Below, one piece after another: positions 1 to 64,000 of a DNA stretch of 64,000 bases. Each line of letters starts with the position of its first letter. Positions within the stretch are counted from its first letter, which is position 1. Made by a program: the position numbers and the translations under genes. The notes beneath the pieces were generated by a model. That model was not told the DNA's origin, searched no databases, and saw only the letters and a program-made list of their open reading frames with translations. Source of the DNA: a virus (taxonomy: Duplodnaviria; Caudoviricetes); the IMG/VR virus record IMGVR_UViG_3300045976_000031, positions 413-64,412 of that record. One strand, given 5' to 3'.

Positions 1-42
1 GCACGGCGGCCGGGTCATGAGGTGAAGCGGGGAAGGGTCGAT

Positions 43-264
43 CTAGTATCGCTTTTTGAAGCGGGCCTGTTGCTCTTGGTATGCGTGGAACTCGGCGCGC
101 GCTTCCGCAGTGGGGCGCACTGCCCAAGCCACGATCCCGGCAATGATGCAGGTTGTCAGCGCTGCATCTTTGTCGCCGATCCCGCATTGCACCAGGGCGA
201 CGCACCCGCCAACGAATGCGGCCAGCAGTTCAGCCACCATGCGCAGGACAGTACCGGCAATCAT
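43..264 (-). CDS. small membrane protein, hypothetical
   Basis: 73 aa ORF with two hydrophobic segments; ATGA overlap with the upstream ORF. Confidence 0.6.
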   Translation of the reverse strand: MIAGTVLRMVAELLAAFVGGCVALVQCGIGDKDAALTTCIIAGIVAWAVRPTAEARAEFHAYQEQQARFKKRY

Positions 265-578
265 GCGTGCCCCCTACCGAACACGAACGCGCGGCGCGGC
301 GCTGCTGCTGGCGCACTGGCCGGCGTGCTGCTGGTCGTGGTGATGCCGCGCGACAGGTAGACATAAAACGCGGCGGCCAGCGTGAGGCGGCAGGAAATGC
401 CCTTACGCCATGAAACGGCTTTTGCCATGTCTTCCAGGCGCGCGCGCTGGTCGCGGGTCAGTTCCTCATGCGACAGGCCGAAGCGCACGCCGTGCGCCGT
501 GGTCAGGTGCGCGCGCATAGCGATGCGTCGCGGTTCGCCGGTAATCGTGCGGAAGTGTTTGAAGTCGGTTTTGCACAT
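261..578 (-). CDS. hypothetical protein (MCKTDFKHF...)
   Basis: start re-assigned to the ATG at 578, behind AGGGA and just after the stop of 584..1321. Confidence 0.6.
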   Translation of the reverse strand: MCKTDFKHFRTITGEPRRIAMRAHLTTAHGVRFGLSHEELTRDQRARLEDMAKAVSWRKGISCRLTLAAAFYVYLSRGITTTSSTPASAPAAAPRRAFVFGRGHA

Positions 579-583
579 GGTCG

Positions 584-1321
584 TTAGTTCCCTTCGTTCG
601 ATTCCAGGCCGGCGCACGCGCGGGCCGATTCGGTCATGTTGTATTCGTCCAGGTCGAAAGAGCCGGCCAGCTTTGCCGCCGTCGTGAGTTCGTCGCCGAT
701 CTTGCCCAAGCCACGATCCCAAAAGCCTGCGCCGTGTCCGTTGCGGGTCAACCAAAAGTCATGACCAGCGCGCGCGGCCGGCGCGTGTTCGTCGCCCATC
801 TTCGACAGGTAGACATCATAGGCCCGGCGCAGCAATGCCCGGTTCGTGTGCTGGAAGTCGCGGCAGTCCGAAACCATGCTGGCGCGCGTGTCGGCGTCCA
901 GGTCGTCACGGTCGAAGTATTCATCCAATGCCGTGCCGTTGCTTGCGGTCGTGGACCACAGCGCCGCATCAATGTATGCGGTTGCGAACGCGTCCAACTT
1001 GGCATGAGGTGCGTACACGTCGCACCCGGCGAAAGCGGAAACGCGGGCCGGCAGGTGCGAGCGGTCGAAGGCCCAATCCACCGCATGCGAGTGCGACACG
1101 AAAACGGTTTTGCCGATGTAGCCGTTACCGTAATAAACCGTCACATTGCCGCCGCCGTCCAGGATTGCGGGCGCGGCCTGCATGCCGCATGCGGGCATGT
1201 TCGCCGGCAGTACGGCAATGCGACGCACGCCGCCATACGATCCAGCGCCGCGCAGGATTGCGCGCAGGTTGTGAGACTGTGCAACGGCTTTGCCGTCATT
1301 GTTGTAAATGGTCGAAGTCAT
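584..1321 (-). CDS. two-domain hypothetical protein with C-terminal GHDFWLTRNGHGAGFWD motif
   Basis: 245 aa ORF with AGGGG RBS; aromatic-rich motif of unknown function. Confidence 0.7.
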   Translation of the reverse strand: MTSTIYNNDGKAVAQSHNLRAILRGAGSYGGVRRIAVLPANMPACGMQAAPAILDGGGNVTVYYGNGYIGKTVFVSHSHAVDWAFDRSHLPARVSAFAGCDVYAPHAKLDAFATAYIDAALWSTTASNGTALDEYFDRDDLDADTRASMVSDCRDFQHTNRALLRRAYDVYLSKMGDEHAPAARAGHDFWLTRNGHGAGFWDRGLGKIGDELTTAAKLAGSFDLDEYNMTESARACAGLESNEGN

Positions 1322-1335
1322 GATTGCCCCTAAAT

Positions 1336-1350
1336 CGTTTATACCGTTTA
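1336..1350. repeat. TAAACGGTATAAACG intergenic repeat, inverted copy
   Basis: CGTTTATACCGTTTA is the reverse complement of the copies at 2067 and 2716. Confidence 0.85.
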
Positions 1351-2037
1351 TTCAATATCGCTGTATTCGTCGTCGCGGCGTGCGCGCAAGGTGCGCAGCG
1401 TATCGACGGCGGCGGCCAGTTCACGGCGTGCGCGTGCATGGTGGCGCATGGGGAAGAGTTCGCGCACGTCCGTTTCACGCTGCGCTATTTCGTCGTCCAG
1501 GTCGTGCGCGGCCTGATAGCGTTCGCTGTACTCTTTCTCATCTTCGGCAATGCGGCGTGCTTCGTCGTCCGCTTCCTGCGCGGCCTCTTCGATGCTATCG
1601 AACACGCGGGCAAGGTACACGCGTTCGCCGTTTTCGCTGCTGTAGTAACCCGCCATCCAACGATCATGCGGCAGGCGCGCCACGATCCCGCAGACAGTCG
1701 CCGAGCAATCCGCATCCGCATACCATCCGCTATGCCGGATGTTCAGTTCGCGCACGTCGTGGATTTTCTCTTCGTTGCGGAAACGCGGGCCGGCGAACGT
1801 TGACCAGATCGGGCGGCGCTTTTCCGTGTTGCCGATGTATTCGACGTTGTACCCTTCGCACAAGTCGAGCGTGCGAGTGTTGAACCCGAATTCACGAGCC
1901 GCGCGCCAGTCCGCAAAGCGCTTGGACGGCGGCAAATTCACGTCGGGCGCATTGGAGTGCGCAGCGATGCCGCGCAAGATGGTCAGGCGGGCCAGCGCGC
2001 CGCCGCGTGCGTTCAGGTTCAGATAAGCGGAAGTCAT
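1348..2037 (-). CDS. hypothetical protein
   Basis: 229 aa ORF with AGGAG RBS and helical C-terminus. Confidence 0.7.
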   Translation of the reverse strand: MTSAYLNLNARGGALARLTILRGIAAHSNAPDVNLPPSKRFADWRAAREFGFNTRTLDLCEGYNVEYIGNTEKRRPIWSTFAGPRFRNEEKIHDVRELNIRHSGWYADADCSATVCGIVARLPHDRWMAGYYSSENGERVYLARVFDSIEEAAQEADDEARRIAEDEKEYSERYQAAHDLDDEIAQRETDVRELFPMRHHARARRELAAAVDTLRTLRARRDDEYSDIE

Positions 2038-2042
2038 GTTTT

Positions 2043-2081
2043 TTGCTCCTATCGGTAGGATTGTTTTAAACGGTATAAACG
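2043..2081. repeat. ~40-bp intergenic repeat (RBS hairpin + TAAACGGTATAAACG)
   Basis: TTGCTCCTAT...AGGATTGTTTTAAACGGTATAAACG, near-identical to 2691..2730. Confidence 0.85.
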
Positions 2082-2084
2082 GTT

Positions 2085-2684
2085 TTACAGATCGCGTTTG
2101 CGCTGCACTTCGGTATGGTCGTATTCAATGCCGCACGTCTCGCGGAAATAGATAGTCGGGTGCCCGTTGTCGTGCGCCGGGAACAGGTCAGGCCGTTGAG
2201 CGTGCATTGCGTCGCGCATCGCATACGACCATGCGTCACTGCCCCACGTCGTACCGGACACGCCCACCAGCTTTTTACCGCTCGACACTTCGACCAGTTC
2301 GCCGACGAATTCGCCGCCGTTCTTCCCGTACCATGTGCGCGCCGTGATGCGGTATTTAGGCCCGAGTGATGCAGCGTAAGCGGCGGCCACTTCGCGCGGC
2401 ACTTCGACGAACGCATACGAACCATCGGGCAAAGCGCCGCCAATCATCGGCCCGTAATAGTCGCGGTTGTCCCATCCGAATTTCTTTGCCAGCGCAGCAG
2501 CGGCGGCGGCGTGCCGTTCTTCCGGCGTGCTGCCGGCTTCGTCATAGCCGATGGTGACGCTACCGGCTTGCGCCGTGGCTTTGATGCGAGCGCCGCGCGA
2601 ATTCGTCGCCGGGAAAACTTGGGTGCGGATCGCTTGACGCATGAATTTCTGTTCGATGGCTTGCGGCGCTTTTGCTTTGGTCAT
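2085..2684 (-). CDS. hypothetical protein, probably two fused domains
   Basis: 199 aa ORF with AGGAG RBS. Confidence 0.7.
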   Translation of the reverse strand: MTKAKAPQAIEQKFMRQAIRTQVFPATNSRGARIKATAQAGSVTIGYDEAGSTPEERHAAAAAALAKKFGWDNRDYYGPMIGGALPDGSYAFVEVPREVAAAYAASLGPKYRITARTWYGKNGGEFVGELVEVSSGKKLVGVSGTTWGSDAWSYAMRDAMHAQRPDLFPAHDNGHPTIYFRETCGIEYDHTEVQRKRDL

Positions 2685-2690
2685 GGTGAT

Positions 2691-2730
2691 TTGCTCCTAT
2701 TCATGAGGATTGTTTTAAACGGTATAAACG
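2691..2730. repeat. ~40-bp intergenic repeat (RBS + TAAACGGTATAAACG)
   Basis: direct repeat of 2043..2081. Confidence 0.85.
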
Positions 2731-2731
2731 A

Positions 2732-3295
2732 TTAGCGGGCGGCCGGCATGAGTGCGATGCAGGCCGGGCAGGTAACGGCGGCGGCATCCTTCGTGCACTT
2801 CGCATGAAACGAACCATTGCCGCAAATCGGCGTGGTGCGGTCGTCCAGGATCGACGGATGCACGCCACGGCGGCGCGCCAGTTCGTCACGCGTCAGGCCG
2901 TAATGCGTCGCACCTTCGACCGGCGCGCCGTACAGGCGGTAATGCGAACTGCCGTTGTACGTTTTGAGATGTTCGGCCGGCGTGGTGTATGCGAACTTTT
3001 CGCCGCCAACTGCCCACGATGGCGCGCCGGCCGTGATGTATGCGCGGGCCTGTTCTTCCGTGACGCCGGTTTGCTCTTTTGCGATGCCCCAGCCCGTACC
3101 GATGCGGCGGCCACCTTCGGAAGTCAGCGCGCGATAGTTGCCGCTGAAGTCAACAGAGAAATTCCAGTGTCCACCGAACGAAACAACCCGGTTGCCGTCC
3201 GTGTAGAAACCATAGTCACCACTGCCGGCGATGTAGACCTGATAGCCGTACGAATGCAGGGCGGCGGCGAGTTCTGCGATTAACTGTTTTTTCAT
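2732..3295 (-). CDS. hypothetical protein with C-terminal Cys/His cluster
   Basis: 187 aa ORF with AAGGA RBS; ends ...VTCPAC. Confidence 0.7.
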   Translation of the reverse strand: MKKQLIAELAAALHSYGYQVYIAGSGDYGFYTDGNRVVSFGGHWNFSVDFSGNYRALTSEGGRRIGTGWGIAKEQTGVTEEQARAYITAGAPSWAVGGEKFAYTTPAEHLKTYNGSSHYRLYGAPVEGATHYGLTRDELARRRGVHPSILDDRTTPICGNGSFHAKCTKDAAAVTCPACIALMPAAR

Positions 3296-3308
3296 GATGA
3301 TTCGATCC

Positions 3309-3419
3309 TTAGAAAGATTGGATGAGGTTGACCAGGGCGACGCCGGCCACAGTCAGCGCCGCACCGATGAACGGCACGGCGAGAACGTCAGCGATACGGA
3401 AAATAACGGCGTCAGACAT
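3309..3419 (-). CDS. 36-aa single-TM membrane peptide (MSDAVIFRIADVLAVPFIGAALTVAGVALVNLIQSF)
   Basis: translated by hand, below the ORF-track cutoff; AAGGGG RBS; first ORF after the 3466..3495 promoter. Confidence 0.6.
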   Translation of the reverse strand: MSDAVIFRIADVLAVPFIGAALTVAGVALVNLIQSF

Positions 3420-3465
3420 GGCAACCCCTTGTCACTGCCGCGCACCATTGCGCGACAGAGATTGC

Positions 3466-3495
3466 ATTTTAAGTGACAAGGTTTTTCCCTGTCAA
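3466..3495 (-). promoter_or_regulatory. sigma70 promoter TTGACA-N18-TAAAAT containing the 21-bp palindrome
   Basis: consensus -35; TGACAAGG-TTTTT-CCCTGTCA at 3474..3494. Confidence 0.8.
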
Positions 3496-3517
3496 CTCGT
3501 TTGCATGAGGTTGTGTC

Positions 3518-3859
3518 TCAACCGATCCAGAACGCGCGGCGCGGCTGTCCGTATTCTTCGCGTTCCATCGTGCCCGACTTCCAGCGCGTGCGCCGTTCGC
3601 CGACGTGTTCAACGATGCGCAGCACGCACCCGCGCGCCGCCAGCGATGCCCGGAACGCGTCAGTAACGAACCGTTCAGCGCCGCCGCGCGAGACTTGGAC
3701 AGGCCCGGAAAACCCGCCCGGTATGTACTGTTCGCCGCCAGCTAACGGCGCATCCATGCGGACATGCAGATAGAACGAAGAGTTAGCCGGCGCGCGACGG
3801 ATCAGCGCCGCCGCCTCTTCCGCGTTCTTCGTCTCGTGTTCGATGCGCTGGCCGCTCAT
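3518..3859 (-). CDS. hypothetical protein (MSGQRIEH...)
   Basis: GAGG RBS; ATGA overlap with 3856..5217. Confidence 0.65.
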   Translation of the reverse strand: MSGQRIEHETKNAEEAAALIRRAPANSSFYLHVRMDAPLAGGEQYIPGGFSGPVQVSRGGAERFVTDAFRASLAARGCVLRIVEHVGERRTRWKSGTMEREEYGQPRRAFWIG

Positions 3860-5217
3860 GCTTGCACCTCTTCGGCGTCGCACGGCTCGACATTCAGCGC
3901 ACCGCACGCGGGGCAGTCGTCGCGGGCCGCTTCGGAATATGCGCCGGTCCATTCATGCTCACACATCGGACATTGGTACACGCTGCGCACCTCTGGCGCG
4001 TTCTGGCGGCAGTCGTCGCACATGGTTTGCCCTGCATGCAGGCAAGCGCCGCAACCGGGGCAGGGATCGCCGATAACGCACGATGCGCACAAAGCCGGGT
4101 CAACGTGCACCACGTCGGGCGGCGGCGGCAATGCTTCGACGTGTTCAACCTCTTCCAGCACGACGGCCGGAACGGTCGACAGGCGACGGGCGCGCAGCGA
4201 TGCGGCCACGCGTTCCAGCACGGACGCGTTAGGCTCTTGCGGCAGTTCCAGCACAGAGGCGACATGCAGCGGCGCGGCCGGCTTCGACAGGTCCACGCGC
4301 GGCGCGACCAGGGCGGCGGCATTGTCGGCGCGTTCCTGTTCGGCGACCAGGGCGCGCGCGTTCGCTTCGTCGCGCAGGTTTTGCAGGAACCCGGACCAGT
4401 GCAGGAACAGGCGCGTTTCGCTGGTCTGCTGAACCGCCAGCGTATGCGAACGCGGGCCGCACCACATGACGTAACGCGCGCCGGCCGCCGTGCCGTCACC
4501 CGTAACAGTCAGGGCCGCGCCGATCTCTGCGCCCGGCAACATTGCGACCAGGGCGGCCACGTTTGCGCGGGCAATGTTCGCGAGATCGCGAGCGGCAAAG
4601 CGCACGCCGTCCGATTCCGTGATGCTTTCGCCGGCTAAGATGTCGTCACACTCTTCCGGGCACGGAATGCGCCGGTTGTTCAGTTGCGCCGGCAGGGACA
4701 TAACGAAACGGCCGTCCACGCTGTAACCGATGTGCTTACCCTTGCCGTACGATGCGACGGCGCGCACGCCGGCAAACTGCGCTTTGTGGTCCGCATACGT
4801 GCCGCTAACCTCTTCGGCATCCATGCGCATTTGATAGATTGCATCTTCCATTGCGTGCACCTGTTTGTCGTAGCTGGTAGGGTCCAGGGCGACCCATTCA
4901 TAGAATTCCGCTTTGGTGAAGTCGCGACCCTCACGGCCGATCATGTCCAGCATTTCGGCATGCTTCGCGCGCTGGAAAACCTTGTGCATCTGGTCCGGTG
5001 TGATGGTCATTGCGGCCACTTCGGTGCAATGCCAATAGAACGCGTCCGCTTCAATGTCGGCGACTTCGGACGGCGTGTACACGCTATCGAACATGCCGGC
5101 GACATGGTGACGTGCGGCCAGAATCCAGACACGGCGCGAGCGGTTGTAAGTGAAGGTCAGGCCGTGGTCCGCTGCGATTTTCTTAGCCGTGTCCGTGTTG
5201 TTCAAAGTGCGTTTCAT
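3856..5217 (-). CDS. multidomain hypothetical protein with C-terminal CxxC zinc-ribbon array
   Basis: 453 aa from the ATG at 5217 (AAGGGG RBS); several CxxC pairs at the C-terminus. Confidence 0.75.
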   Translation of the reverse strand: MKRTLNNTDTAKKIAADHGLTFTYNRSRRVWILAARHHVAGMFDSVYTPSEVADIEADAFYWHCTEVAAMTITPDQMHKVFQRAKHAEMLDMIGREGRDFTKAEFYEWVALDPTSYDKQVHAMEDAIYQMRMDAEEVSGTYADHKAQFAGVRAVASYGKGKHIGYSVDGRFVMSLPAQLNNRRIPCPEECDDILAGESITESDGVRFAARDLANIARANVAALVAMLPGAEIGAALTVTGDGTAAGARYVMWCGPRSHTLAVQQTSETRLFLHWSGFLQNLRDEANARALVAEQERADNAAALVAPRVDLSKPAAPLHVASVLELPQEPNASVLERVAASLRARRLSTVPAVVLEEVEHVEALPPPPDVVHVDPALCASCVIGDPCPGCGACLHAGQTMCDDCRQNAPEVRSVYQCPMCEHEWTGAYSEAARDDCPACGALNVEPCDAEEVQA

Positions 5218-5273
5218 GTGTTGCCCCTTTTCGGTTGTTTGATTGCCGGGCGCAATTTGCCCGACTGACTGCA

Positions 5274-5302
5274 ATTCTAATGACAAGGTTTTTCCCTGTC
5301 AA
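5274..5302 (-). promoter_or_regulatory. sigma70 promoter TTGACA-N17-TAGAAT containing the 21-bp palindrome
   Basis: TGACAAGG-TTTTT-CCCTGTCA at 5281..5301. Confidence 0.85.
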
Positions 5303-5361
5303 ACGGTTTGCATCATGCCGGGCTAACGACACGTTGCGCCCTTGTCACATCGTTTGCAGGT

Positions 5362-5488
5362 GCGCCGACTTCCCGACAGGGTGCGACCGTGCCGCGCCGC
5401 TTACCAGGGCGACCAGGGCGCGCCGACTTCCCGACAGGGTGCGACCGTGCCGCGACGCCGGCAGGCGGTCCACCAGGGCGACCAGGGC
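5362..5488. repeat. interleaved direct repeats (35 bp x2; ACCAGGGCGACCAGGGC x2)
   Basis: GCGCCGACTTCCCGACAGGGTGCGACCGTGCCGCG at 5362 and 5420; 17-mer at 5403 and 5472. Confidence 0.9.
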
Positions 5489-5850
5489 CACGCCGGCAGG
5501 CCGGCCACCGGCAAACCGAACGCGCCGCCGCTATTCCGCACCATGCACCGAATAAATGCCCCGTCGATCGGCAACCAGGTCTAAATTTTCCACGGTCCAC
5601 CAGGAAGGCCCGCCAAATTTCCTGCGTTTTCGGGAAAATCCGTCGACCGGGCCAGCGCCAGCGCCCAAAAGGTCGCACCCATTTCATCGGAACGCGACGC
5701 GACGCAGGCCAGGATTAGCACTCGTCCCGCCTTACTTGAAAGGTCCATCCGGTTCCAAAATTTTGATTTCGTTTTTCCGATTTTGCCCTGGCGCTTACTT
5801 GGGAAGTCCAGCCGGTTCCGGTGCGCGGCGGCGCGTTACGCATTTTGTTG

Positions 5851-5880
5851 TTGACAGGGTTTTACCTTGTCATCCATAAT
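5851..5880 (+). promoter_or_regulatory. sigma70 promoter TTGACA-N18-CATAAT containing the 21-bp palindrome
   Basis: TGACAGGG-TTTTA-CCTTGTCA at 5852..5872; heads the + strand early operon. Confidence 0.85.
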
Positions 5881-5913
5881 CGGCCGGACTCTTCAATGAA
5901 TAGGACCACGACC

Positions 5914-6144
5914 ATGAACGACAAGCGCCGCAAAGAGATCAAGTCGATCCGGGATAAACTCGGTGAACTGCTGTCCCGCCTTGAAACCCTGCGGGACGAC
6001 GAACAGGCCGCGTTCGATGCGATTCCTGAGAACCTGGCAGGCTCGCAGCGGTACGAGGCAGCAGAGGAAGCGACGACCAACCTGGACGACGCATGCGACA
6101 ACCTGGAAACCGTGCTCGAACACCTGGACGAAGCGGTCAAGTAA
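5914..6144 (+). CDS. acidic coiled-coil hypothetical protein
   Basis: MNDKRRKEI..., AGGA RBS, first gene after the promoter. Confidence 0.7.
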   Translation: MNDKRRKEIKSIRDKLGELLSRLETLRDDEQAAFDAIPENLAGSQRYEAAEEATTNLDDACDNLETVLEHLDEAVK

Positions 6145-6165
6145 ATCACTCAACAAGGAAATACC

Positions 6166-6519
6166 ATGTCAAAGAATCAGCAGTCAGTTTTGCAGGCCGC
6201 ACTCGTCGGCTCGATGGCACCGGAAGGCGATGTCGCGGTTCCCGCGCGTGCGCGCTCGGCCAGCTTCGCGTCGATGGTGGCGGACCTGAACGTCGGCGAC
6301 CAGCCGGCCGCGCGTGTCCAGCAGATCGACCCGTCCACGCCCATCGGCGACGCCATCGCCAGCGTGTCGGAGATGTCGGAGAAGCTGCGCAACAGCGTGC
6401 AGTCGTCGGTGTCCCAGGCGAAGCGCCGCCTGCCCGGTAGCGACTACAGCATCGAGATCACCGACATCAAAACCAAGTCCGGCATGTACCTGCTGGCGCT
6501 CGTCCACCGCACCGCATAA
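6166..6519 (+). CDS. hypothetical protein
   Basis: 117 aa with AAGGA RBS. Confidence 0.75.
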   Translation: MSKNQQSVLQAALVGSMAPEGDVAVPARARSASFASMVADLNVGDQPAARVQQIDPSTPIGDAIASVSEMSEKLRNSVQSSVSQAKRRLPGSDYSIEITDIKTKSGMYLLALVHRTA

Positions 6520-6529
6520 GGGGAACATC

Positions 6530-6706
6530 ATGCGTATCCGCCGCATCACCGTCATCGTAGTGACCATGCTCGTCACGTTGGCCCTCTTTCTGGCGTTCGA
6601 CGCCTGGTGGCGTGCCGGCGAAACGAACTACTGGAAAATGATCTACCTGATCGTCGGCTGCACGCTGCGCAAAATCTTCGGCGGTCCCATCTGTCTTTTC
6701 ATCTAG
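6530..6706 (+). CDS. small membrane protein
   Basis: MRIRRITVIVVTMLVTLALFLAF..., AAGGGG RBS. Confidence 0.65.
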   Translation: MRIRRITVIVVTMLVTLALFLAFDAWWRAGETNYWKMIYLIVGCTLRKIFGGPICLFI

Positions 6707-6716
6707 GAGAATCAAC

Positions 6717-7073
6717 GTGGCAAACGATCCGTTCTACAACACCGGCCTCGGCAAGCCCTGGTCCGAACTGACGCCGGCCGAGCGCAAGCACGTCCTGTCC
6801 AACACGAACGCCTCGTACGGCAAGATGGGATCGCGCCCGTCGACGCTGTACCTGGAAGAAGCGAGCGATCTGCGGCGCTTCACGGTGATCCGCCCGGCCG
6901 CCAGCGGCAAGACGCAACCCGTCGACCAGGCTGCGCTCGAAAAGCTGCGTGACTACCTCATGCACGACCTGATCGGCGCGGGCGTGCTGCGCACCGACAC
7001 GCTGCCGCCGCAGTCGCCGATTGCAATCCAGGTAAGCGCCGCGTGCGCACAGTGGGCGCGCCGTGTCGGCTGA
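6717..7073 (+). CDS. hypothetical protein
   Basis: 118 aa, AGGAG RBS, GTG start. Confidence 0.65.
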   Translation: MANDPFYNTGLGKPWSELTPAERKHVLSNTNASYGKMGSRPSTLYLEEASDLRRFTVIRPAASGKTQPVDQAALEKLRDYLMHDLIGAGVLRTDTLPPQSPIAIQVSAACAQWARRVG

Positions 7074-7314
7074 TCTCAGCCCGTCGCAATCGAGCCTGCT
7101 GGTGGCGATGCGGCACGGCGTGAAGGTGGTGATGACGTTCGGTGAGAAGCGGGACCGCGCGTCACTCGCCAGGCCAGGATTCCCGGCCGTCACGCACTCC
7201 GTGCTGGCGCTGGAACGGGCCGGGTGGGTCGAGCGCTTCAACGTGACGGCGAAGGGTTGCGAGTTCCGCATTACCGATAAAACGAAGGACTTCTACAAGA
7301 GGATGCTGCGATGA
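7063..7314 (+). CDS. hypothetical protein, possible winged helix
   Basis: 83 aa; LSPSQ..LL..M and ALERAGWVER pattern. Confidence 0.5.
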   Translation: MSADLSPSQSSLLVAMRHGVKVVMTFGEKRDRASLARPGFPAVTHSVLALERAGWVERFNVTAKGCEFRITDKTKDFYKRMLR

Positions 7315-7526
7315 CAAAGGAAGAACTGAAACGGCAGATCGTCGAGGCGCGCGCGCAGCGTGCCGGCCTGGCCCTGAAGGTGGCCGAACTGACGCAAGAG
7401 CGTGCACAGCAGATCACCGACCTGGCGATGACCGACCTGAAAATCGGCCAGTTGGCGATGGTGGGCGCGGACATGGACGTGAACATCGCGAAGCTGATTC
7501 GCAGCTACCACGAGGCGGACCTGTAA
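7311..7526 (+). CDS. coiled-coil hypothetical protein
   Basis: 71 aa with ATGA overlap. Confidence 0.65.
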   Translation: MTKEELKRQIVEARAQRAGLALKVAELTQERAQQITDLAMTDLKIGQLAMVGADMDVNIAKLIRSYHEADL

Positions 7527-7765
7527 TGCTGAACGATGGACTGATAAGGCATCACGTTGACACCGTGACCGGCCTGGAAAGAACGGTAATCCGCTTCCTG
7601 CGCCTGCGCTCGACCGGCCAGGCGAAGCCCACCGAACAGTGCGAGATCGACGCGTGCGAATCGCTGGTGGCGAAAGGCGTGTGCGTGAAGGTCGACGCTC
7701 GCACGTACGAACTGTCCGACGTGGCGAAGCGACACCTGGACGAAGGGATGAAGAATGCTGAATGA
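7526..7765 (+). CDS. hypothetical protein, possible winged helix
   Basis: 79 aa with TAATG coupling; SLVAKG...YELSD. Confidence 0.55.
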   Translation: MLNDGLIRHHVDTVTGLERTVIRFLRLRSTGQAKPTEQCEIDACESLVAKGVCVKVDARTYELSDVAKRHLDEGMKNAE

Positions 7766-8306
7766 CGACTACCGCCGCGTGGCCGTATCCACGGACCTCG
7801 CGAAAGAGAACACCAGCCAGGCCGCACCGCACGCCATCGTGCACGCGCTCTGGTACGTGAACGACGGGCGCTGGCCGACCGACACGACGATGTGCGGCCA
7901 CGTCGAAAGCCTGGACGTGACGCACCTGCCGAAGCACCGGATCGTGTCGTGCCCGGATTGCCTGAAGGCGCTGAAGCGCGAGCGCCAGCGTCGCAGCGCC
8001 GAGGCACTGTCGCGGCAGCAGGAACGCCGCAGCGACGAGATCGAGGCCGCCGTGCGCCAGGCCCGCAACCCTGACGCCGATCTCGTGGAATACATGCAGC
8101 AGCGCGCGACCGAACTGCGGGATCGCGGATACGACGGGATCGCAACCGACCTGGAAATCGTTGCCGGCCGTCTCGCGGATCACGAGACGATCCCCCACGA
8201 TACCAGTGTGCTCCAAGCCCGCGACGCCGCATTGATCTACACCGGACCTGAGCGCCGCCTGCGCCCGCGTCACATCAACCACACCACCGAAGGAGAAAAC
8301 CTGTGA
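7755..8306 (+). CDS. hypothetical protein with CxxC motif
   Basis: 183 aa in a coupled operon. Confidence 0.65.
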   Translation: MLNDDYRRVAVSTDLAKENTSQAAPHAIVHALWYVNDGRWPTDTTMCGHVESLDVTHLPKHRIVSCPDCLKALKRERQRRSAEALSRQQERRSDEIEAAVRQARNPDADLVEYMQQRATELRDRGYDGIATDLEIVAGRLADHETIPHDTSVLQARDAALIYTGPERRLRPRHINHTTEGENL

Positions 8307-9673
8307 CCCCGAACGACATCATCGCCGCACTGCTGGACGTTGCCAGCGCGGCGTTCGCCGTCCAGCACGGCGCACCTGACACCGGCAACGACGACATGGC
8401 CCGCCTGCGCGCGAAGCTGTTTGTCCTCGACCGCCTGCCGCAGCCGGCCAATCAACCGCCGCTCACGCCGAGCGCGAAGGCCCGCCACTACATGATGGAA
8501 TTCCTCGGCGGCCGGCCGGTCGAGATCGACAGCAAAGCATTCAGCGCCGCGTTCTGGTTGTCGGGCCTCGGCGAGCCGATCCCGCAGATTCAAGCCGTGA
8601 CCATCCCCGACCCTATCCCGCGTGGCTTCGGTGATCCGACCGACGCGGAGATCAACGAGATCACGCAGTTCAACCTCGGCAAGTGGCCGTCGTTCGAGGC
8701 GCAGTCGTGGGCCTGCAAGGTCGTGCACGCGGTCGCCGAGAAGCTGCGCGAAAAAGACATCGCCGCCATGCGCGACAAGCTGCTGGCCGACACCGCGAAC
8801 GAGGCGCACAAAATCTGGAACGACGCCGATCTGCTGGCGAGCCTGCGCCGGCTGTGCGGGTACGTCGAGAACGGCAGCAGCGAGAGCATCGGGATCAGCC
8901 AGGACGACGCGACCGGCGAATGGGTCCTGCGCATCGGCCCGAGCATGTCGCCGCGCGTGCGCCACTTCCACGCTCGCAGCTTCCACCAGGTGATCCGCCT
9001 GGCCGCCGACGACATGCTGGAAAACGAGCGCTGCAAGTTCTGCGGGTTCGAGGTCGAGTTCCCATGCGACGAACCGCCGCCCGACATTTGCAGCGCCGCG
9101 ATCCGCGCAGCCGAGAAGCAGAAGCGCGCTACGCCGAGCATCGCCGCCATGAAGCCGGCCGGCCCGTCGCCCGAATACCTGGCGCGCGAGGCGATGAACA
9201 AGCTGCTGCTGGAATTGGCGACCACGTACAGCAACCGCACCGCGAAGCGCATCATCCTGGATGTCGGCGGCGCGCCGAAGATGAAAGACATCCCCGACGA
9301 CAAGGTGCAAGCTGTCACCATCGCCGCGCGTGATCGCCTGGCGTTCGAGCGCCGCGTCGCGGAACTGAAGGCCGCAGGCGACACGGCCGGCCTCGAATCG
9401 CTGCTGCGCGGGACGCAGGGCAAGACCGCAGGCTCGCCGGAAACCGCCGCGCGCCAGGTCGAGATTCAGGACCGCCTGCATCGCGTCGTCGCCATCACCC
9501 GCGAAGAGTTCGGCATGCCTGCGCCGCAGTTCCCGATGACGATCATGGACCCGATGCGCCTGGCAGGCATCGACACCAGCGGCACGCGCGAGGTGGAACT
9601 GCCGCAGGACGACCAGGTGCAGGGCCAGGGCGGCACGTTCGACGGCGGTGGCGCATCGGGAGACTTCCAATGA
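8303..9673 (+). CDS. mosaic multidomain hypothetical protein
   Basis: 456 aa, AAGGAG RBS, GTGA overlap; contains a segment similar to 59846..60250. Confidence 0.75.
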   Translation: MTPNDIIAALLDVASAAFAVQHGAPDTGNDDMARLRAKLFVLDRLPQPANQPPLTPSAKARHYMMEFLGGRPVEIDSKAFSAAFWLSGLGEPIPQIQAVTIPDPIPRGFGDPTDAEINEITQFNLGKWPSFEAQSWACKVVHAVAEKLREKDIAAMRDKLLADTANEAHKIWNDADLLASLRRLCGYVENGSSESIGISQDDATGEWVLRIGPSMSPRVRHFHARSFHQVIRLAADDMLENERCKFCGFEVEFPCDEPPPDICSAAIRAAEKQKRATPSIAAMKPAGPSPEYLAREAMNKLLLELATTYSNRTAKRIILDVGGAPKMKDIPDDKVQAVTIAARDRLAFERRVAELKAAGDTAGLESLLRGTQGKTAGSPETAARQVEIQDRLHRVVAITREEFGMPAPQFPMTIMDPMRLAGIDTSGTREVELPQDDQVQGQGGTFDGGGASGDFQ

Positions 9674-10068
9674 TCGCCGCAGGCCGCGTGCACTGCGCCG
9701 TGCCGTTCGGCGCTACCGTCATCCCGACCCGCGAGACGATCCCGCCGATCACCGACCCGCTCGGCAAGCACTGGAAGCAGCCGGACCTGACGGACCTGGA
9801 CATCTCGGGCGACACGGTGGAATTGACGCAGCGCGAGTTCGATGCGCTCGCCGAGTATTCGACCACGCGCCCGAGCGGCGTGTATCCCGGCAAATGCTGG
9901 AAGGCCGAAGGGATGCAGTGGCCGCAGAGTCAGCACGGCGTGCTCGGCTTCCCGAAGCCCACCGGCATCTGGTATCTCCGTTGGTTCGGCGAGTGCGACG
10001 ATCCGACGAAGTGCAGCAACAACCAACGCACCATCCGATTCATCAACGAACGAAAGGAAGCAGCATGA
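9670..10068 (+). CDS. hypothetical protein
   Basis: 132 aa; LAEYSTTRPSGVYPGKCWK motif; ATGA overlap. Confidence 0.7.
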   Translation: MIAAGRVHCAVPFGATVIPTRETIPPITDPLGKHWKQPDLTDLDISGDTVELTQREFDALAEYSTTRPSGVYPGKCWKAEGMQWPQSQHGVLGFPKPTGIWYLRWFGECDDPTKCSNNQRTIRFINERKEAA

Positions 10069-10571
10069 ACACCACCAATCCGAACATCAACGTCCTCATG
10101 CTCGGCGGGCCGGTCGACGGCCAGATGTACGCCGTGCCAGCGCGCGAGCGCTTTATCCGCGTGCCGGCGCTGAAGGAAATGACGCTGGGCCTGACCAGGC
10201 CGAACGATCCGACCGAAGTGCGCGAGCACGTCTACACGCTGAACACCATCGTCGACGTGACGGGTGCGCACTACGTCGGCCAGCTTGATCTCAACGAGTG
10301 CCCGGTGCGCACGCTCGTCGGCGCGTATCGCCGCCAGGTTCCGCACGAGAGCGAAGGCAACATCGCGGAGAACATGATCCTGCTGCTCGGCGGCGACGCG
10401 GACGCACACCGCATGCTCATGGCCGACACGCACACGAGCGCCCGCATCAAACGCGACACCTACCAGGTGATGAAGCTGACCGGCAAAGACCGCAAGCAGT
10501 ACCGCGTCGGCGTGCTCGACGTGATGGCCGTGGACCCCGTTGCGCTGCTGATCGAGGGATACCGCAAATGA
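10065..10571 (+). CDS. hypothetical protein with internally duplicated domain
   Basis: start MNTTNPN with AAGGA RBS; two LGG...P..L..[AG]YR units. Confidence 0.7.
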   Translation: MNTTNPNINVLMLGGPVDGQMYAVPARERFIRVPALKEMTLGLTRPNDPTEVREHVYTLNTIVDVTGAHYVGQLDLNECPVRTLVGAYRRQVPHESEGNIAENMILLLGGDADAHRMLMADTHTSARIKRDTYQVMKLTGKDRKQYRVGVLDVMAVDPVALLIEGYRK

Positions 10572-10780
10572 ACTCGCTGTCATTCCCGAAGCCCGACAAG
10601 TATCCGCCAGCGCCACCGCCGCGCCCGCGCAAGATCGTAGGTATCGCTGCGGCCACGGAAGCATCTGGCGGCGATGCGCAGGTGTTCGCGCTGTGCGACG
10701 ACGGCACGACCTGGATGCTCGTGAATGGGACCTGGCACGAACTGCCGGCGATCCCGCAACCTGAAGGGAACAACCGATGA
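10568..10780 (+). CDS. hypothetical protein
   Basis: MNSLSF..., ALCDDGTTW motif, ATGA overlap. Confidence 0.65.
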   Translation: MNSLSFPKPDKYPPAPPPRPRKIVGIAAATEASGGDAQVFALCDDGTTWMLVNGTWHELPAIPQPEGNNR

Positions 10781-11175
10781 ATAAGCACATGATCCAGACC
10801 GGCCGCACCACGCGGCAAATGCAGCAGGCGCTCGATCTGGCGGCGCGTGGCGTGAAGGTCCGCTACGTTGTCGTGACCCGCGACATGGTGCGCTACATGC
10901 GCCAGAAGATCGAGCGCATGAACGGCGGCGCGCCGTGCTACGTCGAGATCGTTTCGATGCACGACATCGACAAGCCCGGCAACCCGTTCGATTGGGATGC
11001 GCTGCGCCCGCGCGAGTCGCACCCGGCCAACGTCTACATCGTCGACCACGATGTCGTCGAGAGCCAGTACATGAAGATGGCGGCCGAGGTGCTGCGCCTG
11101 CAAACCTTGATGGCGCAACTCTATCCGTTCACGACTGGCGTGCCGCAGCCGGTGACGATGGGGAGGCAGGAATGA
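10777..11175 (+). CDS. hypothetical protein (degenerate P-loop-like QTGRTT)
   Basis: 132 aa with ATGA overlap. Confidence 0.65.
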   Translation: MNKHMIQTGRTTRQMQQALDLAARGVKVRYVVVTRDMVRYMRQKIERMNGGAPCYVEIVSMHDIDKPGNPFDWDALRPRESHPANVYIVDHDVVESQYMKMAAEVLRLQTLMAQLYPFTTGVPQPVTMGRQE

Positions 11176-11816
11176 TCGGCGCGCTCATCGGCCGCATCCT
11201 GCGCAAGCCCGCGATCCGGGACCGCATCATCGAGATCGCAAAGCGCACGCCTGAAATGCACATCGTCGGCGACGACGGCACGGTCTACATGTACCGATTC
11301 TGGCTGTTCAATCCCATCGCCAACCAGAAGCGCAAGTATCCGTTTATACCGTTTTCGATTCGCGTGCACGGCATCATGCGCGCCGACCAGGACAGGCACC
11401 CGCACGACCATCCGTGGCCCGCGCGCACCTGGATCATGGACGGCTGGTACTTCGAGCAACGCCTGGAAGTGCGGCCTGACCTGATCGACGAGAACTGGAC
11501 GGAACTCGTCGACGTGCACTACCGCCGCATCCCCGGCGACACCGCAACTCTCGGCGTTCGGCAGTATCACCGCATCATCAGCGTCGCACCTGGTGGCGCG
11601 TGGACGCTGTTCGTGTTCGGCCGCTACCGCGAGCAATGGGGATTCCTGGTCGACGGCCACAAGATCGGCTTCAGGCAGTACGCGCTGCGCAAGCAGTGCC
11701 AGGCCATCACGTACGGCGATTCGACCATGTGCCACACCTGCGGCCTCGCATGGGACACGAACGATCCGGCGCGTCCGAATTGCGATCCAGACCGACAAAC
11801 TGTTAAAGGAATGTGA
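11172..11816 (+). CDS. cupin-like protein with C-terminal Cys cluster
   Basis: DRHPHDHPW and YHRI...AWTLFV cupin motifs. Confidence 0.65.
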   Translation: MIGALIGRILRKPAIRDRIIEIAKRTPEMHIVGDDGTVYMYRFWLFNPIANQKRKYPFIPFSIRVHGIMRADQDRHPHDHPWPARTWIMDGWYFEQRLEVRPDLIDENWTELVDVHYRRIPGDTATLGVRQYHRIISVAPGGAWTLFVFGRYREQWGFLVDGHKIGFRQYALRKQCQAITYGDSTMCHTCGLAWDTNDPARPNCDPDRQTVKGM

Positions 11817-11819
11817 AAC

Positions 11820-12440
11820 ATGGGAGTGCGGTTAAACTACGCATCGAAAAAGTCGCAGCAGGTGATAAGCCAAATCCTCGCTTATCTTCTCGGTCGACCG
11901 CTCGCTGGCGCAACGCATCAACAGATCGCCTCGATGCTGAAGGCCAGCCACGGAACCGCAAACCGCTTCATTCAGTACCTCGTAGGGATCAACCAGATTC
12001 ACGTTGCACGCAAGGCGAAGGCCACGAATAAGGGTCATCTGCCGGCGATTTACAAGCATGGCCCGCGCATCGAGACTCGGTTCTCGGGGCGCACGACGTA
12101 CCAGGATTTACCACTTAACTTTTTTGGGAGGAAACGCAACATGAGCAATGTCGCACAAGAGCAACCGAAGCAAATCATGACGGACTGGTATGACGGTAGC
12201 GTGTTCGCGCCGGCATACGTCGGCCCGTTCCAATGCACGATCCTCGATAACCGGCCGGCCGAGGAAACGATGCACATGCGCTGGTGGAACGGCGAGCGCT
12301 GGTCCTATCCGCTGCAACCCGAGCACGAGGACGGCAAGGGTGGCTTCTACGCGCCGGCCGACGACTACTACGTGAAGGACAGCGACGACAGGCCGTCGTT
12401 CGCCTGGCGCGGCTTCTGCGAGGACCAGGACGAACTGTAA
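11820..12440 (+). CDS. winged-HTH-like N-terminal part fused in frame to a ~99-aa domain with its own start at 12141; ends QDEL
   Basis: THQQIASMLKASHGTANRFIQYL resembles an HTH; GGGAGG RBS before the ATG at 12141. Confidence 0.6.
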   Translation: MGVRLNYASKKSQQVISQILAYLLGRPLAGATHQQIASMLKASHGTANRFIQYLVGINQIHVARKAKATNKGHLPAIYKHGPRIETRFSGRTTYQDLPLNFFGRKRNMSNVAQEQPKQIMTDWYDGSVFAPAYVGPFQCTILDNRPAEETMHMRWWNGERWSYPLQPEHEDGKGGFYAPADDYYVKDSDDRPSFAWRGFCEDQDEL

Positions 12441-12445
12441 TTCGT

Positions 12446-12474
12446 TTGACAGGGAATTTCCTTGTCACTATACT
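12446..12474 (+). promoter_or_regulatory. sigma70 promoter TTGACA-N17-TATACT containing the 21-bp palindrome
   Basis: TGACAGGG-AATTT-CCTTGTCA at 12447..12467. Confidence 0.85.
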
Positions 12475-12502
12475 TTCAACAAATCACCAACAGGGATTCG
12501 AC

Positions 12503-12982
12503 ATGAACAAAAAGAGCGTGAAGGGACTGGCGAACATCGCACAGCTTCTCAACCAGGGCGGCGTTCTCGCCGCAGCACCGGCACCGAAGCGCGAGCGCCG
12601 CGACACGAACGACATCTTCATGCGCACCCGCGAGAAGGTACAAGCTGCAATCCCGCTCGGCGCGAACCTGGACCCGAAGCATTGGGCGCTGATCGACAAC
12701 TACCTGAAGGCGGGCATGCGCGAAGCCTACAACGTGGGCCACGCCGACGCCCTGGACCAGAACAGCCAGGTCGAGCGCCTGCTGGACAAGCAGTACCAGA
12801 AGCGCACGGAGGTCACGATGCCGGCCGTCGTCGCGGGCGTGATGGAACAACTCGGCCTGTCGTCGATGGTGCTGGACCTGGCGCTCATGGCTACCGTGTT
12901 CGACCGCCACAAGATCACGTACACGCTGTCCGACGAGAACGTGATCGAATACACCATGCGCCCGGTCGGAGACGACGCATGA
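12503..12982 (+). CDS. hypothetical protein
   Basis: MNKKSVKG..., AGGGA RBS after the promoter. Confidence 0.7.
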   Translation: MNKKSVKGLANIAQLLNQGGVLAAAPAPKRERRDTNDIFMRTREKVQAAIPLGANLDPKHWALIDNYLKAGMREAYNVGHADALDQNSQVERLLDKQYQKRTEVTMPAVVAGVMEQLGLSSMVLDLALMATVFDRHKITYTLSDENVIEYTMRPVGDDA

Positions 12983-13101
12983 ATCCCGTCACCTGGTTGC
13001 TGTCCGCCTGCGCGGTCCTCGGCGTGTGCGCGCTGGTGATCCTGCTGGAACGCGGCATCGACGCAATTTTCGACAACGGAGAAATAGATGACATCTACTG
13101 A
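12979..13101 (+). CDS. 40-aa single-TM peptide with acidic tail
   Basis: MNPVTWLLSACAVLGVCALVILLE...EIDDIY. Confidence 0.55.
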   Translation: MNPVTWLLSACAVLGVCALVILLERGIDAIFDNGEIDDIY

Positions 13102-13303
13102 AAAACCGAACGCTGACGAATCCGTCGTGTTCCCGAAGGACCACCTGGGCAACCCGCCTATCGCGTGGATCGTCGAGCCGAAGAAGTCCGGCGCGCCGTA
13201 CCTCACGCTGAAGGCCGACGTGGCGATGAAGCGCTACAAAGCCGGCGACCACGTTGCGCCCTACCACACCCAGCGCGAGATCGAGACGGAGGAAGAACTG
13301 TGA
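13088..13303 (+). CDS. hypothetical protein, ends EEEL
   Basis: 71 aa with GGAG RBS. Confidence 0.65.
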   Translation: MTSTEKPNADESVVFPKDHLGNPPIAWIVEPKKSGAPYLTLKADVAMKRYKAGDHVAPYHTQREIETEEEL

Positions 13304-14292
13304 AAGCCGTGAAGACCATCAAGGCGTTCATCCCGTACGCCATCAACCGCGACTTCGCCGACTGGTGCCGCAAGGCCGTGGCGCGGCCGGCAGCGGCCCG
13401 CAAAGCCGTCGACCTGTTCATCGCGAAGGACCCGGACGACCACGAGTGGAACAGCCTGGGACTGGTCGAGCCGATGGGCGGCGAGGCGCTGGTGCACGAC
13501 CTGGACGGCGCGGCCTTCATGCTCATGTACCAGGTTGCCGAGCGCAAGCTGCCGGCGTCGGTGCGCGACGAAGAGGTGCACAAGCGCTACACCGAACTGT
13601 CGGATCGCGAAGGCCGGCCGCTCAACAAGAAGGAGTTCGCGCAACTGAAGGAGGACGTGGAATCGTCGCTGCTGCCGCAGGCGTTCATCGTGCGCAAGTT
13701 CATCCCGGTCCTCGTGACCGACGACACGCTGCTGGTGTGCACGTCGAGCGCGTCGCAGTGCGAGAAAATCCTGGCGAAGCTGGTCCGCCTGGCCGAAGTG
13801 CGCAAGGTGAAGTTCGAGATCAGCGGCGGCAGCTATGCGATGTCGCCGGGCGCGTTGCTCGGCCAGATCGCGCGAGACGGCCAGGTGCAACTCGACGACG
13901 ATGACGACAACGTGCTGCACGCCGGCACCTCGGCCAAGTTCAAGGGCGAGGACAAGCGGACGATCACGGTGAAGGACCGCGACCTGCATTGCGACGAACT
14001 CGTGAAGATCACGACGGACACGCAGTACGCGGTGACGGAACTGCGGCTGCACTTGGAGATCAACGGCGGCGAAGGTGTAAGCGAATTCACGCTGACCGAC
14101 AAGATGATCTTCAAGGGTTTCAAGCTGACGGACGTGAGCCTGGCCGGCATCAACAACGACACGGACGATCTGCACGCGACGCACTGGCTGCTGGCGAAGG
14201 AAATGCTGCGCGCGCTGGAAGCTGTCGTCTCGGCACTCGGCGAAGGGGATCACGATGTACCGCCTGCCGACGCCGACGACGAAGAACTTTAA
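13300..14292 (+). CDS. rdgC: recombination-associated protein RdgC-like, ends DDEEL
   Basis: ERKLPASV...EGRPLNKKE..QLKEDV...LLPQAF signature; GTG start overlapping the upstream stop. Confidence 0.85.
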   Translation: MKAVKTIKAFIPYAINRDFADWCRKAVARPAAARKAVDLFIAKDPDDHEWNSLGLVEPMGGEALVHDLDGAAFMLMYQVAERKLPASVRDEEVHKRYTELSDREGRPLNKKEFAQLKEDVESSLLPQAFIVRKFIPVLVTDDTLLVCTSSASQCEKILAKLVRLAEVRKVKFEISGGSYAMSPGALLGQIARDGQVQLDDDDDNVLHAGTSAKFKGEDKRTITVKDRDLHCDELVKITTDTQYAVTELRLHLEINGGEGVSEFTLTDKMIFKGFKLTDVSLAGINNDTDDLHATHWLLAKEMLRALEAVVSALGEGDHDVPPADADDEEL

Positions 14293-14314
14293 CAAGTACC
14301 TGGGGAAGAAATTT

Positions 14315-14554
14315 ATGCCGCGAGAAAAAACAGGTCAGGCGCAGGTGAAGGTCCTGGTCGACAGGTTCGTCCGCATGCTGCCCGGCCAGTCCTTCTTCAT
14401 TCCTGACGTGACGCGAATGGACGTGGAATTCTTGCGTCGCCCCATCGTGCGCATCGGGTGCGGCATCAAGATCGTAGAAGTCGAACAGGATGAAATCTAC
14501 ATGTCGCCGGGCGTGCGCATCTGGCGCGAGGAAGGACCGTATGACGAACTCTAA
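14315..14554 (+). CDS. small putative DNA-binding protein, ends YDEL
   Basis: M.PGQSFFIP...GVRIWR motif. Confidence 0.6.
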   Translation: MPREKTGQAQVKVLVDRFVRMLPGQSFFIPDVTRMDVEFLRRPIVRIGCGIKIVEVEQDEIYMSPGVRIWREEGPYDEL

Positions 14555-14831
14555 GACCACCAGCACGGCGGACATTCCGCGCGGATCGCAGCCGGTCCCG
14601 CGTGAAGTCGGCGACGCGTTCCAGAACTTGTGCGAGGTGTGCCGCGCGAACCGTGTGCCGATGGAAGCCGCGATTCGCCACGCGCTCGCCTACAAGAACA
14701 TGTTCCATGACATGCAGGATAATTGGCACGAGGCGCAGGCGGAAATTTGCCGGCGCGGCGACACGATCAAGCGGCAGCGCGAGATCATCGCCAACCTCGA
14801 ACGCCAACTCGGCATCGACGACGAACTGTAA
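14541..14831 (+). CDS. coiled-coil hypothetical protein, ends DDEL
   Basis: AAGGA RBS; start MTNSKTT. Confidence 0.65.
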   Translation: MTNSKTTSTADIPRGSQPVPREVGDAFQNLCEVCRANRVPMEAAIRHALAYKNMFHDMQDNWHEAQAEICRRGDTIKRQREIIANLERQLGIDDEL

Positions 14832-14837
14832 ATCCGA

Positions 14838-14858
14838 CGACACGGCGGCACCGTGTCA
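14838..14858. promoter_or_regulatory. variant of the 21-bp palindrome
   Basis: CGACACGG-CGGCA-CCGTGTCA, intergenic. Confidence 0.65.
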
Positions 14859-14889
14859 CAAACTTTTCATAACGAAGGAAACACTCATC

Positions 14890-15297
14890 ATGGCAACGAA
14901 GAAAACCGCAGCACCGAAGGCATCCCCGGCATCCACCAAACTCGCCGACAAGGTGTTCGGCATGTCGCCGCGCCGCCCGGCCGCAGCGAAGGCCGTGAAA
15001 GCCGGCCAGGACCCCGCCACCGCGAAAGCGCAGGCCATCGCGAAGGATGCCGCCAAGAAGCCGGCAGCGAAGCGCAGCGCGCCCGCGAAGGCCGAGGCCG
15101 TGACGCTGACCGGATCGAAAGACGGCATCCCCACGCACGTCGTGAAGAACCTGAAGGGTCTGCGCGAGGCGATGGACAAGCACCCGAAGGCAACAGGCTA
15201 CAGCACCGACCGCAAGTTCGGCATCGACATCGTGAACCTGCACAACACGCGCGGTCGCGTCGTCGCTGAGATCAAGCTGATCTCGAAGGCCAAGTAA
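14890..15297 (+). CDS. Lys/Ala/Pro-rich basic (histone H1-like) protein
   Basis: MATKKTAAPK...AKKPAAKR; AAGGA RBS. Confidence 0.7.
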   Translation: MATKKTAAPKASPASTKLADKVFGMSPRRPAAAKAVKAGQDPATAKAQAIAKDAAKKPAAKRSAPAKAEAVTLTGSKDGIPTHVVKNLKGLREAMDKHPKATGYSTDRKFGIDIVNLHNTRGRVVAEIKLISKAK

Positions 15298-15345
15298 TCC
15301 CGTCAACCCGGCCGGCCGCTGCGCCGGCCAACTAGGAGAATCCGC

Positions 15346-15615
15346 ATGACCCCCTTCCTGAAAATGATCGGCGCTGTTCTCGCGGTGTGGCTCGGCCTCT
15401 TCCTGGTCGTCATGGGCGCGGCGACAACCGGCCTCGCCGTAGTCCTCATCACCCTGACTGTCGGCGTCGTGTGCCTCGTCGGCGGCATCTGGCTCGCGCT
15501 GTACCTGCTGAAGCGCGACGCCCATTTCAACCTGCACCTGCCACTGATCGCCCTGGTCGTGTTCGGCGGCGGTGCCGTAATCATCTATGCGTACTCGCTG
15601 CTGCGAGCCGCGTAA
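15346..15615 (+). CDS. three-TM membrane protein
   Basis: 89 aa, highly hydrophobic, AGGAG RBS. Confidence 0.7.
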   Translation: MTPFLKMIGAVLAVWLGLFLVVMGAATTGLAVVLITLTVGVVCLVGGIWLALYLLKRDAHFNLHLPLIALVVFGGGAVIIYAYSLLRAA

Positions 15616-15627
15616 TCGGAGAATCAC

Positions 15628-15990
15628 ATGAGCACTACCAACGAAGTAACCGTCGTCGAGCGCATCACGCGCGGGCAGATGATGGGCGACATCAACCCTG
15701 GCGGCAACGTCGTGCACGCGGCCTGGTTCGTGAAGACCCGCCTGCGCCAGCGCGGCGTGCCGGTGATCGGATCGCTCGGCATCATCGCGACCGAATGGGG
15801 CACGCTGACCATCGAGTTCGAGAAGGGCACGGACCCGGACCTCGGCCAGTACAGCGACGCGTGGGTCTACACCTGGACGGGCAAGCCGGTGCCGGCCGAC
15901 ATCGACCTCGTGCTGTATGCGCGCGAAGGCAAGGCGCTGGTGATGGACGAGCCGCTGGCCGCCCTGCTGACCGTCGACGAAGAACTGTGA
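15628..15990 (+). CDS. hypothetical protein, paralog of 16002..16397, ends DEEL
   Basis: GVPVIG...EWG.LT...YTWTGKPVP. Confidence 0.75.
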   Translation: MSTTNEVTVVERITRGQMMGDINPGGNVVHAAWFVKTRLRQRGVPVIGSLGIIATEWGTLTIEFEKGTDPDLGQYSDAWVYTWTGKPVPADIDLVLYAREGKALVMDEPLAALLTVDEEL

Positions 15991-16001
15991 AAGGAAATAC
16001 C

Positions 16002-16397
16002 GTGTCAACCAATTTGCAAACCATTACCGCCACCTTCACCCGCGACCAGTTCTCGCGCTTGCCGAAGTCCGAGTTCGCCGGCAACGACACGAAGGCCGGC
16101 GAGATCATCGCGGCTGAACTGAAGCGCAAGGGTGTCCCGATCATCGGCCACATCGGCGTGCTCGCCGTCGAATGGGGCAAGCTGACCGTGGCGCACGAGG
16201 AAGGTCTGGACGGCGACGAATGGACCTACACCTGGACGGGCAAGCCGGTGCCGCCCGAATTCGTCACGAAGATGAACTCGCCGAACGGTGCGCTGGTGCT
16301 GGTCTATCCGCTGACGGCCCGCATCTTCGCTCACGAGAACAACCAGGCGATGATGGTCAAGGCGGCCACGGCCACCGCCGACGACGACGAACTGTAA
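16002..16397 (+). CDS. hypothetical protein, paralog of 15628..15990, ends DDDEL
   Basis: GTG start behind AAGGA; shares the YTWTGKPVP motif. Confidence 0.75.
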   Translation: MSTNLQTITATFTRDQFSRLPKSEFAGNDTKAGEIIAAELKRKGVPIIGHIGVLAVEWGKLTVAHEEGLDGDEWTYTWTGKPVPPEFVTKMNSPNGALVLVYPLTARIFAHENNQAMMVKAATATADDDEL

Positions 16398-16418
16398 TTC
16401 ACACCACAAGGGGAAACC

Positions 16419-16871
16419 ATGTCAAACGAATCACCGAGCCTGCACGGCTTCACGATAGAGGACCTGGCCGCGATAGCTGACGGCCTGGAAGCCGGATACG
16501 AAAAGGGTGTGGACGTGGGCGGATCGCCGTTGGACGGCAGCGACACCAACATGATCGAGTCGACCACGGCGGCAGCGGCGCGCTTCATCCGTGCGGCAAT
16601 CGCCGATCCCGATGCGATCCGCCGCATGAGCATCGGCTGCGCGGCCCTGGACGACATCATCTCGCATTCGTGCAACCTGCAATCCGCGATGGCGGCGCGC
16701 ATCCGCCTGGCGGTCGCAGAGGACCGGGAACAGGTGAAGGCGGCCGGCATCGCGGGCGAAGAGTTCCACGGCCCGACCGACGACAACGAGTCGTACTGGA
16801 AGCGCGAAAGCCAGGTGCTCGACCGCATCATCTATCAGGCGCGCTTCGCACGAGGACACCAGACATCATGA
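16419..16871 (+). CDS. hypothetical protein
   Basis: 150 aa with AAGGGG RBS. Confidence 0.7.
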   Translation: MSNESPSLHGFTIEDLAAIADGLEAGYEKGVDVGGSPLDGSDTNMIESTTAAAARFIRAAIADPDAIRRMSIGCAALDDIISHSCNLQSAMAARIRLAVAEDREQVKAAGIAGEEFHGPTDDNESYWKRESQVLDRIIYQARFARGHQTS

Positions 16872-17245
16872 GCCTGCATCTCGAACACATCACACGCGCC
16901 GCGTTGCGCGCGCTCGGCGGCAGCGACGAGCAATACGCCTGGGACGGTAGCATCGGCGGCATCGTCGAGGTGAAGAATGGCGCGCCCACCGGCATCTCGT
17001 TCGCACCGCTGCGCGATCCTGCCGACGCGTTCCAACTCGAAGCCCTGCTTCGCCTGGACGTGGTGTACGAGCGCGGTGAAAAGCACGTCCAGCTTGCGGT
17101 GCTTTGCCCGCTGAAGTCCGGCCAGATGAAGTACGTTTCGCTGCTGCCGGAAAGCGCGAGCAAAGAGATCGCCCTGGTCGAGCGCATGCGCGCGGTCACG
17201 CAGTTCGCGGCGCTGCTGGACAACCTGGACATCGCGGAGAACTGA
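16868..17245 (+). CDS. hypothetical protein
   Basis: MSLHLEH..., FAPLRDPADAFQL motif, ATGA overlap. Confidence 0.65.
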   Translation: MSLHLEHITRAALRALGGSDEQYAWDGSIGGIVEVKNGAPTGISFAPLRDPADAFQLEALLRLDVVYERGEKHVQLAVLCPLKSGQMKYVSLLPESASKEIALVERMRAVTQFAALLDNLDIAEN

Positions 17246-17246
17246 C

Positions 17247-17540
17247 ATGCACTACCTCGAAAAACCGAAGCTGCGCGAGTGCGAATTGCGGCGCGAGGAA
17301 GTGCTGGAAGCCGAGGCCGGCGCTACCGCGTTTGTCGGCACCGCAATGGCAATGAAGATCGCAGGCGAAGAGGTGATCGTGACCGGCCGCAATATCGCCT
17401 CGCTGCTGATCGTGTTCAATTACGTTGAGGCGAAGCACGCGAAGGGGAACGCGAACGCGATGAAAACCCTGCGCACCGACGCCTGCCCCGAAGTAGCAAT
17501 CATGTCGAAGAACAGCCTGACGTTCGACGACGAACTCTGA
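17247..17540 (+). CDS. hypothetical protein, ends FDDEL
   Basis: 97 aa with GGAG RBS. Confidence 0.65.
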   Translation: MHYLEKPKLRECELRREEVLEAEAGATAFVGTAMAMKIAGEEVIVTGRNIASLLIVFNYVEAKHAKGNANAMKTLRTDACPEVAIMSKNSLTFDDEL

Positions 17541-17557
17541 CCATCGAAAGGAAGATC

Positions 17558-17890
17558 ATGGCAACCGCAAACCAGGGCACGACGACCGCCCGCAAGACCA
17601 CCGCCAGGCGCAACAAGCCAGGCCCGAAGCCGAAGGACCAGGCGAACGGCGACGCCGCAGCGCCGGCCGTGCCGAAGCCGCCGCGTTTCAAGTACGACCT
17701 GAAGGGAAGCGTGACCATCGCGGCCAGCGGAGAACAGGGCACCGTGCGCGCCCGCGCAGAGTGGGCCACCGGGAACGTCAGCTACTTCGTCGCCTACACC
17801 TCGAAGGCCGGCGAGTACCGCGAAGCCTGGATCGACGAAGACCTGTTGGCGGCATTCGTCGACCGCCGCCGCAAGGCAGCACGCGCATGA
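17558..17890 (+). CDS. hypothetical protein (basic N-terminus, SH3-like C-terminal domain)
   Basis: SGEQGTVRARAEW...YFVAY...EAWIDE. Confidence 0.7.
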   Translation: MATANQGTTTARKTTARRNKPGPKPKDQANGDAAAPAVPKPPRFKYDLKGSVTIAASGEQGTVRARAEWATGNVSYFVAYTSKAGEYREAWIDEDLLAAFVDRRRKAARA

Positions 17891-18129
17891 TGGACGCCGA
17901 CCACCACCATATCGGCACGACCTTCACGGAGGCCGTGGCCGAGGCGTTGGAAGCGGTCGGCGACAAGACAGATCACCGCGTCACCGCGCGCGGCCTGTTC
18001 ATCAAAGACCGCATCCATGTGTTCGAGCACGGCCACCTGGTCGAGATCGAGAACCCCCACCACCACGGCCAGAACCGCGCCACACTGGTCGACACGATCC
18101 GCCGCATGCGCAACCCTGCGATGCAATAA
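17887..18129 (+). CDS. His-rich hypothetical protein
   Basis: ATGA overlap; last gene of the + operon. Confidence 0.55.
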   Translation: MMDADHHHIGTTFTEAVAEALEAVGDKTDHRVTARGLFIKDRIHVFEHGHLVEIENPHHHGQNRATLVDTIRRMRNPAMQ

Positions 18130-18161
18130 AAAAGGCCGGCTAGGGTTTCCCCCGGCCGGCC
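18128..18161 (-). terminator. rho-independent terminator ending the late/lysis transcript
   Basis: GGCCGGCCGGGG-GAAA-CCCTAGCCGGCC-TTTTTT on the minus strand where the two arms converge. Confidence 0.8.
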
Positions 18162-18266
18162 AGTTCACGAGTGCGCCTTCTCATCATGCAGCGGGACCGA
18201 TTATACACGGCGCACAAGAGATAGTGTCACCTCCTTTCCCGTTGAACCTGTTCCCATCGTATCACC

Positions 18267-18509
18267 TCACCACCCGCAGAGCTTACGCCCGGTCAGATTA
18301 TGTTCGAGAATCTGGCGCGCCGTGGCGTCGCTGATCTGGTCCACCTTCGAGATGTAGATCGGCTTTGCGGTCGCGCAGTAATCAGGCTGCGTTGCCGCTA
18401 TCGCCTTTTGAACCGGCGTCGGTGCCGGCGTCGTCGTCCCGCATCCAGTCGCGACGAAGCTGGTCAGCAGCACCGCCATCAGGCAGCTTACGCGTGTCAG
18501 TTTCAGCAT
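18267..18509 (-). CDS. o-spanin (Rz1-like lipoprotein)
   Basis: signal peptide with lipobox VATG-C, Pro-rich linker, overlaps the i-spanin in another frame, AAGGAG RBS. Confidence 0.8.
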   Translation of the reverse strand: MLKLTRVSCLMAVLLTSFVATGCGTTTPAPTPVQKAIAATQPDYCATAKPIYISKVDQISDATARQILEHNLTGRKLCGW

Positions 18510-18681
18510 CGTGAACTCCTTTCGCGCCGGCCGCAGAGCGCAGCGCCTCGTTGTAGTTGGCCTTCTTTTCAGCCGCCTTTTTCGCTGCGCGGCTTCCCCA
18601 TGCGTAGGCACCGACCAGGACCAGAAGTACGGCCCATGCGGTGAGCGCCCACGACTTCAGTTTGTCGGCGAGGGGCAGCAT
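18382..18681 (-). CDS. i-spanin (Rz-like)
   Basis: N-terminal TM followed by a helical domain; lies after the endolysin. Confidence 0.8.
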   Translation of the reverse strand: MLPLADKLKSWALTAWAVLLVLVGAYAWGSRAAKKAAEKKANYNEALRSAAGAKGVHDAETDTRKLPDGGAADQLRRDWMRDDDAGTDAGSKGDSGNAA

Positions 18682-19377
18682 TTAGGCCACCACGCCGTGC
18701 TGGTGTTTCTTGATCTGCGAGTACGCGATCACGAGCGCGAAGCCGATGGTGATGACGCCGATGATGACGCTCACCCAATTGCCCGACGTGAGGTGTTCCT
18801 GCTGCGAGTTGAACGCGTTGACGATCTGCGGTGCCACGTCGGCGATCTGCGCGACGCCCACGGCAGCGGTGCCGGTTGCCGCCACGGTTTCCTTCGTGAC
18901 CGGCACAGCGGCGACGACGGCGGCCGGCTGCACGACACCCGCGCGTTGCAGCGCTACGTCGATGGTCGAATCGTCGTACCAGGTGTTCGCGGTGGTCAGC
19001 GGGCCGCGTCCGTTCTCGTGGCGGATGATCGCTTCGACGATGGGGCGCAGGTGCGCGTACGTGTGCAGATCGAGAGTCTGCGTCAGGCCGAAGCCGGTGG
19101 CGCGCGCGACGCCTTCAGCGTACGCCTGGGTGTCGTTCTCGTTGTTCGGCGCCCACCGACCGATGATGCCGGTGATCGTGCGCAGGTTGTATTTGTCCTG
19201 GTAGTTGATGAGGATGACGGCCAGGGCGCGAATGCCCCATGACGCATCTTTGAATTGCGCGAAGCGCGGGTCGATGGGTTGCGGCTTCGGGTCGAGTCCC
19301 TGCCACTTGTCATTGCCCTTCTCGATGTTGCCGGGATTGTTGTTGCGAATTCCTCGCGGTTTGGCGTTCGTGCTCAT
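18682..19377 (-). CDS. endolysin (RGIRNNNPGNI family) with C-terminal TM segment
   Basis: RGIRNNNPGNI, RWAPNNENDT and AIIRHENG motifs; ATGA overlap with the upstream gene. Confidence 0.85.
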   Translation of the reverse strand: MSTNAKPRGIRNNNPGNIEKGNDKWQGLDPKPQPIDPRFAQFKDASWGIRALAVILINYQDKYNLRTITGIIGRWAPNNENDTQAYAEGVARATGFGLTQTLDLHTYAHLRPIVEAIIRHENGRGPLTTANTWYDDSTIDVALQRAGVVQPAAVVAAVPVTKETVAATGTAAVGVAQIADVAPQIVNAFNSQQEHLTSGNWVSVIIGVITIGFALVIAYSQIKKHQHGVVA

Positions 19378-19790
19378 TGGTCTTTGCTCCATTCACGAAG
19401 TTGACGTTGCTGCTGCTGGGTGGGGCGCGGTGCGAAGATCAGTTGGTTCAACATGCCCTTGATCTCGCCGATGTCGGACTTCACGTCAGCGCGCAGCGAT
19501 ACGTTCGATGCAGCCTGGTCGACGCGAAGTGCGGCGATTGCGGCTTCGTTCTTTTCAAGACGCTGCTGCAAAACGGACACCGCAAAATCCGTCGCCATCT
19601 GGCGCTTGTCGAGGTTGTAATACAGGCCGACACCACTGGCCGAGATGGTGATGACCAGCGTTGCGAGAGTAAGCAGTGTCGGGATGTTAAGGGTCAGGTC
19701 TACGCGCATACGTGGTGCCCGCCGATCAAGTCCGACAATGCGCTCGTCGGCTGCGGGCGATGCGGTCGTTTGTTCATTTGCCGATTCCAT
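19374..19790 (-). CDS. putative holin / lysis protein (single TM + coiled coil)
   Basis: position before the endolysin; one TM helix. Confidence 0.6.
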   Translation of the reverse strand: MESANEQTTASPAADERIVGLDRRAPRMRVDLTLNIPTLLTLATLVITISASGVGLYYNLDKRQMATDFAVSVLQQRLEKNEAAIAALRVDQAASNVSLRADVKSDIGEIKGMLNQLIFAPRPTQQQQRQLREWSKDQ

Positions 19791-19825
19791 TTCTTATTCC
19801 TCATGTCGAGATAAAGGGCATGTTG

Positions 19826-19862
19826 AAAAAATAAAGCCGGGAGCGATTATACCCCCGGCTTT
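19826..19862 (-). terminator. terminator-like hairpin with TATAAT in the loop
   Basis: AAAGCCGGGG-GTATAATCGC-TCCCGGCTTT-ATTTTTT. Confidence 0.7.
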
Positions 19863-19864
19863 CC

Positions 19865-21832
19865 TCACGACATCGAAACAGTGACAATCGGTCTAGGACC
19901 TGTTCGTCTCGGAATTCCGACAAGTGAAGGGTCGATCAACAGTGCGAATTCGACCACCGATGCCACCGCGATCTCGGACATACCGAAGTTCCCTTGCAGC
20001 GACGGGTCACGGACGGCCACCGCAGCCCCTACAAGCGACGATTGAACTGCGGACGCTGGGATCATAGGGTTCGGGAACTGCGCGTCTCCTACGGCCGCAG
20101 ATTCGGCCACGCTGGCGGCCTGCACGACGGACTGCGGGATCATCGAGTTCGGGAACGTCGAGTCGCCGAGCGCCACCGATTCGACCAGGCCGGCCACCTC
20201 GGCGTCAGACTGCGACACCTCGGCACCAGGGAACGTGTCGCGGACCACCGCACCCTCGAACACCTCGAACGTCCTGATCTCGGACGTGGGCACGGTCGGG
20301 TCGATCCAGCCCTGGTTGTCGCCGACCACGACATCGGCGGCCACCTGGATCGCGGTGACAGCGGACATCGGCCCCCAATCGGTATCGCGGATCACCACCT
20401 CGGCCGCGACCTGGCCGACGTAGGTTTCCGGGATCACTGGCGGCGGTTCGTCCGGTGCCGGGAACGTGCTGTCGCCGGCCACGACGTGCTCGACCAGGTT
20501 GAACACGTAACGCGACTCGCGGCTGATCGTGCCCGGCGATGTCGTCTCGCGATGCAGCAGCGCCATCATCGTGAGCGTGGCCGCATGCCGGCCGATGGCA
20601 GGGTCGATCACTTCCCACGGCTTCGGCGTCGTGCGGCCGAGCGTGAACGTCAGTTGCATCTGCATCGCGTACAACGGCGAGCGGCGTTTGACCGACGAGT
20701 CGAGGCGCTGCATGACGACTTGCTCTTGCAGCGTGCGAGAGTGCCGGCCTTGTGCGTAAGCCGGCGCGTACGTCTCGCGGTGCAGGACCGCCAGTTCGAC
20801 CGACGTGGACACGCGGGTCGTCGAGCGGTTCGTCACAGCGTCGCGCGGCGTCACGGTCTGCTGCACGAACGCGGCCACCAGGTCGTCGCCGTGCGGCGGT
20901 GCGATGTCGCGGAGACGTACCGCCTGCTGCACGAACGTCACCACGTTCTCACCACTGTTCGGTGGAACCACATCGCGGCGCTGCACGACCATCTCGGTCA
21001 GGATGGCGTTGTCGATGGGTGAATGCGGTGCGCCTCGGCCGCTGGCCTGGATGACCTGTTCGACGAGAGTGAACGCGTCAGCCTTGGTGGTGATGACGAC
21101 GACCTGGTGCGCGCGTGTAGCGATGAACTGCTGCACGAGCGTGGCCGCCGTGATCGTGGTGCGCGCCTGGTCGGGGCGGATCGAATCGCGGTGCTGGACA
21201 ACCTGCTGCCGCTGGCCGGTGATACGAATCTCGGACACCGCGACGTACGCGATGCCGCGCGACTGGACCACGAGTTCGCGGTAGGTGCCGACGTAGTTGT
21301 TGCTCTTGACTGTCGGCGCGCCAGGCGTGATGCGACGCGAGATCACCTGCATGTTCAGCGTGGCGGCGAAGTCCGTGCTGCGCGCCCACGGTCGGACAGT
21401 GGACAGCACGACTTGCTCGCGGTACGTCGCCACGTCGCGCGCGGAATGCACGGTCGACGGCAGCGCCATCGCAGGTCGCTTCTGGATCGCGGTCTGTCGA
21501 TAGTTCCTGATAACGCGCTGCACAGACAGGTATTCGTTCTGCGAACTGTACAGAACTTCGCGTGATGCGTGAATGGCGCGGAATGGCGGTTCCTTGAACA
21601 GCACTTCACGCACCACGCTCGCCACGTCAGCGTAGATGTTCTGGCCGACCTTATCGCCGGTAAGGACATCGCGGCTGACATGCTGCACGTCCGCATACCA
21701 GTCCCGCCCGACACGAGTGCCGGACAGGATTTCGCGCGTGACCCCGCCACCAACGTCTGCCACGAAGTCGAGCGCCGGCCGTTCGCTGGTCAGCGTTTCG
21801 CGTGTTACGGGAGTTACGTTAGTTTGAGCCAC
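19865..21832 (-). CDS. tail-associated protein with repetitive V-x-Q/V-V-x-R units
   Basis: 655 aa, last gene of the tail cluster, low-complexity repeats. Confidence 0.65.
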   Translation of the reverse strand: MAQTNVTPVTRETLTSERPALDFVADVGGGVTREILSGTRVGRDWYADVQHVSRDVLTGDKVGQNIYADVASVVREVLFKEPPFRAIHASREVLYSSQNEYLSVQRVIRNYRQTAIQKRPAMALPSTVHSARDVATYREQVVLSTVRPWARSTDFAATLNMQVISRRITPGAPTVKSNNYVGTYRELVVQSRGIAYVAVSEIRITGQRQQVVQHRDSIRPDQARTTITAATLVQQFIATRAHQVVVITTKADAFTLVEQVIQASGRGAPHSPIDNAILTEMVVQRRDVVPPNSGENVVTFVQQAVRLRDIAPPHGDDLVAAFVQQTVTPRDAVTNRSTTRVSTSVELAVLHRETYAPAYAQGRHSRTLQEQVVMQRLDSSVKRRSPLYAMQMQLTFTLGRTTPKPWEVIDPAIGRHAATLTMMALLHRETTSPGTISRESRYVFNLVEHVVAGDSTFPAPDEPPPVIPETYVGQVAAEVVIRDTDWGPMSAVTAIQVAADVVVGDNQGWIDPTVPTSEIRTFEVFEGAVVRDTFPGAEVSQSDAEVAGLVESVALGDSTFPNSMIPQSVVQAASVAESAAVGDAQFPNPMIPASAVQSSLVGAAVAVRDPSLQGNFGMSEIAVASVVEFALLIDPSLVGIPRRTGPRPIVTVSMS

Positions 21833-21841
21833 GGTTCACCA

Positions 21842-23983
21842 TCACGAGGTAACGCGCATGCCGAACTTCGCAGCGGCGGCTTCAGCAGGCGTCCACGCGG
21901 CCCCGGTATCCGGGTTCGTAGTGGCGACGTTGTATGCAGGGACATAACCGGCCAGTGGTGTGAGCGGCGTGTCGATCAGCGCGGTCGTGTAGGCCATCAT
22001 CATGCCGTTTTGTCCGACGATGAACCAATCGCCATTCGGCAGTGCGCACGCAGCATACGGATTTCCGGGCAACAGAGGTTGCCGACGCCAGTTAGCGCCG
22101 CCATCCTGGGTCGTGACGGTCGTGTTCATACCAGAAGCGTTCAGGATGACACCGCTGACCGGATCGCCGAACGAGAAGTTGATGACGAACTGCGGCGAGC
22201 CGTTGGTGTTGTAAGTCGGAGATGCCCACGACACGCCATCCTGCGAGCGCTTGATGTAGTTCGCGGACGCGGTGTTCTGGCTCATGATGGTGAACCAGGT
22301 GCCGTCGAACCCAAGCTGGTTCGCACCAAGACCTTCGCTCATCGAGGTCGCGATGCCGGTGGGTCGCGCCGTCCAGGTCAGCCCCTTGTCGTCGCTCGTG
22401 AAGACCGATGTGGCGGCGACAGCGGCAACCACGCGCCCAAGTCCAGGGTGATACAGCAGCGCGCCGACTGCGGCAGTGCTCGGAACGAGAAGCGTCCAAC
22501 TTGCGGGAAGGGCCGGGTCTTTGTCGCCAGCGCAGCGCCACACGCGCCCGCCGTTCGCGCCAACGAGAATCGTGTTGTCCGGCAGGACGAGCGTGCAGTT
22601 CGGCGCGTATCCGCTAATGGCGCTGATAGCGATGGCTGCACCAGGCGTATCGCTGCCTGGCGGGATGATCTGAACCTTGTAGTCGTTCCGCACGATGATG
22701 CCGGTGCCGTCAGAACGGAAGCACACCAATCCCCAATTGTTCGCGTTACCTTCGTCGGAGATCAGCGTCCACTGCGTATTCGCGTCAGCGGCGGGACCGC
22801 TCGCAGTGAGGGACGGGCCGATGCCTGCTGCGAACACCTTGCCGTCCGTGGGGCGACGATTCACCGAATACGTGTGCTTCCCATTCGGCAGGCTCGCGAG
22901 CGTTACGAGTGTGCGCGGCTTCGGGTCTTCCTTCTCGACGCCACCTGGTGACACGACCAGCGCGCGCAGCGTATGAGGATTCGATTCGAGGTTCGACGCC
23001 AGCACCTTCGTCACGACGGCGTGCACCAGCTTGCCGCTACTGGTGGACGTGTCTTTGTCGGTCGAGTAGATGTCCTGGTCGCCAGCATTCGACGATTGCA
23101 GCGTCCAGGTCGGCGCGTCAACCAAGTCTTGCCCTGCCACCGCAGCGTTGCTCGGCGCGTCGACCGGACGAACGAAGTCCACGTCCACGTCGTTGTTCGC
23201 GCGGACGCCGGAAATGCGGGTCGTCGGGCCGAGACGTACGTTCGGAGCCTGCGAATCTTCGACCAGGTTGTACCAGTTCGAGATCGCCCAGCGACCGGCC
23301 GCGCCCTGCATGAACGTCGCCGGTGCGGTCACGTTATTCTGAATCAGGGTAAAGCCGATGGCATCGGTCGGCGGCGATACGACGTTTTGCAGGACAAGCA
23401 CGTCGTCGACCCACACCTTCACGTCGGCGTCGGACACGCGGTACTCAATGAACGCCAGGCGGCCGGGCACAAGAGTCTTCGTGCTTTGACGGACACCGTT
23501 GTAGTTCGAGATCGCCAAGTCGCTGCTAATCGCGAAAAGGCAGTTCGCGACACCGGGCACGAAAGACTGATCGGTCGCCAGGGTGCCAATGCAGTACAGC
23601 ACGCCGACGGTGCTGACGCCGTATGTGTTCGGCACGTACTCGGGCGGAACGTACAGGCTGAAGCCGCCGATCACCACGTCACCCTGCGACGCGAGCGGTT
23701 TCTTGATGCCGGCCTGCGTCGTGTAGGCTGAACCCTTCGACGCGTTGTTCGTGTTCCCCGACGAGAAGACGAGCGCCTGGCGATCCGGGTAGACGGGATC
23801 GGGGCGCACGATGAATGCGCCGCTGGTCTGAGCGTCGGTGTTGTCGCCGATGAGAGATTGGTAGCCGGCGCGCTTGAACGCGGCCTGGAACGCCTTGCGC
23901 ATTGCCGTGTTCGCGGTGTTGTAGGCGTCGTCGCCGGTCCACTGCGAGAACGCCATGAACGATTCGGTGGAAAGAAGAGACAT
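21842..23983 (-). CDS. tail fibre/tip protein with inserted BNR/beta-propeller domain
   Basis: Asp-box repeats (TSDDKGLTW, SQDGVSW, TQDGGANW); C-terminal NPDTGAAWT...FG. Confidence 0.75.
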   Translation of the reverse strand: MSLLSTESFMAFSQWTGDDAYNTANTAMRKAFQAAFKRAGYQSLIGDNTDAQTSGAFIVRPDPVYPDRQALVFSSGNTNNASKGSAYTTQAGIKKPLASQGDVVIGGFSLYVPPEYVPNTYGVSTVGVLYCIGTLATDQSFVPGVANCLFAISSDLAISNYNGVRQSTKTLVPGRLAFIEYRVSDADVKVWVDDVLVLQNVVSPPTDAIGFTLIQNNVTAPATFMQGAAGRWAISNWYNLVEDSQAPNVRLGPTTRISGVRANNDVDVDFVRPVDAPSNAAVAGQDLVDAPTWTLQSSNAGDQDIYSTDKDTSTSSGKLVHAVVTKVLASNLESNPHTLRALVVSPGGVEKEDPKPRTLVTLASLPNGKHTYSVNRRPTDGKVFAAGIGPSLTASGPAADANTQWTLISDEGNANNWGLVCFRSDGTGIIVRNDYKVQIIPPGSDTPGAAIAISAISGYAPNCTLVLPDNTILVGANGGRVWRCAGDKDPALPASWTLLVPSTAAVGALLYHPGLGRVVAAVAATSVFTSDDKGLTWTARPTGIATSMSEGLGANQLGFDGTWFTIMSQNTASANYIKRSQDGVSWASPTYNTNGSPQFVINFSFGDPVSGVILNASGMNTTVTTQDGGANWRRQPLLPGNPYAACALPNGDWFIVGQNGMMMAYTTALIDTPLTPLAGYVPAYNVATTNPDTGAAWTPAEAAAAKFGMRVTS

Positions 23984-23992
23984 GCTTCCCCC

Positions 23993-25003
23993 TTATCGCG
24001 CAATGATGCCGAAGGACGACGACTCGACCAGGTTGCGGGTCCACGGCGTGCCGCCCGGTGCCTGCTCGTAGATCACCTGCTTGTAGCCGAAGTTCGTGTC
24101 GAGCGGCACCTGCGTTTCAACGTCGCCGCCGGCCGTGCCGAGGGTCATGCCCAGCTTGCGATCATCCAGGTCGCCCTTGCGCGCGTACGACACGAGCGCC
24201 ACGGCGAAGACGGTGTTCGCGTTCGGCAGCACCACGTTCGAGGTGAACTTGTCGGTCTTGCCGTCGACGTTGGCTTGCAGGTACGGCGCGTTTGCCTTTG
24301 CCGGCGCAAGCTGCGCGAGGATCGAGTAGTGCGTGCCGGTCGAGCCTACCGGCGTCCACTGCGTCGTCACGTCGGCGGTCGGTGCGCGCGAGATGATCTG
24401 GATCGGCGACAGGCGGGCGTTGTTCTGACCACCGCTGTTATCCAGGATATACAGGTCGTCGATGTCGATGGTGCCGGCGACGGTGGACGACGACGACAAG
24501 CCCCAGGTGATCGTGTACACGGTGCCCACGCCGCCAGGCAGCGGGACCGACAGTTGCAGCGTGTCGTTCGCGTAGACGTTGACCACGCTGTTCGTCTTGT
24601 CGATCTCGATCTCGATGTACCAGTAGGCGTTCAGGATAATCACGTCCTGGCCCAGCGTGGACCCGACCTTCATCTTGCCGGTCGTGGTGTCCCAATCGAG
24701 GTCGATCACGCCAGCGATACGCGCGAAGCGCAGGCGCGATGTCACACCCTTGAACGAGAAGCCGAAGACGACTTTCGTGGCGGCCGAGGTCACGCTGCGC
24801 GAGAACGACGGTGGCGTAGAAGCGCCGGCCTGGATGCTCATGCGCAGGCCGAACGATCCGCTGTCCTGGCCGTCGACGATGTTGAACGTCGCATTGGTCG
24901 CATTGTTCACGGTGTAGCCGGCAGATTGCAGGTATGCGGTCAGGTCGGCGGCCAGGGCCGACTTGTCGGCGTAGTGGTCAAAGCCATCGGTGAAGAGAAG
25001 CAT
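23993..25003 (-). CDS. tail protein, lectin-like GFDxY paralog
   Basis: MLLFTDGFDHY...YWYIEIEID...IDDLYILD...RL.PI. Confidence 0.75.
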   Translation of the reverse strand: MLLFTDGFDHYADKSALAADLTAYLQSAGYTVNNATNATFNIVDGQDSGSFGLRMSIQAGASTPPSFSRSVTSAATKVVFGFSFKGVTSRLRFARIAGVIDLDWDTTTGKMKVGSTLGQDVIILNAYWYIEIEIDKTNSVVNVYANDTLQLSVPLPGGVGTVYTITWGLSSSSTVAGTIDIDDLYILDNSGGQNNARLSPIQIISRAPTADVTTQWTPVGSTGTHYSILAQLAPAKANAPYLQANVDGKTDKFTSNVVLPNANTVFAVALVSYARKGDLDDRKLGMTLGTAGGDVETQVPLDTNFGYKQVIYEQAPGGTPWTRNLVESSSFGIIAR

Positions 25004-25015
25004 GAGGGTTTCCTT

Positions 25016-26902
25016 TTATGGGCGAACGGCGATGCCGAACGGAGTGTTGACAACCGAGTCTGCGGTCCAGGCTTGATCGCCAGGCGCTTTCTCGAAGACT
25101 GCGAAACTATATTCCATCGTGGTCGAGAGGGTCGTGTCGATCACCTCTTTCTGGTTGCCAGGTGCACCCACCACGAGGCCAAGCTGGCGCGCGTCCAGGT
25201 CCGACTTCTGCGCGAGCGCGATCACGCCCACGGCCAGGATTGGCGCGGCTGCGGTGCCAGCGCCGGCCGGCAGCGGCGAGTTCGACGAGTAGAGGTCCTG
25301 CTGGCCCGAGACGGCGGAACGCACGTAACTCGCGCTTGACGGAGGCAGCAGGCCCACCAGCGACCAGTGCGGCGCGTCGACCGATCCCGTCCAGTTCACG
25401 TCAACGTCGGCGGTCGGCATGCGCACCGGGATCGTGATCGGCTTCAGGCGGTTCGTCAGCGTCGCGCCGCCCGTCACATCGCTATCCAGGATGTACAGGT
25501 CATCGACGCGGCCGACTGCACCGTTCTCCGCTTCCCACGACATCACGTAATCGGTCATGTTCGCGGCGGCGGCCGGCAGCGCGACGGACAGGTCGGCCGT
25601 GTCGTTGACGAACAGGGACAGCGTGTTCGCCTGCTTGTCGATCACGATCTCGTAGTAGTACCAGGTGTTGCGGATCGGGACGCTCGCGCCGCGCGTGCCG
25701 AGAATTTCAATGCCGGCCGGCCAGTCCATGTCGAACAGGTCTTTGATGCTGAAGATTCGGCCGCGCGCGGTAGCCATGTGCGCGAAGCCGATGACCACGC
25801 GGCTCTGCGTCGACGAGAACGTGCGCGACACGATGGTCGGCGGTGCCAGGGACACGTAGATCGTGGCGACGCTCGTGGTGCTGCCGCCGTTGCGCGCGCC
25901 CACCAGGACCCAGCCGACTTGCGTGCCGGTCGAGCGGTTCACCGCATACAGCGGAATGCTGCCGCCGACGCCAGTGAAGGCCGGCTTTGTCCAGGTCGTC
26001 GTGTCGTCCGAGATGTACAGGCGCGCGCCGTCGCCGACAACGACCCAGCGACCGTCTGCGACAGCGACGCCGTAGAACTGGCCGTAGGTGTTCAGCGCAT
26101 CCGCAGCGGTGGCCCAGGTGACGCCGTGGTCGACCGAGCGACGCAGGTTGCCGCTGTCGATGGCGATCAGCGTGCCGTTGAACGCGGCGATGCCGTTCAC
26201 GTTGCCGTTCGAGCCGAACGCGCGCGTCGTGAAATTGTCGCCGGTCGTCGACGTGAGAATCTGACCACCGAGGCCGCCGACGATCCAGGTGGTCCCGTCG
26301 TAGACCACGCTGCGGTTGCCGCGCGCACCCGGATTCTCCGTGACGCTGGACCAGCTTGCGCCGTCGTCATCCGACACGAACACGCAGCCGGCGTTGCCGA
26401 GCGTGCCGACAGCGAGCCAGCGCGCGTTGCCGAATGCGACGGCCGACAGGTTCGCGGCACCGTTCGGAGCGCTGCGCACCGACCACGCCTGGCCGTCCGT
26501 CGAGCGGAGAATCGTGCCGCCGTCGCCGACCGCGATCCAGGTGCCGGCGTTGCATTCGATGTCCTTCATGTTGGCGTTCACGCCGAGGACCAGCGGCGAC
26601 CACTGGATGCCGTCAGTCGTCGTCGCGGCCAGGCCGCCGTCGCCCACCGCAACGTACCGGCCTTGCGTGTTCGAGGCCACGCCGTGCAGATCGCCCTTGA
26701 TGGTGTTCGTGCGGCTCGACCAGGATGAACCAGCAGCGCCGGCCGCGACCTGAAGTTCGAGCGCGTACGCCCCGTTCTTCCGGCCGGCCGCCATGCCGAG
26801 GCCCGACGTTACGGCGTAGCCGGCCGCCGTCAGCGACGACAGCAGCGTTTGCCCTGACTGGCCCTGGTACTGGTCAAAGCCGTCGATGTGTTTGAGTCCC
26901 AT
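25016..26902 (-). CDS. tail protein, GFDxY paralog with inserted beta-propeller
   Basis: MGLKHIDGFDQY; repeated WIAVGDGGTILRSTDGQAW blades. Confidence 0.75.
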   Translation of the reverse strand: MGLKHIDGFDQYQGQSGQTLLSSLTAAGYAVTSGLGMAAGRKNGAYALELQVAAGAAGSSWSSRTNTIKGDLHGVASNTQGRYVAVGDGGLAATTTDGIQWSPLVLGVNANMKDIECNAGTWIAVGDGGTILRSTDGQAWSVRSAPNGAANLSAVAFGNARWLAVGTLGNAGCVFVSDDDGASWSSVTENPGARGNRSVVYDGTTWIVGGLGGQILTSTTGDNFTTRAFGSNGNVNGIAAFNGTLIAIDSGNLRRSVDHGVTWATAADALNTYGQFYGVAVADGRWVVVGDGARLYISDDTTTWTKPAFTGVGGSIPLYAVNRSTGTQVGWVLVGARNGGSTTSVATIYVSLAPPTIVSRTFSSTQSRVVIGFAHMATARGRIFSIKDLFDMDWPAGIEILGTRGASVPIRNTWYYYEIVIDKQANTLSLFVNDTADLSVALPAAAANMTDYVMSWEAENGAVGRVDDLYILDSDVTGGATLTNRLKPITIPVRMPTADVDVNWTGSVDAPHWSLVGLLPPSSASYVRSAVSGQQDLYSSNSPLPAGAGTAAAPILAVGVIALAQKSDLDARQLGLVVGAPGNQKEVIDTTLSTTMEYSFAVFEKAPGDQAWTADSVVNTPFGIAVRP

Positions 26903-26911
26903 GTTTTCCCC

Positions 26912-27877
26912 TTATGGTGCGGTGACGTTGAATCCGAATTCGGATGTCGTGATTTTAGCTGGCGTGTCAGTCGGGACCGCCTCGAAGCAAACGTACTGCG
27001 TCTTCCAATCCGCGTCGACGGTGCGCGCGGCCGACCGATCATCCGCGTCGCCGCCGATGAAGACGCCCAGCTTCGCGTTCAGGTTCGGCGACTTGCGCGC
27101 CAGGACAACGACGCCGGTTGCGACCACGGCGTTCTCGCTGGCGAGCGGCTGAATCGACTTGAAGCGGTCCTCACTGCCGATGTTCGCCGACGCGACATAG
27201 TGGTCGAGCGGCTGCGGCGGATGGATCGAGAGGGTCTGCGCGTGCGAGCTATTCGTGTCGGTGTTGAACCATTCGACGTGCGCATCGCTAGTCGGGAACC
27301 TGGTCGTCACCGAGATCGGGCCGAGCCGCGTGTCGTCGCGCATGTACCAGTCGTCGTAAGTCTTCGCGGCGGTGTCGCTCGGGACCGGCGTGACGCCCGG
27401 CCGGTAGCTGACCGGATCAACCCATCCCAGGCCGACCTCGACTTCCTGCGCCGTGAACGCGTCGACGGCGAACTGCATTTCCTGTCGGCCGTTGATGTGG
27501 ACCGTCACCTGGCCCGCGCGCGTCAGCGACATCTCGAAGTAGTACCAGCGATTCTTCGTCGGCAGCGCGCCGCCCATCTGGTCGTTCACCATCGGCATGC
27601 CGTTGTCGGGATTCATCCACAGCACGAGCGTCGACGCCCCGATCTTCAGGCGCGCCACGGAACCGCGATCAGAGAATTGATGCGCGAAGCCGGTGCTGAA
27701 GTTTGCGGTCGTCCAGGGCACCTTCCGCGACAGCATTCCGTTCTGCGTCGAGATGCCGTTCGAGAAGCGCCCGGCCACCAGGGCAATCGAGCCGGTCGTG
27801 ATGTAGTCTGCGCGGGCCAGCGCGGAAGCCGGCGATTGCTCGCCAGCGAATTCCTCGAACCCGGTAATGTGGATCAT
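26912..27877 (-). CDS. tail protein, GFDxY paralog
   Basis: start MIHITGFEEF with GGAG RBS; RWYYFE...YDDWY...RLGPI. Confidence 0.75.
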   Translation of the reverse strand: MIHITGFEEFAGEQSPASALARADYITTGSIALVAGRFSNGISTQNGMLSRKVPWTTANFSTGFAHQFSDRGSVARLKIGASTLVLWMNPDNGMPMVNDQMGGALPTKNRWYYFEMSLTRAGQVTVHINGRQEMQFAVDAFTAQEVEVGLGWVDPVSYRPGVTPVPSDTAAKTYDDWYMRDDTRLGPISVTTRFPTSDAHVEWFNTDTNSSHAQTLSIHPPQPLDHYVASANIGSEDRFKSIQPLASENAVVATGVVVLARKSPNLNAKLGVFIGGDADDRSAARTVDADWKTQYVCFEAVPTDTPAKITTSEFGFNVTAP

Positions 27878-28611
27878 GTGGTAGCTCCGTTTCGGTTGAG
27901 TAGCATGCGGATCGTCGCGGCGTAATTCTCGAAGCCGGCAGGCGGATTGTCGGGCACGCGGATCGCGAACAAATCGCCGGCAGCATACACGACGTTCTGC
28001 GTCACATCGACCGTGCCCTTCACGTTCGACGGCGTGAACGTAATGCGGCCGACGATGCTGTCGTTGCGGTAAATCTCGAAGCGCACCAGGCCGATAGGCG
28101 GGACCACCGCGCGCGCCGTCGACTCGGGTGCGCCGGCCGGCAGCGTCATCGCCTCGGGCACGGCCAGCAGCGCCAGGTATTCCTCGGGTTCCGGCTCGAA
28201 CGACACCGACACTGCCACGTCGTAGCGCGAGCCGAGCGGCACCGGCTCCGCACCGCTGTTCTGGTCTTCGCCGATCCACTCTTCGCCGTTAAACCAAATC
28301 CAGCCTTCCGGGTTCTTCAGGCGCGCGCGCACGCCTTCGGTCGGCTCCGCGAAAATCCAGCCGGTCGGCGACAGCACGGCCAGGTCGCCGTCGTGCGTGG
28401 CCCAATCGCCGAACGCACCATCCGCGACGATGTACATGTCGCCCACGGTCAGGCCGGTCTGCGGCGGCGCGCCTTCGCTCATGGAGATGATGACCGGGTT
28501 CAGCAGCATGTCGATCTTGACGAAGTTCGCCGACACCGGATCGCCCCACCAGTCCTCGCCGCGCAGCCAGCCGTACGAGAGTTTCAGTCGCGATGATTCT
28601 TTCCTTGGCAT
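27874..28611 (-). CDS. DUF2793-domain tail protein
   Basis: start MPRKESS; PP...GDMYIVA..A.GDW..HDG..A...GW.F..P.EG motif. Confidence 0.75.
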   Translation of the reverse strand: MPRKESSRLKLSYGWLRGEDWWGDPVSANFVKIDMLLNPVIISMSEGAPPQTGLTVGDMYIVADGAFGDWATHDGDLAVLSPTGWIFAEPTEGVRARLKNPEGWIWFNGEEWIGEDQNSGAEPVPLGSRYDVAVSVSFEPEPEEYLALLAVPEAMTLPAGAPESTARAVVPPIGLVRFEIYRNDSIVGRITFTPSNVKGTVDVTQNVVYAAGDLFAIRVPDNPPAGFENYAATIRMLLNRNGATT

Positions 28612-28612
28612 T

Positions 28613-31063
28613 TCAATTCCCCTGGTTGTCTTTGTTGTAGGCGTCCCAATGACGATCCCAATTCGTATCCCAATGTCCGGCCAGTTGCGGGTTCGGGTCT
28701 TCCGGGTCCGGTTCCGGCTGCGGGTCGACCGGCGTGGGCCAGTCAGGCGGCAGATCGGGCGGTGGCGGTGGACCGCTGCCATCGTCGCCACCTCCGTCGT
28801 CGCCTGGAAGCTGCGGATCGCCGCCGCCAGTATTATCGCCGCCGCCCCCGCCTGGCGGTGGTGGATTGGATGGCGGTTGCGTGGTGCCATTGCCGCCGCC
28901 CGTATTCGGCGGAAGCTGGCCGCCGCCTGGTGTTTGACCGACCGGGCAGGAATACGACGGCAGCAGCAGCGGGATCACGTAGCCCTGCCACGACGTGAGA
29001 TCGTTGCGAATGGTTTCCAGGTACAGGCCGACCGTGACGCGGCCACACGCGTTCAGCAGCGAGCCGGCGCGGTAGCCATCCGACGATGCCATCGCCGCCG
29101 TGTAGTCGTAGCTGGTGCCTTCCACGATGTCGTTGCGGATCGTCGCCACGTAGGACTTCTTCGCGATGCTGTCGTACAGCGTCAGCTTGATCGAGAGGCG
29201 GTACTTCTGGCCGTCCTCTGGCACGCGATTCGGCGCATGGTGATCGACGGCCTGCGCGCCCTGCGTGTCGCGGTTGCGGTGGTTCCAGGTGATGTGCGCG
29301 GTGACGCCGGCCGCCATCTGCGCGCCCATGTACCACGGCTTGCCGTTCACCAGCACCTCACCTGGCGGGTAAGGCCGGGCCACGCGCTGCGCGGTATCCA
29401 GGCGGTCGGTCGGCACCAGCTTCAGGTCGACAGGCGGGCCGTACACGCCCGGCACCATCTTCACCTGCATCGCCGCGCCCAGCACGCGGTTCGCCGCCAT
29501 CGTCAGCGGATAGTCGGTCGGATCATTGCCGGCCGCCGCCTCGAAGAACCACACCCGCGCGCCGGCCGCGTGCTTCGTCGGCACGGTGTCGAACACGCCG
29601 CGCGCGATGGTGAACGTGTCGGCGGTGCGGCTTTCGATGCGCACCATCTCCGCGTCGACGAGCGCCACCTGGCCCGGCTGCACGTTGTCCAGGGCCACGC
29701 CGTCGTAGAAGGACGATCCGCCGATGGTGATGGTCGTGTCCAGGTAGTCGACGGTCGCGGCCAGGGTGATCCAGGGCGTGAACGCCGGGTCGACCTTGCG
29801 CTGGTATTCCAGCACCTCGCCGGTCCCGGCCGGGAAGTCGTAGCGGGTCCAGATCGAATGCGTGTCGGTGAGGCGGTCGCTCGGCCGCGCCACGACCGTG
29901 ACCAGCTTCGTCGCGCTCGACGACTCGCCGCGTCGCTTCAGCAGCGCATACGGTGCCTCGAACAGATTGCGGTTCAGCGAAGCCGGCAGGCTGGTCTTCT
30001 GGCCGGCGCTCTCGTGCAGGTTCGCCACGTACATCGCATTGGACGCCGGGATCGCGTTGTAGGCGTCGTCGAGCGGCTGTGCGACCACCTGCGCCGCCTG
30101 CGCGCCATAAACGCCGCTGGCGGGCGGATACGGGCCTCCGGTGTGCTCGATGTCGTCGACCTGGCCCACGATCTGCGCGGCCTGGCCGACCTTGATGAAA
30201 ATGCCCTGCGTGTTCACGCTGAACGGGATCGTGTAGCCCTGCCACGAGTCGAAGCCGTCGCGCGTCGAGTAGATCGTCATCAGGCCGTCTTCGACCGTGC
30301 CCTTTTCCAGCGCCACCGGAATCTGAAGGTCCGACATGGCCTGGCCCCAGGTGTACGTCCACGACGGCGGAACCAGGTTGCCGTACATGTCGCGCGGATC
30401 GGCCATGATGCCGACTTCGGTGCGCATCAACACGCCGTTCTTGTTGAAGATGCGGACGGTGTACGTCGTGCCAGGCTCGGGTCCGACGCTCGGGTCATCG
30501 TGGTCGAGAAGCTGGTCGGCCTGGATGATGCGGTCGCGGTGGTTCCAGGTCAGCGGCAGCAGCGGATCGTCGGCGGTCATGGTGTGCGGCACCCACCAGC
30601 GATCCCCGCGCACGCGCAGCGCGCCAGGCGGATACGGGCGGAACTGCCGCCAGTTGTACGTCACGGCGTCGACCTCGGACGCGGCCAGTGGCAGCTTGCC
30701 GCCGCCGATGGTGAACGGCGCGTACTTCACGGATGTCGTCTCGCCGGCACTGTGCTCGGCCAGGTCGCCGCCGATGCCCTGGATCGGGTTCAGGAACCAG
30801 ATCAGCGTCTCCTTCGCGTGGCGCGCCGGCACCGTGTCCGCGCAGCCGCGTTTCACCGCGATCTGGCCCGGCGCGATGGCCGTCACCTGCATGAACTCGT
30901 CGTCGCACAGCGCCGGCATGCCGACCTTCAGCGAGTCGATGCGCGGGAAGTTCGCGCGGCCTAGTTTGATGGTGCGGTCCAGGTAATCAATCGGCTCGGC
31001 CAATTCGGACAGCGGCGCGAACTGCGCGCTGCGGCCATCTGCTTTGTAGTCTTCGTTTGCCAT
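28613..31063 (-). CDS. tail tip module protein 2 (MANEDY paralog) with Pro/Gly tail
   Basis: 816 aa from the ATG at 31063; two RG..DTVP..H units; paralog of 31066..32889. Confidence 0.75.
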   Translation of the reverse strand: MANEDYKADGRSAQFAPLSELAEPIDYLDRTIKLGRANFPRIDSLKVGMPALCDDEFMQVTAIAPGQIAVKRGCADTVPARHAKETLIWFLNPIQGIGGDLAEHSAGETTSVKYAPFTIGGGKLPLAASEVDAVTYNWRQFRPYPPGALRVRGDRWWVPHTMTADDPLLPLTWNHRDRIIQADQLLDHDDPSVGPEPGTTYTVRIFNKNGVLMRTEVGIMADPRDMYGNLVPPSWTYTWGQAMSDLQIPVALEKGTVEDGLMTIYSTRDGFDSWQGYTIPFSVNTQGIFIKVGQAAQIVGQVDDIEHTGGPYPPASGVYGAQAAQVVAQPLDDAYNAIPASNAMYVANLHESAGQKTSLPASLNRNLFEAPYALLKRRGESSSATKLVTVVARPSDRLTDTHSIWTRYDFPAGTGEVLEYQRKVDPAFTPWITLAATVDYLDTTITIGGSSFYDGVALDNVQPGQVALVDAEMVRIESRTADTFTIARGVFDTVPTKHAAGARVWFFEAAAGNDPTDYPLTMAANRVLGAAMQVKMVPGVYGPPVDLKLVPTDRLDTAQRVARPYPPGEVLVNGKPWYMGAQMAAGVTAHITWNHRNRDTQGAQAVDHHAPNRVPEDGQKYRLSIKLTLYDSIAKKSYVATIRNDIVEGTSYDYTAAMASSDGYRAGSLLNACGRVTVGLYLETIRNDLTSWQGYVIPLLLPSYSCPVGQTPGGGQLPPNTGGGNGTTQPPSNPPPPGGGGGDNTGGGDPQLPGDDGGGDDGSGPPPPPDLPPDWPTPVDPQPEPDPEDPNPQLAGHWDTNWDRHWDAYNKDNQGN

Positions 31064-31065
31064 CG

Positions 31066-32889
31066 TCAGCACGGATAGGAGGGAACGCGGATCGGCACCA
31101 CGTAGGATTGCAGGGACCGCAGCGTGTTGATCTTCGCTTCGATGCGGCAGTAGATGACGACCGTACCGCACACGCCCAGCGCGCGGCCGGCGACCAGGCC
31201 ATCGGCTTGCGCGAGCGCGTACGGGTACATGTAGCCGGTCGCGGCCACGTCGACGTTGCGCAGGACGTTCTGCACGGCCGGCAGGCCCGAGTCGGCGGCC
31301 GGCGTCTCGTAGTAGAAGGTGAGCGCGACGACCTGGCTGTCTTCCGGCACCTGGTCAGGGTCAGCGTGCGCCACCGTGCCGCCGCCAGTCGTCAGGCGAT
31401 TCCGGCGCGCCCACGAGAAGGCGACGGCGCTGCCCGAGGTTGCCTGCGCTTCCTCGAACCAGGGCCGCCCATTGACGACGATGCGGCCAGGCGCGTACGG
31501 CAACTTCGCGCGACCGTTCAGCACCAGGGACAGCGACGGCAGCGTGTTGAGCGGATACGGCGTGCTGTAGCTGACCGGGCGCAGCTTGTAAGTCGGCATT
31601 GCGCCGTCAGTGCGCGGCGCAGGATCGAACGACGATGACGACTCGAAGAACCACAGCCGCGATCCAGCGATGTGCGCGGCCGGCACCGTGTCCAGGCATC
31701 CGCGTTTGACCGTGATCTGCTTCGCGTCGACGGCGACCACCTGGACGATCTCGGCGTCGATCAGCGCGAGTTGCCCGACCTGGACGCCGCGCAGCGCCAC
31801 GCCGTCGTACAGCGACGAGGTGCGCACGTTGACGATGGTTTCAAGTTCCGGCAGGCGGAAGTCCGACGTGACCCACGGCGTGAAGAACACCTGGCCCGAA
31901 CCGACCGGCGAGCCGTCGACGAACAGTTCGTACTTGTCGGCCATGCGGTCGCTCGGGCGCGCGGCAACGGCGAGCACATGATCGGTCGTCGGGTCGGCCA
32001 CCGCGTAGCGCACGTTCACCGCGTACGGCGTTTCGATGATCGCCTGCGAGAACTGCTGGACGTTCGCGGGCAGCGGCGCGCCGGCCGGGTGCACGTCGAC
32101 GGCCATGCTGTACCACTGCCACGCCTCGAAGCCGTCGCGGCTCGACGTGAGCGTGCAGATCGGCGTCAGAACCTCGCTCGGGTTGCCCAGGTCGTAGAGC
32201 GCCTGCACGCGTCGGTAGGTGAAGTCGGTGCCGACGATTCCTTCCTCGATCCGCGCGACCTGGTGCGTAATCGGATGGTACATGCGGAAGGTGTAGGTCA
32301 CGCCCGGCTCCGGGCCGATGCTTGCATCGTCGTGCCCGACAAGCTGGTCGGCCTGCAACACGCGGTCGCGGTGGAACCAGGTGACGTGCATGCCGTCGTT
32401 GCTGTCGTCGACCACGGACGTGACGTTGAAGCGCTGGCCGTCGACCATGACGTGCGCGGGCGGGTATGGGCGGAACACGCGCCAGTTGAACGTCACCTGG
32501 TCCGGTGGGATGCGCGCCGGGAGCATGCCGCCGCCGCCGATGGTGAATGGCGACGCCTTCACGCCCACCACCTCGCCGGCCGAGCGTTCCACGCGGTCGG
32601 TGCCGGTAGTCGACGAATCGAACAGCCACACTACGCTGTCGGCCGGCTGCGCGGCGGGCACGGTGTCGGCGCAGCCGCGACGCACGGTGAGCGTGGTGCC
32701 GTTGATCGCGTCGATGCGCATGATCTCGTCGCCGACCATCGCGGCCATGCCGACGTGCAGCGCATCGGGCCGGGCCAGGCGGGCGCGCGTGTAGGTGAAG
32801 CTGGTGTCGAACGGGCCGAGCGCCACGTCCAGCGCCACGGACGATGCGAATGCCCCGTTCCCTTTTTTGTTGTAGTCCTCGTTTGCCAT
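31066..32889 (-). CDS. tail tip module protein 1 (MANEDY paralog)
   Basis: 607 aa; two RGC.DTVP units. Confidence 0.75.
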   Translation of the reverse strand: MANEDYNKKGNGAFASSVALDVALGPFDTSFTYTRARLARPDALHVGMAAMVGDEIMRIDAINGTTLTVRRGCADTVPAAQPADSVVWLFDSSTTGTDRVERSAGEVVGVKASPFTIGGGGMLPARIPPDQVTFNWRVFRPYPPAHVMVDGQRFNVTSVVDDSNDGMHVTWFHRDRVLQADQLVGHDDASIGPEPGVTYTFRMYHPITHQVARIEEGIVGTDFTYRRVQALYDLGNPSEVLTPICTLTSSRDGFEAWQWYSMAVDVHPAGAPLPANVQQFSQAIIETPYAVNVRYAVADPTTDHVLAVAARPSDRMADKYELFVDGSPVGSGQVFFTPWVTSDFRLPELETIVNVRTSSLYDGVALRGVQVGQLALIDAEIVQVVAVDAKQITVKRGCLDTVPAAHIAGSRLWFFESSSSFDPAPRTDGAMPTYKLRPVSYSTPYPLNTLPSLSLVLNGRAKLPYAPGRIVVNGRPWFEEAQATSGSAVAFSWARRNRLTTGGGTVAHADPDQVPEDSQVVALTFYYETPAADSGLPAVQNVLRNVDVAATGYMYPYALAQADGLVAGRALGVCGTVVIYCRIEAKINTLRSLQSYVVPIRVPSYPC

Positions 32890-32890
32890 A

Positions 32891-34435
32891 TCAGGTGCCA
32901 GTGGTAGGTGGGAATTCGTCAGGTGTCGGCGCGCCGTCTTTCACGTACAGGTTGTACGCCAGGGACAGATCGCTCGGCTTCTCGACCACCGTGCCGATAT
33001 AGCCGGCATCGTTGGCGACGTACGCGAAGTCGGCGGGTGACATCGAGCCGGCCAGGATGAAGTACGGGACCTCGAACGCGCGGTGATTCAGCAGCACCGG
33101 GGCGTTGTCAGGCTTCACCGGGTTCGGCGGCTGCTGGCCGATGAACGATGCGGACGGCAGGCCGAACACGTCCTGCACGGCGGTGATCGTGATGGTCCCG
33201 TTCGTCAGCGTGCCGTCCTCGATCTTGCCGGCTCGGACCACGATGTCGCCGATCCCGCGCACGGTGTCCTGGATGCGGAAGACGCCGGCCGGTGGGATGC
33301 GCCAGGCGCGCCGGTCGAACGTGATGGTGAACTGGCGCAGGGCCATCGCGCTAAGTCGAAGTTCGCGCTGCGCCACGCGGCGGGCCAGTTCGGCGGTCGG
33401 CAATCCGCTGTACGTTTTCTTGATCGAGTTGAACACGCCGCGCGTGGCCTGAAGCGATGCGAGGTTCTGCGCGTTCACGGTACGCACCTCGTTGCTCACC
33501 GGGTCCGTGTATTCGACGATGACCTCGTTGACGGCCGGCCCGAGACTCGACACCGCGTTCTCTTTGATTTCCAGCACGCCGCTGTCTGTCGAGTAGACCG
33601 GGAGTGTCGCCACGTCGTAATCCTTTCGGATCAGCTTCAGGGTAATGAGCGACGTTTCGCGGTCGGCATAGATCGCTGCGCCGATGTGGTCGATCACGGA
33701 CTGCACGAACGAGTCGAGCGCATCGCGGCGCGCCCACTTGATGCACAAGCCGAATCCCTCGGCGGCCAGCGTGTCGGCGGCTGTCGTGAACGATGCCACG
33801 TTCAGCGACGACGCCGGCAGGCCACGGCCCCACTCGCGATTCGTGTAGCACTCGTACAGGATGTGCGCAGGGTTCATCGCGTGGATCGGCGGATACGTCA
33901 CGTTGGTCTGCACGTCGGTGTCGACCACCTGCCACTTCCACGGACTGCCCTGATTCTGAAGGACCGGCGTGCTGGTGGTCGTCGTCACCTTGTCGCCGTT
34001 CAGTTGGATCAGCGCCTTCTCGGGATACCAGGGCGCGTCGTCCTGCCAGCCCTTCGTCGTGCGGCGCACGCGGAAAGACCAGGCTTTCGGATACGGCGAG
34101 TTGCTGGCGATCTGGCCGTTGTAGAAGCCAGTGACCATGCGGCGAAAACCCGGCAGCGCGTGCCCGAGCATCTGGACCAGCGAGGCCACGGCCTTCTGCG
34201 TCGGCTCACCCATCATCAACTCGAACTTACCCTTGATGCCGCCTTCCTGGTTGTCGCCGCCGAACAGGTCCGGCTTGTCGATCATGAAGGAACCGGACGC
34301 ACTCTGTTCGCCTTCCCAGGCCACTTTGTCGCCCACCTTGATCGCGACGATGGAATTCACCGGGCCGCGACCCAGGCCCATGTGAATGCCGAAGCTGTAC
34401 TTCCACCCGGTAATCGGGTCACTATTCTTGCCCAT
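32891..34435 (-). CDS. central tail / tip attachment protein (gpJ-like), N-terminal part
   Basis: HMGLGRGPV, MNPAHILYE, EGFGL..W, LKLIR.DY motifs. Confidence 0.8.
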   Translation of the reverse strand: MGKNSDPITGWKYSFGIHMGLGRGPVNSIVAIKVGDKVAWEGEQSASGSFMIDKPDLFGGDNQEGGIKGKFELMMGEPTQKAVASLVQMLGHALPGFRRMVTGFYNGQIASNSPYPKAWSFRVRRTTKGWQDDAPWYPEKALIQLNGDKVTTTTSTPVLQNQGSPWKWQVVDTDVQTNVTYPPIHAMNPAHILYECYTNREWGRGLPASSLNVASFTTAADTLAAEGFGLCIKWARRDALDSFVQSVIDHIGAAIYADRETSLITLKLIRKDYDVATLPVYSTDSGVLEIKENAVSSLGPAVNEVIVEYTDPVSNEVRTVNAQNLASLQATRGVFNSIKKTYSGLPTAELARRVAQRELRLSAMALRQFTITFDRRAWRIPPAGVFRIQDTVRGIGDIVVRAGKIEDGTLTNGTITITAVQDVFGLPSASFIGQQPPNPVKPDNAPVLLNHRAFEVPYFILAGSMSPADFAYVANDAGYIGTVVEKPSDLSLAYNLYVKDGAPTPDEFPPTTGT

Positions 34436-34643
34436 TGCTCACCTCGTTCTTCTGCGCCTCTTCCTCGCGCGCCAGCTTGCACACCGTCAGCGCGAAGTGA
34501 TCGCCGGTCGCTTCGAGCACGTCGCACTCGATGCCGTGTTTGAGGAATTCGGTGTAATTGATGTTGTGACGTTCGGCCCATGCACGCGCACCTCTCATGC
34601 ACAGGCCGCTCGCGCGGATGTGACGCACGTACATGCGCGTCAT
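34422..34643 (-). CDS. small tail assembly protein
   Basis: C..GAR.W..RH...F.K.GI motif typical of this tip module. Confidence 0.75.
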   Translation of the reverse strand: MTRMYVRHIRASGLCMRGARAWAERHNINYTEFLKHGIECDVLEATGDHFALTVCKLAREEEAQKNEVSNGQE

Positions 34644-34876
34644 TTTTTGCTGCCGGCGTTGTGGATTTCTTCGACCTTATAGTTGCCGACCGCGAGGACC
34701 ATCCAGTCCTCCGTCCAGCAGTCGCCGAAGAATACTGCTTGCGGCGTTCCTTCATCGGCTTGCGGGAAGTCGATGTCCTCGAATGCGGTGGGTTGTGCGC
34801 CCTGCTGCTTCGGCATGGTGGCATAGCTAATCAAATAGCTCGCCACCATCATTGCGATCATCCAGTAGATGTTCAC
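34640..34876 (-). CDS. small tail assembly protein
   Basis: hydrophobic N-terminus; FPQADEGTPQAVFFGD motif. Confidence 0.75.
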   Translation of the reverse strand: MNIYWMIAMMVASYLISYATMPKQQGAQPTAFEDIDFPQADEGTPQAVFFGDCWTEDWMVLAVGNYKVEEIHNAGSKK

Positions 34877-34888
34877 GTTCGCTGTCCT

Positions 34889-35707
34889 TTAGAAGACAGG
34901 ATCACCATCGAACGGGGATTTACCGGGGAGGTCCGGCACCCCGCCGTAGTTATCCAGATTGTTGAATTTGTCGACGCAATCCTTCGTCGTGCGCGAGCAC
35001 CCCGGATACGCGTTGACGGCCAGGCCGTAGTATAGGCCATCGGCCAGTCCGAACATTTCGCACGTCGAGCCGGTCTGCTTCTCGATGGCGCGGAATTCCA
35101 GGCCACGAGACGGGTGCGTCCATTCGATGAAGCCGCCGTCGAACGTGCCGTCCGCGACGCCGTTGAGGCCGTTGAACGACACCAGGTTGTCCACGATGTC
35201 GACGACCACCAGCGGCTTCACATGCGCCATCTTGTCGGCCTTGCAGGTGAGTTCGTCGTACAGCGCGTACGGGCAATTGCGCTGCCAGCCGAGCCGCAGG
35301 CCGTCGCGCTGCATCGACGCGCTGATCGTGTCGCACGTCAGGATCGCGGTGCCAGGTTCCGGCTGGTTCACCTGGTACAACTCGCCCACGTAGCCGAGCA
35401 CCGCGTTCGCGTCACCCTCGTGGTAGTGGTAGATGCTGACCATGATGGATTGCGACGGCGGTGTGCCGAGGAACATCTGCGCGGGCGCGATGCTTGACGG
35501 TGCCGTGATTTCCAGGCTGTCGGTCGTGGCCTCGCCGCTGATCTTCACGCCGTTGTCGGAGATGGGCGATGCGATCCACCTGTAGCCGTTCAGCGTCACG
35601 TCGGCGTCGCTGGACGTGTAGCGCCAGGTTGCAGCGCCGAGCGTGAACGCGTACAGGAAAATCGGGCGGCCGTCTTCGTTGCTCGATTCGATGGTAGTGA
35701 AGGTCAT
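34889..35707 (-). CDS. DUF2163 / phiJL001 gp84-like tail hub protein
   Basis: CPYALYD..C and YPGC......C..KFNNL.NYGG.P motifs. Confidence 0.85.
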   Translation of the reverse strand: MTFTTIESSNEDGRPIFLYAFTLGAATWRYTSSDADVTLNGYRWIASPISDNGVKISGEATTDSLEITAPSSIAPAQMFLGTPPSQSIMVSIYHYHEGDANAVLGYVGELYQVNQPEPGTAILTCDTISASMQRDGLRLGWQRNCPYALYDELTCKADKMAHVKPLVVVDIVDNLVSFNGLNGVADGTFDGGFIEWTHPSRGLEFRAIEKQTGSTCEMFGLADGLYYGLAVNAYPGCSRTTKDCVDKFNNLDNYGGVPDLPGKSPFDGDPVF

Positions 35708-37365
35708 GCTGGTACGGTCCTCTGGTTGGTGGCCTGGCGAAGTGTGACCGCAACGTCGATCACGGCCTGGCCGTTAGTCGGGTGATGAATCTCGAACTGG
35801 TCCTGCGCGAAGCGAGTTTCGCATACGAACGAGATGCGCTTCAGATCGGCCATGCGGATCGCCGGCAGCGCCGCGTCGAGCACGAGCGTTTCGCTTTCGA
35901 GCGTGAGGCCGTGCCGGTTCTCGCGCGCGTCGGTGATCGTGCGGTACAGGTTCGGCGAGCCGTCGCGGAATTGGAAGACCAACTGGCGGCGGTTCGGCTG
36001 CGGGCGCAGCATCGAGCGCGCGAAGCCCTGCGACTGGATTTCCAGTTCGACGCCGCCAGTGATGTCGCCCACCGGCTCGATGTCCTGCATGAACGTCGGC
36101 GCATAGAAGTGCTGCGCCTGGCCGCGCGCCGCCTGAAGGAACTGCCGCAGCGCGAACGCGTTGGCGCGCCCGTACAGCCGCAGGTTCGCCTGCACCACTG
36201 CCGTCGTGTACCGGCCATGATCGGTGACGGCTACCGCGCCGCTGCTGTTGTCGAGCACGTAGTTCTTCCGCGAGAATTCCACGTCCAGGGTATTCGCGCG
36301 GTCGACGCGCCAGGCGAAGTACGGCTGGCCGCCGCTCTGCTGGCCCCACGACGCCGGCACCTGGTATGGTTCAACCAGGTCGAACAGGACTTGCGCAGTG
36401 CTCACCGTGTCCGTCACGCGGGACATCTTCGGATTCTGCGTGACGATGCGCGCGGTGCGCATTGGATAGATGCGCGTACCGGCCGGCCAGGTGCGCGGCG
36501 GCGGCGAGGCCCACGAGAAGCGCGTGTCCTGCACGTCGCCGACTTCCAGCAAATCGTACTGGTCCGGGTCGCCGTTGTTCACGAACACGATGTCGCCTTT
36601 GCGGAACTCGCGGAAGCGCAGATCGTTCAGCGTGACGCCGGCAGCTTCCATGTCGATGCCGTCCAACATCTTGACCTGTTCGTGCCACAGCGGGACCAGG
36701 AACATCGCCGGCCCGACGCCGCTGAAGAAGGCGTCCATGCGCTGCGCCTGCGCGCGCTGCCGCAGGAACGACGCCTCGAACGACCGGCGCGCGTTGCGGC
36801 GCACCGAACGGCGCTGCTCTGCGTCAGTCTCGCTCGCCAGCACGTCGGTCTGCCAGGACAGGCGCTCGACGATGCCGTCCTTCCAATTCGGCAGCACCGT
36901 CCACACCGGCATGCTGTATCGCGGGTCCTCGCCGGTCGGCAGATCGACATCGTTGATCGGCGCGTCGTCGAGAACCCATCCCTCTTTCGCCGATGTGTAG
37001 ACGATGGTGTCGCCGCGCATGATCGTCATCGTGAACACGCACGGCGTTTGCCCGACAGGCAGGTTCACCAGAATCACGTCCATGCGGTACTGCCCGGCCG
37101 GGATGTGCACGGTGAACGTCTTCGGCTCGCCGATCACCACCTGGCCGATGATCTGAAGGTTCAGTTGCTCCGTGCCTAGCCATATCGTTGCCGCGTCGTC
37201 GGCACTAACGGCGAAGGAGTAATCGCCGTCCACGTCGAAGTTGATCCGGCGCGCGAGGTAGTACGTTGCCGGCCCCGCTGCCGCGCCGACAGGATTTGCG
37301 ACCGAGACTTGTTTTTCACCATTCGGGTTTTCGGTAGGGAAGTCATAGGGTGTGCGAAGTGCCAT
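35704..37365 (-). CDS. distal tail protein with N-terminal PA14-like domain
   Basis: follows the tape measure gene; ADDAA.IWL; PNW..G..ERL.WQTDVL.S....EQRR. Confidence 0.75.
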   Translation of the reverse strand: MALRTPYDFPTENPNGEKQVSVANPVGAAAGPATYYLARRINFDVDGDYSFAVSADDAATIWLGTEQLNLQIIGQVVIGEPKTFTVHIPAGQYRMDVILVNLPVGQTPCVFTMTIMRGDTIVYTSAKEGWVLDDAPINDVDLPTGEDPRYSMPVWTVLPNWKDGIVERLSWQTDVLASETDAEQRRSVRRNARRSFEASFLRQRAQAQRMDAFFSGVGPAMFLVPLWHEQVKMLDGIDMEAAGVTLNDLRFREFRKGDIVFVNNGDPDQYDLLEVGDVQDTRFSWASPPPRTWPAGTRIYPMRTARIVTQNPKMSRVTDTVSTAQVLFDLVEPYQVPASWGQQSGGQPYFAWRVDRANTLDVEFSRKNYVLDNSSGAVAVTDHGRYTTAVVQANLRLYGRANAFALRQFLQAARGQAQHFYAPTFMQDIEPVGDITGGVELEIQSQGFARSMLRPQPNRRQLVFQFRDGSPNLYRTITDARENRHGLTLESETLVLDAALPAIRMADLKRISFVCETRFAQDQFEIHHPTNGQAVIDVAVTLRQATNQRTVPA

Positions 37366-37368
37366 GAT

Positions 37369-40300
37369 TTAACGAAGCCATTGTTTGAGGGTTGCGATGT
37401 TTTTCTTCAGGTGGACCAGCGTGACCTTCTCGCCTTCCGACGAGGACATCGCCTCGGGCACGCGGGCACGGTCGTCGACCAGGACGAAGCGATTACCGGC
37501 ACCGCCGTCAGCCGGCGCGCCAGCAGCTTTGCCGCCGTTCAGGACGTGACGCGGATCGTCGCGGGTCAGCACCTCTTCGTTCTTTTCCAGGATCGCCGGC
37601 ATCTCGTTCGGCTTCAGGCCCACGATACCGCCAGTGTGATAGCGCACGGCGTTCGTGAACACGTCGGCGGCCACGGAGCGCGTGAACGTCCGCGACTGAC
37701 CCATCACGCCGCCACGGTGCGCGCCGGCCGCCGCCACGCCGCCCGCTGCTGCCGCTGCGCCGCCGATCCCGCTGGACGCGCCCATCGCTTTGACCAGGGC
37801 ATTCAGGATCATCTGCTTCAGGATGGCCTGCGCGATCTCCATGAGGAACTGCGCGAAGAACTGACCGATGGCGGCCAGCGCACCACGGAAGCCCTGACCG
37901 ATGCTCTCGGCACCGCTGGCGACCTTCGCGATCTGTTCGGCGAGCGACTGGAACGCGGTGACGCCGTTGGTCGCGATGCTGTTCACGATGGTCTTGTCCA
38001 GGTCCGACGATGCCGCGTGCGCGTTCTGCGTTTCCAGCTTCAGCTTGCCAGCGCCGGCCGACGCCTTGTTGAACGCATCCTCGCTGATCGCACCGAAGTC
38101 GCGGGCGGTCTGCAACAGGCGCAGCAGTTCGTCCACGTTGGCGGTGATGCGATCCTTATACGCTGCGGCGTTGGCGTTCATCTCGGCGGCTTCCTGCGTC
38201 GAGTCGATGATGCCCAGCTTGCGCTTCGTGGCGATCAGATCGAGGTCGCGCTGCTGCTGTTCGAGAATCTGGTTCAGCGTGGTCTGCTGCGCGGCCAGGT
38301 TGTTCGCGGCCAGGGTTGCATCCACGTCCGACTTCGCCATGCCGGCGCGCACGCTCGACACCAGGTTCGAGTAGGCCACCGGGTCGAGCACGGACTTCAC
38401 GCTCGCGGCGAATTTGAGCGCGGCCTGGCCGGCTTCCTCGACACCAGGGCCGAGCGTGGCGACCGCGTAGTTCGTCTGATCGAGGAATTGCTGCGACGAG
38501 ATTTTGCCAGTGTCGTACAGGGTCTTGATCTCGTTCAGGCGGTTTTGCAGGATGGTCTGCTTCGCGTTGAATTCGTCGGCCAGGCGGTTCGCCTCGTCGC
38601 GGTCGCTGTTCTCGCCTTCCAGGATTTCGCGCTGCTTCTTCAGCACGTCGAGACGCGCCTGGTCAGCGGCGGCCTGCTGCGGGTTCACCTTCTTCTCGGC
38701 GAGAATCTTGGTGTTCAACTCGTCGTAGGCGTGGCTGATCTTGTCGATGCGCGCGGCGCGGCGTTCCTCGTACGGCTTCGTCGGATCGGCCTTCGCGTTC
38801 TTGGCCGCGATGTCGGCTTCGATACCATCCAGCTTGTCCTTAATCTCCATCGCCAGGCGCACGCGGCGGTCGCCTTCCTGCTTGCCCTTCGCGGCCTGCT
38901 CGTTGTAGAACTTCGCACGTTCGGCGGCCACGGCTTTCGCTTCGGCCGCGTCGATGATGCGCTTCGCTTCCTGGTAAGACGCCTCGCTGGTCAATCCCTT
39001 TTTCTGTTCCTCGCGTTCCTTTTCGTACGGCTCGCGGATGATCGCCAGGCGGTCTTCCAGTTCCTCCTTCGCGCTTCGCAGGCGTTGCTCCTTCATCGCG
39101 CGATCGGACTTTTTCTCGTCAGCGAGCATCGCCTTGCGCAGCGCGGCCAGCTTCGTCGGGTCGTCGTTAGGATCGCCCGGATACGCGGTGTCGCCCGAGT
39201 TGCTGCCCATCGCTGCGGCCTCGCGCTTCTTCTGATCCTGCAAAGCGTAGTTCGTCTTCGCGTCGAAGTTCACGTCCTTAGCCTGCGCCTCGGCGATCAG
39301 GCGAGACTGTTCCTTCGCGGCGTCGACGGCGATCTTCGACAGCTTGTCGTACTGCGCCTTCAGCGCGGCCTGCTGTTCTTTGTCGGTATTCGCGTCCAGC
39401 TTTTTGCGCGCCGCCGCCGCGTCCTCGAATGCCTTGGTCGCCGCGTTCGTTGCACCCACGATGCGCTCGCGAATCCCGTTGTCCATCATGTTGAGGATTG
39501 CGCCCGTCGCCTCGTACGCGGCATAGCCGGCCGCCAGCACCACCGTTGCCTTGCTCAACAAGCCGAACGCGCGCACCAGGTTCATCACGAGCGGCGTCAA
39601 GCGCGCCACCACGCCGGCCACGCCACCAGTGCCGAGTGCTGCGGTGATCGCGGCTGCTGCCTCGGTGCGGGCCATCCAGGCGTTCAGTGCAACGATGGAA
39701 CCCTGAAGCGCGACGACTTCGGTGCGCACGGCCACGAACGCCGCAGGCAGCGAGAACAGCCAGGCGATGATCTTCACGCCGATCACGGCTTCCAGGGCCA
39801 GCTTGAATGCGTCGAAGTGGTCGATCACGAATTGCAGCACGTTCAGCACGGCCACGAACGCCGAGGAAAGCTGCGTGGCGAACTTGTCGGCGGTGCCGTC
39901 GTTCAGCATGGCCGACAGCTTGTTGAGAAGCTGCTGGTACGCCTGCACGAATCCGCCGTTCGCGGTGTTGTTGAGGAAGCGATTGAACGCGTTGTCGAAC
40001 CGCGCCTGCGACTGCGACAGGTTCTCGACGCCATTGCCGACCACGCCGTACGTGTCCTTCAGTTCCTTCGCGACCTTGATGAGCAACGACGGCGCGATCT
40101 GACCATCCTGCATCGCCTTCGCGAAGTCCTGGGTCGTCATGTTCGCGGCCTTCGCGAACAGGTTGTACGCGCCCGGCAGCGCATCGCCAAGCTGCTGCGA
40201 CAGTTCCTCGGCGCTGACCTTGCCCTTGTTGAACATCTGCTCGATGGCCTTGAACACGCGTTCCGACTCGACGGCCGACAGGCCCAGCTTCGATGTCGCG

Positions 40301-42126
40301 GTTGCGAAGCCCTCGAAGATGTAGCGGGTCTGCTGCGTGTTCATGCCGGCCTGCTTCGCGGCGATGGCGAGTTTCGAGTAGGCCGGGGCCACCTTCGTGA
40401 AGCTGACGCCGATGCGGTCTGTCGCGGCTTGCAGATACGCGTAATCGGACGCCGCCGCCTTCGCATTCCCGTTGTTCACGACCAGCAGGCGGTTCATGAT
40501 GGCCTGCGTCTGGTTGTACGCTTCGAGCGTTTTCTTGCCGAGTTCGATTGCGGCGTTCAGGCCCACGAAGCCAGCGGCCAGGGACAGCAGTTCGCCGCGC
40601 AAGCGCTGCGCGTACGACAGCGTGGTCCGGCCACCTTCACCGCCGAAGAACGACAGGATGCGCGAGCCGGTTTGCTCGGCCGCCGCGCCGTTCGCACGGT
40701 AGGCCGCGTTCAGCGAGTTGAGCGCCTGCGTGGCGCGGTTGGTCTGGTCGACAAGCTGCTGCTCGGCCTGCGCAAGCTGCGCGGTGTTCACGCCAGCGGC
40801 GGTCAGCGTGGCCTGCGTTTGCCGGGCAGCGGTCATGAGGTTGCCCAGCGCGGTCGCGGATTGCTGCAACGTGCGCTGCGCGGCGGCCAGGCGGGTCGTA
40901 ATGTCGTCGCCACCGTTCCCCGCGCGCATCGCCGCGATCAGGTTGTTCACCGCCGTCCGGTTCTGCGTGTATTCGTAACGAGCGGCCCGCAGCGCCGCGA
41001 TCTGGTTCTGGTAGGTATCCACCTGGCCGGCGACCGCCAAAAGCGCCGCCTGCGTGCGCCTGGCGTCTTCCAGGGCACCTCGATAGTCGCGGACAGGTCC
41101 ACGGATCGCGGTGACGCGCGCTTCCAGGCGACCCACTGCGTCCTCGATCCCGGTGATCGAGCGTACGGCGGCATCGGCCGGGTTCTGGATGTCGCGGATT
41201 TGCTGGGACAGTTGCGGCGTCAGGACCGGCGTTTGCCCGCGTGCGGTGACGACCGAACTGCGGCTCATGCGCTCGGCGGCGTCGGCGGCCTGCTGCAATG
41301 CCTGCTGCTGCGCGCGCAGTGCGGCGGTCTTCTTGTTCAGTTCCTCGGTCGCCTGGCGCTGCGCCTGCGCGAACAGCACGTCGACCTCGACCTGACGCTC
41401 GCGGTTCTTGTCGGCGGCGGCCTGGTTCGCGGCTACCTGCGCGGCACGTTCGGCGGCCAGGGCGGCGGCCACGTCGCGCTCGGCCTGCGCGAACTGGTTG
41501 TCGACCTTCACCTGCAATTCGCGCTGTGCGATGGCGTCGGCCTGCGCTTTGCGGCGCGCGGCGTCGGCGTCGGCCGTGTTGATCGCGCGTTCCTGCTTTT
41601 CCAGGGCGGCGTTCGCCTGGTTCACGGCGTCGACGATCTTCTTCTGCGAGTCGGCCAGGTTCGAGGCCGTGATGCCGAATGCAGCGAGGCGCTGGCCGGT
41701 GGCGTCGACGCGGGCCTGCGCGCGCTCGTACTGCTTCTCGACCGACAGCACGGCCTTGCCCAAGCGGTTCAATTCCGCCTGCTGCGCCTTCGTGCGTTCT
41801 TCGCCGGGAGTCAGTGAGTTGGCAAAATCCTGCTGCGCCTTGCGCGCCGCTTCCAACTTCGTGTTGAGGTCGGCCAGGGTAGCCGACTGCGCCTCGTACA
41901 GCTTCGTGAGGGATTGCTGGGACAGCAGCGCCTTCGCTGCGTTTTCAAGTTTGGTGTACGACGCTTCCAGTTGCGCGACCGTCGTGGTGCCTTTCTTCGC
42001 ACTCTCGATCTGCGCATCCTGCGCCTTCGTCATCTCCTTCAGGGCGTCCACTACCTTGTCGGTAGTCTGCTTCGAGTAGTTGGTCGCCCGGATTCGGAGT
42101 TCTACGTCCTGGGAATTGTTAGCCAT
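37369..42126 (-). CDS. tape measure protein
   Basis: 1585 aa, Ala/Gln-rich helical; QMFNKGKVSAEELSQQLGDALPGA domain; C-terminal RYHTGG. Confidence 0.95.
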   Translation of the reverse strand: MANNSQDVELRIRATNYSKQTTDKVVDALKEMTKAQDAQIESAKKGTTTVAQLEASYTKLENAAKALLSQQSLTKLYEAQSATLADLNTKLEAARKAQQDFANSLTPGEERTKAQQAELNRLGKAVLSVEKQYERAQARVDATGQRLAAFGITASNLADSQKKIVDAVNQANAALEKQERAINTADADAARRKAQADAIAQRELQVKVDNQFAQAERDVAAALAAERAAQVAANQAAADKNRERQVEVDVLFAQAQRQATEELNKKTAALRAQQQALQQAADAAERMSRSSVVTARGQTPVLTPQLSQQIRDIQNPADAAVRSITGIEDAVGRLEARVTAIRGPVRDYRGALEDARRTQAALLAVAGQVDTYQNQIAALRAARYEYTQNRTAVNNLIAAMRAGNGGDDITTRLAAAQRTLQQSATALGNLMTAARQTQATLTAAGVNTAQLAQAEQQLVDQTNRATQALNSLNAAYRANGAAAEQTGSRILSFFGGEGGRTTLSYAQRLRGELLSLAAGFVGLNAAIELGKKTLEAYNQTQAIMNRLLVVNNGNAKAAASDYAYLQAATDRIGVSFTKVAPAYSKLAIAAKQAGMNTQQTRYIFEGFATATSKLGLSAVESERVFKAIEQMFNKGKVSAEELSQQLGDALPGAYNLFAKAANMTTQDFAKAMQDGQIAPSLLIKVAKELKDTYGVVGNGVENLSQSQARFDNAFNRFLNNTANGGFVQAYQQLLNKLSAMLNDGTADKFATQLSSAFVAVLNVLQFVIDHFDAFKLALEAVIGVKIIAWLFSLPAAFVAVRTEVVALQGSIVALNAWMARTEAAAAITAALGTGGVAGVVARLTPLVMNLVRAFGLLSKATVVLAAGYAAYEATGAILNMMDNGIRERIVGATNAATKAFEDAAAARKKLDANTDKEQQAALKAQYDKLSKIAVDAAKEQSRLIAEAQAKDVNFDAKTNYALQDQKKREAAAMGSNSGDTAYPGDPNDDPTKLAALRKAMLADEKKSDRAMKEQRLRSAKEELEDRLAIIREPYEKEREEQKKGLTSEASYQEAKRIIDAAEAKAVAAERAKFYNEQAAKGKQEGDRRVRLAMEIKDKLDGIEADIAAKNAKADPTKPYEERRAARIDKISHAYDELNTKILAEKKVNPQQAAADQARLDVLKKQREILEGENSDRDEANRLADEFNAKQTILQNRLNEIKTLYDTGKISSQQFLDQTNYAVATLGPGVEEAGQAALKFAASVKSVLDPVAYSNLVSSVRAGMAKSDVDATLAANNLAAQQTTLNQILEQQQRDLDLIATKRKLGIIDSTQEAAEMNANAAAYKDRITANVDELLRLLQTARDFGAISEDAFNKASAGAGKLKLETQNAHAASSDLDKTIVNSIATNGVTAFQSLAEQIAKVASGAESIGQGFRGALAAIGQFFAQFLMEIAQAILKQMILNALVKAMGASSGIGGAAAAAGGVAAAGAHRGGVMGQSRTFTRSVAADVFTNAVRYHTGGIVGLKPNEMPAILEKNEEVLTRDDPRHVLNGGKAAGAPADGGAGNRFVLVDDRARVPEAMSSSEGEKVTLVHLKKNIATLKQWLR

Positions 42127-42454
42127 CGGTCAGCTTTCGCAGTTGTCGGTTCAAGTTTTCTACGCCCTTACCATCGAGCGAGAGAACCGCGACGATGGCC
42201 GAATGCAGTAGGGAAGTTTCAGTTGCCATCCTACCGTGGATGCGCTCGCGAGCTATTTCTGCTTCTATCCATAGTTTCGACAGCGGATAGTCATTCGCGT
42301 GCCTGTGACCTTCTGCCATCAACAGGCTCGCATGTGCGCGGAGCGACCTATGGAATCGCTCTGCGCGGGTAAGGTGTTCTAGTCCGGTGTCGGCGTCGCG
42401 CCGCTCGGACCCATCACTTTCACCATCCCCACCAGGCTGTCGAGGAATTTTTTT
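42119..42454 (-). CDS. tail assembly chaperone gpGT, C-terminal part via -1 frameshift
   Basis: ORF in the -1 frame to gpG; slippery A-AAA-AAA at 42448..42454. Confidence 0.8.
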   Translation of the reverse strand, partial: KKIPRQPGGDGESDGSERRDADTGLEHLTRAERFHRSLRAHASLLMAEGHRHANDYPLSKLWIEAEIARERIHGRMATETSLLHSAIVAVLSLDGKGVENLNRQLRKLTDG

Positions 42455-42813
42455 GCGCCGCCCGCTTCCTCGAAGGTGAGTTCGATGATCTTGCGAACGC
42501 ATTCCACCTGGACCGGCAGCGGCAGCTTCGCGGCGGTCGGCAGCAACGACTGATCCTCATCGCCGCACAGCACGATCATCTGCGCAACCATGCCCGGCGC
42601 TTCCTGCACGATGGTCGTGGCGAACTTGACGGACTGCGTGATTGCCAGGTCGCGGCTCGCGTCGTCCTCGTACAGCTTGAACAGGTTGTTGAGTTCGGAC
42701 ATGTAGCCGCGCATGAGCACGGAAAAATCGTTCAAGGACAGCCCGCGCAATTCGAGCGAGCCGCCCCGGAACGTCACGACATCGGATGCAATCTTGAAGT
42801 CTTTGAGTGACAT
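42379..42813 (-). CDS. tail assembly chaperone gpG
   Basis: between the tail tube and tape measure genes; GGAKK slippery codons. Confidence 0.85.
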   Translation of the reverse strand: MSLKDFKIASDVVTFRGGSLELRGLSLNDFSVLMRGYMSELNNLFKLYEDDASRDLAITQSVKFATTIVQEAPGMVAQMIVLCGDEDQSLLPTAAKLPLPVQVECVRKIIELTFEEAGGAKKFLDSLVGMVKVMGPSGATPTPD

Positions 42814-42828
42814 TTCGGGGCGTCCTTT

Positions 42829-43656
42829 TTAAACGGCGGCGGCCGGCAGCGATTCGATGTACACGCGCTCGGTGTTCGCGTCCAGCTTCAGCACCTCGAA
42901 GTTGAACGACATGACTTGCCAGTCGTCGCCCTTCAGTGCGTAGTCGCCGTTCGCGGTGATCTTCACGTACGGCCAGAAGTAGTCTTTGCGCTCGCCGACC
43001 GGGTTGGTCGCCAGGAAGCGCAGCGCGCCACGGATTTCCTGACCCTTCGCGATGATGACTTCGCGGGTGACGCCTTCCTGGTCGTAGGTGACGCGCAGCA
43101 CGTCGCCGTCTTCGATGTCCGCTGCATCCGGCTCGATGTAGATGCGACCGCGTGCCAGGTCGATGTCGAAGTTCGCGGCCACCACGGCGTCGGTCAGCGG
43201 CGTCGCCACGAGCGGGTCTTGCGGCGTTGCGCCGGCTGCGACGGTTGCGATCTTCACGTTGGTGACGCTGCGCGTGCCCTGCGGCGTGTCGGCGGTTTTG
43301 CCGAGTTGGTACGAGCGGCCACGAGCGGCCACGAAGTCCGGCTCGACGACGCCAGGTGCCGCGACGATGGTGGACTTGTCGATGTCACCGCCGAACCACA
43401 TGGCGACGTTGGCCGGCTCGATGTTGTCGGTGCTGAAGCTGCCGGTGATGTCGTTGGTGATGGTGATCGACTCGTCCTTCACGTTCAAGCCTTCGTCGGC
43501 ATCCATGTGGTCCAGGGTGTCCGAGGAACGCGATTGCGTGAGTTCCGGCGTGTTGCCGAGGTAGCGTTCGCCAGTGCCGATTTTCGAGCCGACCGCGAAT
43601 TGATCGAAGTGCAGTTTGCCCTTACCGATCACATATTGTTTGCCTGCGCCTGCCAT
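42829..43656 (-). CDS. major tail tube protein
   Basis: YVIGKG.L.F...GERYLGNTPE motif; synteny. Confidence 0.85.
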   Translation of the reverse strand: MAGAGKQYVIGKGKLHFDQFAVGSKIGTGERYLGNTPELTQSRSSDTLDHMDADEGLNVKDESITITNDITGSFSTDNIEPANVAMWFGGDIDKSTIVAAPGVVEPDFVAARGRSYQLGKTADTPQGTRSVTNVKIATVAAGATPQDPLVATPLTDAVVAANFDIDLARGRIYIEPDAADIEDGDVLRVTYDQEGVTREVIIAKGQEIRGALRFLATNPVGERKDYFWPYVKITANGDYALKGDDWQVMSFNFEVLKLDANTERVYIESLPAAAV

Positions 43657-43708
43657 AGTTAATTCTCCAAAATGAGAGGGTGATAAAACGGGATTGCGAG
43701 TGCTCGCG

Positions 43709-44227
43709 CTACTCGCCGATCTTCGCTGCCATTCCTAACCGGATGGCGAGGTAGAAGAACGCGTTATTCGCCACACCTGCCTCCGGTGGCCGGATTACGG
43801 GTGGGGCGATTTCGACGGACGTAATCATACCACCCAGCAGATAGTCCTCTTTGTGCTCGGGATTGCCGTTGCGCGTTTCAGCCTGCATGCGATTCAGCCG
43901 GCGTTCAACGTCTTGGCAGAGGTAATAGATGTCGTCTTCGGTGTCTTTGCGGTTGTCGGCCGCGATCCCCTGGATCATGATCGTCCAGTAGTCCTTACGG
44001 AATGCGGCCTCTTCGCCAGCGAACGTCGCGATGTCGGCGCGCGGCGCTTCGATGATCGCCACGGCGGGCGGCTTGTCGCTGATCTCTGCGCCGATCAGGA
44101 TGCGGTTGCGGTACACCTTGCCGGCCAGGTCGAATGCGTCGCCGTTCTCTTTCGACGCGCCAGCGATGAGGTCTTGCAGCGCCATGATGACCTTCAGGCG
44201 ACGTGGGATGGGACGTTCTGGATTCAT
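43709..44227 (-). CDS. tail terminator-like protein
   Basis: 172 aa upstream of the tail tube gene. Confidence 0.65.
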   Translation of the reverse strand: MNPERPIPRRLKVIMALQDLIAGASKENGDAFDLAGKVYRNRILIGAEISDKPPAVAIIEAPRADIATFAGEEAAFRKDYWTIMIQGIAADNRKDTEDDIYYLCQDVERRLNRMQAETRNGNPEHKEDYLLGGMITSVEIAPPVIRPPEAGVANNAFFYLAIRLGMAAKIGE

Positions 44228-44805
44228 GTTGTGAGCCTTGTGAATTGTCGAAGGAATTCCTCGCCGACCATCTTGCCGACCGGGGCCGCGATGCGCTCGG
44301 ACACCGACCTGAAAACTTGATCGACCGAGGGGCCGTACAGCAGTGCGACGCGATCCGGGACCAGCCAGCGAGTAGCGCCGGTCTTGTTGGCGATCTGCTG
44401 GCCCGGCTTGACGCGCACAGCCAGGCCGATGTTCCCGCTGTTCAGGCGCACGAGCCAGGCGGTTTTCAGGGTGACGCTTTTACCCTTCTTGACCTGGACT
44501 CGCACGCCGATGCGCGCACGACTGCCGAGCGTGGTGCCGGACGCGGCGAAACGCGCCAGGCTCGTCGGACGCTCGCGCGCGGCGATGACTGCTTCGGGAT
44601 TGTTGGTGGTAGCTTTTTGAGAGACGCGGAGGCGGTCGCCGGACAGGTAGTCTTTCGGGAACGCGATCTCGTCGAGGATGCCGTTGCGGGCCAGTTTCAG
44701 CCCGCCTCGGGTGGCGACCTGGTTGATCGCCATAGTCGCAGCTTTGCCAGCTACGTCAGGAAGCCGTTGAAAGAATTCGACGGCATCAAGAATTGAATCT
44801 GCCAT
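44224..44805 (-). CDS. neck / tail completion protein (gpZ-like)
   Basis: basic protein with LYGPSVDQVF motif; synteny. Confidence 0.7.
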   Translation of the reverse strand: MADSILDAVEFFQRLPDVAGKAATMAINQVATRGGLKLARNGILDEIAFPKDYLSGDRLRVSQKATTNNPEAVIAARERPTSLARFAASGTTLGSRARIGVRVQVKKGKSVTLKTAWLVRLNSGNIGLAVRVKPGQQIANKTGATRWLVPDRVALLYGPSVDQVFRSVSERIAAPVGKMVGEEFLRQFTRLTT

Positions 44806-45163
44806 TGTCTCGACTCGCATGCCAGATTTCGCGTGCGGCGTCGGACTTGGGATCGCGGGTGTCGATCACGAGGACAAGGCCGGCGAAGTATCCAGCGGTG
44901 AATTTGACGAGGCCGCCGCGAGTGATCGTCACATCCTTCACGATCAGTTCGGCCACGTCGAAAAACACCCTGTCGATGGTGTCGATACTGACCGGGTAGC
45001 CATCCCCGTTCAGATCACCAGTGGCGGCCAGCTTGTCGTGCCATCGAACCCGCAGCGGCACCGGGGCGTCCAGGTTCTCGTCCTCGTACGTGGCGTCCAC
45101 TGCCAGCGTGTCGTGCACGATCCGATGAACGCGGGCCTTTGCCGCTGCGAAGTCGAAGCCCAT
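44786..45163 (-). CDS. head-tail joining protein (gpFII-like)
   Basis: 125 aa; lambda-like synteny. Confidence 0.65.
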   Translation of the reverse strand: MGFDFAAAKARVHRIVHDTLAVDATYEDENLDAPVPLRVRWHDKLAATGDLNGDGYPVSIDTIDRVFFDVAELIVKDVTITRGGLVKFTAGYFAGLVLVIDTRDPKSDAAREIWHASRDNGRFNS

Positions 45164-45165
45164 GA

Positions 45166-45519
45166 TTACAGTTCTTCGTCCTTACCGTCAGCCTTGGCCT
45201 TCTCGGTCTTCGCTGCGGCTTTGGACTGCACCTTCGCGGCCGGCGCGCCACCATCCGGCGAGGTCGCGGCACCCAGCGGGGCCGGCGTCGAGGCGTTCGG
45301 GTTGGCGTCGGTGTCGCCGAGATTCTGGATGCCGCCCACCGGGCCGTTGTCCAGGTCGGTGATCGACTCGTTGATCGGCTGGCGCAGGGCGTTCTTGTTG
45401 ATGCCCTGGATTTCCTTCATCTCGTCGGCGGTGAAGTTGAACTTGTCCTTCGCCTTGACGACGATGCGCTGGCCGTCGCGGTGCAGGATGATCTTTTGGG
45501 TTGCGATACGAATTGGCAT
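45166..45519 (-). CDS. hypothetical protein after the capsid gene (gpFI position), ends DEEL
   Basis: 117 aa, GGAG RBS, disordered C-terminal half. Confidence 0.7.
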   Translation of the reverse strand: MPIRIATQKIILHRDGQRIVVKAKDKFNFTADEMKEIQGINKNALRQPINESITDLDNGPVGGIQNLGDTDANPNASTPAPLGAATSPDGGAPAAKVQSKAAAKTEKAKADGKDEEL

Positions 45520-45547
45520 TTGAAACTCCGTTGTGAGGGTGGTGTTG

Positions 45548-45568
45548 AAAGGCCGGGTTTCCCCGGCC
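45548..45568 (-). terminator. hairpin / weak terminator after the major capsid gene
   Basis: GGCCGGGG-AAA-CCCGGCC-TTT. Confidence 0.55.
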
Positions 45569-45594
45569 AGTGCCTACTACTGCGGCGGTGCCGC

Positions 45595-46644
45595 TTACGC
45601 GACCTTGATGCTGAAGGTTGCGTTCGGCTCGCGCGGGACCATCAGCGGGGCCGATTGCGTCAGCAGGTATTCCTGCGACGGGTCTTGCTCGCGCCAGTTC
45701 TTGAAGAACGTGTCGAGCGAACGGAAGCCGGCTTCCGCGTCCATGATCGCGCCGAAGCAGCGAACGCCCTGCACCATGTCGGACACGCCGACGACGGTGT
45801 TCTGGTCCAGGTAGAACGCTTCCAGGCCGGTTTCCGGGTCGATGTACTTGGTCGTGTCGACCCAAAATTCCATGCGACCCTGACCGTTCAGGCCGGCCAT
45901 CGAACCCATGTATTCCACGGTGTCGCCGTAACCGTCGTTGATGAGCGTGACGTTCGTGTTCTGGCCCGCGCCGCGATTCAGGCTGTTCATCAGTTCCTTC
46001 AGGTCGACGCGCTGGCAGAACAGTTCCCAGGCGTTCGCGCCGAAGATGTAGCGCGAGATGCGCGCGCCCGACAGTTCGTTCGCACCGACGCGACCTTCGC
46101 GCAGGTCCTTCAGCGGATCGGCGGTGGACTGGTCCCATTTCGCTGCGCCGGTCAGAACGATGGTCAGGTCCGGGTCGCGGCGGAAGTCGACCAGTTGCGA
46201 CGGGTAGTCTTCGCCTTCGATGGTGACTTTGCCGTCGATGATGGCGCGAGCACCCAGCCAGTTCCAGGTGTTGTTGATCTTGACCTTCTGGCGGCGCAGC
46301 AGTTCGGCGATCACGGCGTTGCGGCGCTGCTCGATGGTCAGCGAACCACCCAGCGCTTCACCGGCTTGACGCTCGATGTGCATGGTGTAGTCCACGATGT
46401 CCTTCTGCTTCGAGTAGGCCGGCGTGAAGGTGTCGGCCTCGAAGCCTTCCAGGCGTTGCGGGCGACCGGCGACGTTCGGCACGACGAACGGTGCCAGCTT
46501 ACGGTCGTCGCCGTACACGCGCTCGAACAGGATTTTGCGGCCGTCGAAGTTGATCTGGCCGGGGAAGAAGGTCAGCCAGAAAGCCGGTGCGGTTTTGATG
46601 CGACGCTGCACGGCTTGCAGGGTGTAGAGATCGAAGATGTCCAT
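45595..46644 (-). CDS. major capsid protein (lambda gpE family)
   Basis: 349 aa; LAPFV.P, F.PAY.K.K, TQSAPLMVP motifs. Confidence 0.92.
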   Translation of the reverse strand: MDIFDLYTLQAVQRRIKTAPAFWLTFFPGQINFDGRKILFERVYGDDRKLAPFVVPNVAGRPQRLEGFEADTFTPAYSKQKDIVDYTMHIERQAGEALGGSLTIEQRRNAVIAELLRRQKVKINNTWNWLGARAIIDGKVTIEGEDYPSQLVDFRRDPDLTIVLTGAAKWDQSTADPLKDLREGRVGANELSGARISRYIFGANAWELFCQRVDLKELMNSLNRGAGQNTNVTLINDGYGDTVEYMGSMAGLNGQGRMEFWVDTTKYIDPETGLEAFYLDQNTVVGVSDMVQGVRCFGAIMDAEAGFRSLDTFFKNWREQDPSQEYLLTQSAPLMVPREPNATFSIKVA

Positions 46645-46686
46645 TTTTATCTAGGTTCCTATTTTCGGTAATGGGGATGCCTGCGA

Positions 46687-47079
46687 TTACAGCAGGTGGC
46701 CGACCATGAGCATCGTGCCGGTCAGGAACGCCTTGCGTTCCAGGTACGTGTCCAGGGCGGTGCCAGTCGGCCAGATGACGGCTTCGTGGTTGAACTTGCC
46801 GGCGTTCCAGTACGGGACCGATTGACCGGCCAGGGTCGGTTGCGCGGTGATGACGGCCTGCTGCGCGGTGTGCGTGCCGGGCACGAAGCGCACCAGCGTG
46901 CCGTCAGCGGCCAGCGCCGCCAGTTCGTATTTCTGGAAGTCGACCGCGCCGATGGCGGCGTCGGTGACGACCGGCGCACCGCCGATCCACAGTTGGAACG
47001 GGCCGGGACGCGAGCCGACGTGCGCGGTGCCTGCCAGGTCCGAGCGCGGATCGAGCGGGCGTTGTTCGATTTCAGCCAT
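46687..47079 (-). CDS. head decoration protein (gpD-like)
   Basis: between the protease and capsid genes; Y..G.FN.EA..WP. Confidence 0.8.
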   Translation of the reverse strand: MAEIEQRPLDPRSDLAGTAHVGSRPGPFQLWIGGAPVVTDAAIGAVDFQKYELAALAADGTLVRFVPGTHTAQQAVITAQPTLAGQSVPYWNAGKFNHEAVIWPTGTALDTYLERKAFLTGTMLMVGHLL

Positions 47080-47117
47080 GATTCAATTCTCCGTTTGCGT
47101 TGATGGGGAAGGCGGGA

Positions 47118-47570
47118 TTATGCCTTGTCGGCCAGCTTGACGCCGCTGGCGCGCTCGTAGTCGGCCATGATCTGCGCCGCTGCATTCGGCTTCTCGCCGC
47201 CTTGCGCAGCTTGACCGGGCAGGGTGCCGTCAGCGCCGACTTGCGGGTTGCCGGTGCGGCTCATGGCGGCAGCGAAGCCGCTGTCGGCCGGCTGCTGTTG
47301 CTGTGCAGGTGCGGCTGCGGCGTCCGGGCCGGCCACGGCCAGCATTGCCTTCGCGTCGGCCAGCGACATGTTCGTGTTGAATGCCAGGTGGTTCGCCATC
47401 TTCGACTTGCCAGCGGCTTCCTCGCAATTGAGGATGCCCTGCACGCGGTCGCGCTCGGCTTTCTGCACTGCGGCCTGGTCGACGGTGCCAGCGTTTGCGG
47501 CCGGTGCCGGTTGAACGGTTGCTGCCGGTTGGCCTGCGGCCGGTTGGTTGTTGCCTTGCGTCGGGTCCAT
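47118..47570 (-). CDS. nested scaffolding protein (Nu3-like), in-frame internal start
   Basis: AAGGA RBS before MDPTQG; Ala/Gln-rich; AERDRVQGIL motif. Confidence 0.65.
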   Translation of the reverse strand: MDPTQGNNQPAAGQPAATVQPAPAANAGTVDQAAVQKAERDRVQGILNCEEAAGKSKMANHLAFNTNMSLADAKAMLAVAGPDAAAAPAQQQQPADSGFAAAMSRTGNPQVGADGTLPGQAAQGGEKPNAAAQIMADYERASGVKLADKA

Positions 47571-48485
47571 CGTGGTTTCCTTTTCTTTCGAGAGTTGAAC
47601 GTCAGAGTCGTCGGCTTCTTCCGAGTCATCAATGATTGATTGCAGCGCCGCAGATGGTACTGCAATTGCATGCACCAGGCCGAGTTTCATTGCGTCGTCG
47701 GCTCGGTACGTGCGCGCCTCGGTATCATAAACGACCTTCTCGTCCAGACCCAAGTTGCGCGCCACGAGCGAAACGAATTTCGCGCGCGATTTGTCGACGC
47801 CGGCCTGGATGTCTTTCTTCACGGCCGGGTCGAGTTTTTCGTACGGGTTGCCATCCACCTTGTGATCGCCCGAGTGGATGAACGTGATGTTGATGCCCCA
47901 ATCCGACAGCATCTTCGACATGTCGACGTGCATTGCGACGACACCGATGGAGCCGACGCCGGAACTCGGCGTGACGAAGATTTTGTCGGCCGCCGATGCC
48001 AGCGCCATCGACGCGGAATAGCAGTTGGAATCGACCACGGCGATGATCGGCTTGTCGCCGCGCGACTCGTAGATTTCATCGGCCAGTTCAAAGCAGCCGG
48101 CCGCTTCGCCGCCGTACGAGTTGTGGTCGTGCACGATGTACTTCACGTCCGGGTCCAGCTTCGCCGCGTTGTGCTGGTTGCGGATGAAGTTGTATCCGGT
48201 GACGTAGCCGTAGCTCGCGCCGAAGCGGTTGATGAGGGTGCCGTGGACCGGGATGATCGCGAAGCCATCGGCGAACGCGAACGGCTTGGATTGCTCGCGG
48301 CGCGAGAAGCCGTACGCCTCGCACAGTTCATGCCGCGTCTCGGTCAGGAACTTCTCGCGTGCTGCGGCCGGATCGGTCGCGGCCATCTTCGCCAGGTCTG
48401 CGGCGAGTCCCTGGTAGTGGTGTGCGATGAACACTTCATGCAGGTTCATTCGCGAAAGTGCGCTACGCGCGGCCTGGTCACTCAT
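47118..48485 (-). CDS. S49 prohead protease (gpC-like)
   Basis: NSYGGEAAG, CYSASMALAS, GSIGVV, GNPYE motifs. Confidence 0.92.
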   Translation of the reverse strand: MSDQAARSALSRMNLHEVFIAHHYQGLAADLAKMAATDPAAAREKFLTETRHELCEAYGFSRREQSKPFAFADGFAIIPVHGTLINRFGASYGYVTGYNFIRNQHNAAKLDPDVKYIVHDHNSYGGEAAGCFELADEIYESRGDKPIIAVVDSNCYSASMALASAADKIFVTPSSGVGSIGVVAMHVDMSKMLSDWGINITFIHSGDHKVDGNPYEKLDPAVKKDIQAGVDKSRAKFVSLVARNLGLDEKVVYDTEARTYRADDAMKLGLVHAIAVPSAALQSIIDDSEEADDSDVQLSKEKETTMDPTQGNNQPAAGQPAATVQPAPAANAGTVDQAAVQKAERDRVQGILNCEEAAGKSKMANHLAFNTNMSLADAKAMLAVAGPDAAAAPAQQQQPADSGFAAAMSRTGNPQVGADGTLPGQAAQGGEKPNAAAQIMADYERASGVKLADKA

Positions 48486-50178
48486 TGGTGGTTTCCTCCT
48501 TGTTGTCGTCAGTGGCCTTATTGTCCTTCATCGTCTTCTGCGCGTCGTTCGCGCCAGGCTGCGTCGCATCCTGGTTGAAGGTCAGACCCAATTCCCGCAT
48601 CATTCGCTGCTCGCGTGCCTGCTGGCGGAACGTGCGGCGGAAGTCTTCGCCGAGGCGTGCCGACTCGGCCTGGTAGCTTGACAGGCCGCCCTTGATTCGC
48701 ATGATCGCGGCCTGCGTTTCCTTCAGTTCGTCGATCTGGCCGCGCGATGCGCCGATCCACTGGCACGAGCAAATTGCCTCGCGTTTGATGGCGTCGTAGA
48801 ACGCCTTCTGGAAGTCGACGCGGGACATCCCTTTCGGCATCGGCATGTCGCTCTTGAAGTAGTTGACATCCTCTTCGAGCCACAGCATGTACATCATCGT
48901 CGCCAGCTTGTCGGCCACGGTCTTCTTCCGCGACTGCATGAACTTCCACGTCTCGGCCATCGACGCGCGAGCGGACGAGTAGTTCGTCTTCGTGTAGTCC
49001 TTACTGAACTGTTCGTACGACAGGCCCAGCGGCGCGGCGATGTGGCGCAGCAGCGATTCCTCGAACTGCGTGCCAACGCCGCCCGGCGTTCCTGCGTTCT
49101 TCAGGTTCAGCTTCGTGCCGGGGAACAGGTGCGGCATCTTCACGCCGTCGATGGCGATGTTCTCGGATGCGCCCACGTACGCGGTCAGCGCGGCCATGTA
49201 CTGCCCCAGCATGTCACCGAGGCCGGCCTGCCCTGCGCCCATCGACGCGAACACCACGTCGGACGGCAGTTCGGATTCGATGGCCGCCGCGTACGTCGCA
49301 TTGACCACCGCGTTCTGCAACGTGATGTCCGCGAATTTCTTGGTCATCTTCATCTGCTTCAGCACGGACACCATGTCGCTGATCCCGCGCGTCTGATCCG
49401 GTTGCAGGCGGTCGGCGATGTGAAGCACCTGGCGACGGCCCCACGGCTTGCGGGCCTCGACGCGCTTCCAGGTCGGGATGTCATCCATCGGGTACAGGTC
49501 GCCCGGATGCGCTGTGCGGATGAAGTACGCGATGGGTCCGCCGTACGCGTCGCGCTCGATGCCGCGCCGGATCGTCGCCGTATCCATCTGCCCGTCCGGG
49601 TTCGACAGGCGCGTCGGCGACACCATCTGGATCGCGGTGTAGAACGGACGCTCGGGTCGGTTGTCCAGCCACTCGGCCGTGCCCAGCACCTCGCCGGTCA
49701 TGACGAAGCCGCCGATGGCGAGGCGGATGATGTCGGTGAACGTCATGTTGCCGCCCGCGTCGAACCAGTTGTCGGTGGACTCGGCCAGCAGGTTGAAGCG
49801 CGCCTCGACGTATTCGGTCCATTCCTCGGCCCAGGCTTCATCGGCCCCGATCACCTTCCAGTCCGGCGTGCAGATCAGGCGGTATTGCGCGCCCACGATG
49901 CTGTCGCGGTGCGTGTGGACCGCGCCGGTAGTCAGCCCGTCGTTCTGCACGGCGTCACGGCTGCGCGCGTCGGCGATCTCCTTCACCTGGTTGATCTGCG
50001 CATCCGGCGAGATGATCGGCGGCGTCCAGGACATCATCTCGCGGCTGTTGCGTGCAGCACCTTCGATGCCACCACCCATCGCCTTCTCGCTCACGCCGGT
50101 CACGACAACGGAGCGGCCCGGAACATCAATTACATCGGCACTTGCGGCGGCCGATTTGCTCGTGCGTGTCTTTGCCAT
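48478..50178 (-). CDS. portal protein (lambda gpB family)
   Basis: QTRGIS, DYTKTNYSSARAS, IDELKE motifs. Confidence 0.93.
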   Translation of the reverse strand: MAKTRTSKSAAASADVIDVPGRSVVVTGVSEKAMGGGIEGAARNSREMMSWTPPIISPDAQINQVKEIADARSRDAVQNDGLTTGAVHTHRDSIVGAQYRLICTPDWKVIGADEAWAEEWTEYVEARFNLLAESTDNWFDAGGNMTFTDIIRLAIGGFVMTGEVLGTAEWLDNRPERPFYTAIQMVSPTRLSNPDGQMDTATIRRGIERDAYGGPIAYFIRTAHPGDLYPMDDIPTWKRVEARKPWGRRQVLHIADRLQPDQTRGISDMVSVLKQMKMTKKFADITLQNAVVNATYAAAIESELPSDVVFASMGAGQAGLGDMLGQYMAALTAYVGASENIAIDGVKMPHLFPGTKLNLKNAGTPGGVGTQFEESLLRHIAAPLGLSYEQFSKDYTKTNYSSARASMAETWKFMQSRKKTVADKLATMMYMLWLEEDVNYFKSDMPMPKGMSRVDFQKAFYDAIKREAICSCQWIGASRGQIDELKETQAAIMRIKGGLSSYQAESARLGEDFRRTFRQQAREQRMMRELGLTFNQDATQPGANDAQKTMKDNKATDDNKEETTNE

Positions 50179-50181
50179 GAT

Positions 50182-50436
50182 TTAGAAAATGAAGCGGGCC
50201 GGGCCAGCGACGCGCAGGGCGGCCGGCACGACTGCGAGTTGAGATTCGAGCGACATGATGTACGCGTACAGCGTGCCCTTGTTCGCTGCGGTGAATTCCA
50301 CGCGCTCGCCGTTCTGGTCGACGATCACGCGGGCCTGGCCGCCGATGGCGAGTTGATGGTACGCGGCGCGTGCGTCCTTCAGATTCGCTTCCAGCAGCGC
50401 GCGCTGTTCTGGTGTAAGTGGTGTGGCGATAATCAT
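50182..50436 (-). CDS. head completion protein gpW-like
   Basis: ARAAYHQL..G...V.QNGERVEFT.AN...L..YI..LE. Confidence 0.88.
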   Translation of the reverse strand: MIIATPLTPEQRALLEANLKDARAAYHQLAIGGQARVIVDQNGERVEFTAANKGTLYAYIMSLESQLAVVPAALRVAGPARFIF

Positions 50437-50446
50437 AGTGGTTCCC

Positions 50447-52510
50447 TCAAGCTAGGGCGTTAGCCATTTCGGCAAAATTGAATCGCGATTTTACCCCACC
50501 GGCGAATGGCTTTTCCTGGTCAGGCGAGCGCACAAAGTCGTTCGTGTCCCATTCGGACGCCCATCGCGGCGGGTTATTCCAGTCGATGCTATCGACCCGG
50601 ATGTACTGCGAGATGCACACGCCGATGCAATAGTAGGACAAGTCCCATGCCTCATTGCGCACGGTCGTATTGTGCTCCCATCCCTTCGGCGTCCGGTTCT
50701 CCGCGCACATCTCGGCGTAGAAGCTGTCTGCCAGCCAGTCCGGCGTGCGATACATGCCCTTGCCCGGCTCGATGCAGTCCAGGCGCGCGTCGAGGTCGTC
50801 CTTCAGCAGATTCGAGTTGAAGAACAGGACCGGGATGTCGCCGCGCGCGCCCGTCTTGCTGTCCTTCCGGTTGCTGTCCGGGTAGTTGACGCGGGTGCGC
50901 GGATTGCCCGGCTTCGGATCACCCTTCACGAGCACGAAACGCTGGTGGCGGTTCAGCTTTACCAGCTTGCGCCAGAACTGGTACGCCATGCCGGTGACGC
51001 CTTCCTGACCGCCCGAGTCGCACGCGGTGATCTTGATCGACATGAGCCGGCCGCTGTCGTCGGCGAGCGGATATTCCTTATCCATGACGTGCTCGATAAG
51101 CTGGTCCCAATCGTCCAGGTACGAGGCCGGCTTGACCCACAGCGGATCGCCTTCATCGTCCACGCGCTTCGACTTGCGCACGTCGAATCGGTCGATCAGC
51201 ACCATGTCGAACGGCGTGCCAGGCATGATGCCGAACACCTGCACGACCCACATGTTTTTCTGCACGTCGACGGTGGCGACCAGGAAGCGCACACCCTCGG
51301 GCACGACGCGCTCGCCCAGCGAATGCTCGGCCCTGGCCTTCAGTGTCTCGGGCAGGCGAATCTCGCTGTGCTTGCGGCTGTAGTACGGCTCGCCCAGGTC
51401 GTTGTTGTAGAACTTCTTCAGGGATTCCTCGGTGCCGGTGCGCTCGAAGTCGTCGCACGCGTCCAGGTACATCACGACCAGCTTCTTCCACGACACGAAC
51501 GCAGCGGCAACGCCGCGCAGCCAGAACGACGCGATCAGCGAGCGGATCGAGCGGCCGAACTTGCGGCCACGGTCGTCGATGGCCTCGCCGTCCTTCAACC
51601 ACATGCCCCAAAGGTTCATCTCGTAGCGGTCATCGGGCACGATGTGGTGCGCGCACTTCGGGCATTCCATATAAACCGTTTCCGCCGCGTCCAGGTTCGA
51701 CATGCCCGGCTTGCGGTCGTACTTCAGCATCTCGAACTTACCCTCGAAGTAGTGATCGCAGCATGGGCACGGCCAGTACCAGCGGCGGCGGTCGCCACGG
51801 TTGTACAGGCCGATGATCCCGTCGCACGGCGGTGCTTCGTGCGGCGTGCGCGCGATCCACTTGATGTCCTTCACCTCGCGCGACGGCGACGATTCGGCCA
51901 CGCACATCGCATTCGAGCCGAAGGTCGTGGTTCGCTTCATCGCCAGGTCGAACGGCTCGCCGTCGCCGTCCACGTCGTCCGGCATACGGTCACGGTCGGT
52001 CAGCACCACGCGGCCGATTGGCTTACCTGCCAGTTCGGTCGGCGTCGGCCAGGACAGCGACAGCATCATGCCGGTGTTGTACAGCTTGTCGAACTTGTTG
52101 TCGTTGTCCGCGCCCGGCGTCAGCATCTTCCCGATCTCGGGTGAGTAGCGGTTCAGGCGGTCGATACGGCGCATGGAGAAGTCGCGGGCCGCCGTGTTCG
52201 TCGGGCACACGATCATCATGTCCATCGGGTCGATCTTGATGGAATAGAGCGTGGTGTTGATGACCAGGGCGTCCGTCTTCGCCGACTGCGCCGGCCCGAC
52301 GAAGATCATGCCGGTGTAGTTCGTCGACGCGAACACGTTCATCGGCTCGACCATGTACGGCGTCGTCGTGTTGAACCAGGGACCCACGTACGCGCCTGGC
52401 GAATTCACGATCCGGTACTTGTGCGCCGCGTCGGCCACGGTGGTGCGCTCGGGCGGGCGCAGCATCTCCGCGCACGACAGCGCGATCTGTTCTACGGAAT
52501 TAAAGTTCAT
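50447..52510 (-). CDS. terminase large subunit (lambda gpA family, cos-type)
   Basis: TPYMVEPM, AQSAKT, GDRRRWY.PCP.C, VDVQ, RNEAWDL; start MNFNSVE. Confidence 0.95.
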   Translation of the reverse strand: MNFNSVEQIALSCAEMLRPPERTTVADAAHKYRIVNSPGAYVGPWFNTTTPYMVEPMNVFASTNYTGMIFVGPAQSAKTDALVINTTLYSIKIDPMDMMIVCPTNTAARDFSMRRIDRLNRYSPEIGKMLTPGADNDNKFDKLYNTGMMLSLSWPTPTELAGKPIGRVVLTDRDRMPDDVDGDGEPFDLAMKRTTTFGSNAMCVAESSPSREVKDIKWIARTPHEAPPCDGIIGLYNRGDRRRWYWPCPCCDHYFEGKFEMLKYDRKPGMSNLDAAETVYMECPKCAHHIVPDDRYEMNLWGMWLKDGEAIDDRGRKFGRSIRSLIASFWLRGVAAAFVSWKKLVVMYLDACDDFERTGTEESLKKFYNNDLGEPYYSRKHSEIRLPETLKARAEHSLGERVVPEGVRFLVATVDVQKNMWVVQVFGIMPGTPFDMVLIDRFDVRKSKRVDDEGDPLWVKPASYLDDWDQLIEHVMDKEYPLADDSGRLMSIKITACDSGGQEGVTGMAYQFWRKLVKLNRHQRFVLVKGDPKPGNPRTRVNYPDSNRKDSKTGARGDIPVLFFNSNLLKDDLDARLDCIEPGKGMYRTPDWLADSFYAEMCAENRTPKGWEHNTTVRNEAWDLSYYCIGVCISQYIRVDSIDWNNPPRWASEWDTNDFVRSPDQEKPFAGGVKSRFNFAEMANALA

Positions 52511-53114
52511 CGTCGTCCTCGTGTTTCGGTGCGCCGCCGCGCGCGGCAAACACTGCATCCTCCGCTTGCTCGATCACCTGCGGATTCGTCGGTGCCTTGC
52601 TGAATTCCTCCTTCACTGCGCGGTACAGTTCTTCCAGCATGCCGTCGCCCAGCGACTTCACCAGGTGGCGTTGCCGGTCGGTGAGTTCGGCCTGGCGGTC
52701 CACCGCGTCGGCCATCAGGCGGATGCTCATCTTCACCATCTTCATCAGGCCGCCGATCACCTCGACCACGCGCGTCGTCGGCCACAGGTTGCCTTCGCGC
52801 TGCTCGTATTCCTGGCGCGAGCGCAGGCCGGCCCAAAACTCTTTCGTCAGGTGCTTCGGCAGATCGTTGTGGTGCATCCGCTTAATGTATTCCTCGATCT
52901 CGTACGCCGGCTTCACGAGATAGGGTGCTACCTCGTGCACCTGGTAGATGTTCACGCCGTTGCGTTCGCCGCTCGGCTTGCATCCGCCCTTTTCCAGCTT
53001 CTCGACCAGGACGCGGTGATCCATGCGAAACAGGTTGCCGAGTTGCGACAGGTTCGCGCCGTCGTACAGGATCGCGCGTGTGGTGTCGTCGGTTGCGTCA
53101 GTTCTTTTTGCCAT
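52500..53114 (-). CDS. terminase small subunit, ends DDDEL
   Basis: directly upstream of and overlapping TerL; N-terminal HTH-like segment; LP..L.KEFW motif. Confidence 0.8.
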   Translation of the reverse strand: MAKRTDATDDTTRAILYDGANLSQLGNLFRMDHRVLVEKLEKGGCKPSGERNGVNIYQVHEVAPYLVKPAYEIEEYIKRMHHNDLPKHLTKEFWAGLRSRQEYEQREGNLWPTTRVVEVIGGLMKMVKMSIRLMADAVDRQAELTDRQRHLVKSLGDGMLEELYRAVKEEFSKAPTNPQVIEQAEDAVFAARGGAPKHEDDDEL

Positions 53115-53322
53115 TGATTCGCTCGTCGATAAGTTGCACTCGGGCGCGCCTCGACAGGCGGCCGATGTCTTCGATGTGATTGAGGTGATACTGCTGAAGC
53201 GGGCGACTGCAATTGCGGTACGCCGCGTATGTGGAATAGGCGATGCCGATCACCTGGCATGCTCTCGGTGGATCGAGGCCCAGCATGTCCTCGAAGTCCA
53301 CCAGTGTCTTCAGTTCACTCAT
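53098..53322 (-). CDS. small Cro-like HTH protein
   Basis: ACQVIGIAYSTYAAYRN helix-turn-helix pattern; GAGG RBS. Confidence 0.6.
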   Translation of the reverse strand: MSELKTLVDFEDMLGLDPPRACQVIGIAYSTYAAYRNCSRPLQQYHLNHIEDIGRLSRRARVQLIDERINGKKN

Positions 53323-53388
53323 GTCCTCTCGCGTCTATTCATTGAATAGCAGCGATACTACACGATGCGGGGCCGAAGCCCCGGCTTG

Positions 53389-55335
53389 TCAAAGTTCGTC
53401 GTAGCAGTCGGACCCAGGACCGCATGGGCCGCCTGCGTCGCCGCAGTTCGGACAGCACTCGTGCGGCAGCAGGAATTCGTCGGGCACATCCAACTCGTCG
53501 ACTTCGACCAGGTTGCCGGCCTCGCTGCACACCGCCCATTCGCCGAGCGTCATCTGCGCGTAGCTGTCGCTCTCGGGATGGTAGTACCAGCGCTTCACGT
53601 CGTCGACGATCTCGTCTTCCAGCTTCACCTCGTCGCTCATCTTCGTGTCGGCCAGGATTTCGACAACCTGGTCCCAATCCGCGTCTTCTGGCTGCACCTT
53701 CTTCCGACCCTTCAGCAGCTTGCGCAGCTTCGTCCGCATGCGCTTCATGAGGCGGAACAGCATGTCCTGCGCGTCTTCCTTCGCGGTGAGCGCCTGCACC
53801 ACGGCCTCGTCGAGCGTGTCGCGGCACACCAGCAGATAGACCAGCACGCGGTGCTTCTGACCCTGGCGTGCGAGGCGGCCGATGAACTGAAGGTACAGTT
53901 CGAGCGACCAGGGGATGTCGTAGAACACGATGATGTGCCCGCCCTTTTGCAGATTGAGGCCGTGCCCGCCCGACGCCGGGTGCATCGCCAGGATCGGTAT
54001 CTTCCCGGCGTTCCACGGCTTCACGCATTTACCCTCGGCGTCCATGAAGGTGATCTTGGTGCCGAATGCCTTCTTCAGCCGGTCTTTCGATGCGCGGTGG
54101 TGGTAGCCGACCAGGATGTTCCGGCCCTGCGACTCTTCGATGATCTGCTTCAGTTCCTCCAACTTGTGCGTGTGAATCTGGTGAATCTTCTGAATTTTGA
54201 CGTGATCGTCCTCGTCGGTTTCACCGGGTTCCAGCTTCGTCTCGTACAGCACGCCGGACGCCATTTGCAGCAGCTTCGCCGACAGCGCCGCAGCCGTCTC
54301 GGCCTCGATCTCGCTGCCATCGTCGAGCGTGACCACCATGTCGGCTTCCATCTTGCGGTACAGGGCCATCTGCTCGGGCGACATCGTGACGTGGCGCGTG
54401 ACGAACAGCGGCGGCGTGCGCGGCAGGTAGTCCTCTTCCTTCATGACCAGGCAGATGTCGCTGATCTTCGCCAGGATCGCCGGCTCCGCGCCAGGCCGCA
54501 GCTTCCACTTCCGCGTGTAGCGGTTTTCGGTGAAGAACTCTTCGCGGAACCTGGTGATCTCTTTGCCGAAGCGCTTGCCGCCGTCGATCAGGTAAATCTG
54601 CGCGAACAGGTGCAGGTAGCTCTCGGCGGCCGGCGTCGCGGTCAGGATGTGCATGCGCGTGATGAAGCCCGGCTGATCGCGCACGGCCTGCAACGCCTTG
54701 AAGCGGGCCGCGTTGTGATCTTTGAAGCCGCTGGACTCGTCGATGATGACGGTCCTGTACGGCCATTTCAGCTTGCGCACGCGGTAGTAGGCCACGAGCC
54801 ATTCGACCCAATCGCGCGAGATCAGGTGCACGCTCGCCTTGCTCAACGTCGCGGCCTCGCGGATGTCCTCGCGCATCTGCGCCGCAGCGCGCGTGCCGGC
54901 CGCCTGCGCTTCCTTCTCGATCTCCGACTTGAACATGCGCAGGTTGGCGCATTCGGCGCGGCGCGCACGGATCGCGTCGCGGCTGGCGGCCTTCACGCGC
55001 GGATCATCGTCGTCGACGTGGATGATCGAGAGGTTCAGGTGGGCCAGGTGGTTCCACTTCCTGAATTCGTCCGGCCAGGTCTGCGTGGCGACGCGCAGCG
55101 GGCCGATCACGAGCACCGGGTTGTCGTCGACGAACTCGGCCACCAGGTCGGCGATGAGCGTGGCCGTGGTGACGGTTTTGCCGAGGCCCATGTCGATGAA
55201 GAGGCCCGAGAATGGGTTCTCCTTCAGGAACTTCAGGCCGGTGTTCTGGTATCCGTGCATCTGCTCGCGGTACAGTTCCACGTCCGCGAACTTCGCGCGG
55301 ATGCGCCGCAAAAAATGGTCTGCTACTACGCTCAT
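53389..55335 (-). CDS. SNF2-family helicase, ends YDEL
   Basis: DMGLGKT, IIDESS, LTATP, GHGLNLQ, QFIGRLARQGQ. Confidence 0.92.
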   Translation of the reverse strand: MSVVADHFLRRIRAKFADVELYREQMHGYQNTGLKFLKENPFSGLFIDMGLGKTVTTATLIADLVAEFVDDNPVLVIGPLRVATQTWPDEFRKWNHLAHLNLSIIHVDDDDPRVKAASRDAIRARRAECANLRMFKSEIEKEAQAAGTRAAAQMREDIREAATLSKASVHLISRDWVEWLVAYYRVRKLKWPYRTVIIDESSGFKDHNAARFKALQAVRDQPGFITRMHILTATPAAESYLHLFAQIYLIDGGKRFGKEITRFREEFFTENRYTRKWKLRPGAEPAILAKISDICLVMKEEDYLPRTPPLFVTRHVTMSPEQMALYRKMEADMVVTLDDGSEIEAETAAALSAKLLQMASGVLYETKLEPGETDEDDHVKIQKIHQIHTHKLEELKQIIEESQGRNILVGYHHRASKDRLKKAFGTKITFMDAEGKCVKPWNAGKIPILAMHPASGGHGLNLQKGGHIIVFYDIPWSLELYLQFIGRLARQGQKHRVLVYLLVCRDTLDEAVVQALTAKEDAQDMLFRLMKRMRTKLRKLLKGRKKVQPEDADWDQVVEILADTKMSDEVKLEDEIVDDVKRWYYHPESDSYAQMTLGEWAVCSEAGNLVEVDELDVPDEFLLPHECCPNCGDAGGPCGPGSDCYDEL

Positions 55336-55631
55336 TTCATCAACTCCTTAAACTGGTCCAGGTCGTCCAGGACGTGCACTTCCGCGCCGTGCTCGCGCAT
55401 TTCCCTGATCCTGCGGACCTGGATCGCGGACAGGCCGCTCTCGCCGCGACCTGGCCTCTTCCACTCGATCCACACCACCCGGCCGCGCCGGATGTAGCAG
55501 CGATCCGGCAGGCCGTTGAAGGTCGGCGATTCGACCTTGAACGTGAACCAGCCGCGCTTCTCCGCGTACTTGTGAGCCTTGCTGGTGTTATCGCTTTCCA
55601 GCGCCGGCTTCACGTCAAATATCTTCACCAT
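55332..55631 (-). CDS. VRR-NUC nuclease
   Basis: GLPDR...WIEWK.PG...LS..Q; start MVKIFD. Confidence 0.88.
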   Translation of the reverse strand: MVKIFDVKPALESDNTSKAHKYAEKRGWFTFKVESPTFNGLPDRCYIRRGRVVWIEWKRPGRGESGLSAIQVRRIREMREHGAEVHVLDDLDQFKELMK

Positions 55632-57810
55632 CGTCGTCATCCTCTGCATACGGTCGTTCTTCGCGACAGGTCTTGCACATGCGCGTGTCGTGGCCCGCTT
55701 CGTCCAGGGTTTGCCAGTTCTCGCGCACCTTCTTCTCGGCCTTGCCGCACAGTGCCGTGCGTGTCGCCATGTCGACGACGTGCGCGGTCTTCTGGCCCGG
55801 CAGCACCAACGTGCGATAGCCGAAGTTTTCCAGCTTCGGGTTCTTGGTGCGCAGGCCGATGTCGTCCAGGCGCGCGTACGCCTCGCGCACATACCAGTCG
55901 TAGTCGATGTCGTCCGGGAAGGACTCAGGCAGGTTCATGCAGGGCACAGCGCCGGTCGTGCCGGCCACGCGCGCGCCGTTCTGCTTCGCGATGAACCCGC
56001 GTTCGCCTTCGCCGTGATACCAGCGCACCATCTTGCCCAGGTACTCGCCATCCTTCAGGCCGCCTTCCTTCTGCGTGCCGTCCGGCAGCGTGCATTTGCC
56101 CACCTGCTTGACGCCGATGAACTGCGTGAAGTCGCGGCACTTGCGGATCGTCTCTTCGATGTCCGCGCCGGTCAGCAGGTAGTCGACCACGGCCTGCGAA
56201 CAGATGTCGAAGGTCGGGTCGTGCTTCGCTTGCAGGCCGGCCTTCGCGAACAGTCCCTTGCGCTTCACTTCCGGCTGCAACACGCCGGTTTTGTCCGGGA
56301 TCATGAGCACCTGGCCTGGCTCCTTCGGGTCCTCGACGATGGCGAGGTAGCTGTTCACGTCGCGGCTGTACACGCCCAGGTAGCGCACGGCCTCGGTGGT
56401 GAAGCCGGTGTCCATTTCCCAATCCGCGACGATGCACGCGAACATGCCGTAGCGCTCGCGCGGGATCACGGTCACGATGCCGTCCGTGTTGGCCGAGATG
56501 ACGTTGAAGCCGTTCAGGTGCAGTTCCTCGATCAGCATCAGCAGGGACAGTTGCCCGGTCAGCGTGGTCGAGATCAGCAGGCGCGGCGAGTAGACGATGG
56601 AGTACGGCGAGCCGGTCTTGCCGAACGTGCCGTTGTTGACGATCTTGAAGGAGTCCGAGCGCTTCTTGTACTTCATCGACTCGGACGGGTTGGACTTCTT
56701 CAGGCGCGCGGCCTGCTCTTTGTACTGGTCGCGCAGTTCGACGAAGCGCGTGAAGATCGGCACGAACTGCTTGCCCACGGCCTGCGGCACGTATCCGCAA
56801 CCCAGGATCAGGCGCGGGTAATAGGCGCGCACGTCGCGGTCTTCGATGATCGTGTTCTCGTCGGCCACGAAGGACCGGCGCTTCTCTTTCGAGTGCAGGC
56901 CGCCGATGCCGATCTTGTAGTCGGTGCCGCCGATGCGCAGGCGCTCGTTCAGGTCTTTGATGGTCTGCGGCAGCTTCACGACGCCGTACGATTTCTTGTC
57001 GTCCGGGTTCTCGGCCGAGACGAAGAATCTGGTGGCCTCGATCTGCGCCAGCACGTCGCGCAGCAGCGGCGTCTTGAACTTGATGAAGTGCGGCGTCTCG
57101 TACTTGAACGAGAAGGTCTTGACGGTCGGCTTTTCCGGCTTGTAGCCGGTGATCTTCTCGACCTCGCGGCCGATCAGGGTTTCCGCGATCTGCGCGTCGG
57201 ACTTCGAGCGCACGTCGACGCCGTACTCGACGCTGATCTCGTTGCGGATGTCGATTTCTTCGCGCAGGCGCAGGGCCAGTTCGCCGGTCGTGTCCAGGTC
57301 GTTGCCCAGGTACTTGCGCATGAGCGGCCGGCGCGCGGCACCGATCAATTCGGACGGGTCGATGGGGAGTTCCTGCAACCAGGGCATGTTCATTCGCGCG
57401 CCGTACTTCTTCAGCGACAGCTTCACGCCGGGCGCGACTTCCATGAGGTCGATGTGGTCCAGGTAATCGGGAAGCTGGCAGTGGTAGCGGTCCAGGAACT
57501 TCCACAGCGGCAGGCGGTATTTGAAGATCGCGTCGTTCGCTTCCTTCAGCTTCTCGTTGCTCGCGCCGGCCATCGCGAGCGCGATCATCATGAGGTCGTA
57601 GCCGAGGCCGTTGAACGTGTACAGGCGGAAGCCGCGCATGATTTTCGCGATCTTGCGGCGGTCCAGGTCCAGGCCGTCATACTTTTCCAGGATGACCTTT
57701 TTGCCGGTTTCCAGGTTCTTGAATCCGATGCTCCAATAATCGCGGTAGCACTCGGTATCGCACGCGGCCTCGGGCCGTTTGTCGAGGAAGGTTTTGATGG
57801 ATATGGGCAT
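55615..57810 (-). CDS. DNA polymerase, family B-like, with 3'-5' exonuclease domain
   Basis: Exo DTECY / FNG..YD; motif A DVRAYYP, B KIVNNGTFGK, C NTDG; start MPISIK. Confidence 0.88.
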   Translation of the reverse strand: MPISIKTFLDKRPEAACDTECYRDYWSIGFKNLETGKKVILEKYDGLDLDRRKIAKIMRGFRLYTFNGLGYDLMMIALAMAGASNEKLKEANDAIFKYRLPLWKFLDRYHCQLPDYLDHIDLMEVAPGVKLSLKKYGARMNMPWLQELPIDPSELIGAARRPLMRKYLGNDLDTTGELALRLREEIDIRNEISVEYGVDVRSKSDAQIAETLIGREVEKITGYKPEKPTVKTFSFKYETPHFIKFKTPLLRDVLAQIEATRFFVSAENPDDKKSYGVVKLPQTIKDLNERLRIGGTDYKIGIGGLHSKEKRRSFVADENTIIEDRDVRAYYPRLILGCGYVPQAVGKQFVPIFTRFVELRDQYKEQAARLKKSNPSESMKYKKRSDSFKIVNNGTFGKTGSPYSIVYSPRLLISTTLTGQLSLLMLIEELHLNGFNVISANTDGIVTVIPRERYGMFACIVADWEMDTGFTTEAVRYLGVYSRDVNSYLAIVEDPKEPGQVLMIPDKTGVLQPEVKRKGLFAKAGLQAKHDPTFDICSQAVVDYLLTGADIEETIRKCRDFTQFIGVKQVGKCTLPDGTQKEGGLKDGEYLGKMVRWYHGEGERGFIAKQNGARVAGTTGAVPCMNLPESFPDDIDYDWYVREAYARLDDIGLRTKNPKLENFGYRTLVLPGQKTAHVVDMATRTALCGKAEKKVRENWQTLDEAGHDTRMCKTCREERPYAEDDDDGEDI

Positions 57811-57820
57811 GGTGATCTCT

Positions 57821-57859
57821 AAACGAAACAACGCCGCAGGTTGTGAGTCTGCGGCGTTG
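57821..57859 (-). terminator. rho-independent terminator after the SSB gene
   Basis: CAACGCCGCAG-N9-CTGCGGCGTTG-TTTCGTTT. Confidence 0.75.
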
Positions 57860-57874
57860 CGGGTACTTCGTGGA

Positions 57875-58498
57875 TTACAGGTCGTCGTCGTCTTCGTCTT
57901 CGGCTTCCTCGACATCCCATGCGCCGGAATCGTCGATGCGGCCCTGGCCGAATGCCTTGTCGTCCTTCACGAACATCGCGCCGACCAGGCCGGCGTTCAG
58001 TCGCTTACCGTGCTCGTTGTTCTGAACCCACGGACGAATCAGCATGTGGCCCCATGCGCCACCGTAGAACATGTCGAGGATTTGTTGCAGGTCCTCGACC
58101 GGATCGAGCTTCACGCCTTTCTTGTCGCGGAGCGTCGGGCGGTTGGTTTCGCGCGCACTGAGGAACCAGTGGCCCGCGTAGGTGTTGTCGACATCGCTGT
58201 CGTCATCATCGTCGCGGTTTGCGTCGCCGTCGCGCAGGAACTTCTTGTCGGCCGGGACGGTGATCTTGGCTTCCGCCAGGATCGCCTTCATGACCTTCGC
58301 GATTGCGGTCTTCGCTTCTTCGTGGGTTTCCTTCGGCATGAGGCCCACCAGGCCGTACTTCGCCACGCCCTTGTCGCTTTCCTTCTTCCACGGCTTGTCG
58401 ACGTGAGGGTAGGAGAAGCGCACGTTGTCCACGCGGATCACGCCTTCGTTGTAGATCACATAGTTCTTGCCGCGCTCTTTGACAGTCAGTTGTGCCAT
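57875..58498 (-). CDS. DUF2815 ssDNA-binding protein (T7 gp2.5-like), ends EDDDDL
   Basis: NVRFSYPH, LRDGD, FYGG, FVKDD.AFG; acidic tail. Confidence 0.88.
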   Translation of the reverse strand: MAQLTVKERGKNYVIYNEGVIRVDNVRFSYPHVDKPWKKESDKGVAKYGLVGLMPKETHEEAKTAIAKVMKAILAEAKITVPADKKFLRDGDANRDDDDDSDVDNTYAGHWFLSARETNRPTLRDKKGVKLDPVEDLQQILDMFYGGAWGHMLIRPWVQNNEHGKRLNAGLVGAMFVKDDKAFGQGRIDDSGAWDVEEAEDEDDDDL

Positions 58499-58540
58499 TT
58501 CAGTTTTCCTTCGATATAAACGATATAAATGAATTTACGA

Positions 58541-59839
58541 TCACTCGCTAAATTCGTTAAAAGCGTCGTCGTATTTCACGGCCAGGGCAGGCCGCGAATC
58601 CTTTATCGACGCCAGGGTTGCCTTGCCCGGTGGTTTGAAGATCAGGCCATCCAGCAGTTCCGGGATGTCCTTTTTCTTGTAGCCCTCGGCCATCAACAAC
58701 TCTTCGACCCTTGCAGGACTCGCTACCTCTTCAGTAACGATGTCGTCCCGGTCCAGGCCCAAAGCGACCAATCTTTCGACCGCCTTGTTCTTGTCGCGGA
58801 AGGTGCGGAATGAACGCCCTTCCACGGTCTTGTGCAGCTTCAGCTTCACACCGTCGCGTGCACGTTGTTCGAGTTCTTCGCCCACCTTTTTGAAGAACCG
58901 CTCGACGGTGCCGCGCCAGCCGTACAGCCGTTCGAGTTCCAGCGTCGTCAGCTTCGCCGGATCGACGGGCGACGGCACCAGGTCCTCGGCCAGCGCCTCG
59001 CGGAAGCCGGCAATCTCTTCTGCCGTTACCTCCGGGGCCAGGTCGTCGAACGCACCGCCAGTCAGGTCGATCAGGACCTTCGCCTTCGCGGCGCACGTCG
59101 ACTGCACGCGGCACCACTGGCAGGCTTCGGCGCTCGGCGTACGCGGTGCGTTCTGCACCCACGCTGCCGCAGCACGTTCCTTCACGTATTCGGCGAACTT
59201 CAGCAGATACGCCCGATCCACCACCCATTCCTCGAACACGTCGAGGCGCGGTTGCGCGATACGGATCACGAATTCCTGGAAGTCGTACAGCCAATCCCAT
59301 TCGTAAAAAAAGCCAAGCGCGTAAAGCAACGCCTGGCTGTTCTCTTTCGCGTAGACCCGGACGCCCTTGCCCATCTTCAGGTCGGTGATGACCATGCGCT
59401 GATACGTGCATGCGCAGTGGTCAGCGGTGCCGCCCTGGTTCGGGATCGGCGTCAAGCGGGAGAAGTCGACGCGCGTTTCGACGTAGTGATCGCCGGGCAG
59501 GTTCTTGCACCAGTCGACGTACCGCTTCACGTACTCGAACATCGCCTCGTCGATGTCGATCAGGTAGCCCCATTCGCCTGCTTGCACGAACTCGCGACGG
59601 CCCAGCAAATACTTCGGGCGCATACCTGTCTTCAGCCACTCTTCGCCTACCATGTGGCCCACCGTTCCGTAGGCCGCATCTCGGCCGGAATCATCCGGCG
59701 CGAACAGATTGGGAATCAGCGATCCCGCGCAACCGAGCCACATCTTCGATCCCGATGGTGAGAAAACGGAGTGTCCGCCGTCCATCACCCGCTGGATCGC
59801 AGCGCGCATTTCTGCGACGCTGAATGTGTGCTCGGTCAT
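58541..59839 (-). CDS. DUF2800 Cas4-like PD-(D/E)xK exonuclease
   Basis: HS.FSPS...W..C.GS, GTAD, DLK.GKG..V, Q..LYALG, CQWC. Confidence 0.88.
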   Translation of the reverse strand: MTEHTFSVAEMRAAIQRVMDGGHSVFSPSGSKMWLGCAGSLIPNLFAPDDSGRDAAYGTVGHMVGEEWLKTGMRPKYLLGRREFVQAGEWGYLIDIDEAMFEYVKRYVDWCKNLPGDHYVETRVDFSRLTPIPNQGGTADHCACTYQRMVITDLKMGKGVRVYAKENSQALLYALGFFYEWDWLYDFQEFVIRIAQPRLDVFEEWVVDRAYLLKFAEYVKERAAAAWVQNAPRTPSAEACQWCRVQSTCAAKAKVLIDLTGGAFDDLAPEVTAEEIAGFREALAEDLVPSPVDPAKLTTLELERLYGWRGTVERFFKKVGEELEQRARDGVKLKLHKTVEGRSFRTFRDKNKAVERLVALGLDRDDIVTEEVASPARVEELLMAEGYKKKDIPELLDGLIFKPPGKATLASIKDSRPALAVKYDDAFNEFSE

Positions 59840-59845
59840 GCCGGA

Positions 59846-60250
59846 TTACAGGCCGTCGTCGTCGCCGTTGTCGTCGTCGCCGGTCGTGGCTTCCAGCTTC
59901 GACTTCGCCAGGGTGAACGCGGTGCCGATCTTGTCGTCCGCGATCTCGGCCATCTTCGCAGCGCCGACCTTCGTGATGATGGCCTTCGCTTCAGCGGCAC
60001 CGAACTTCTCTTTCACTTCGGTCAGGGCGGCGACCATCTCTTCGCGGGACGGGCCGGTCTTCTCGGCGGTCTTGTTGGCTTTGCCCTTGCCGGTGCCGGT
60101 GGTCTTGCCTGCGGCGGTGCCGGTCGTTTCAGCGGCGGTGCCGGTCGATGCGGTCGACACGGAGCCGGCAGCGCCCAGGGCGGCGATCAGCGCTTTGATG
60201 TTGGTGTTCAGTTCGGTCAGTTGTGCGTCGAAAGACATGTAAAACTCCAT
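59846..60250 (-). CDS. hypothetical protein of the replication module, ends DDDGL
   Basis: N-terminal helix, Thr/Gly linker, small helical C-terminal domain; start could be 60238. Confidence 0.75.
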   Translation of the reverse strand: MEFYMSFDAQLTELNTNIKALIAALGAAGSVSTASTGTAAETTGTAAGKTTGTGKGKANKTAEKTGPSREEMVAALTEVKEKFGAAEAKAIITKVGAAKMAEIADDKIGTAFTLAKSKLEATTGDDDNGDDDGL

Positions 60251-60314
60251 TTTGAGAAGAGGCGGTTAAAAAGGGTGCGCCGTCATACCGCCGATCAGAC
60301 AGCGCATTTGCAAA

Positions 60315-60500
60315 TCACGAATTCAGGTCCTTCAGCACTTCGTCCATTGCAGCAACCAGGCGCATGAGGCGATCCCGCTTTTCCGGGTTCGTCACGAACT
60401 CCAATCTCTCGGCGATCACGCCGCGCACGAACTGCAAATGCTCCGCATCGCGCTTACGTCGCTGAATTCCGAAACTGGTGTTGTCGTATTCCGCTGCCAC
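60315..60500 (-). CDS. hypothetical protein
   Basis: GTG start behind AAGGTG; 61 aa. Confidence 0.5.
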   Translation of the reverse strand: MAAEYDNTSFGIQRRKRDAEHLQFVRGVIAERLEFVTNPEKRDRLMRLVAAMDEVLKDLNS

Positions 60501-60551
60501 CGTGTCACCTTGTTGTCGATCAGTGCATGACCAGCATCTTCTCACGCCGAT

Positions 60552-60581
60552 TTGCGACTCGTCAATAGGGTGTGCGATAAT
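60552..60581 (+). promoter_or_regulatory. putative promoter TTGCGA-N18-GATAAT with extended TGn -10; divergent TTGACG on the minus strand at 60560..60565
   Basis: AT-rich divergent intergenic region before the HTH/primase operon. Confidence 0.5.
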
Positions 60582-60619
60582 TTGTTCACTTTTTTGATGT
60601 TTGATAGGAGGTCGACGAG

Positions 60620-60931
60620 ATGATTACCTTTCCGGCGTGGGTCGAAAACCCGCGCGATCCCGAATTGAGCGCCGCCGACATGGACGCGCAACTGGCCCAG
60701 CGCCGATTGCGATACATGGTCGGCCTCGCGGCGCTTCACGCAACACCGAACACCAGCATCGCAGCGCTCGCAGATCATTGCGAGATCGAGCGCGCGCACG
60801 TACACGCGGCCATACGCGAAGGTCGTTTTTCGGCGCAGATCGCGGCGAAGATCGAGCGCGCGTGCGGCCGGCAGACCGTGCGCCGCGAGTGGCTGATCTA
60901 TCCCCTTGAAATTCACGAACTGGCGCATTGA
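60620..60931 (+). CDS. putative HTH (Cro-like) regulator
   Basis: SIAALADHCEIERAHVHAAIREG; AGGAGG RBS; coupled to the primase gene. Confidence 0.65.
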   Translation: MITFPAWVENPRDPELSAADMDAQLAQRRLRYMVGLAALHATPNTSIAALADHCEIERAHVHAAIREGRFSAQIAAKIERACGRQTVRREWLIYPLEIHELAH

Positions 60932-63498
60932 TGAACGACGAATACACACCGAAGAACAGCGGCCCACTCGCTTATCTCGGTGCCCGGCTGATCGACAACG
61001 GGTACAGCATCATTCCCATCGCGGTCGGCAAAAAAGCACCAGGATTCGACAATTGGAGTAGCGCGCGGTCGACCAAGGCGCAGCTTCAAGAGTGGATCGA
61101 GTCAGGACATCGCCATTCCGGCGTCGGCATCCTGACGAAACGGAATCCGACCGTCGACATCGACGTTCGGAACGAAGAAATCGCGCTCGAAGCGGAGGCA
61201 AAAGCGCGCGAGATTTTCGGTGATGGGCCAGTTCGCATCGGCATGCCGCCGAAGCGGTTGATGCTGTTCCGCACCGACACGCCATTCCGCAAAATGCGGT
61301 CGGCCAAGTACCAGGATGAATGGGGCGATCTGCACCAGATTGAAATCCTGTGCGACGGCCAGCAGTTCGTGGCGTACCACACCCACCCGGACACCGGAAA
61401 ACCGTACACCTGGCCGGCCGAAAAGCTGGATAAGGACGGATCGACCATCGCCGAGGGTGGGCCGCTGACAATTCCGCAGAACGACCTGATCGACATCACC
61501 GTCGAACAGTGCCAGGCGTTCATCGACTGGTTCGAGAAGCGCGCCGCGCAGGAATCCGATTGGAAGATCGTGAAGAAGCGCCGCGATCCGGGCACGTCGG
61601 AGGTCGACCTGGACAACCCGTTCATGGAAGACACCAACGCGGTCGACATCACCGAGGAAGAACTGCGCGGCCGGCTCATGATGGTGCCGAACCCGGACGA
61701 TTACGACACATGGGTCCAGGTCGGCATGGCGCTGCACCATCAATTCGACGGTGCCGACGAAGGCATGGACCTCTGGAACGAGTGGTCCGAGACTGCCGAC
61801 AACTACGACCGCGATGCGCTCGAACGTCGGTGGAAGGACTTCGCCATCGACGGGAAAAAACGTGCACCGATCACCGCGCGATACATCCTGCGGCTGTCGA
61901 AAGAAGCGGCGGCCGAGACTTCCGCAGCGCTGACGATGAAGCTGCGCGATGGATTCGCGAACGCGAAGGACGTGGCCGACTGGAACAAGGCCCGCGACGC
62001 AGCGCGCGAAGCGGAGATCGACGGCCTGGCGCGCGCGGCGCTGGCATCGCTCGCGAAGGATCGCCTCGACGTAATCACCGCCAGCAAAACGCCGCTGTCC
62101 GAGGTGAAGAAAGCCATCGCCTACCAGCCGGCGAAAGGTGAGAAGACGCCAGGGTGGGCCGAGACGTGGGTGTACGACACGAGCGACGACCGTTTCTTCG
62201 ACACGAAGCGGAAAATCTCGACCACGCAGCAGGGTTTCAACGCGATGTACGACCGGAAGGCGCTGACGAAAAAGGACGTGCTCGATGGACGCAGTTCGCC
62301 GACCAACACCGCATCGGCGCTCGCGCTGAACCAGTTCAAGATCACGGTCGTGAACGGTCGCCGATATGAGCCTGGCGCGGACCCGATCTTCCATCGCGCG
62401 GACGGCGTGTTCGCCAACACCTACCCCGAGCACGAGATTCCCGATCTGCCGGATGAACTGCTGCCGCGTGACAAAAAGGCGATCCGCCGCGTGAAGGATC
62501 ACGTTCGTCACCTGCTGGCGAAGCCGGAAGAACGCCGCATCCTGGTCGACTGGTTGTCGTGGGTGGTCCAGAATCCGGGCAAGCATGTGAATTGGGCGAT
62601 CCTGTTGCAAGGCGTCGAAGGTGACGGCAAGTCGTTCTTCGGATTCCTCATGCGCGCGGTGATGGGTGTGTCGAACGTCCAGATGCTCAATGCGCACATC
62701 CTGGAATCGCCGTTCACCGATTGGGTCGTCGGCCAGTGCCTCACCTGCATCGAAGAAGTGCGCCTCATCAAAGCGACCAACAAGTTTGAGTTGCTGAACC
62801 GGATCAAGCCGTTCATCACGAACCGGATCATCGAAGTGCACCCGAAGGGCAAGCCGACGTACGACGCGATGAACACCACGAGCTACCTGTTGTTCTCGAA
62901 CTACCGCGATGCGCTGCCGCTGGACGACGACGGCCGGCGATACTGCGTGCTGTTCTCGCAGTGGCAGCGGAAGGACAAGCTGGATGCGTTCAAGCGCGAT
63001 AACCCGGACTACTACGAGAAGTTGTACGCGACCATCGAAGAGTGCGCGCCGGCCCTGCGGAAGTGGTTGCTGGAACACGAGCAAGCCGAGGACTTCAAGC
63101 CGATGGGCGATGCCCCGGACACCGACGCGAAGAAGTACATGATCCGCCAGGCGCAGCCCGAGTTCATCCAGAACCTCTTCGACATCATCGCGGAAGGCGA
63201 CGAACCGCTGATCTCGTACGACCTGATCGACGGGAACCGCCTGTCCGAAGTGCTCATGGATCGCGGATTCGACGTTCCGGGCAACAAGGCGGTCGGCGCG
63301 ATGCTGGCGCGCTACCGCTTCGAGTGCCTGGGTCGTGTCAAAGTCGGCAGCGATTCGCACACCTACTACACCCGCGAGACTGAGAAATGGCAGTACCGGA
63401 CGACCGAAGGCGAGGTCCACGTCGACACCGACGCTGTGCGGACTTTCGTGAAAGCGGCGAAGGCGAAGATGGCGAAGGACGACGACGATGAACTCTGA
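60931..63498 (+). CDS. primase-helicase (prim-pol + PriCT-2 + P-loop helicase domain), ends DDDDEL
   Basis: DID, QQFVAY..HP, DYDTW..VGMAL...W.EWS, Walker A GVEGDGKS; TGATG coupling. Confidence 0.9.
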   Translation: MNDEYTPKNSGPLAYLGARLIDNGYSIIPIAVGKKAPGFDNWSSARSTKAQLQEWIESGHRHSGVGILTKRNPTVDIDVRNEEIALEAEAKAREIFGDGPVRIGMPPKRLMLFRTDTPFRKMRSAKYQDEWGDLHQIEILCDGQQFVAYHTHPDTGKPYTWPAEKLDKDGSTIAEGGPLTIPQNDLIDITVEQCQAFIDWFEKRAAQESDWKIVKKRRDPGTSEVDLDNPFMEDTNAVDITEEELRGRLMMVPNPDDYDTWVQVGMALHHQFDGADEGMDLWNEWSETADNYDRDALERRWKDFAIDGKKRAPITARYILRLSKEAAAETSAALTMKLRDGFANAKDVADWNKARDAAREAEIDGLARAALASLAKDRLDVITASKTPLSEVKKAIAYQPAKGEKTPGWAETWVYDTSDDRFFDTKRKISTTQQGFNAMYDRKALTKKDVLDGRSSPTNTASALALNQFKITVVNGRRYEPGADPIFHRADGVFANTYPEHEIPDLPDELLPRDKKAIRRVKDHVRHLLAKPEERRILVDWLSWVVQNPGKHVNWAILLQGVEGDGKSFFGFLMRAVMGVSNVQMLNAHILESPFTDWVVGQCLTCIEEVRLIKATNKFELLNRIKPFITNRIIEVHPKGKPTYDAMNTTSYLLFSNYRDALPLDDDGRRYCVLFSQWQRKDKLDAFKRDNPDYYEKLYATIEECAPALRKWLLEHEQAEDFKPMGDAPDTDAKKYMIRQAQPEFIQNLFDIIAEGDEPLISYDLIDGNRLSEVLMDRGFDVPGNKAVGAMLARYRFECLGRVKVGSDSHTYYTRETEKWQYRTTEGEVHVDTDAVRTFVKAAKAKMAKDDDDEL

Positions 63499-63591
63499 CC
63501 AGGCGCAATGCGAGCGCTTCGGATAAGCGCATCATGTGTTTGCCGGCTTCTTTCGCGAGGGTCGGCTCCATCTTCCCATCACGGGAATTCG

Positions 63592-63617
63592 CCCGGCCTC
63601 TGCGCCGGGTTTTTTTT
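63592..63617 (+). terminator. rho-independent terminator after the primase gene
   Basis: CCCGGC-CTCTGC-GCCGGG-T8. Confidence 0.85.
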
Positions 63618-64000
63618 CGCACGAATCCGACCAAGTGCGGTATCCTGGCGGTGTCCTATTCCAGCCACTTTCAGGTGGCTCGGCATCTACTAAGAAAAGC
63701 GCGCAATGCGCTTCGACTTGAAAATCTCGTTTATAGAGCACTTAGCGTACCAAAAGTGCAACTTTCGAGCGTTTTTCAGTCTTTTCGGTGTTCTTAGTGT
63801 TCTATTTCCCTAGTTTCAATTACGTGACGTGAGAAAAAATAAAAAAAAGAGGAAAGGAGGTAAATAGAAAATCGGCGTTTTAGCGCACTTAGCGTCCCTG
63901 CCCCCTGCTGCTGCTGGCTGGATAACACGGCAAAACCCTGTCATTAAGTTGGTGCTATAGCGAATTCCGAAAAAGCACGCAAACCGGGGCTCGTCGGACC

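Follow-up and report, generated by a model that had tools for sequence, protein, structure and literature searches.

Acidic C-terminal tails in described systems

In Escherichia coli the tip of the SSB, DDDIPF, is a docking motif in DNA metabolism. In phage T7, 2 of the 56 coding sequences carry a comparable tail, namely gp2.5, ending in DEDGDF, and gp4, ending in SNDTDF. The portions of the T7 literature used here describe interactions of the gp2.5 tail with replication proteins and binding of the gp4 tails to basic patches on gp5 (PMC12593628). A third relevant protein is ORF6 of the related phage Enc34 (PDB 5ODJ; DUF2815/PF10991), an SSB with an acidic tail. In the sections of the Enc34 report on which we draw, the C-termini occupy the groove of neighboring molecules in the crystal, and tail loss alters DNA specificity, in that the protein without its 21 C-terminal residues binds dsDNA; the same sections discuss the tail for the SSB alone and make no mention of a like ending on other phage proteins (PMC5686142).

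The 64-kb stretch of DNA analyzed here (hereafter the window) belongs to a Casjensviridae-like siphophage. Its SSB (57875..58498, - strand) ends in EDDDDL and matches PDB 5ODJ (e-value 2e-38), its closest solved relative, as well as PF10991 and phrog_112, identifying it as a T7 gp2.5-type SSB of the Enc34 ORF6 family. In the structural model the tail (residues 181-207) has low pLDDT and is predicted to be disordered. An earlier note on this DNA had likened its tails to those of both T7 gp2.5 and the E. coli SSB. Given that the window SSB is of the gp2.5 type, the first analogy is apt and the second looser: the E. coli protein likewise closes, at its free C-terminus, with an acidic run and a hydrophobic residue, but its tip sequence and fold type are both different, and there one tail meets many receptors, whereas here many proteins share one tail. 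The likeness to T7 extends beyond a common structural family to the primase, as the SSB and primase tails share their hydrophobic last residue in both phages (F/F in T7 and L/L in the window). However, against the two carriers of T7 the window has 12-18 among its 79 genes, which include the small terminase subunit (TerS), an RdgC-like protein, a head-module protein and small proteins, and the last residue in the family of the window is aliphatic and lineage-dependent.

Identification of a shared C-terminal tag

The central claim of the earlier note was that 12 mostly unrelated proteins end in a common [DE]-E-L tag. Among 79 genes called by codon usage across the whole window, 12 have this C-terminal end, and all were located in the sequence, with stops at 12440, 13303, 14292, 14554, 14831, 15990, 16397, 17540 and 63498 on the + strand and at 45166, 52500 and 53389 on the - strand. 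There are 20 internal cases of [DE]EL in the proteins of the window, over about 19,700 positions; hence 0.08 terminal cases are expected against the 12 observed (binomial P 5.7e-23), and the enrichment suspected in the note is borne out. Under a looser rule, which takes a hydrophobic last residue with at least two D/E among the four residues preceding it, 18 of the 79 genes qualify versus 1.94 expected (P 7e-13). Thus, about a fifth of the proteins of this phage share with the SSB its short acidic tail at the C-terminus.

Eight of the carriers lie on the + strand between 12141 and 17540. The first is a 99-aa protein (12141..12440; EDQDEL) with weak family matches only, whose orthologue in one relative (L002) ends in QDEL. 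It is followed by a 71-aa protein (13088..13303; ETEEEL), tagged in 9/9 distinct family members, and the RdgC-like recombination-associated protein (13300..14292; ADDEEL; PF04381, e-value 3.7e-27; phrog_724). Then come a 99-aa phrog_7200 protein (14255..14554; GPYDEL; 10/18 distinct members tagged), a 96-aa protein (14541..14831; GIDDEL; 3/3), proteins of 120 aa (15628..15990; TVDEEL; 12/12) and 131 aa (16002..16397; ADDDEL), and a 97-aa protein (17247..17540; TFDDEL; 9/9). The proteins of 120 and 131 aa, which share 37% identity, are the single paralogous pair among the 12, consistent with the description of the carriers as mostly unrelated. The remaining four are a 117-aa DUF7443 protein (45166..45519, -; GKDEEL; PF24227, e-value 8e-18), TerS (52500..53114, -; EDDDEL; phrog_141, e-value 1e-41), a SNF2-family helicase (53389..55335, -; DCYDEL; PF00176, phrog_62) and a Prim-Pol/PriCT-2/DUF5906 primase (60931..63498, +; DDDDEL).

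The three near-variants that had been listed alongside these are also present: the tail of the SSB, a 130-aa conserved small protein (phrog_7721; 59846..60238, -; GDDDGL) and the family B DNA polymerase (phrog_1252; 55615..57810, -), with an acidic tail ending in DDGEDI. Three further + strand products fit the looser rule only: a 71-aa protein (7311..7526; YHEADL), for which no relatives were found among the loci compared, a 183-aa protein (7755..8306; TEGENL; 3/6 distinct family members tagged) and a 40-aa hydrophobic protein (12979..13101; EIDDIY).

The portal, capsid, tail and lysis genes in the 79-gene call are all untagged, as the earlier note had it, and so is that of TerL. The note further took the tag to mark proteins of DNA transactions. 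This is true of each carrier whose function is known, but about eight small carriers have no assigned function, and one carrier is in the head module. This one tagged head-module gene is that of the DUF7443 protein, which is encoded immediately downstream of the gene for the major capsid protein and whose orthologues end in GDEDL (SS2019XI), AEDEV (iEPS5), ADDEL (Saba) and EEGDL (Erwinia phage).

Selection at the level of the peptide

The 12 tails use three Leu codons (CTG 6, CTC 3 and CTT 3) and two stops (TAA 7 and TGA 5), which the earlier note had read as selection on the peptide, while pointing to a penultimate Glu that is GAA in every one of them. The constant GAA is no peculiarity of the tag, since GAA before Leu is a genome-wide bias: the internal Glu-Leu pairs of the window have GAA 82 times versus GAG 7 times. 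To extend the codon comparison we took orthologous tails from four families, 38 distinct sequences in all. Their last codons are CTG (14), CTC (8), CTT (5), CTA (5), TTA (1) and TTG (1), with GTG (2), GTT (1) and ATC (1) in tails not ending in Leu; their penultimate codons are GAA (24), GAG (8), GAC (4) and GAT (2), and their stops TGA (20), TAA (17) and TAG (1). Among orthologous tails every Leu codon, either codon for Glu and each of the three stops is thus in use, which places selection on the peptide and runs counter to the nucleotide-level conservation that the note had named as grounds for abandoning its proposal.

Such conservation could have arisen from the ribosome-binding site of the next gene or translational coupling to it, or from a recombination linker at gene ends. 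The DNA pattern GANGAACTNTRA is indeed found 12 times in the window as against 0.05 expected from shuffles, and all these occurrences are the [DE]EL gene ends themselves. In 3 of the 12 tails the next start lies at -11 to +2 bases from the stop, and the tail codons also fall on the start codon of the following gene or on its ribosome-binding site. The clearest instance is the 11-base overlap of TerS and TerL, where the Asp-Glu codons of the TerS tail form the TerL start codon, with GAGGA just upstream; the stop of the gene at 13088..13303 likewise overlaps the RdgC start (gap -4). However, six of the 12 are followed on the same strand by a start that lies 11-66 bases downstream, and each of the four short gaps that were examined holds a purine-rich site of its own. 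Two others have the start of the following gene 14-38 bases upstream of their own stop, and one has no called downstream gene. Furthermore, between lineages it is the amino acid that changes (L, V, I or M) while the acidic run stays. Taken with the codon variation and the genome-wide preference for GAA before CTN, these observations largely refute a nucleotide-level explanation, to which we give hardly any credence.

Carriers across relatives

Counted over distinct sequences per family, the tag is present in 28/28 RdgC proteins (last residue L in 13, V in 14 and I in 1), 33/35 phrog_7721-like proteins, 37/44 TerS, 63/76 SSBs and 48/68 primases. The SSB, primase, TerS, RdgC and the small conserved protein are therefore the stable carriers. 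The tag is lineage-variable in the SNF2-family helicase (18/75), and is found in 43/77 exonucleases of the relatives and 11/30 phrog_1252-family polymerases. TerL, the portal, family-A polymerases and virion proteins are never, or almost never, tagged: we found no tag in 53 distinct TerL, 49 family-A polymerase and 43 adaptor W sequences, and one in 38 portal sequences. VRR-NUC proteins are tagged in 4/70 cases.

C-terminal residues govern proteolysis by ClpXP and Tsp, and the tail could be a stability signal common to its carriers, acting as a degron or shielding them from C-terminal proteolysis, with no docking involved. Many of the tagged early and middle small proteins look short-lived, as a degron would have it. 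The known degradation tags (ssrA-type, ClpXP and Tsp) are also short signals at the extreme C-terminus with a hydrophobic end; however, they are non-polar, whereas the tails here are acidic, and their main carrier is the abundant SSB. This protein, which is needed in bulk, was counted as the most consistent carrier, and the late packaging proteins TerS and DUF7443 are tagged too. A protective acidic end, for its part, would not need the particular, lineage-dependent last residue described below, and the SSB tail in T7 has a docking role in the documentation drawn on here. On these grounds we disfavor a stability signal and hold it to be highly improbable.

Lineage-specific tags and co-variation with the SSB tail

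A tabulation across Chi- and Nazgul-like phages and other relatives, along the lines of a check proposed in the earlier note, gave a positive outcome and revealed that lineages have their own tag, which shifts jointly on its carriers. The tag is DEL or DDL in high-GC lineages and DEV in Chi-like phages; some other lineages have tags ending in M or an aromatic residue, and in Sano/Salvo-like phages it is almost absent. In the Chivirus iEPS5, [DE][DE]V ends 9/69 genes, in SS2019XI xDL ends 9/76, and in a 34-kb stretch of Aeromonas phage vB_C4 (DEI) 10/45 genes carry the tag, with I as the last residue in 9 of these. In the Erwinia phage xL follows an acidic run, and in Bacata and Suzuki the SSB is the sole tagged protein. 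IMG/VR loci have a lineage-specific pattern likewise.

We quantified this in 27 SSB lineages (clusters at 70% identity) in which the SSB and one or more further proteins are tagged. In these, 92 of 123 client tails share the last residue of the SSB of their own genome, as against a shuffle expectation of 48.7 (sd 9.9; maximum 86 in 100,000 shuffles; P<=1e-5), relatedness being handled by the 70% clustering alone. By SSB end, clients match in 19/27 cases for I, 9/11 for V, 2/4 for M and 4/5 for Y with any aromatic residue. An independent-pairs test on an SSB-core tree of poor resolution (7 of 35 inner branches starred) offered one usable pair on supported branches and six on all branches, too few for significance. 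The 31 differing tails are illustrated by the window itself, in which the polymerase ends in I and the 40-aa protein in Y, by four sister genomes (L045, L049-L051), whose phrog_7721-like protein ends in I and the others in L, and by the mixed last residues of L105 and L056. Overall, the proposal of the earlier note that an SSB-like tail has spread onto many unrelated proteins is supported, and its wider interpretation partly so.

The co-variation bears on two other explanations. The first is that the tails act in cis, as autoinhibitory DNA mimics that fold back on the nucleic-acid-binding surface of their own protein and tune its specificity, without a shared receptor. The SSB, primase, helicase, RdgC, TerS and polymerase all bind nucleic acid, as do the tagged exonuclease, ParB-like and RusA-like proteins of relatives, and since all carriers of known function do so a role in cis is conceivable. 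The T7 gp2.5 tail and ssDNA are said, in one study, to compete for one surface, and the dsDNA binding of the truncated Enc34 SSB points the same way. However, unrelated folds acting on themselves need no common last residue, let alone one that matches the SSB in 92/123 cases and differs between lineages. Several tails reach only 4-6 residues past the apparent folded domain (...SLTFDDEL and ...EEGPYDEL), little length with which to fold back onto a binding surface. Moreover, no DNA-binding domain is recognizable in about eight small carriers, and we consider this explanation unlikely.

The second is that a host protein reads the tag, for instance a chaperone, part of the replisome or an adaptor of a protease. 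The terminal residue does track the host group to some degree, with V in phages of Salmonella, Escherichia and Klebsiella, I in the Aeromonas phage and L in those of Pseudomonas and Burkholderia. Yet phages of related Enterobacterales differ, with V in Chivirus versus L in Erwinia and Proteus phages, a difference for which a conserved pocket in the host would give no cause. In two relatives, separate small proteins end in DDDIPF, which we take to be the tip of the host-type SSB, used there beside the phage tag. As the tail follows the SSB of the phage itself, we disfavor a host receptor and judge it quite unlikely, although a phage-encoded one did not emerge from the gene content, as outlined below.

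A possible docking function

We favor, with a probability of about 0.6, the reading by analogy with T7 that the tail is an expanded docking tag with one phage-encoded receptor. The [DE]-E-L ends would be copies of the SSB tail tip, the prototype, placed on the primase, TerS, RdgC, the conserved small protein and several small early and middle proteins, and in some lineages on the helicase, exonuclease and family-B polymerase. As in T7, where the acidic, Phe-ended gp2.5 and gp4 tails dock on a shared partner, the free carboxy-terminal hydrophobic residue and the acidic run would plug into a pocket, both basic and hydrophobic, of a hub that the phage encodes. The carriers would then all be drawn to a single site joining replication, recombination and packaging, and would compete for it. 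With the pocket encoded by the phage, it and the tail would drift in step, and such drift would leave the last residue L, V, I, M or aromatic according to lineage and uniform within a genome.

Tag-rich lineages (21) are not told apart from tag-poor ones (9) by which gene families are present or absent near the SSB (P >0.07 for each family), and this comparison yielded no candidate phage receptor. Among conceivable hubs we place first the SSB's own OB-fold groove, followed by the primase and then by another conserved untagged protein. The polymerase is unlikely to be a universal hub here. In T7 the receptor is a family-A polymerase, whereas the window polymerase is of family B and itself tailed: its AlphaFold2 model (pLDDT 87) matches family B polymerases in Foldseek (e-value 1e-15), and its C-terminal residues 719-731, with pLDDT below 50, are predicted to be disordered. 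Furthermore, unlike in T7, genomes that are otherwise near-identical exchange PolA for PolB cassettes while the tags stay constant, making the tag independent of polymerase family. Two such genomes, L061 and L062, share 99.9% identity in the primase, 99.3% in the exonuclease, 98.3% in the SSB and 98.9% in the helicase, and L061 has an untagged family-A polymerase where L062 has a phrog_1252 polymerase. The remaining tags are unchanged between the two, and the L062 polymerase ends in IEGEDL, which fits the local tag code.

Enrichment of an acidic C-terminal tail in the window

Genes were predicted with a self-training codon-usage caller combined with a start-site score, which yielded the 79 genes in the window on which all gene counts are based; the called starts may be off, but the stops, and hence the C-termini, are independent of the choice of start. 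The 12 C-terminal [DE]EL ends that an earlier note had picked out from the sequence were all recovered at their stops (12/79 called genes), and they are indeed strongly enriched: with 20 [DE]EL tripeptides in ~19,700 internal positions, only 0.08 terminal occurrences are expected (P = 5.7e-23). A looser rule, which demands L, V, I, F, M, W or Y as the last residue and D or E in at least two of the four preceding residues, is satisfied by 18/79 genes, where internal windows predict 1.94 (P = 7e-13); the six genes that it adds are those for the SSB, the DNA polymerase, a small protein at 59846-60238 and three weaker cases. Paralogy among the 12 [DE]EL genes is restricted to a single pair. The carriers with recognizable functions comprise RdgC (PF04381), TerS (phrog_141), an SNF2-type helicase, a Prim-Pol/PriCT-2/DUF5906 primase, the T7 gp2.5-type SSB (phrog_112, PF10991, PDB 5ODJ) and the polymerase. 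To these can be added a DUF7443 protein encoded immediately downstream of the major capsid gene, while the remaining carriers are small proteins without functional annotation, most of which are encoded in a + strand block at 12.1-17.5 kb. Many of the tails extend only four to six residues past the apparent folded domain.

The IMG/VR record, of which the window covers 64,000 of 64,412 bases, has a completeness estimate of 99%, and the G+C content of the window is ~63%. DNA and protein searches place the phage among Casjensviridae-like siphophages. Judged by the primase, the closest isolate is Pseudomonas phage vB_Pae-SS2019XI (51%), with identities of 41% to Burkholderia phage AH2, 32-33% to Xylella and Stenotrophomonas phages and ~29% to Chi-like phages.

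Conservation of the tail in relatives and protein families

In L002, a locus from a close relative whose RdgC is 83% identical, 8/8 orthologs in the block keep the tail, with substitutions remaining within the pattern. More distant genomes also possess tagged proteins, and each Chi/Nazgul-like lineage has a tag of its own, as the earlier note had envisaged. [DE][DE]V ends are seen on 9/69 called genes of Salmonella phage iEPS5 (Chivirus), namely those for RdgC, TerS, SSB, exonuclease, primase, a DUF7443-like protein, an HTH protein and two others; xDL ends are found on 9/76 genes of SS2019XI; and 10/45 genes are tagged within a 34-kb stretch of Aeromonas phage vB_C4, nine of them ending in I. 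AH2 shows DDL, DEL and GL ends and Proteus phage Saba DDEL and DDDL ends; in an Erwinia phage TerS, helicase, SSB and primase all end in x-L preceded by an acidic run. The tail is confined to the SSB in Xylella phage Bacata and Stenotrophomonas phage Suzuki. The same picture emerges from IMG/VR loci, 26 surrounding RdgC and 80 surrounding the SSB, which add lineages ending in M, as well as aromatic ends in a 32% G+C phage; the SSB loci were retrieved with a 4-sequence alignment as the seed, an 8-sequence alignment having proven too diverse.

We then grouped the 2,809 proteins called in these genomes and loci into clusters and counted tagged members among the distinct sequences of each family. 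The tail is nearly invariant in RdgC (28/28) and a phrog_7721-like small protein (33/35), predominant in TerS (37/44), SSB (63/76) and primase (48/68), and variable between lineages in the DUF2800 exonuclease (43/77), the phrog_1252 polymerase (11/30) and the SNF2 helicase (18/75). It is rare in VRR-NUC proteins (4/70) and portal proteins (1/38), and absent from TerL (0/53), family-A polymerases (0/49), adaptor W (0/43) and the virion families. In three families specific to the clade of the window phage every member is tagged (9/9, 12/12 and 9/9). These tallies indicate that certain proteins retain the tail stably; random gain and loss among orthologs, which is not what is seen, would have spoken against the original proposal.

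Two carriers deserve separate mention. The DUF2800 exonuclease of the window (58541-59653, -) ends in ...FNEFSE without the tag, whereas its orthologs in SS2019XI, AH2, iEPS5 and vB_C4 are tagged, which has the appearance of a loss in this lineage by a protein that is often tagged. The adjoining phrog_7721 protein (59846-60238, -) starts with a helix at the N-terminus, followed by a linker rich in Ala, Gly, Thr and Lys that varies in length, a ~55-residue helical domain and finally the tail. In the sister genomes L045 and L049-L051 proteins of this type end in I, while the other carriers there end in L.

Peptide or nucleotide signal

Conserved gene ends could also reflect a signal in the DNA or RNA. 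All 12 occurrences of the DNA pattern GANGAACTNTRA in the window are at the ends of tagged genes, against 0.05 expected, but this count by itself does not separate a peptide from a DNA reading. A function as a ribosome-binding site fits at most 3/12 cases, in which a downstream start lies -11 to +2 bases from the stop. The earlier note had remarked that the penultimate glutamate is always encoded by GAA. This is true of all 12 ends, but it is not specific to the tag: internal Glu-Leu pairs use GAA 82 times and GAG 7 times, so that GAA before leucine is a habit of the genome. GAA and GAG are about equally frequent overall (586 vs 520) and the GAA share before C-starting codons in general is only 59%, indicating that the bias is specific to Glu-Leu. 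The avoidance of the GAG-CTN codon pair is strong throughout the window; restriction-site avoidance was considered as its cause and dropped, as AGCT is not clearly depleted (131 vs 151 +/- 12; 98/100 shuffles gave at least 131). Selection on the peptide, which the note had deduced from the codons in the window, is borne out by 38 distinct orthologous tails from four carrier families, which use all six leucine codons, both glutamate codons and all three stops. Furthermore, between lineages the amino acid itself switches among L, V, I and M with the acidic run retained. Hence, we consider a nucleotide-level signal extremely improbable.

At 52500-52510 (-), the GAT GAA that encodes Asp-Glu in the TerS tail also supplies the ATG of TerL, with a GAGGA five bases upstream; the resulting overlap is 11 bases in the window and likewise 11 bases in iEPS5.

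Co-variation of the tail with the end of the SSB

Clustering of the SSBs at 70% identity gave 38 lineages, 27 of which combine a tagged SSB with one or more further tagged proteins. Across these 27 lineages, 92/123 of the other tails share their last residue with the SSB of their own genome and 31/123 differ. When the SSB ends were shuffled among lineages the mean was 48.7 (sd 9.9), with a maximum of 86 in 100,000 shuffles, though shared descent remains in this test. The agreement extends to the less common ends: where the SSB ends in I, 19/27 of the other tails do so; the corresponding values are 9/11 for V and 2/4 for M, and 4/5 of the tails accompanying an SSB ending in Y are aromatic. A poorly resolved tree of the SSB core shows at least 9 changes of end residue, and an independent-pairs test on this tree finds one pair on supported branches, too few for power. 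Since the shuffle retains shared descent and the tree is poorly resolved, the co-variation is strong as a pattern, while the count of independent events is uncertain. Mutual information between columns of the SSB core and the tail class (L vs I/V) was discarded as confounded by descent, the top columns merely splitting off the Chi clade.

The SSB and known docking tails

Sequence and fold assign the window SSB to the T7-type family of OB-fold proteins (gp2.5/Enc34 ORF6, DUF2815), with matches to phrog_112 (E = 9e-39), PF10991 (E = 3e-22, above the cut-off) and PDB 5ODJ (E = 2e-38), and an AlphaFold2 model of pLDDT 87. It ends in a long acidic tail, ...DVEEAEDEDDDDL, and over residues 181-207 the pLDDT drops from 67 to 48, as expected for a flexible end.

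Docking by acidic SSB tails is textbook knowledge. In the known cases the single tail of bacterial SSB serves many receptors, or, as in T7, two tails serve one receptor; the T7 tails can replace each other, and their terminal Phe is indispensable. Applied to T7, our looser rule fits exactly 2/56 annotated proteins, gp2.5 (DEDGDF) and gp4 (SNDTDF). The window resembles T7 in that SSB and primase end alike in an acidic run and the same hydrophobic residue (DDDDL and DDDDEL in the window, DGDF and DTDF in T7), and across lineages the last residues agree. Two articles describe contacts between the gp2.5 tail and other replication proteins (PMC10359462; PMC5686142). Our preferred reading, to which we assign a probability of about 0.6, is a docking tail that has been copied from the SSB onto other proteins and is read by one phage-encoded partner. 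Enrichment, selection on the peptide, conservation, the connection with the SSB and disorder of the tail are demonstrated here, whereas binding, a single receptor and the nature of that receptor are inferred.

Alternatively, the tails could act in cis by autoinhibition of DNA-binding proteins. The Enc34 SSB, from the same phage family, is reported to bind dsDNA once 21 C-terminal residues are removed, and in its crystals the groove of neighboring molecules accommodates the C-termini (PMC5686142). The AlphaFold2 model of the full window SSB, in which the tail is of low confidence, does not place the tail against its own core. We regard autoinhibition as unlikely. As regards the core as a partner for other tails, co-folding of residues 1-188 (62-row alignment) with the last 40 residues of RdgC yielded no verdict (score 0.01, in a run without controls) and speaks neither for nor against such a contact.

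A host receptor might read the tag, which appears less likely still. The window does not have the bacterial SSB hub with its DDDIPF tip: the window SSB is of the T7 type and no window protein ends in IPF. DDDIPF ends were found on small replication-module proteins of two relatives only, L076:4533-4907 (124 aa) and L100:8916-9182 (88 aa). This end is the tip of the bacterial SSB tail, and these proteins may tap host SSB partners beside the phage's own tag. A stability signal, the other possibility raised in the earlier note, would also be expected to reside at the extreme C-terminus, but ssrA-like degrons have non-polar C-terminal residues such as LAA, unlike the window tails, which are acidic up to the last residue. 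We give this explanation only a slim chance.

A preprint (bioRxiv 10.64898/2026.10.21.760695) mentions a DUF2815-associated RNA; it was not detected in the window at Rfam gathering thresholds, at which the whole window gave no matches.

The polymerase and the location of a proposed hub

The T7 tails have as their receptor a family-A polymerase, which carries basic patches. In contrast, the window polymerase (55615-57810, -) belongs to family B by fold (AlphaFold2 pLDDT 87; Foldseek to family-B polymerases, E = 1e-15) and is acidic-tailed itself, its tail (residues 719-731) being modeled with low confidence, as expected for a flexible end. A phmmer search with it against PDB sequences gave no matches, and Pfam gave only a sub-threshold match to PolB. 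The polymerase slot in this phage family can hold either enzyme: the family-B type (phrog_1252) is found in the window and AH2, and family A (phrog_17, PF00476) in Chi-like phages and SS2019XI. Tag-rich lineages have family A in 14/21 cases and the other type in 6/21.

A natural experiment is provided by two near-identical relatives, L061 and L062, which share 99.9% identity in the primase, 99.3% in the exonuclease, 98.3% in the SSB, 98.9% in the helicase and 98-100% in the flanking proteins, and differ solely in the polymerase cassette (L061:10712-12760, L062:10675-12702). L061 encodes an untagged family-A polymerase and L062 the other type, ending in IEGEDL in keeping with the local code, and all the other tails are unchanged. 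Given that the tag network outlasts exchange of the polymerase and that the polymerase can itself carry the tail, the polymerase is probably not the hub in this phage family, and both observations point to a hub elsewhere. Phylogenetic profiling of loci around the SSB, many of them partial, revealed no gene family that tells the 21 tag-rich lineages apart from the 9 tag-poor ones; the top-ranking family (P = 0.07) is itself a carrier. Domains known to read C-terminal peptides, PDZ or a TPR clamp of the kind that reads EEVD, were not found among the window proteins scanned with Pfam (26/79) or PHROGs (40/79).

Implications of a proposed shared docking tail

Acidic SSB-type tails are known as a device; what appears new is their presence on 12-18 proteins, packaging factors and uncharacterized proteins among them, the lineage-specific code, and the independence from the polymerase. 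In a full-text literature search, with subscription journals mostly outside its coverage, no paper reporting a common tail on the proteins of these phages came to light. The tail is borne by as many as one in five of the phage's proteins, among them packaging proteins and many small uncharacterized ones, and its code varies by lineage. If one receptor reads it, the tag would be a handle for finding the organizing hub of the phage DNA factory, about eight uncharacterized window proteins, and many more in Chi-like phages, could be assigned to that factory, and a small portable tag would be available for recruiting proteins in infected cells. These phages also offer a natural system for studying motif-pocket co-evolution and the plugging of a replaced enzyme (PolB for PolA) into an existing network.

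A bolder version of the docking-tail reading, possible though in our view doubtful, is that the SSB tip has become a private address, a transferable tag wiring a dozen or more unrelated proteins to one phage-encoded hub for replication, recombination and packaging, with co-evolution of tag and pocket giving rise to the L, V, I, M and aromatic ends. Such a code would take in newly acquired proteins too, for example a swapped-in family-B polymerase. The network of each lineage would then be insulated from the host SSB network and from co-infecting relatives, and perhaps also from defense systems that sense phage SSBs.

Other features at gene ends

The stops of three tagged genes are trailed by short inverted repeats, at 12441-12470, 14832-14861 and just downstream of 53389 (- strand). 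The first, after the stop at 12440, is TGACAGGGAA/TTCCTTGTCA and overlaps a TTGACA, and the second, after 14831, is GACACGG...CCGTGTC; these repeats could be terminators or operator sites. A different C-terminal motif marks four consecutive paralogous tail-fiber-like genes (21842-27877, -), which end in ...FGIIAR, ...FGIAVRP, ...FGFNVTAP and ...FGMRVTS, and this motif is kept in the Chi-like iEPS5 (...FGIITR, ...FGVIVRP).
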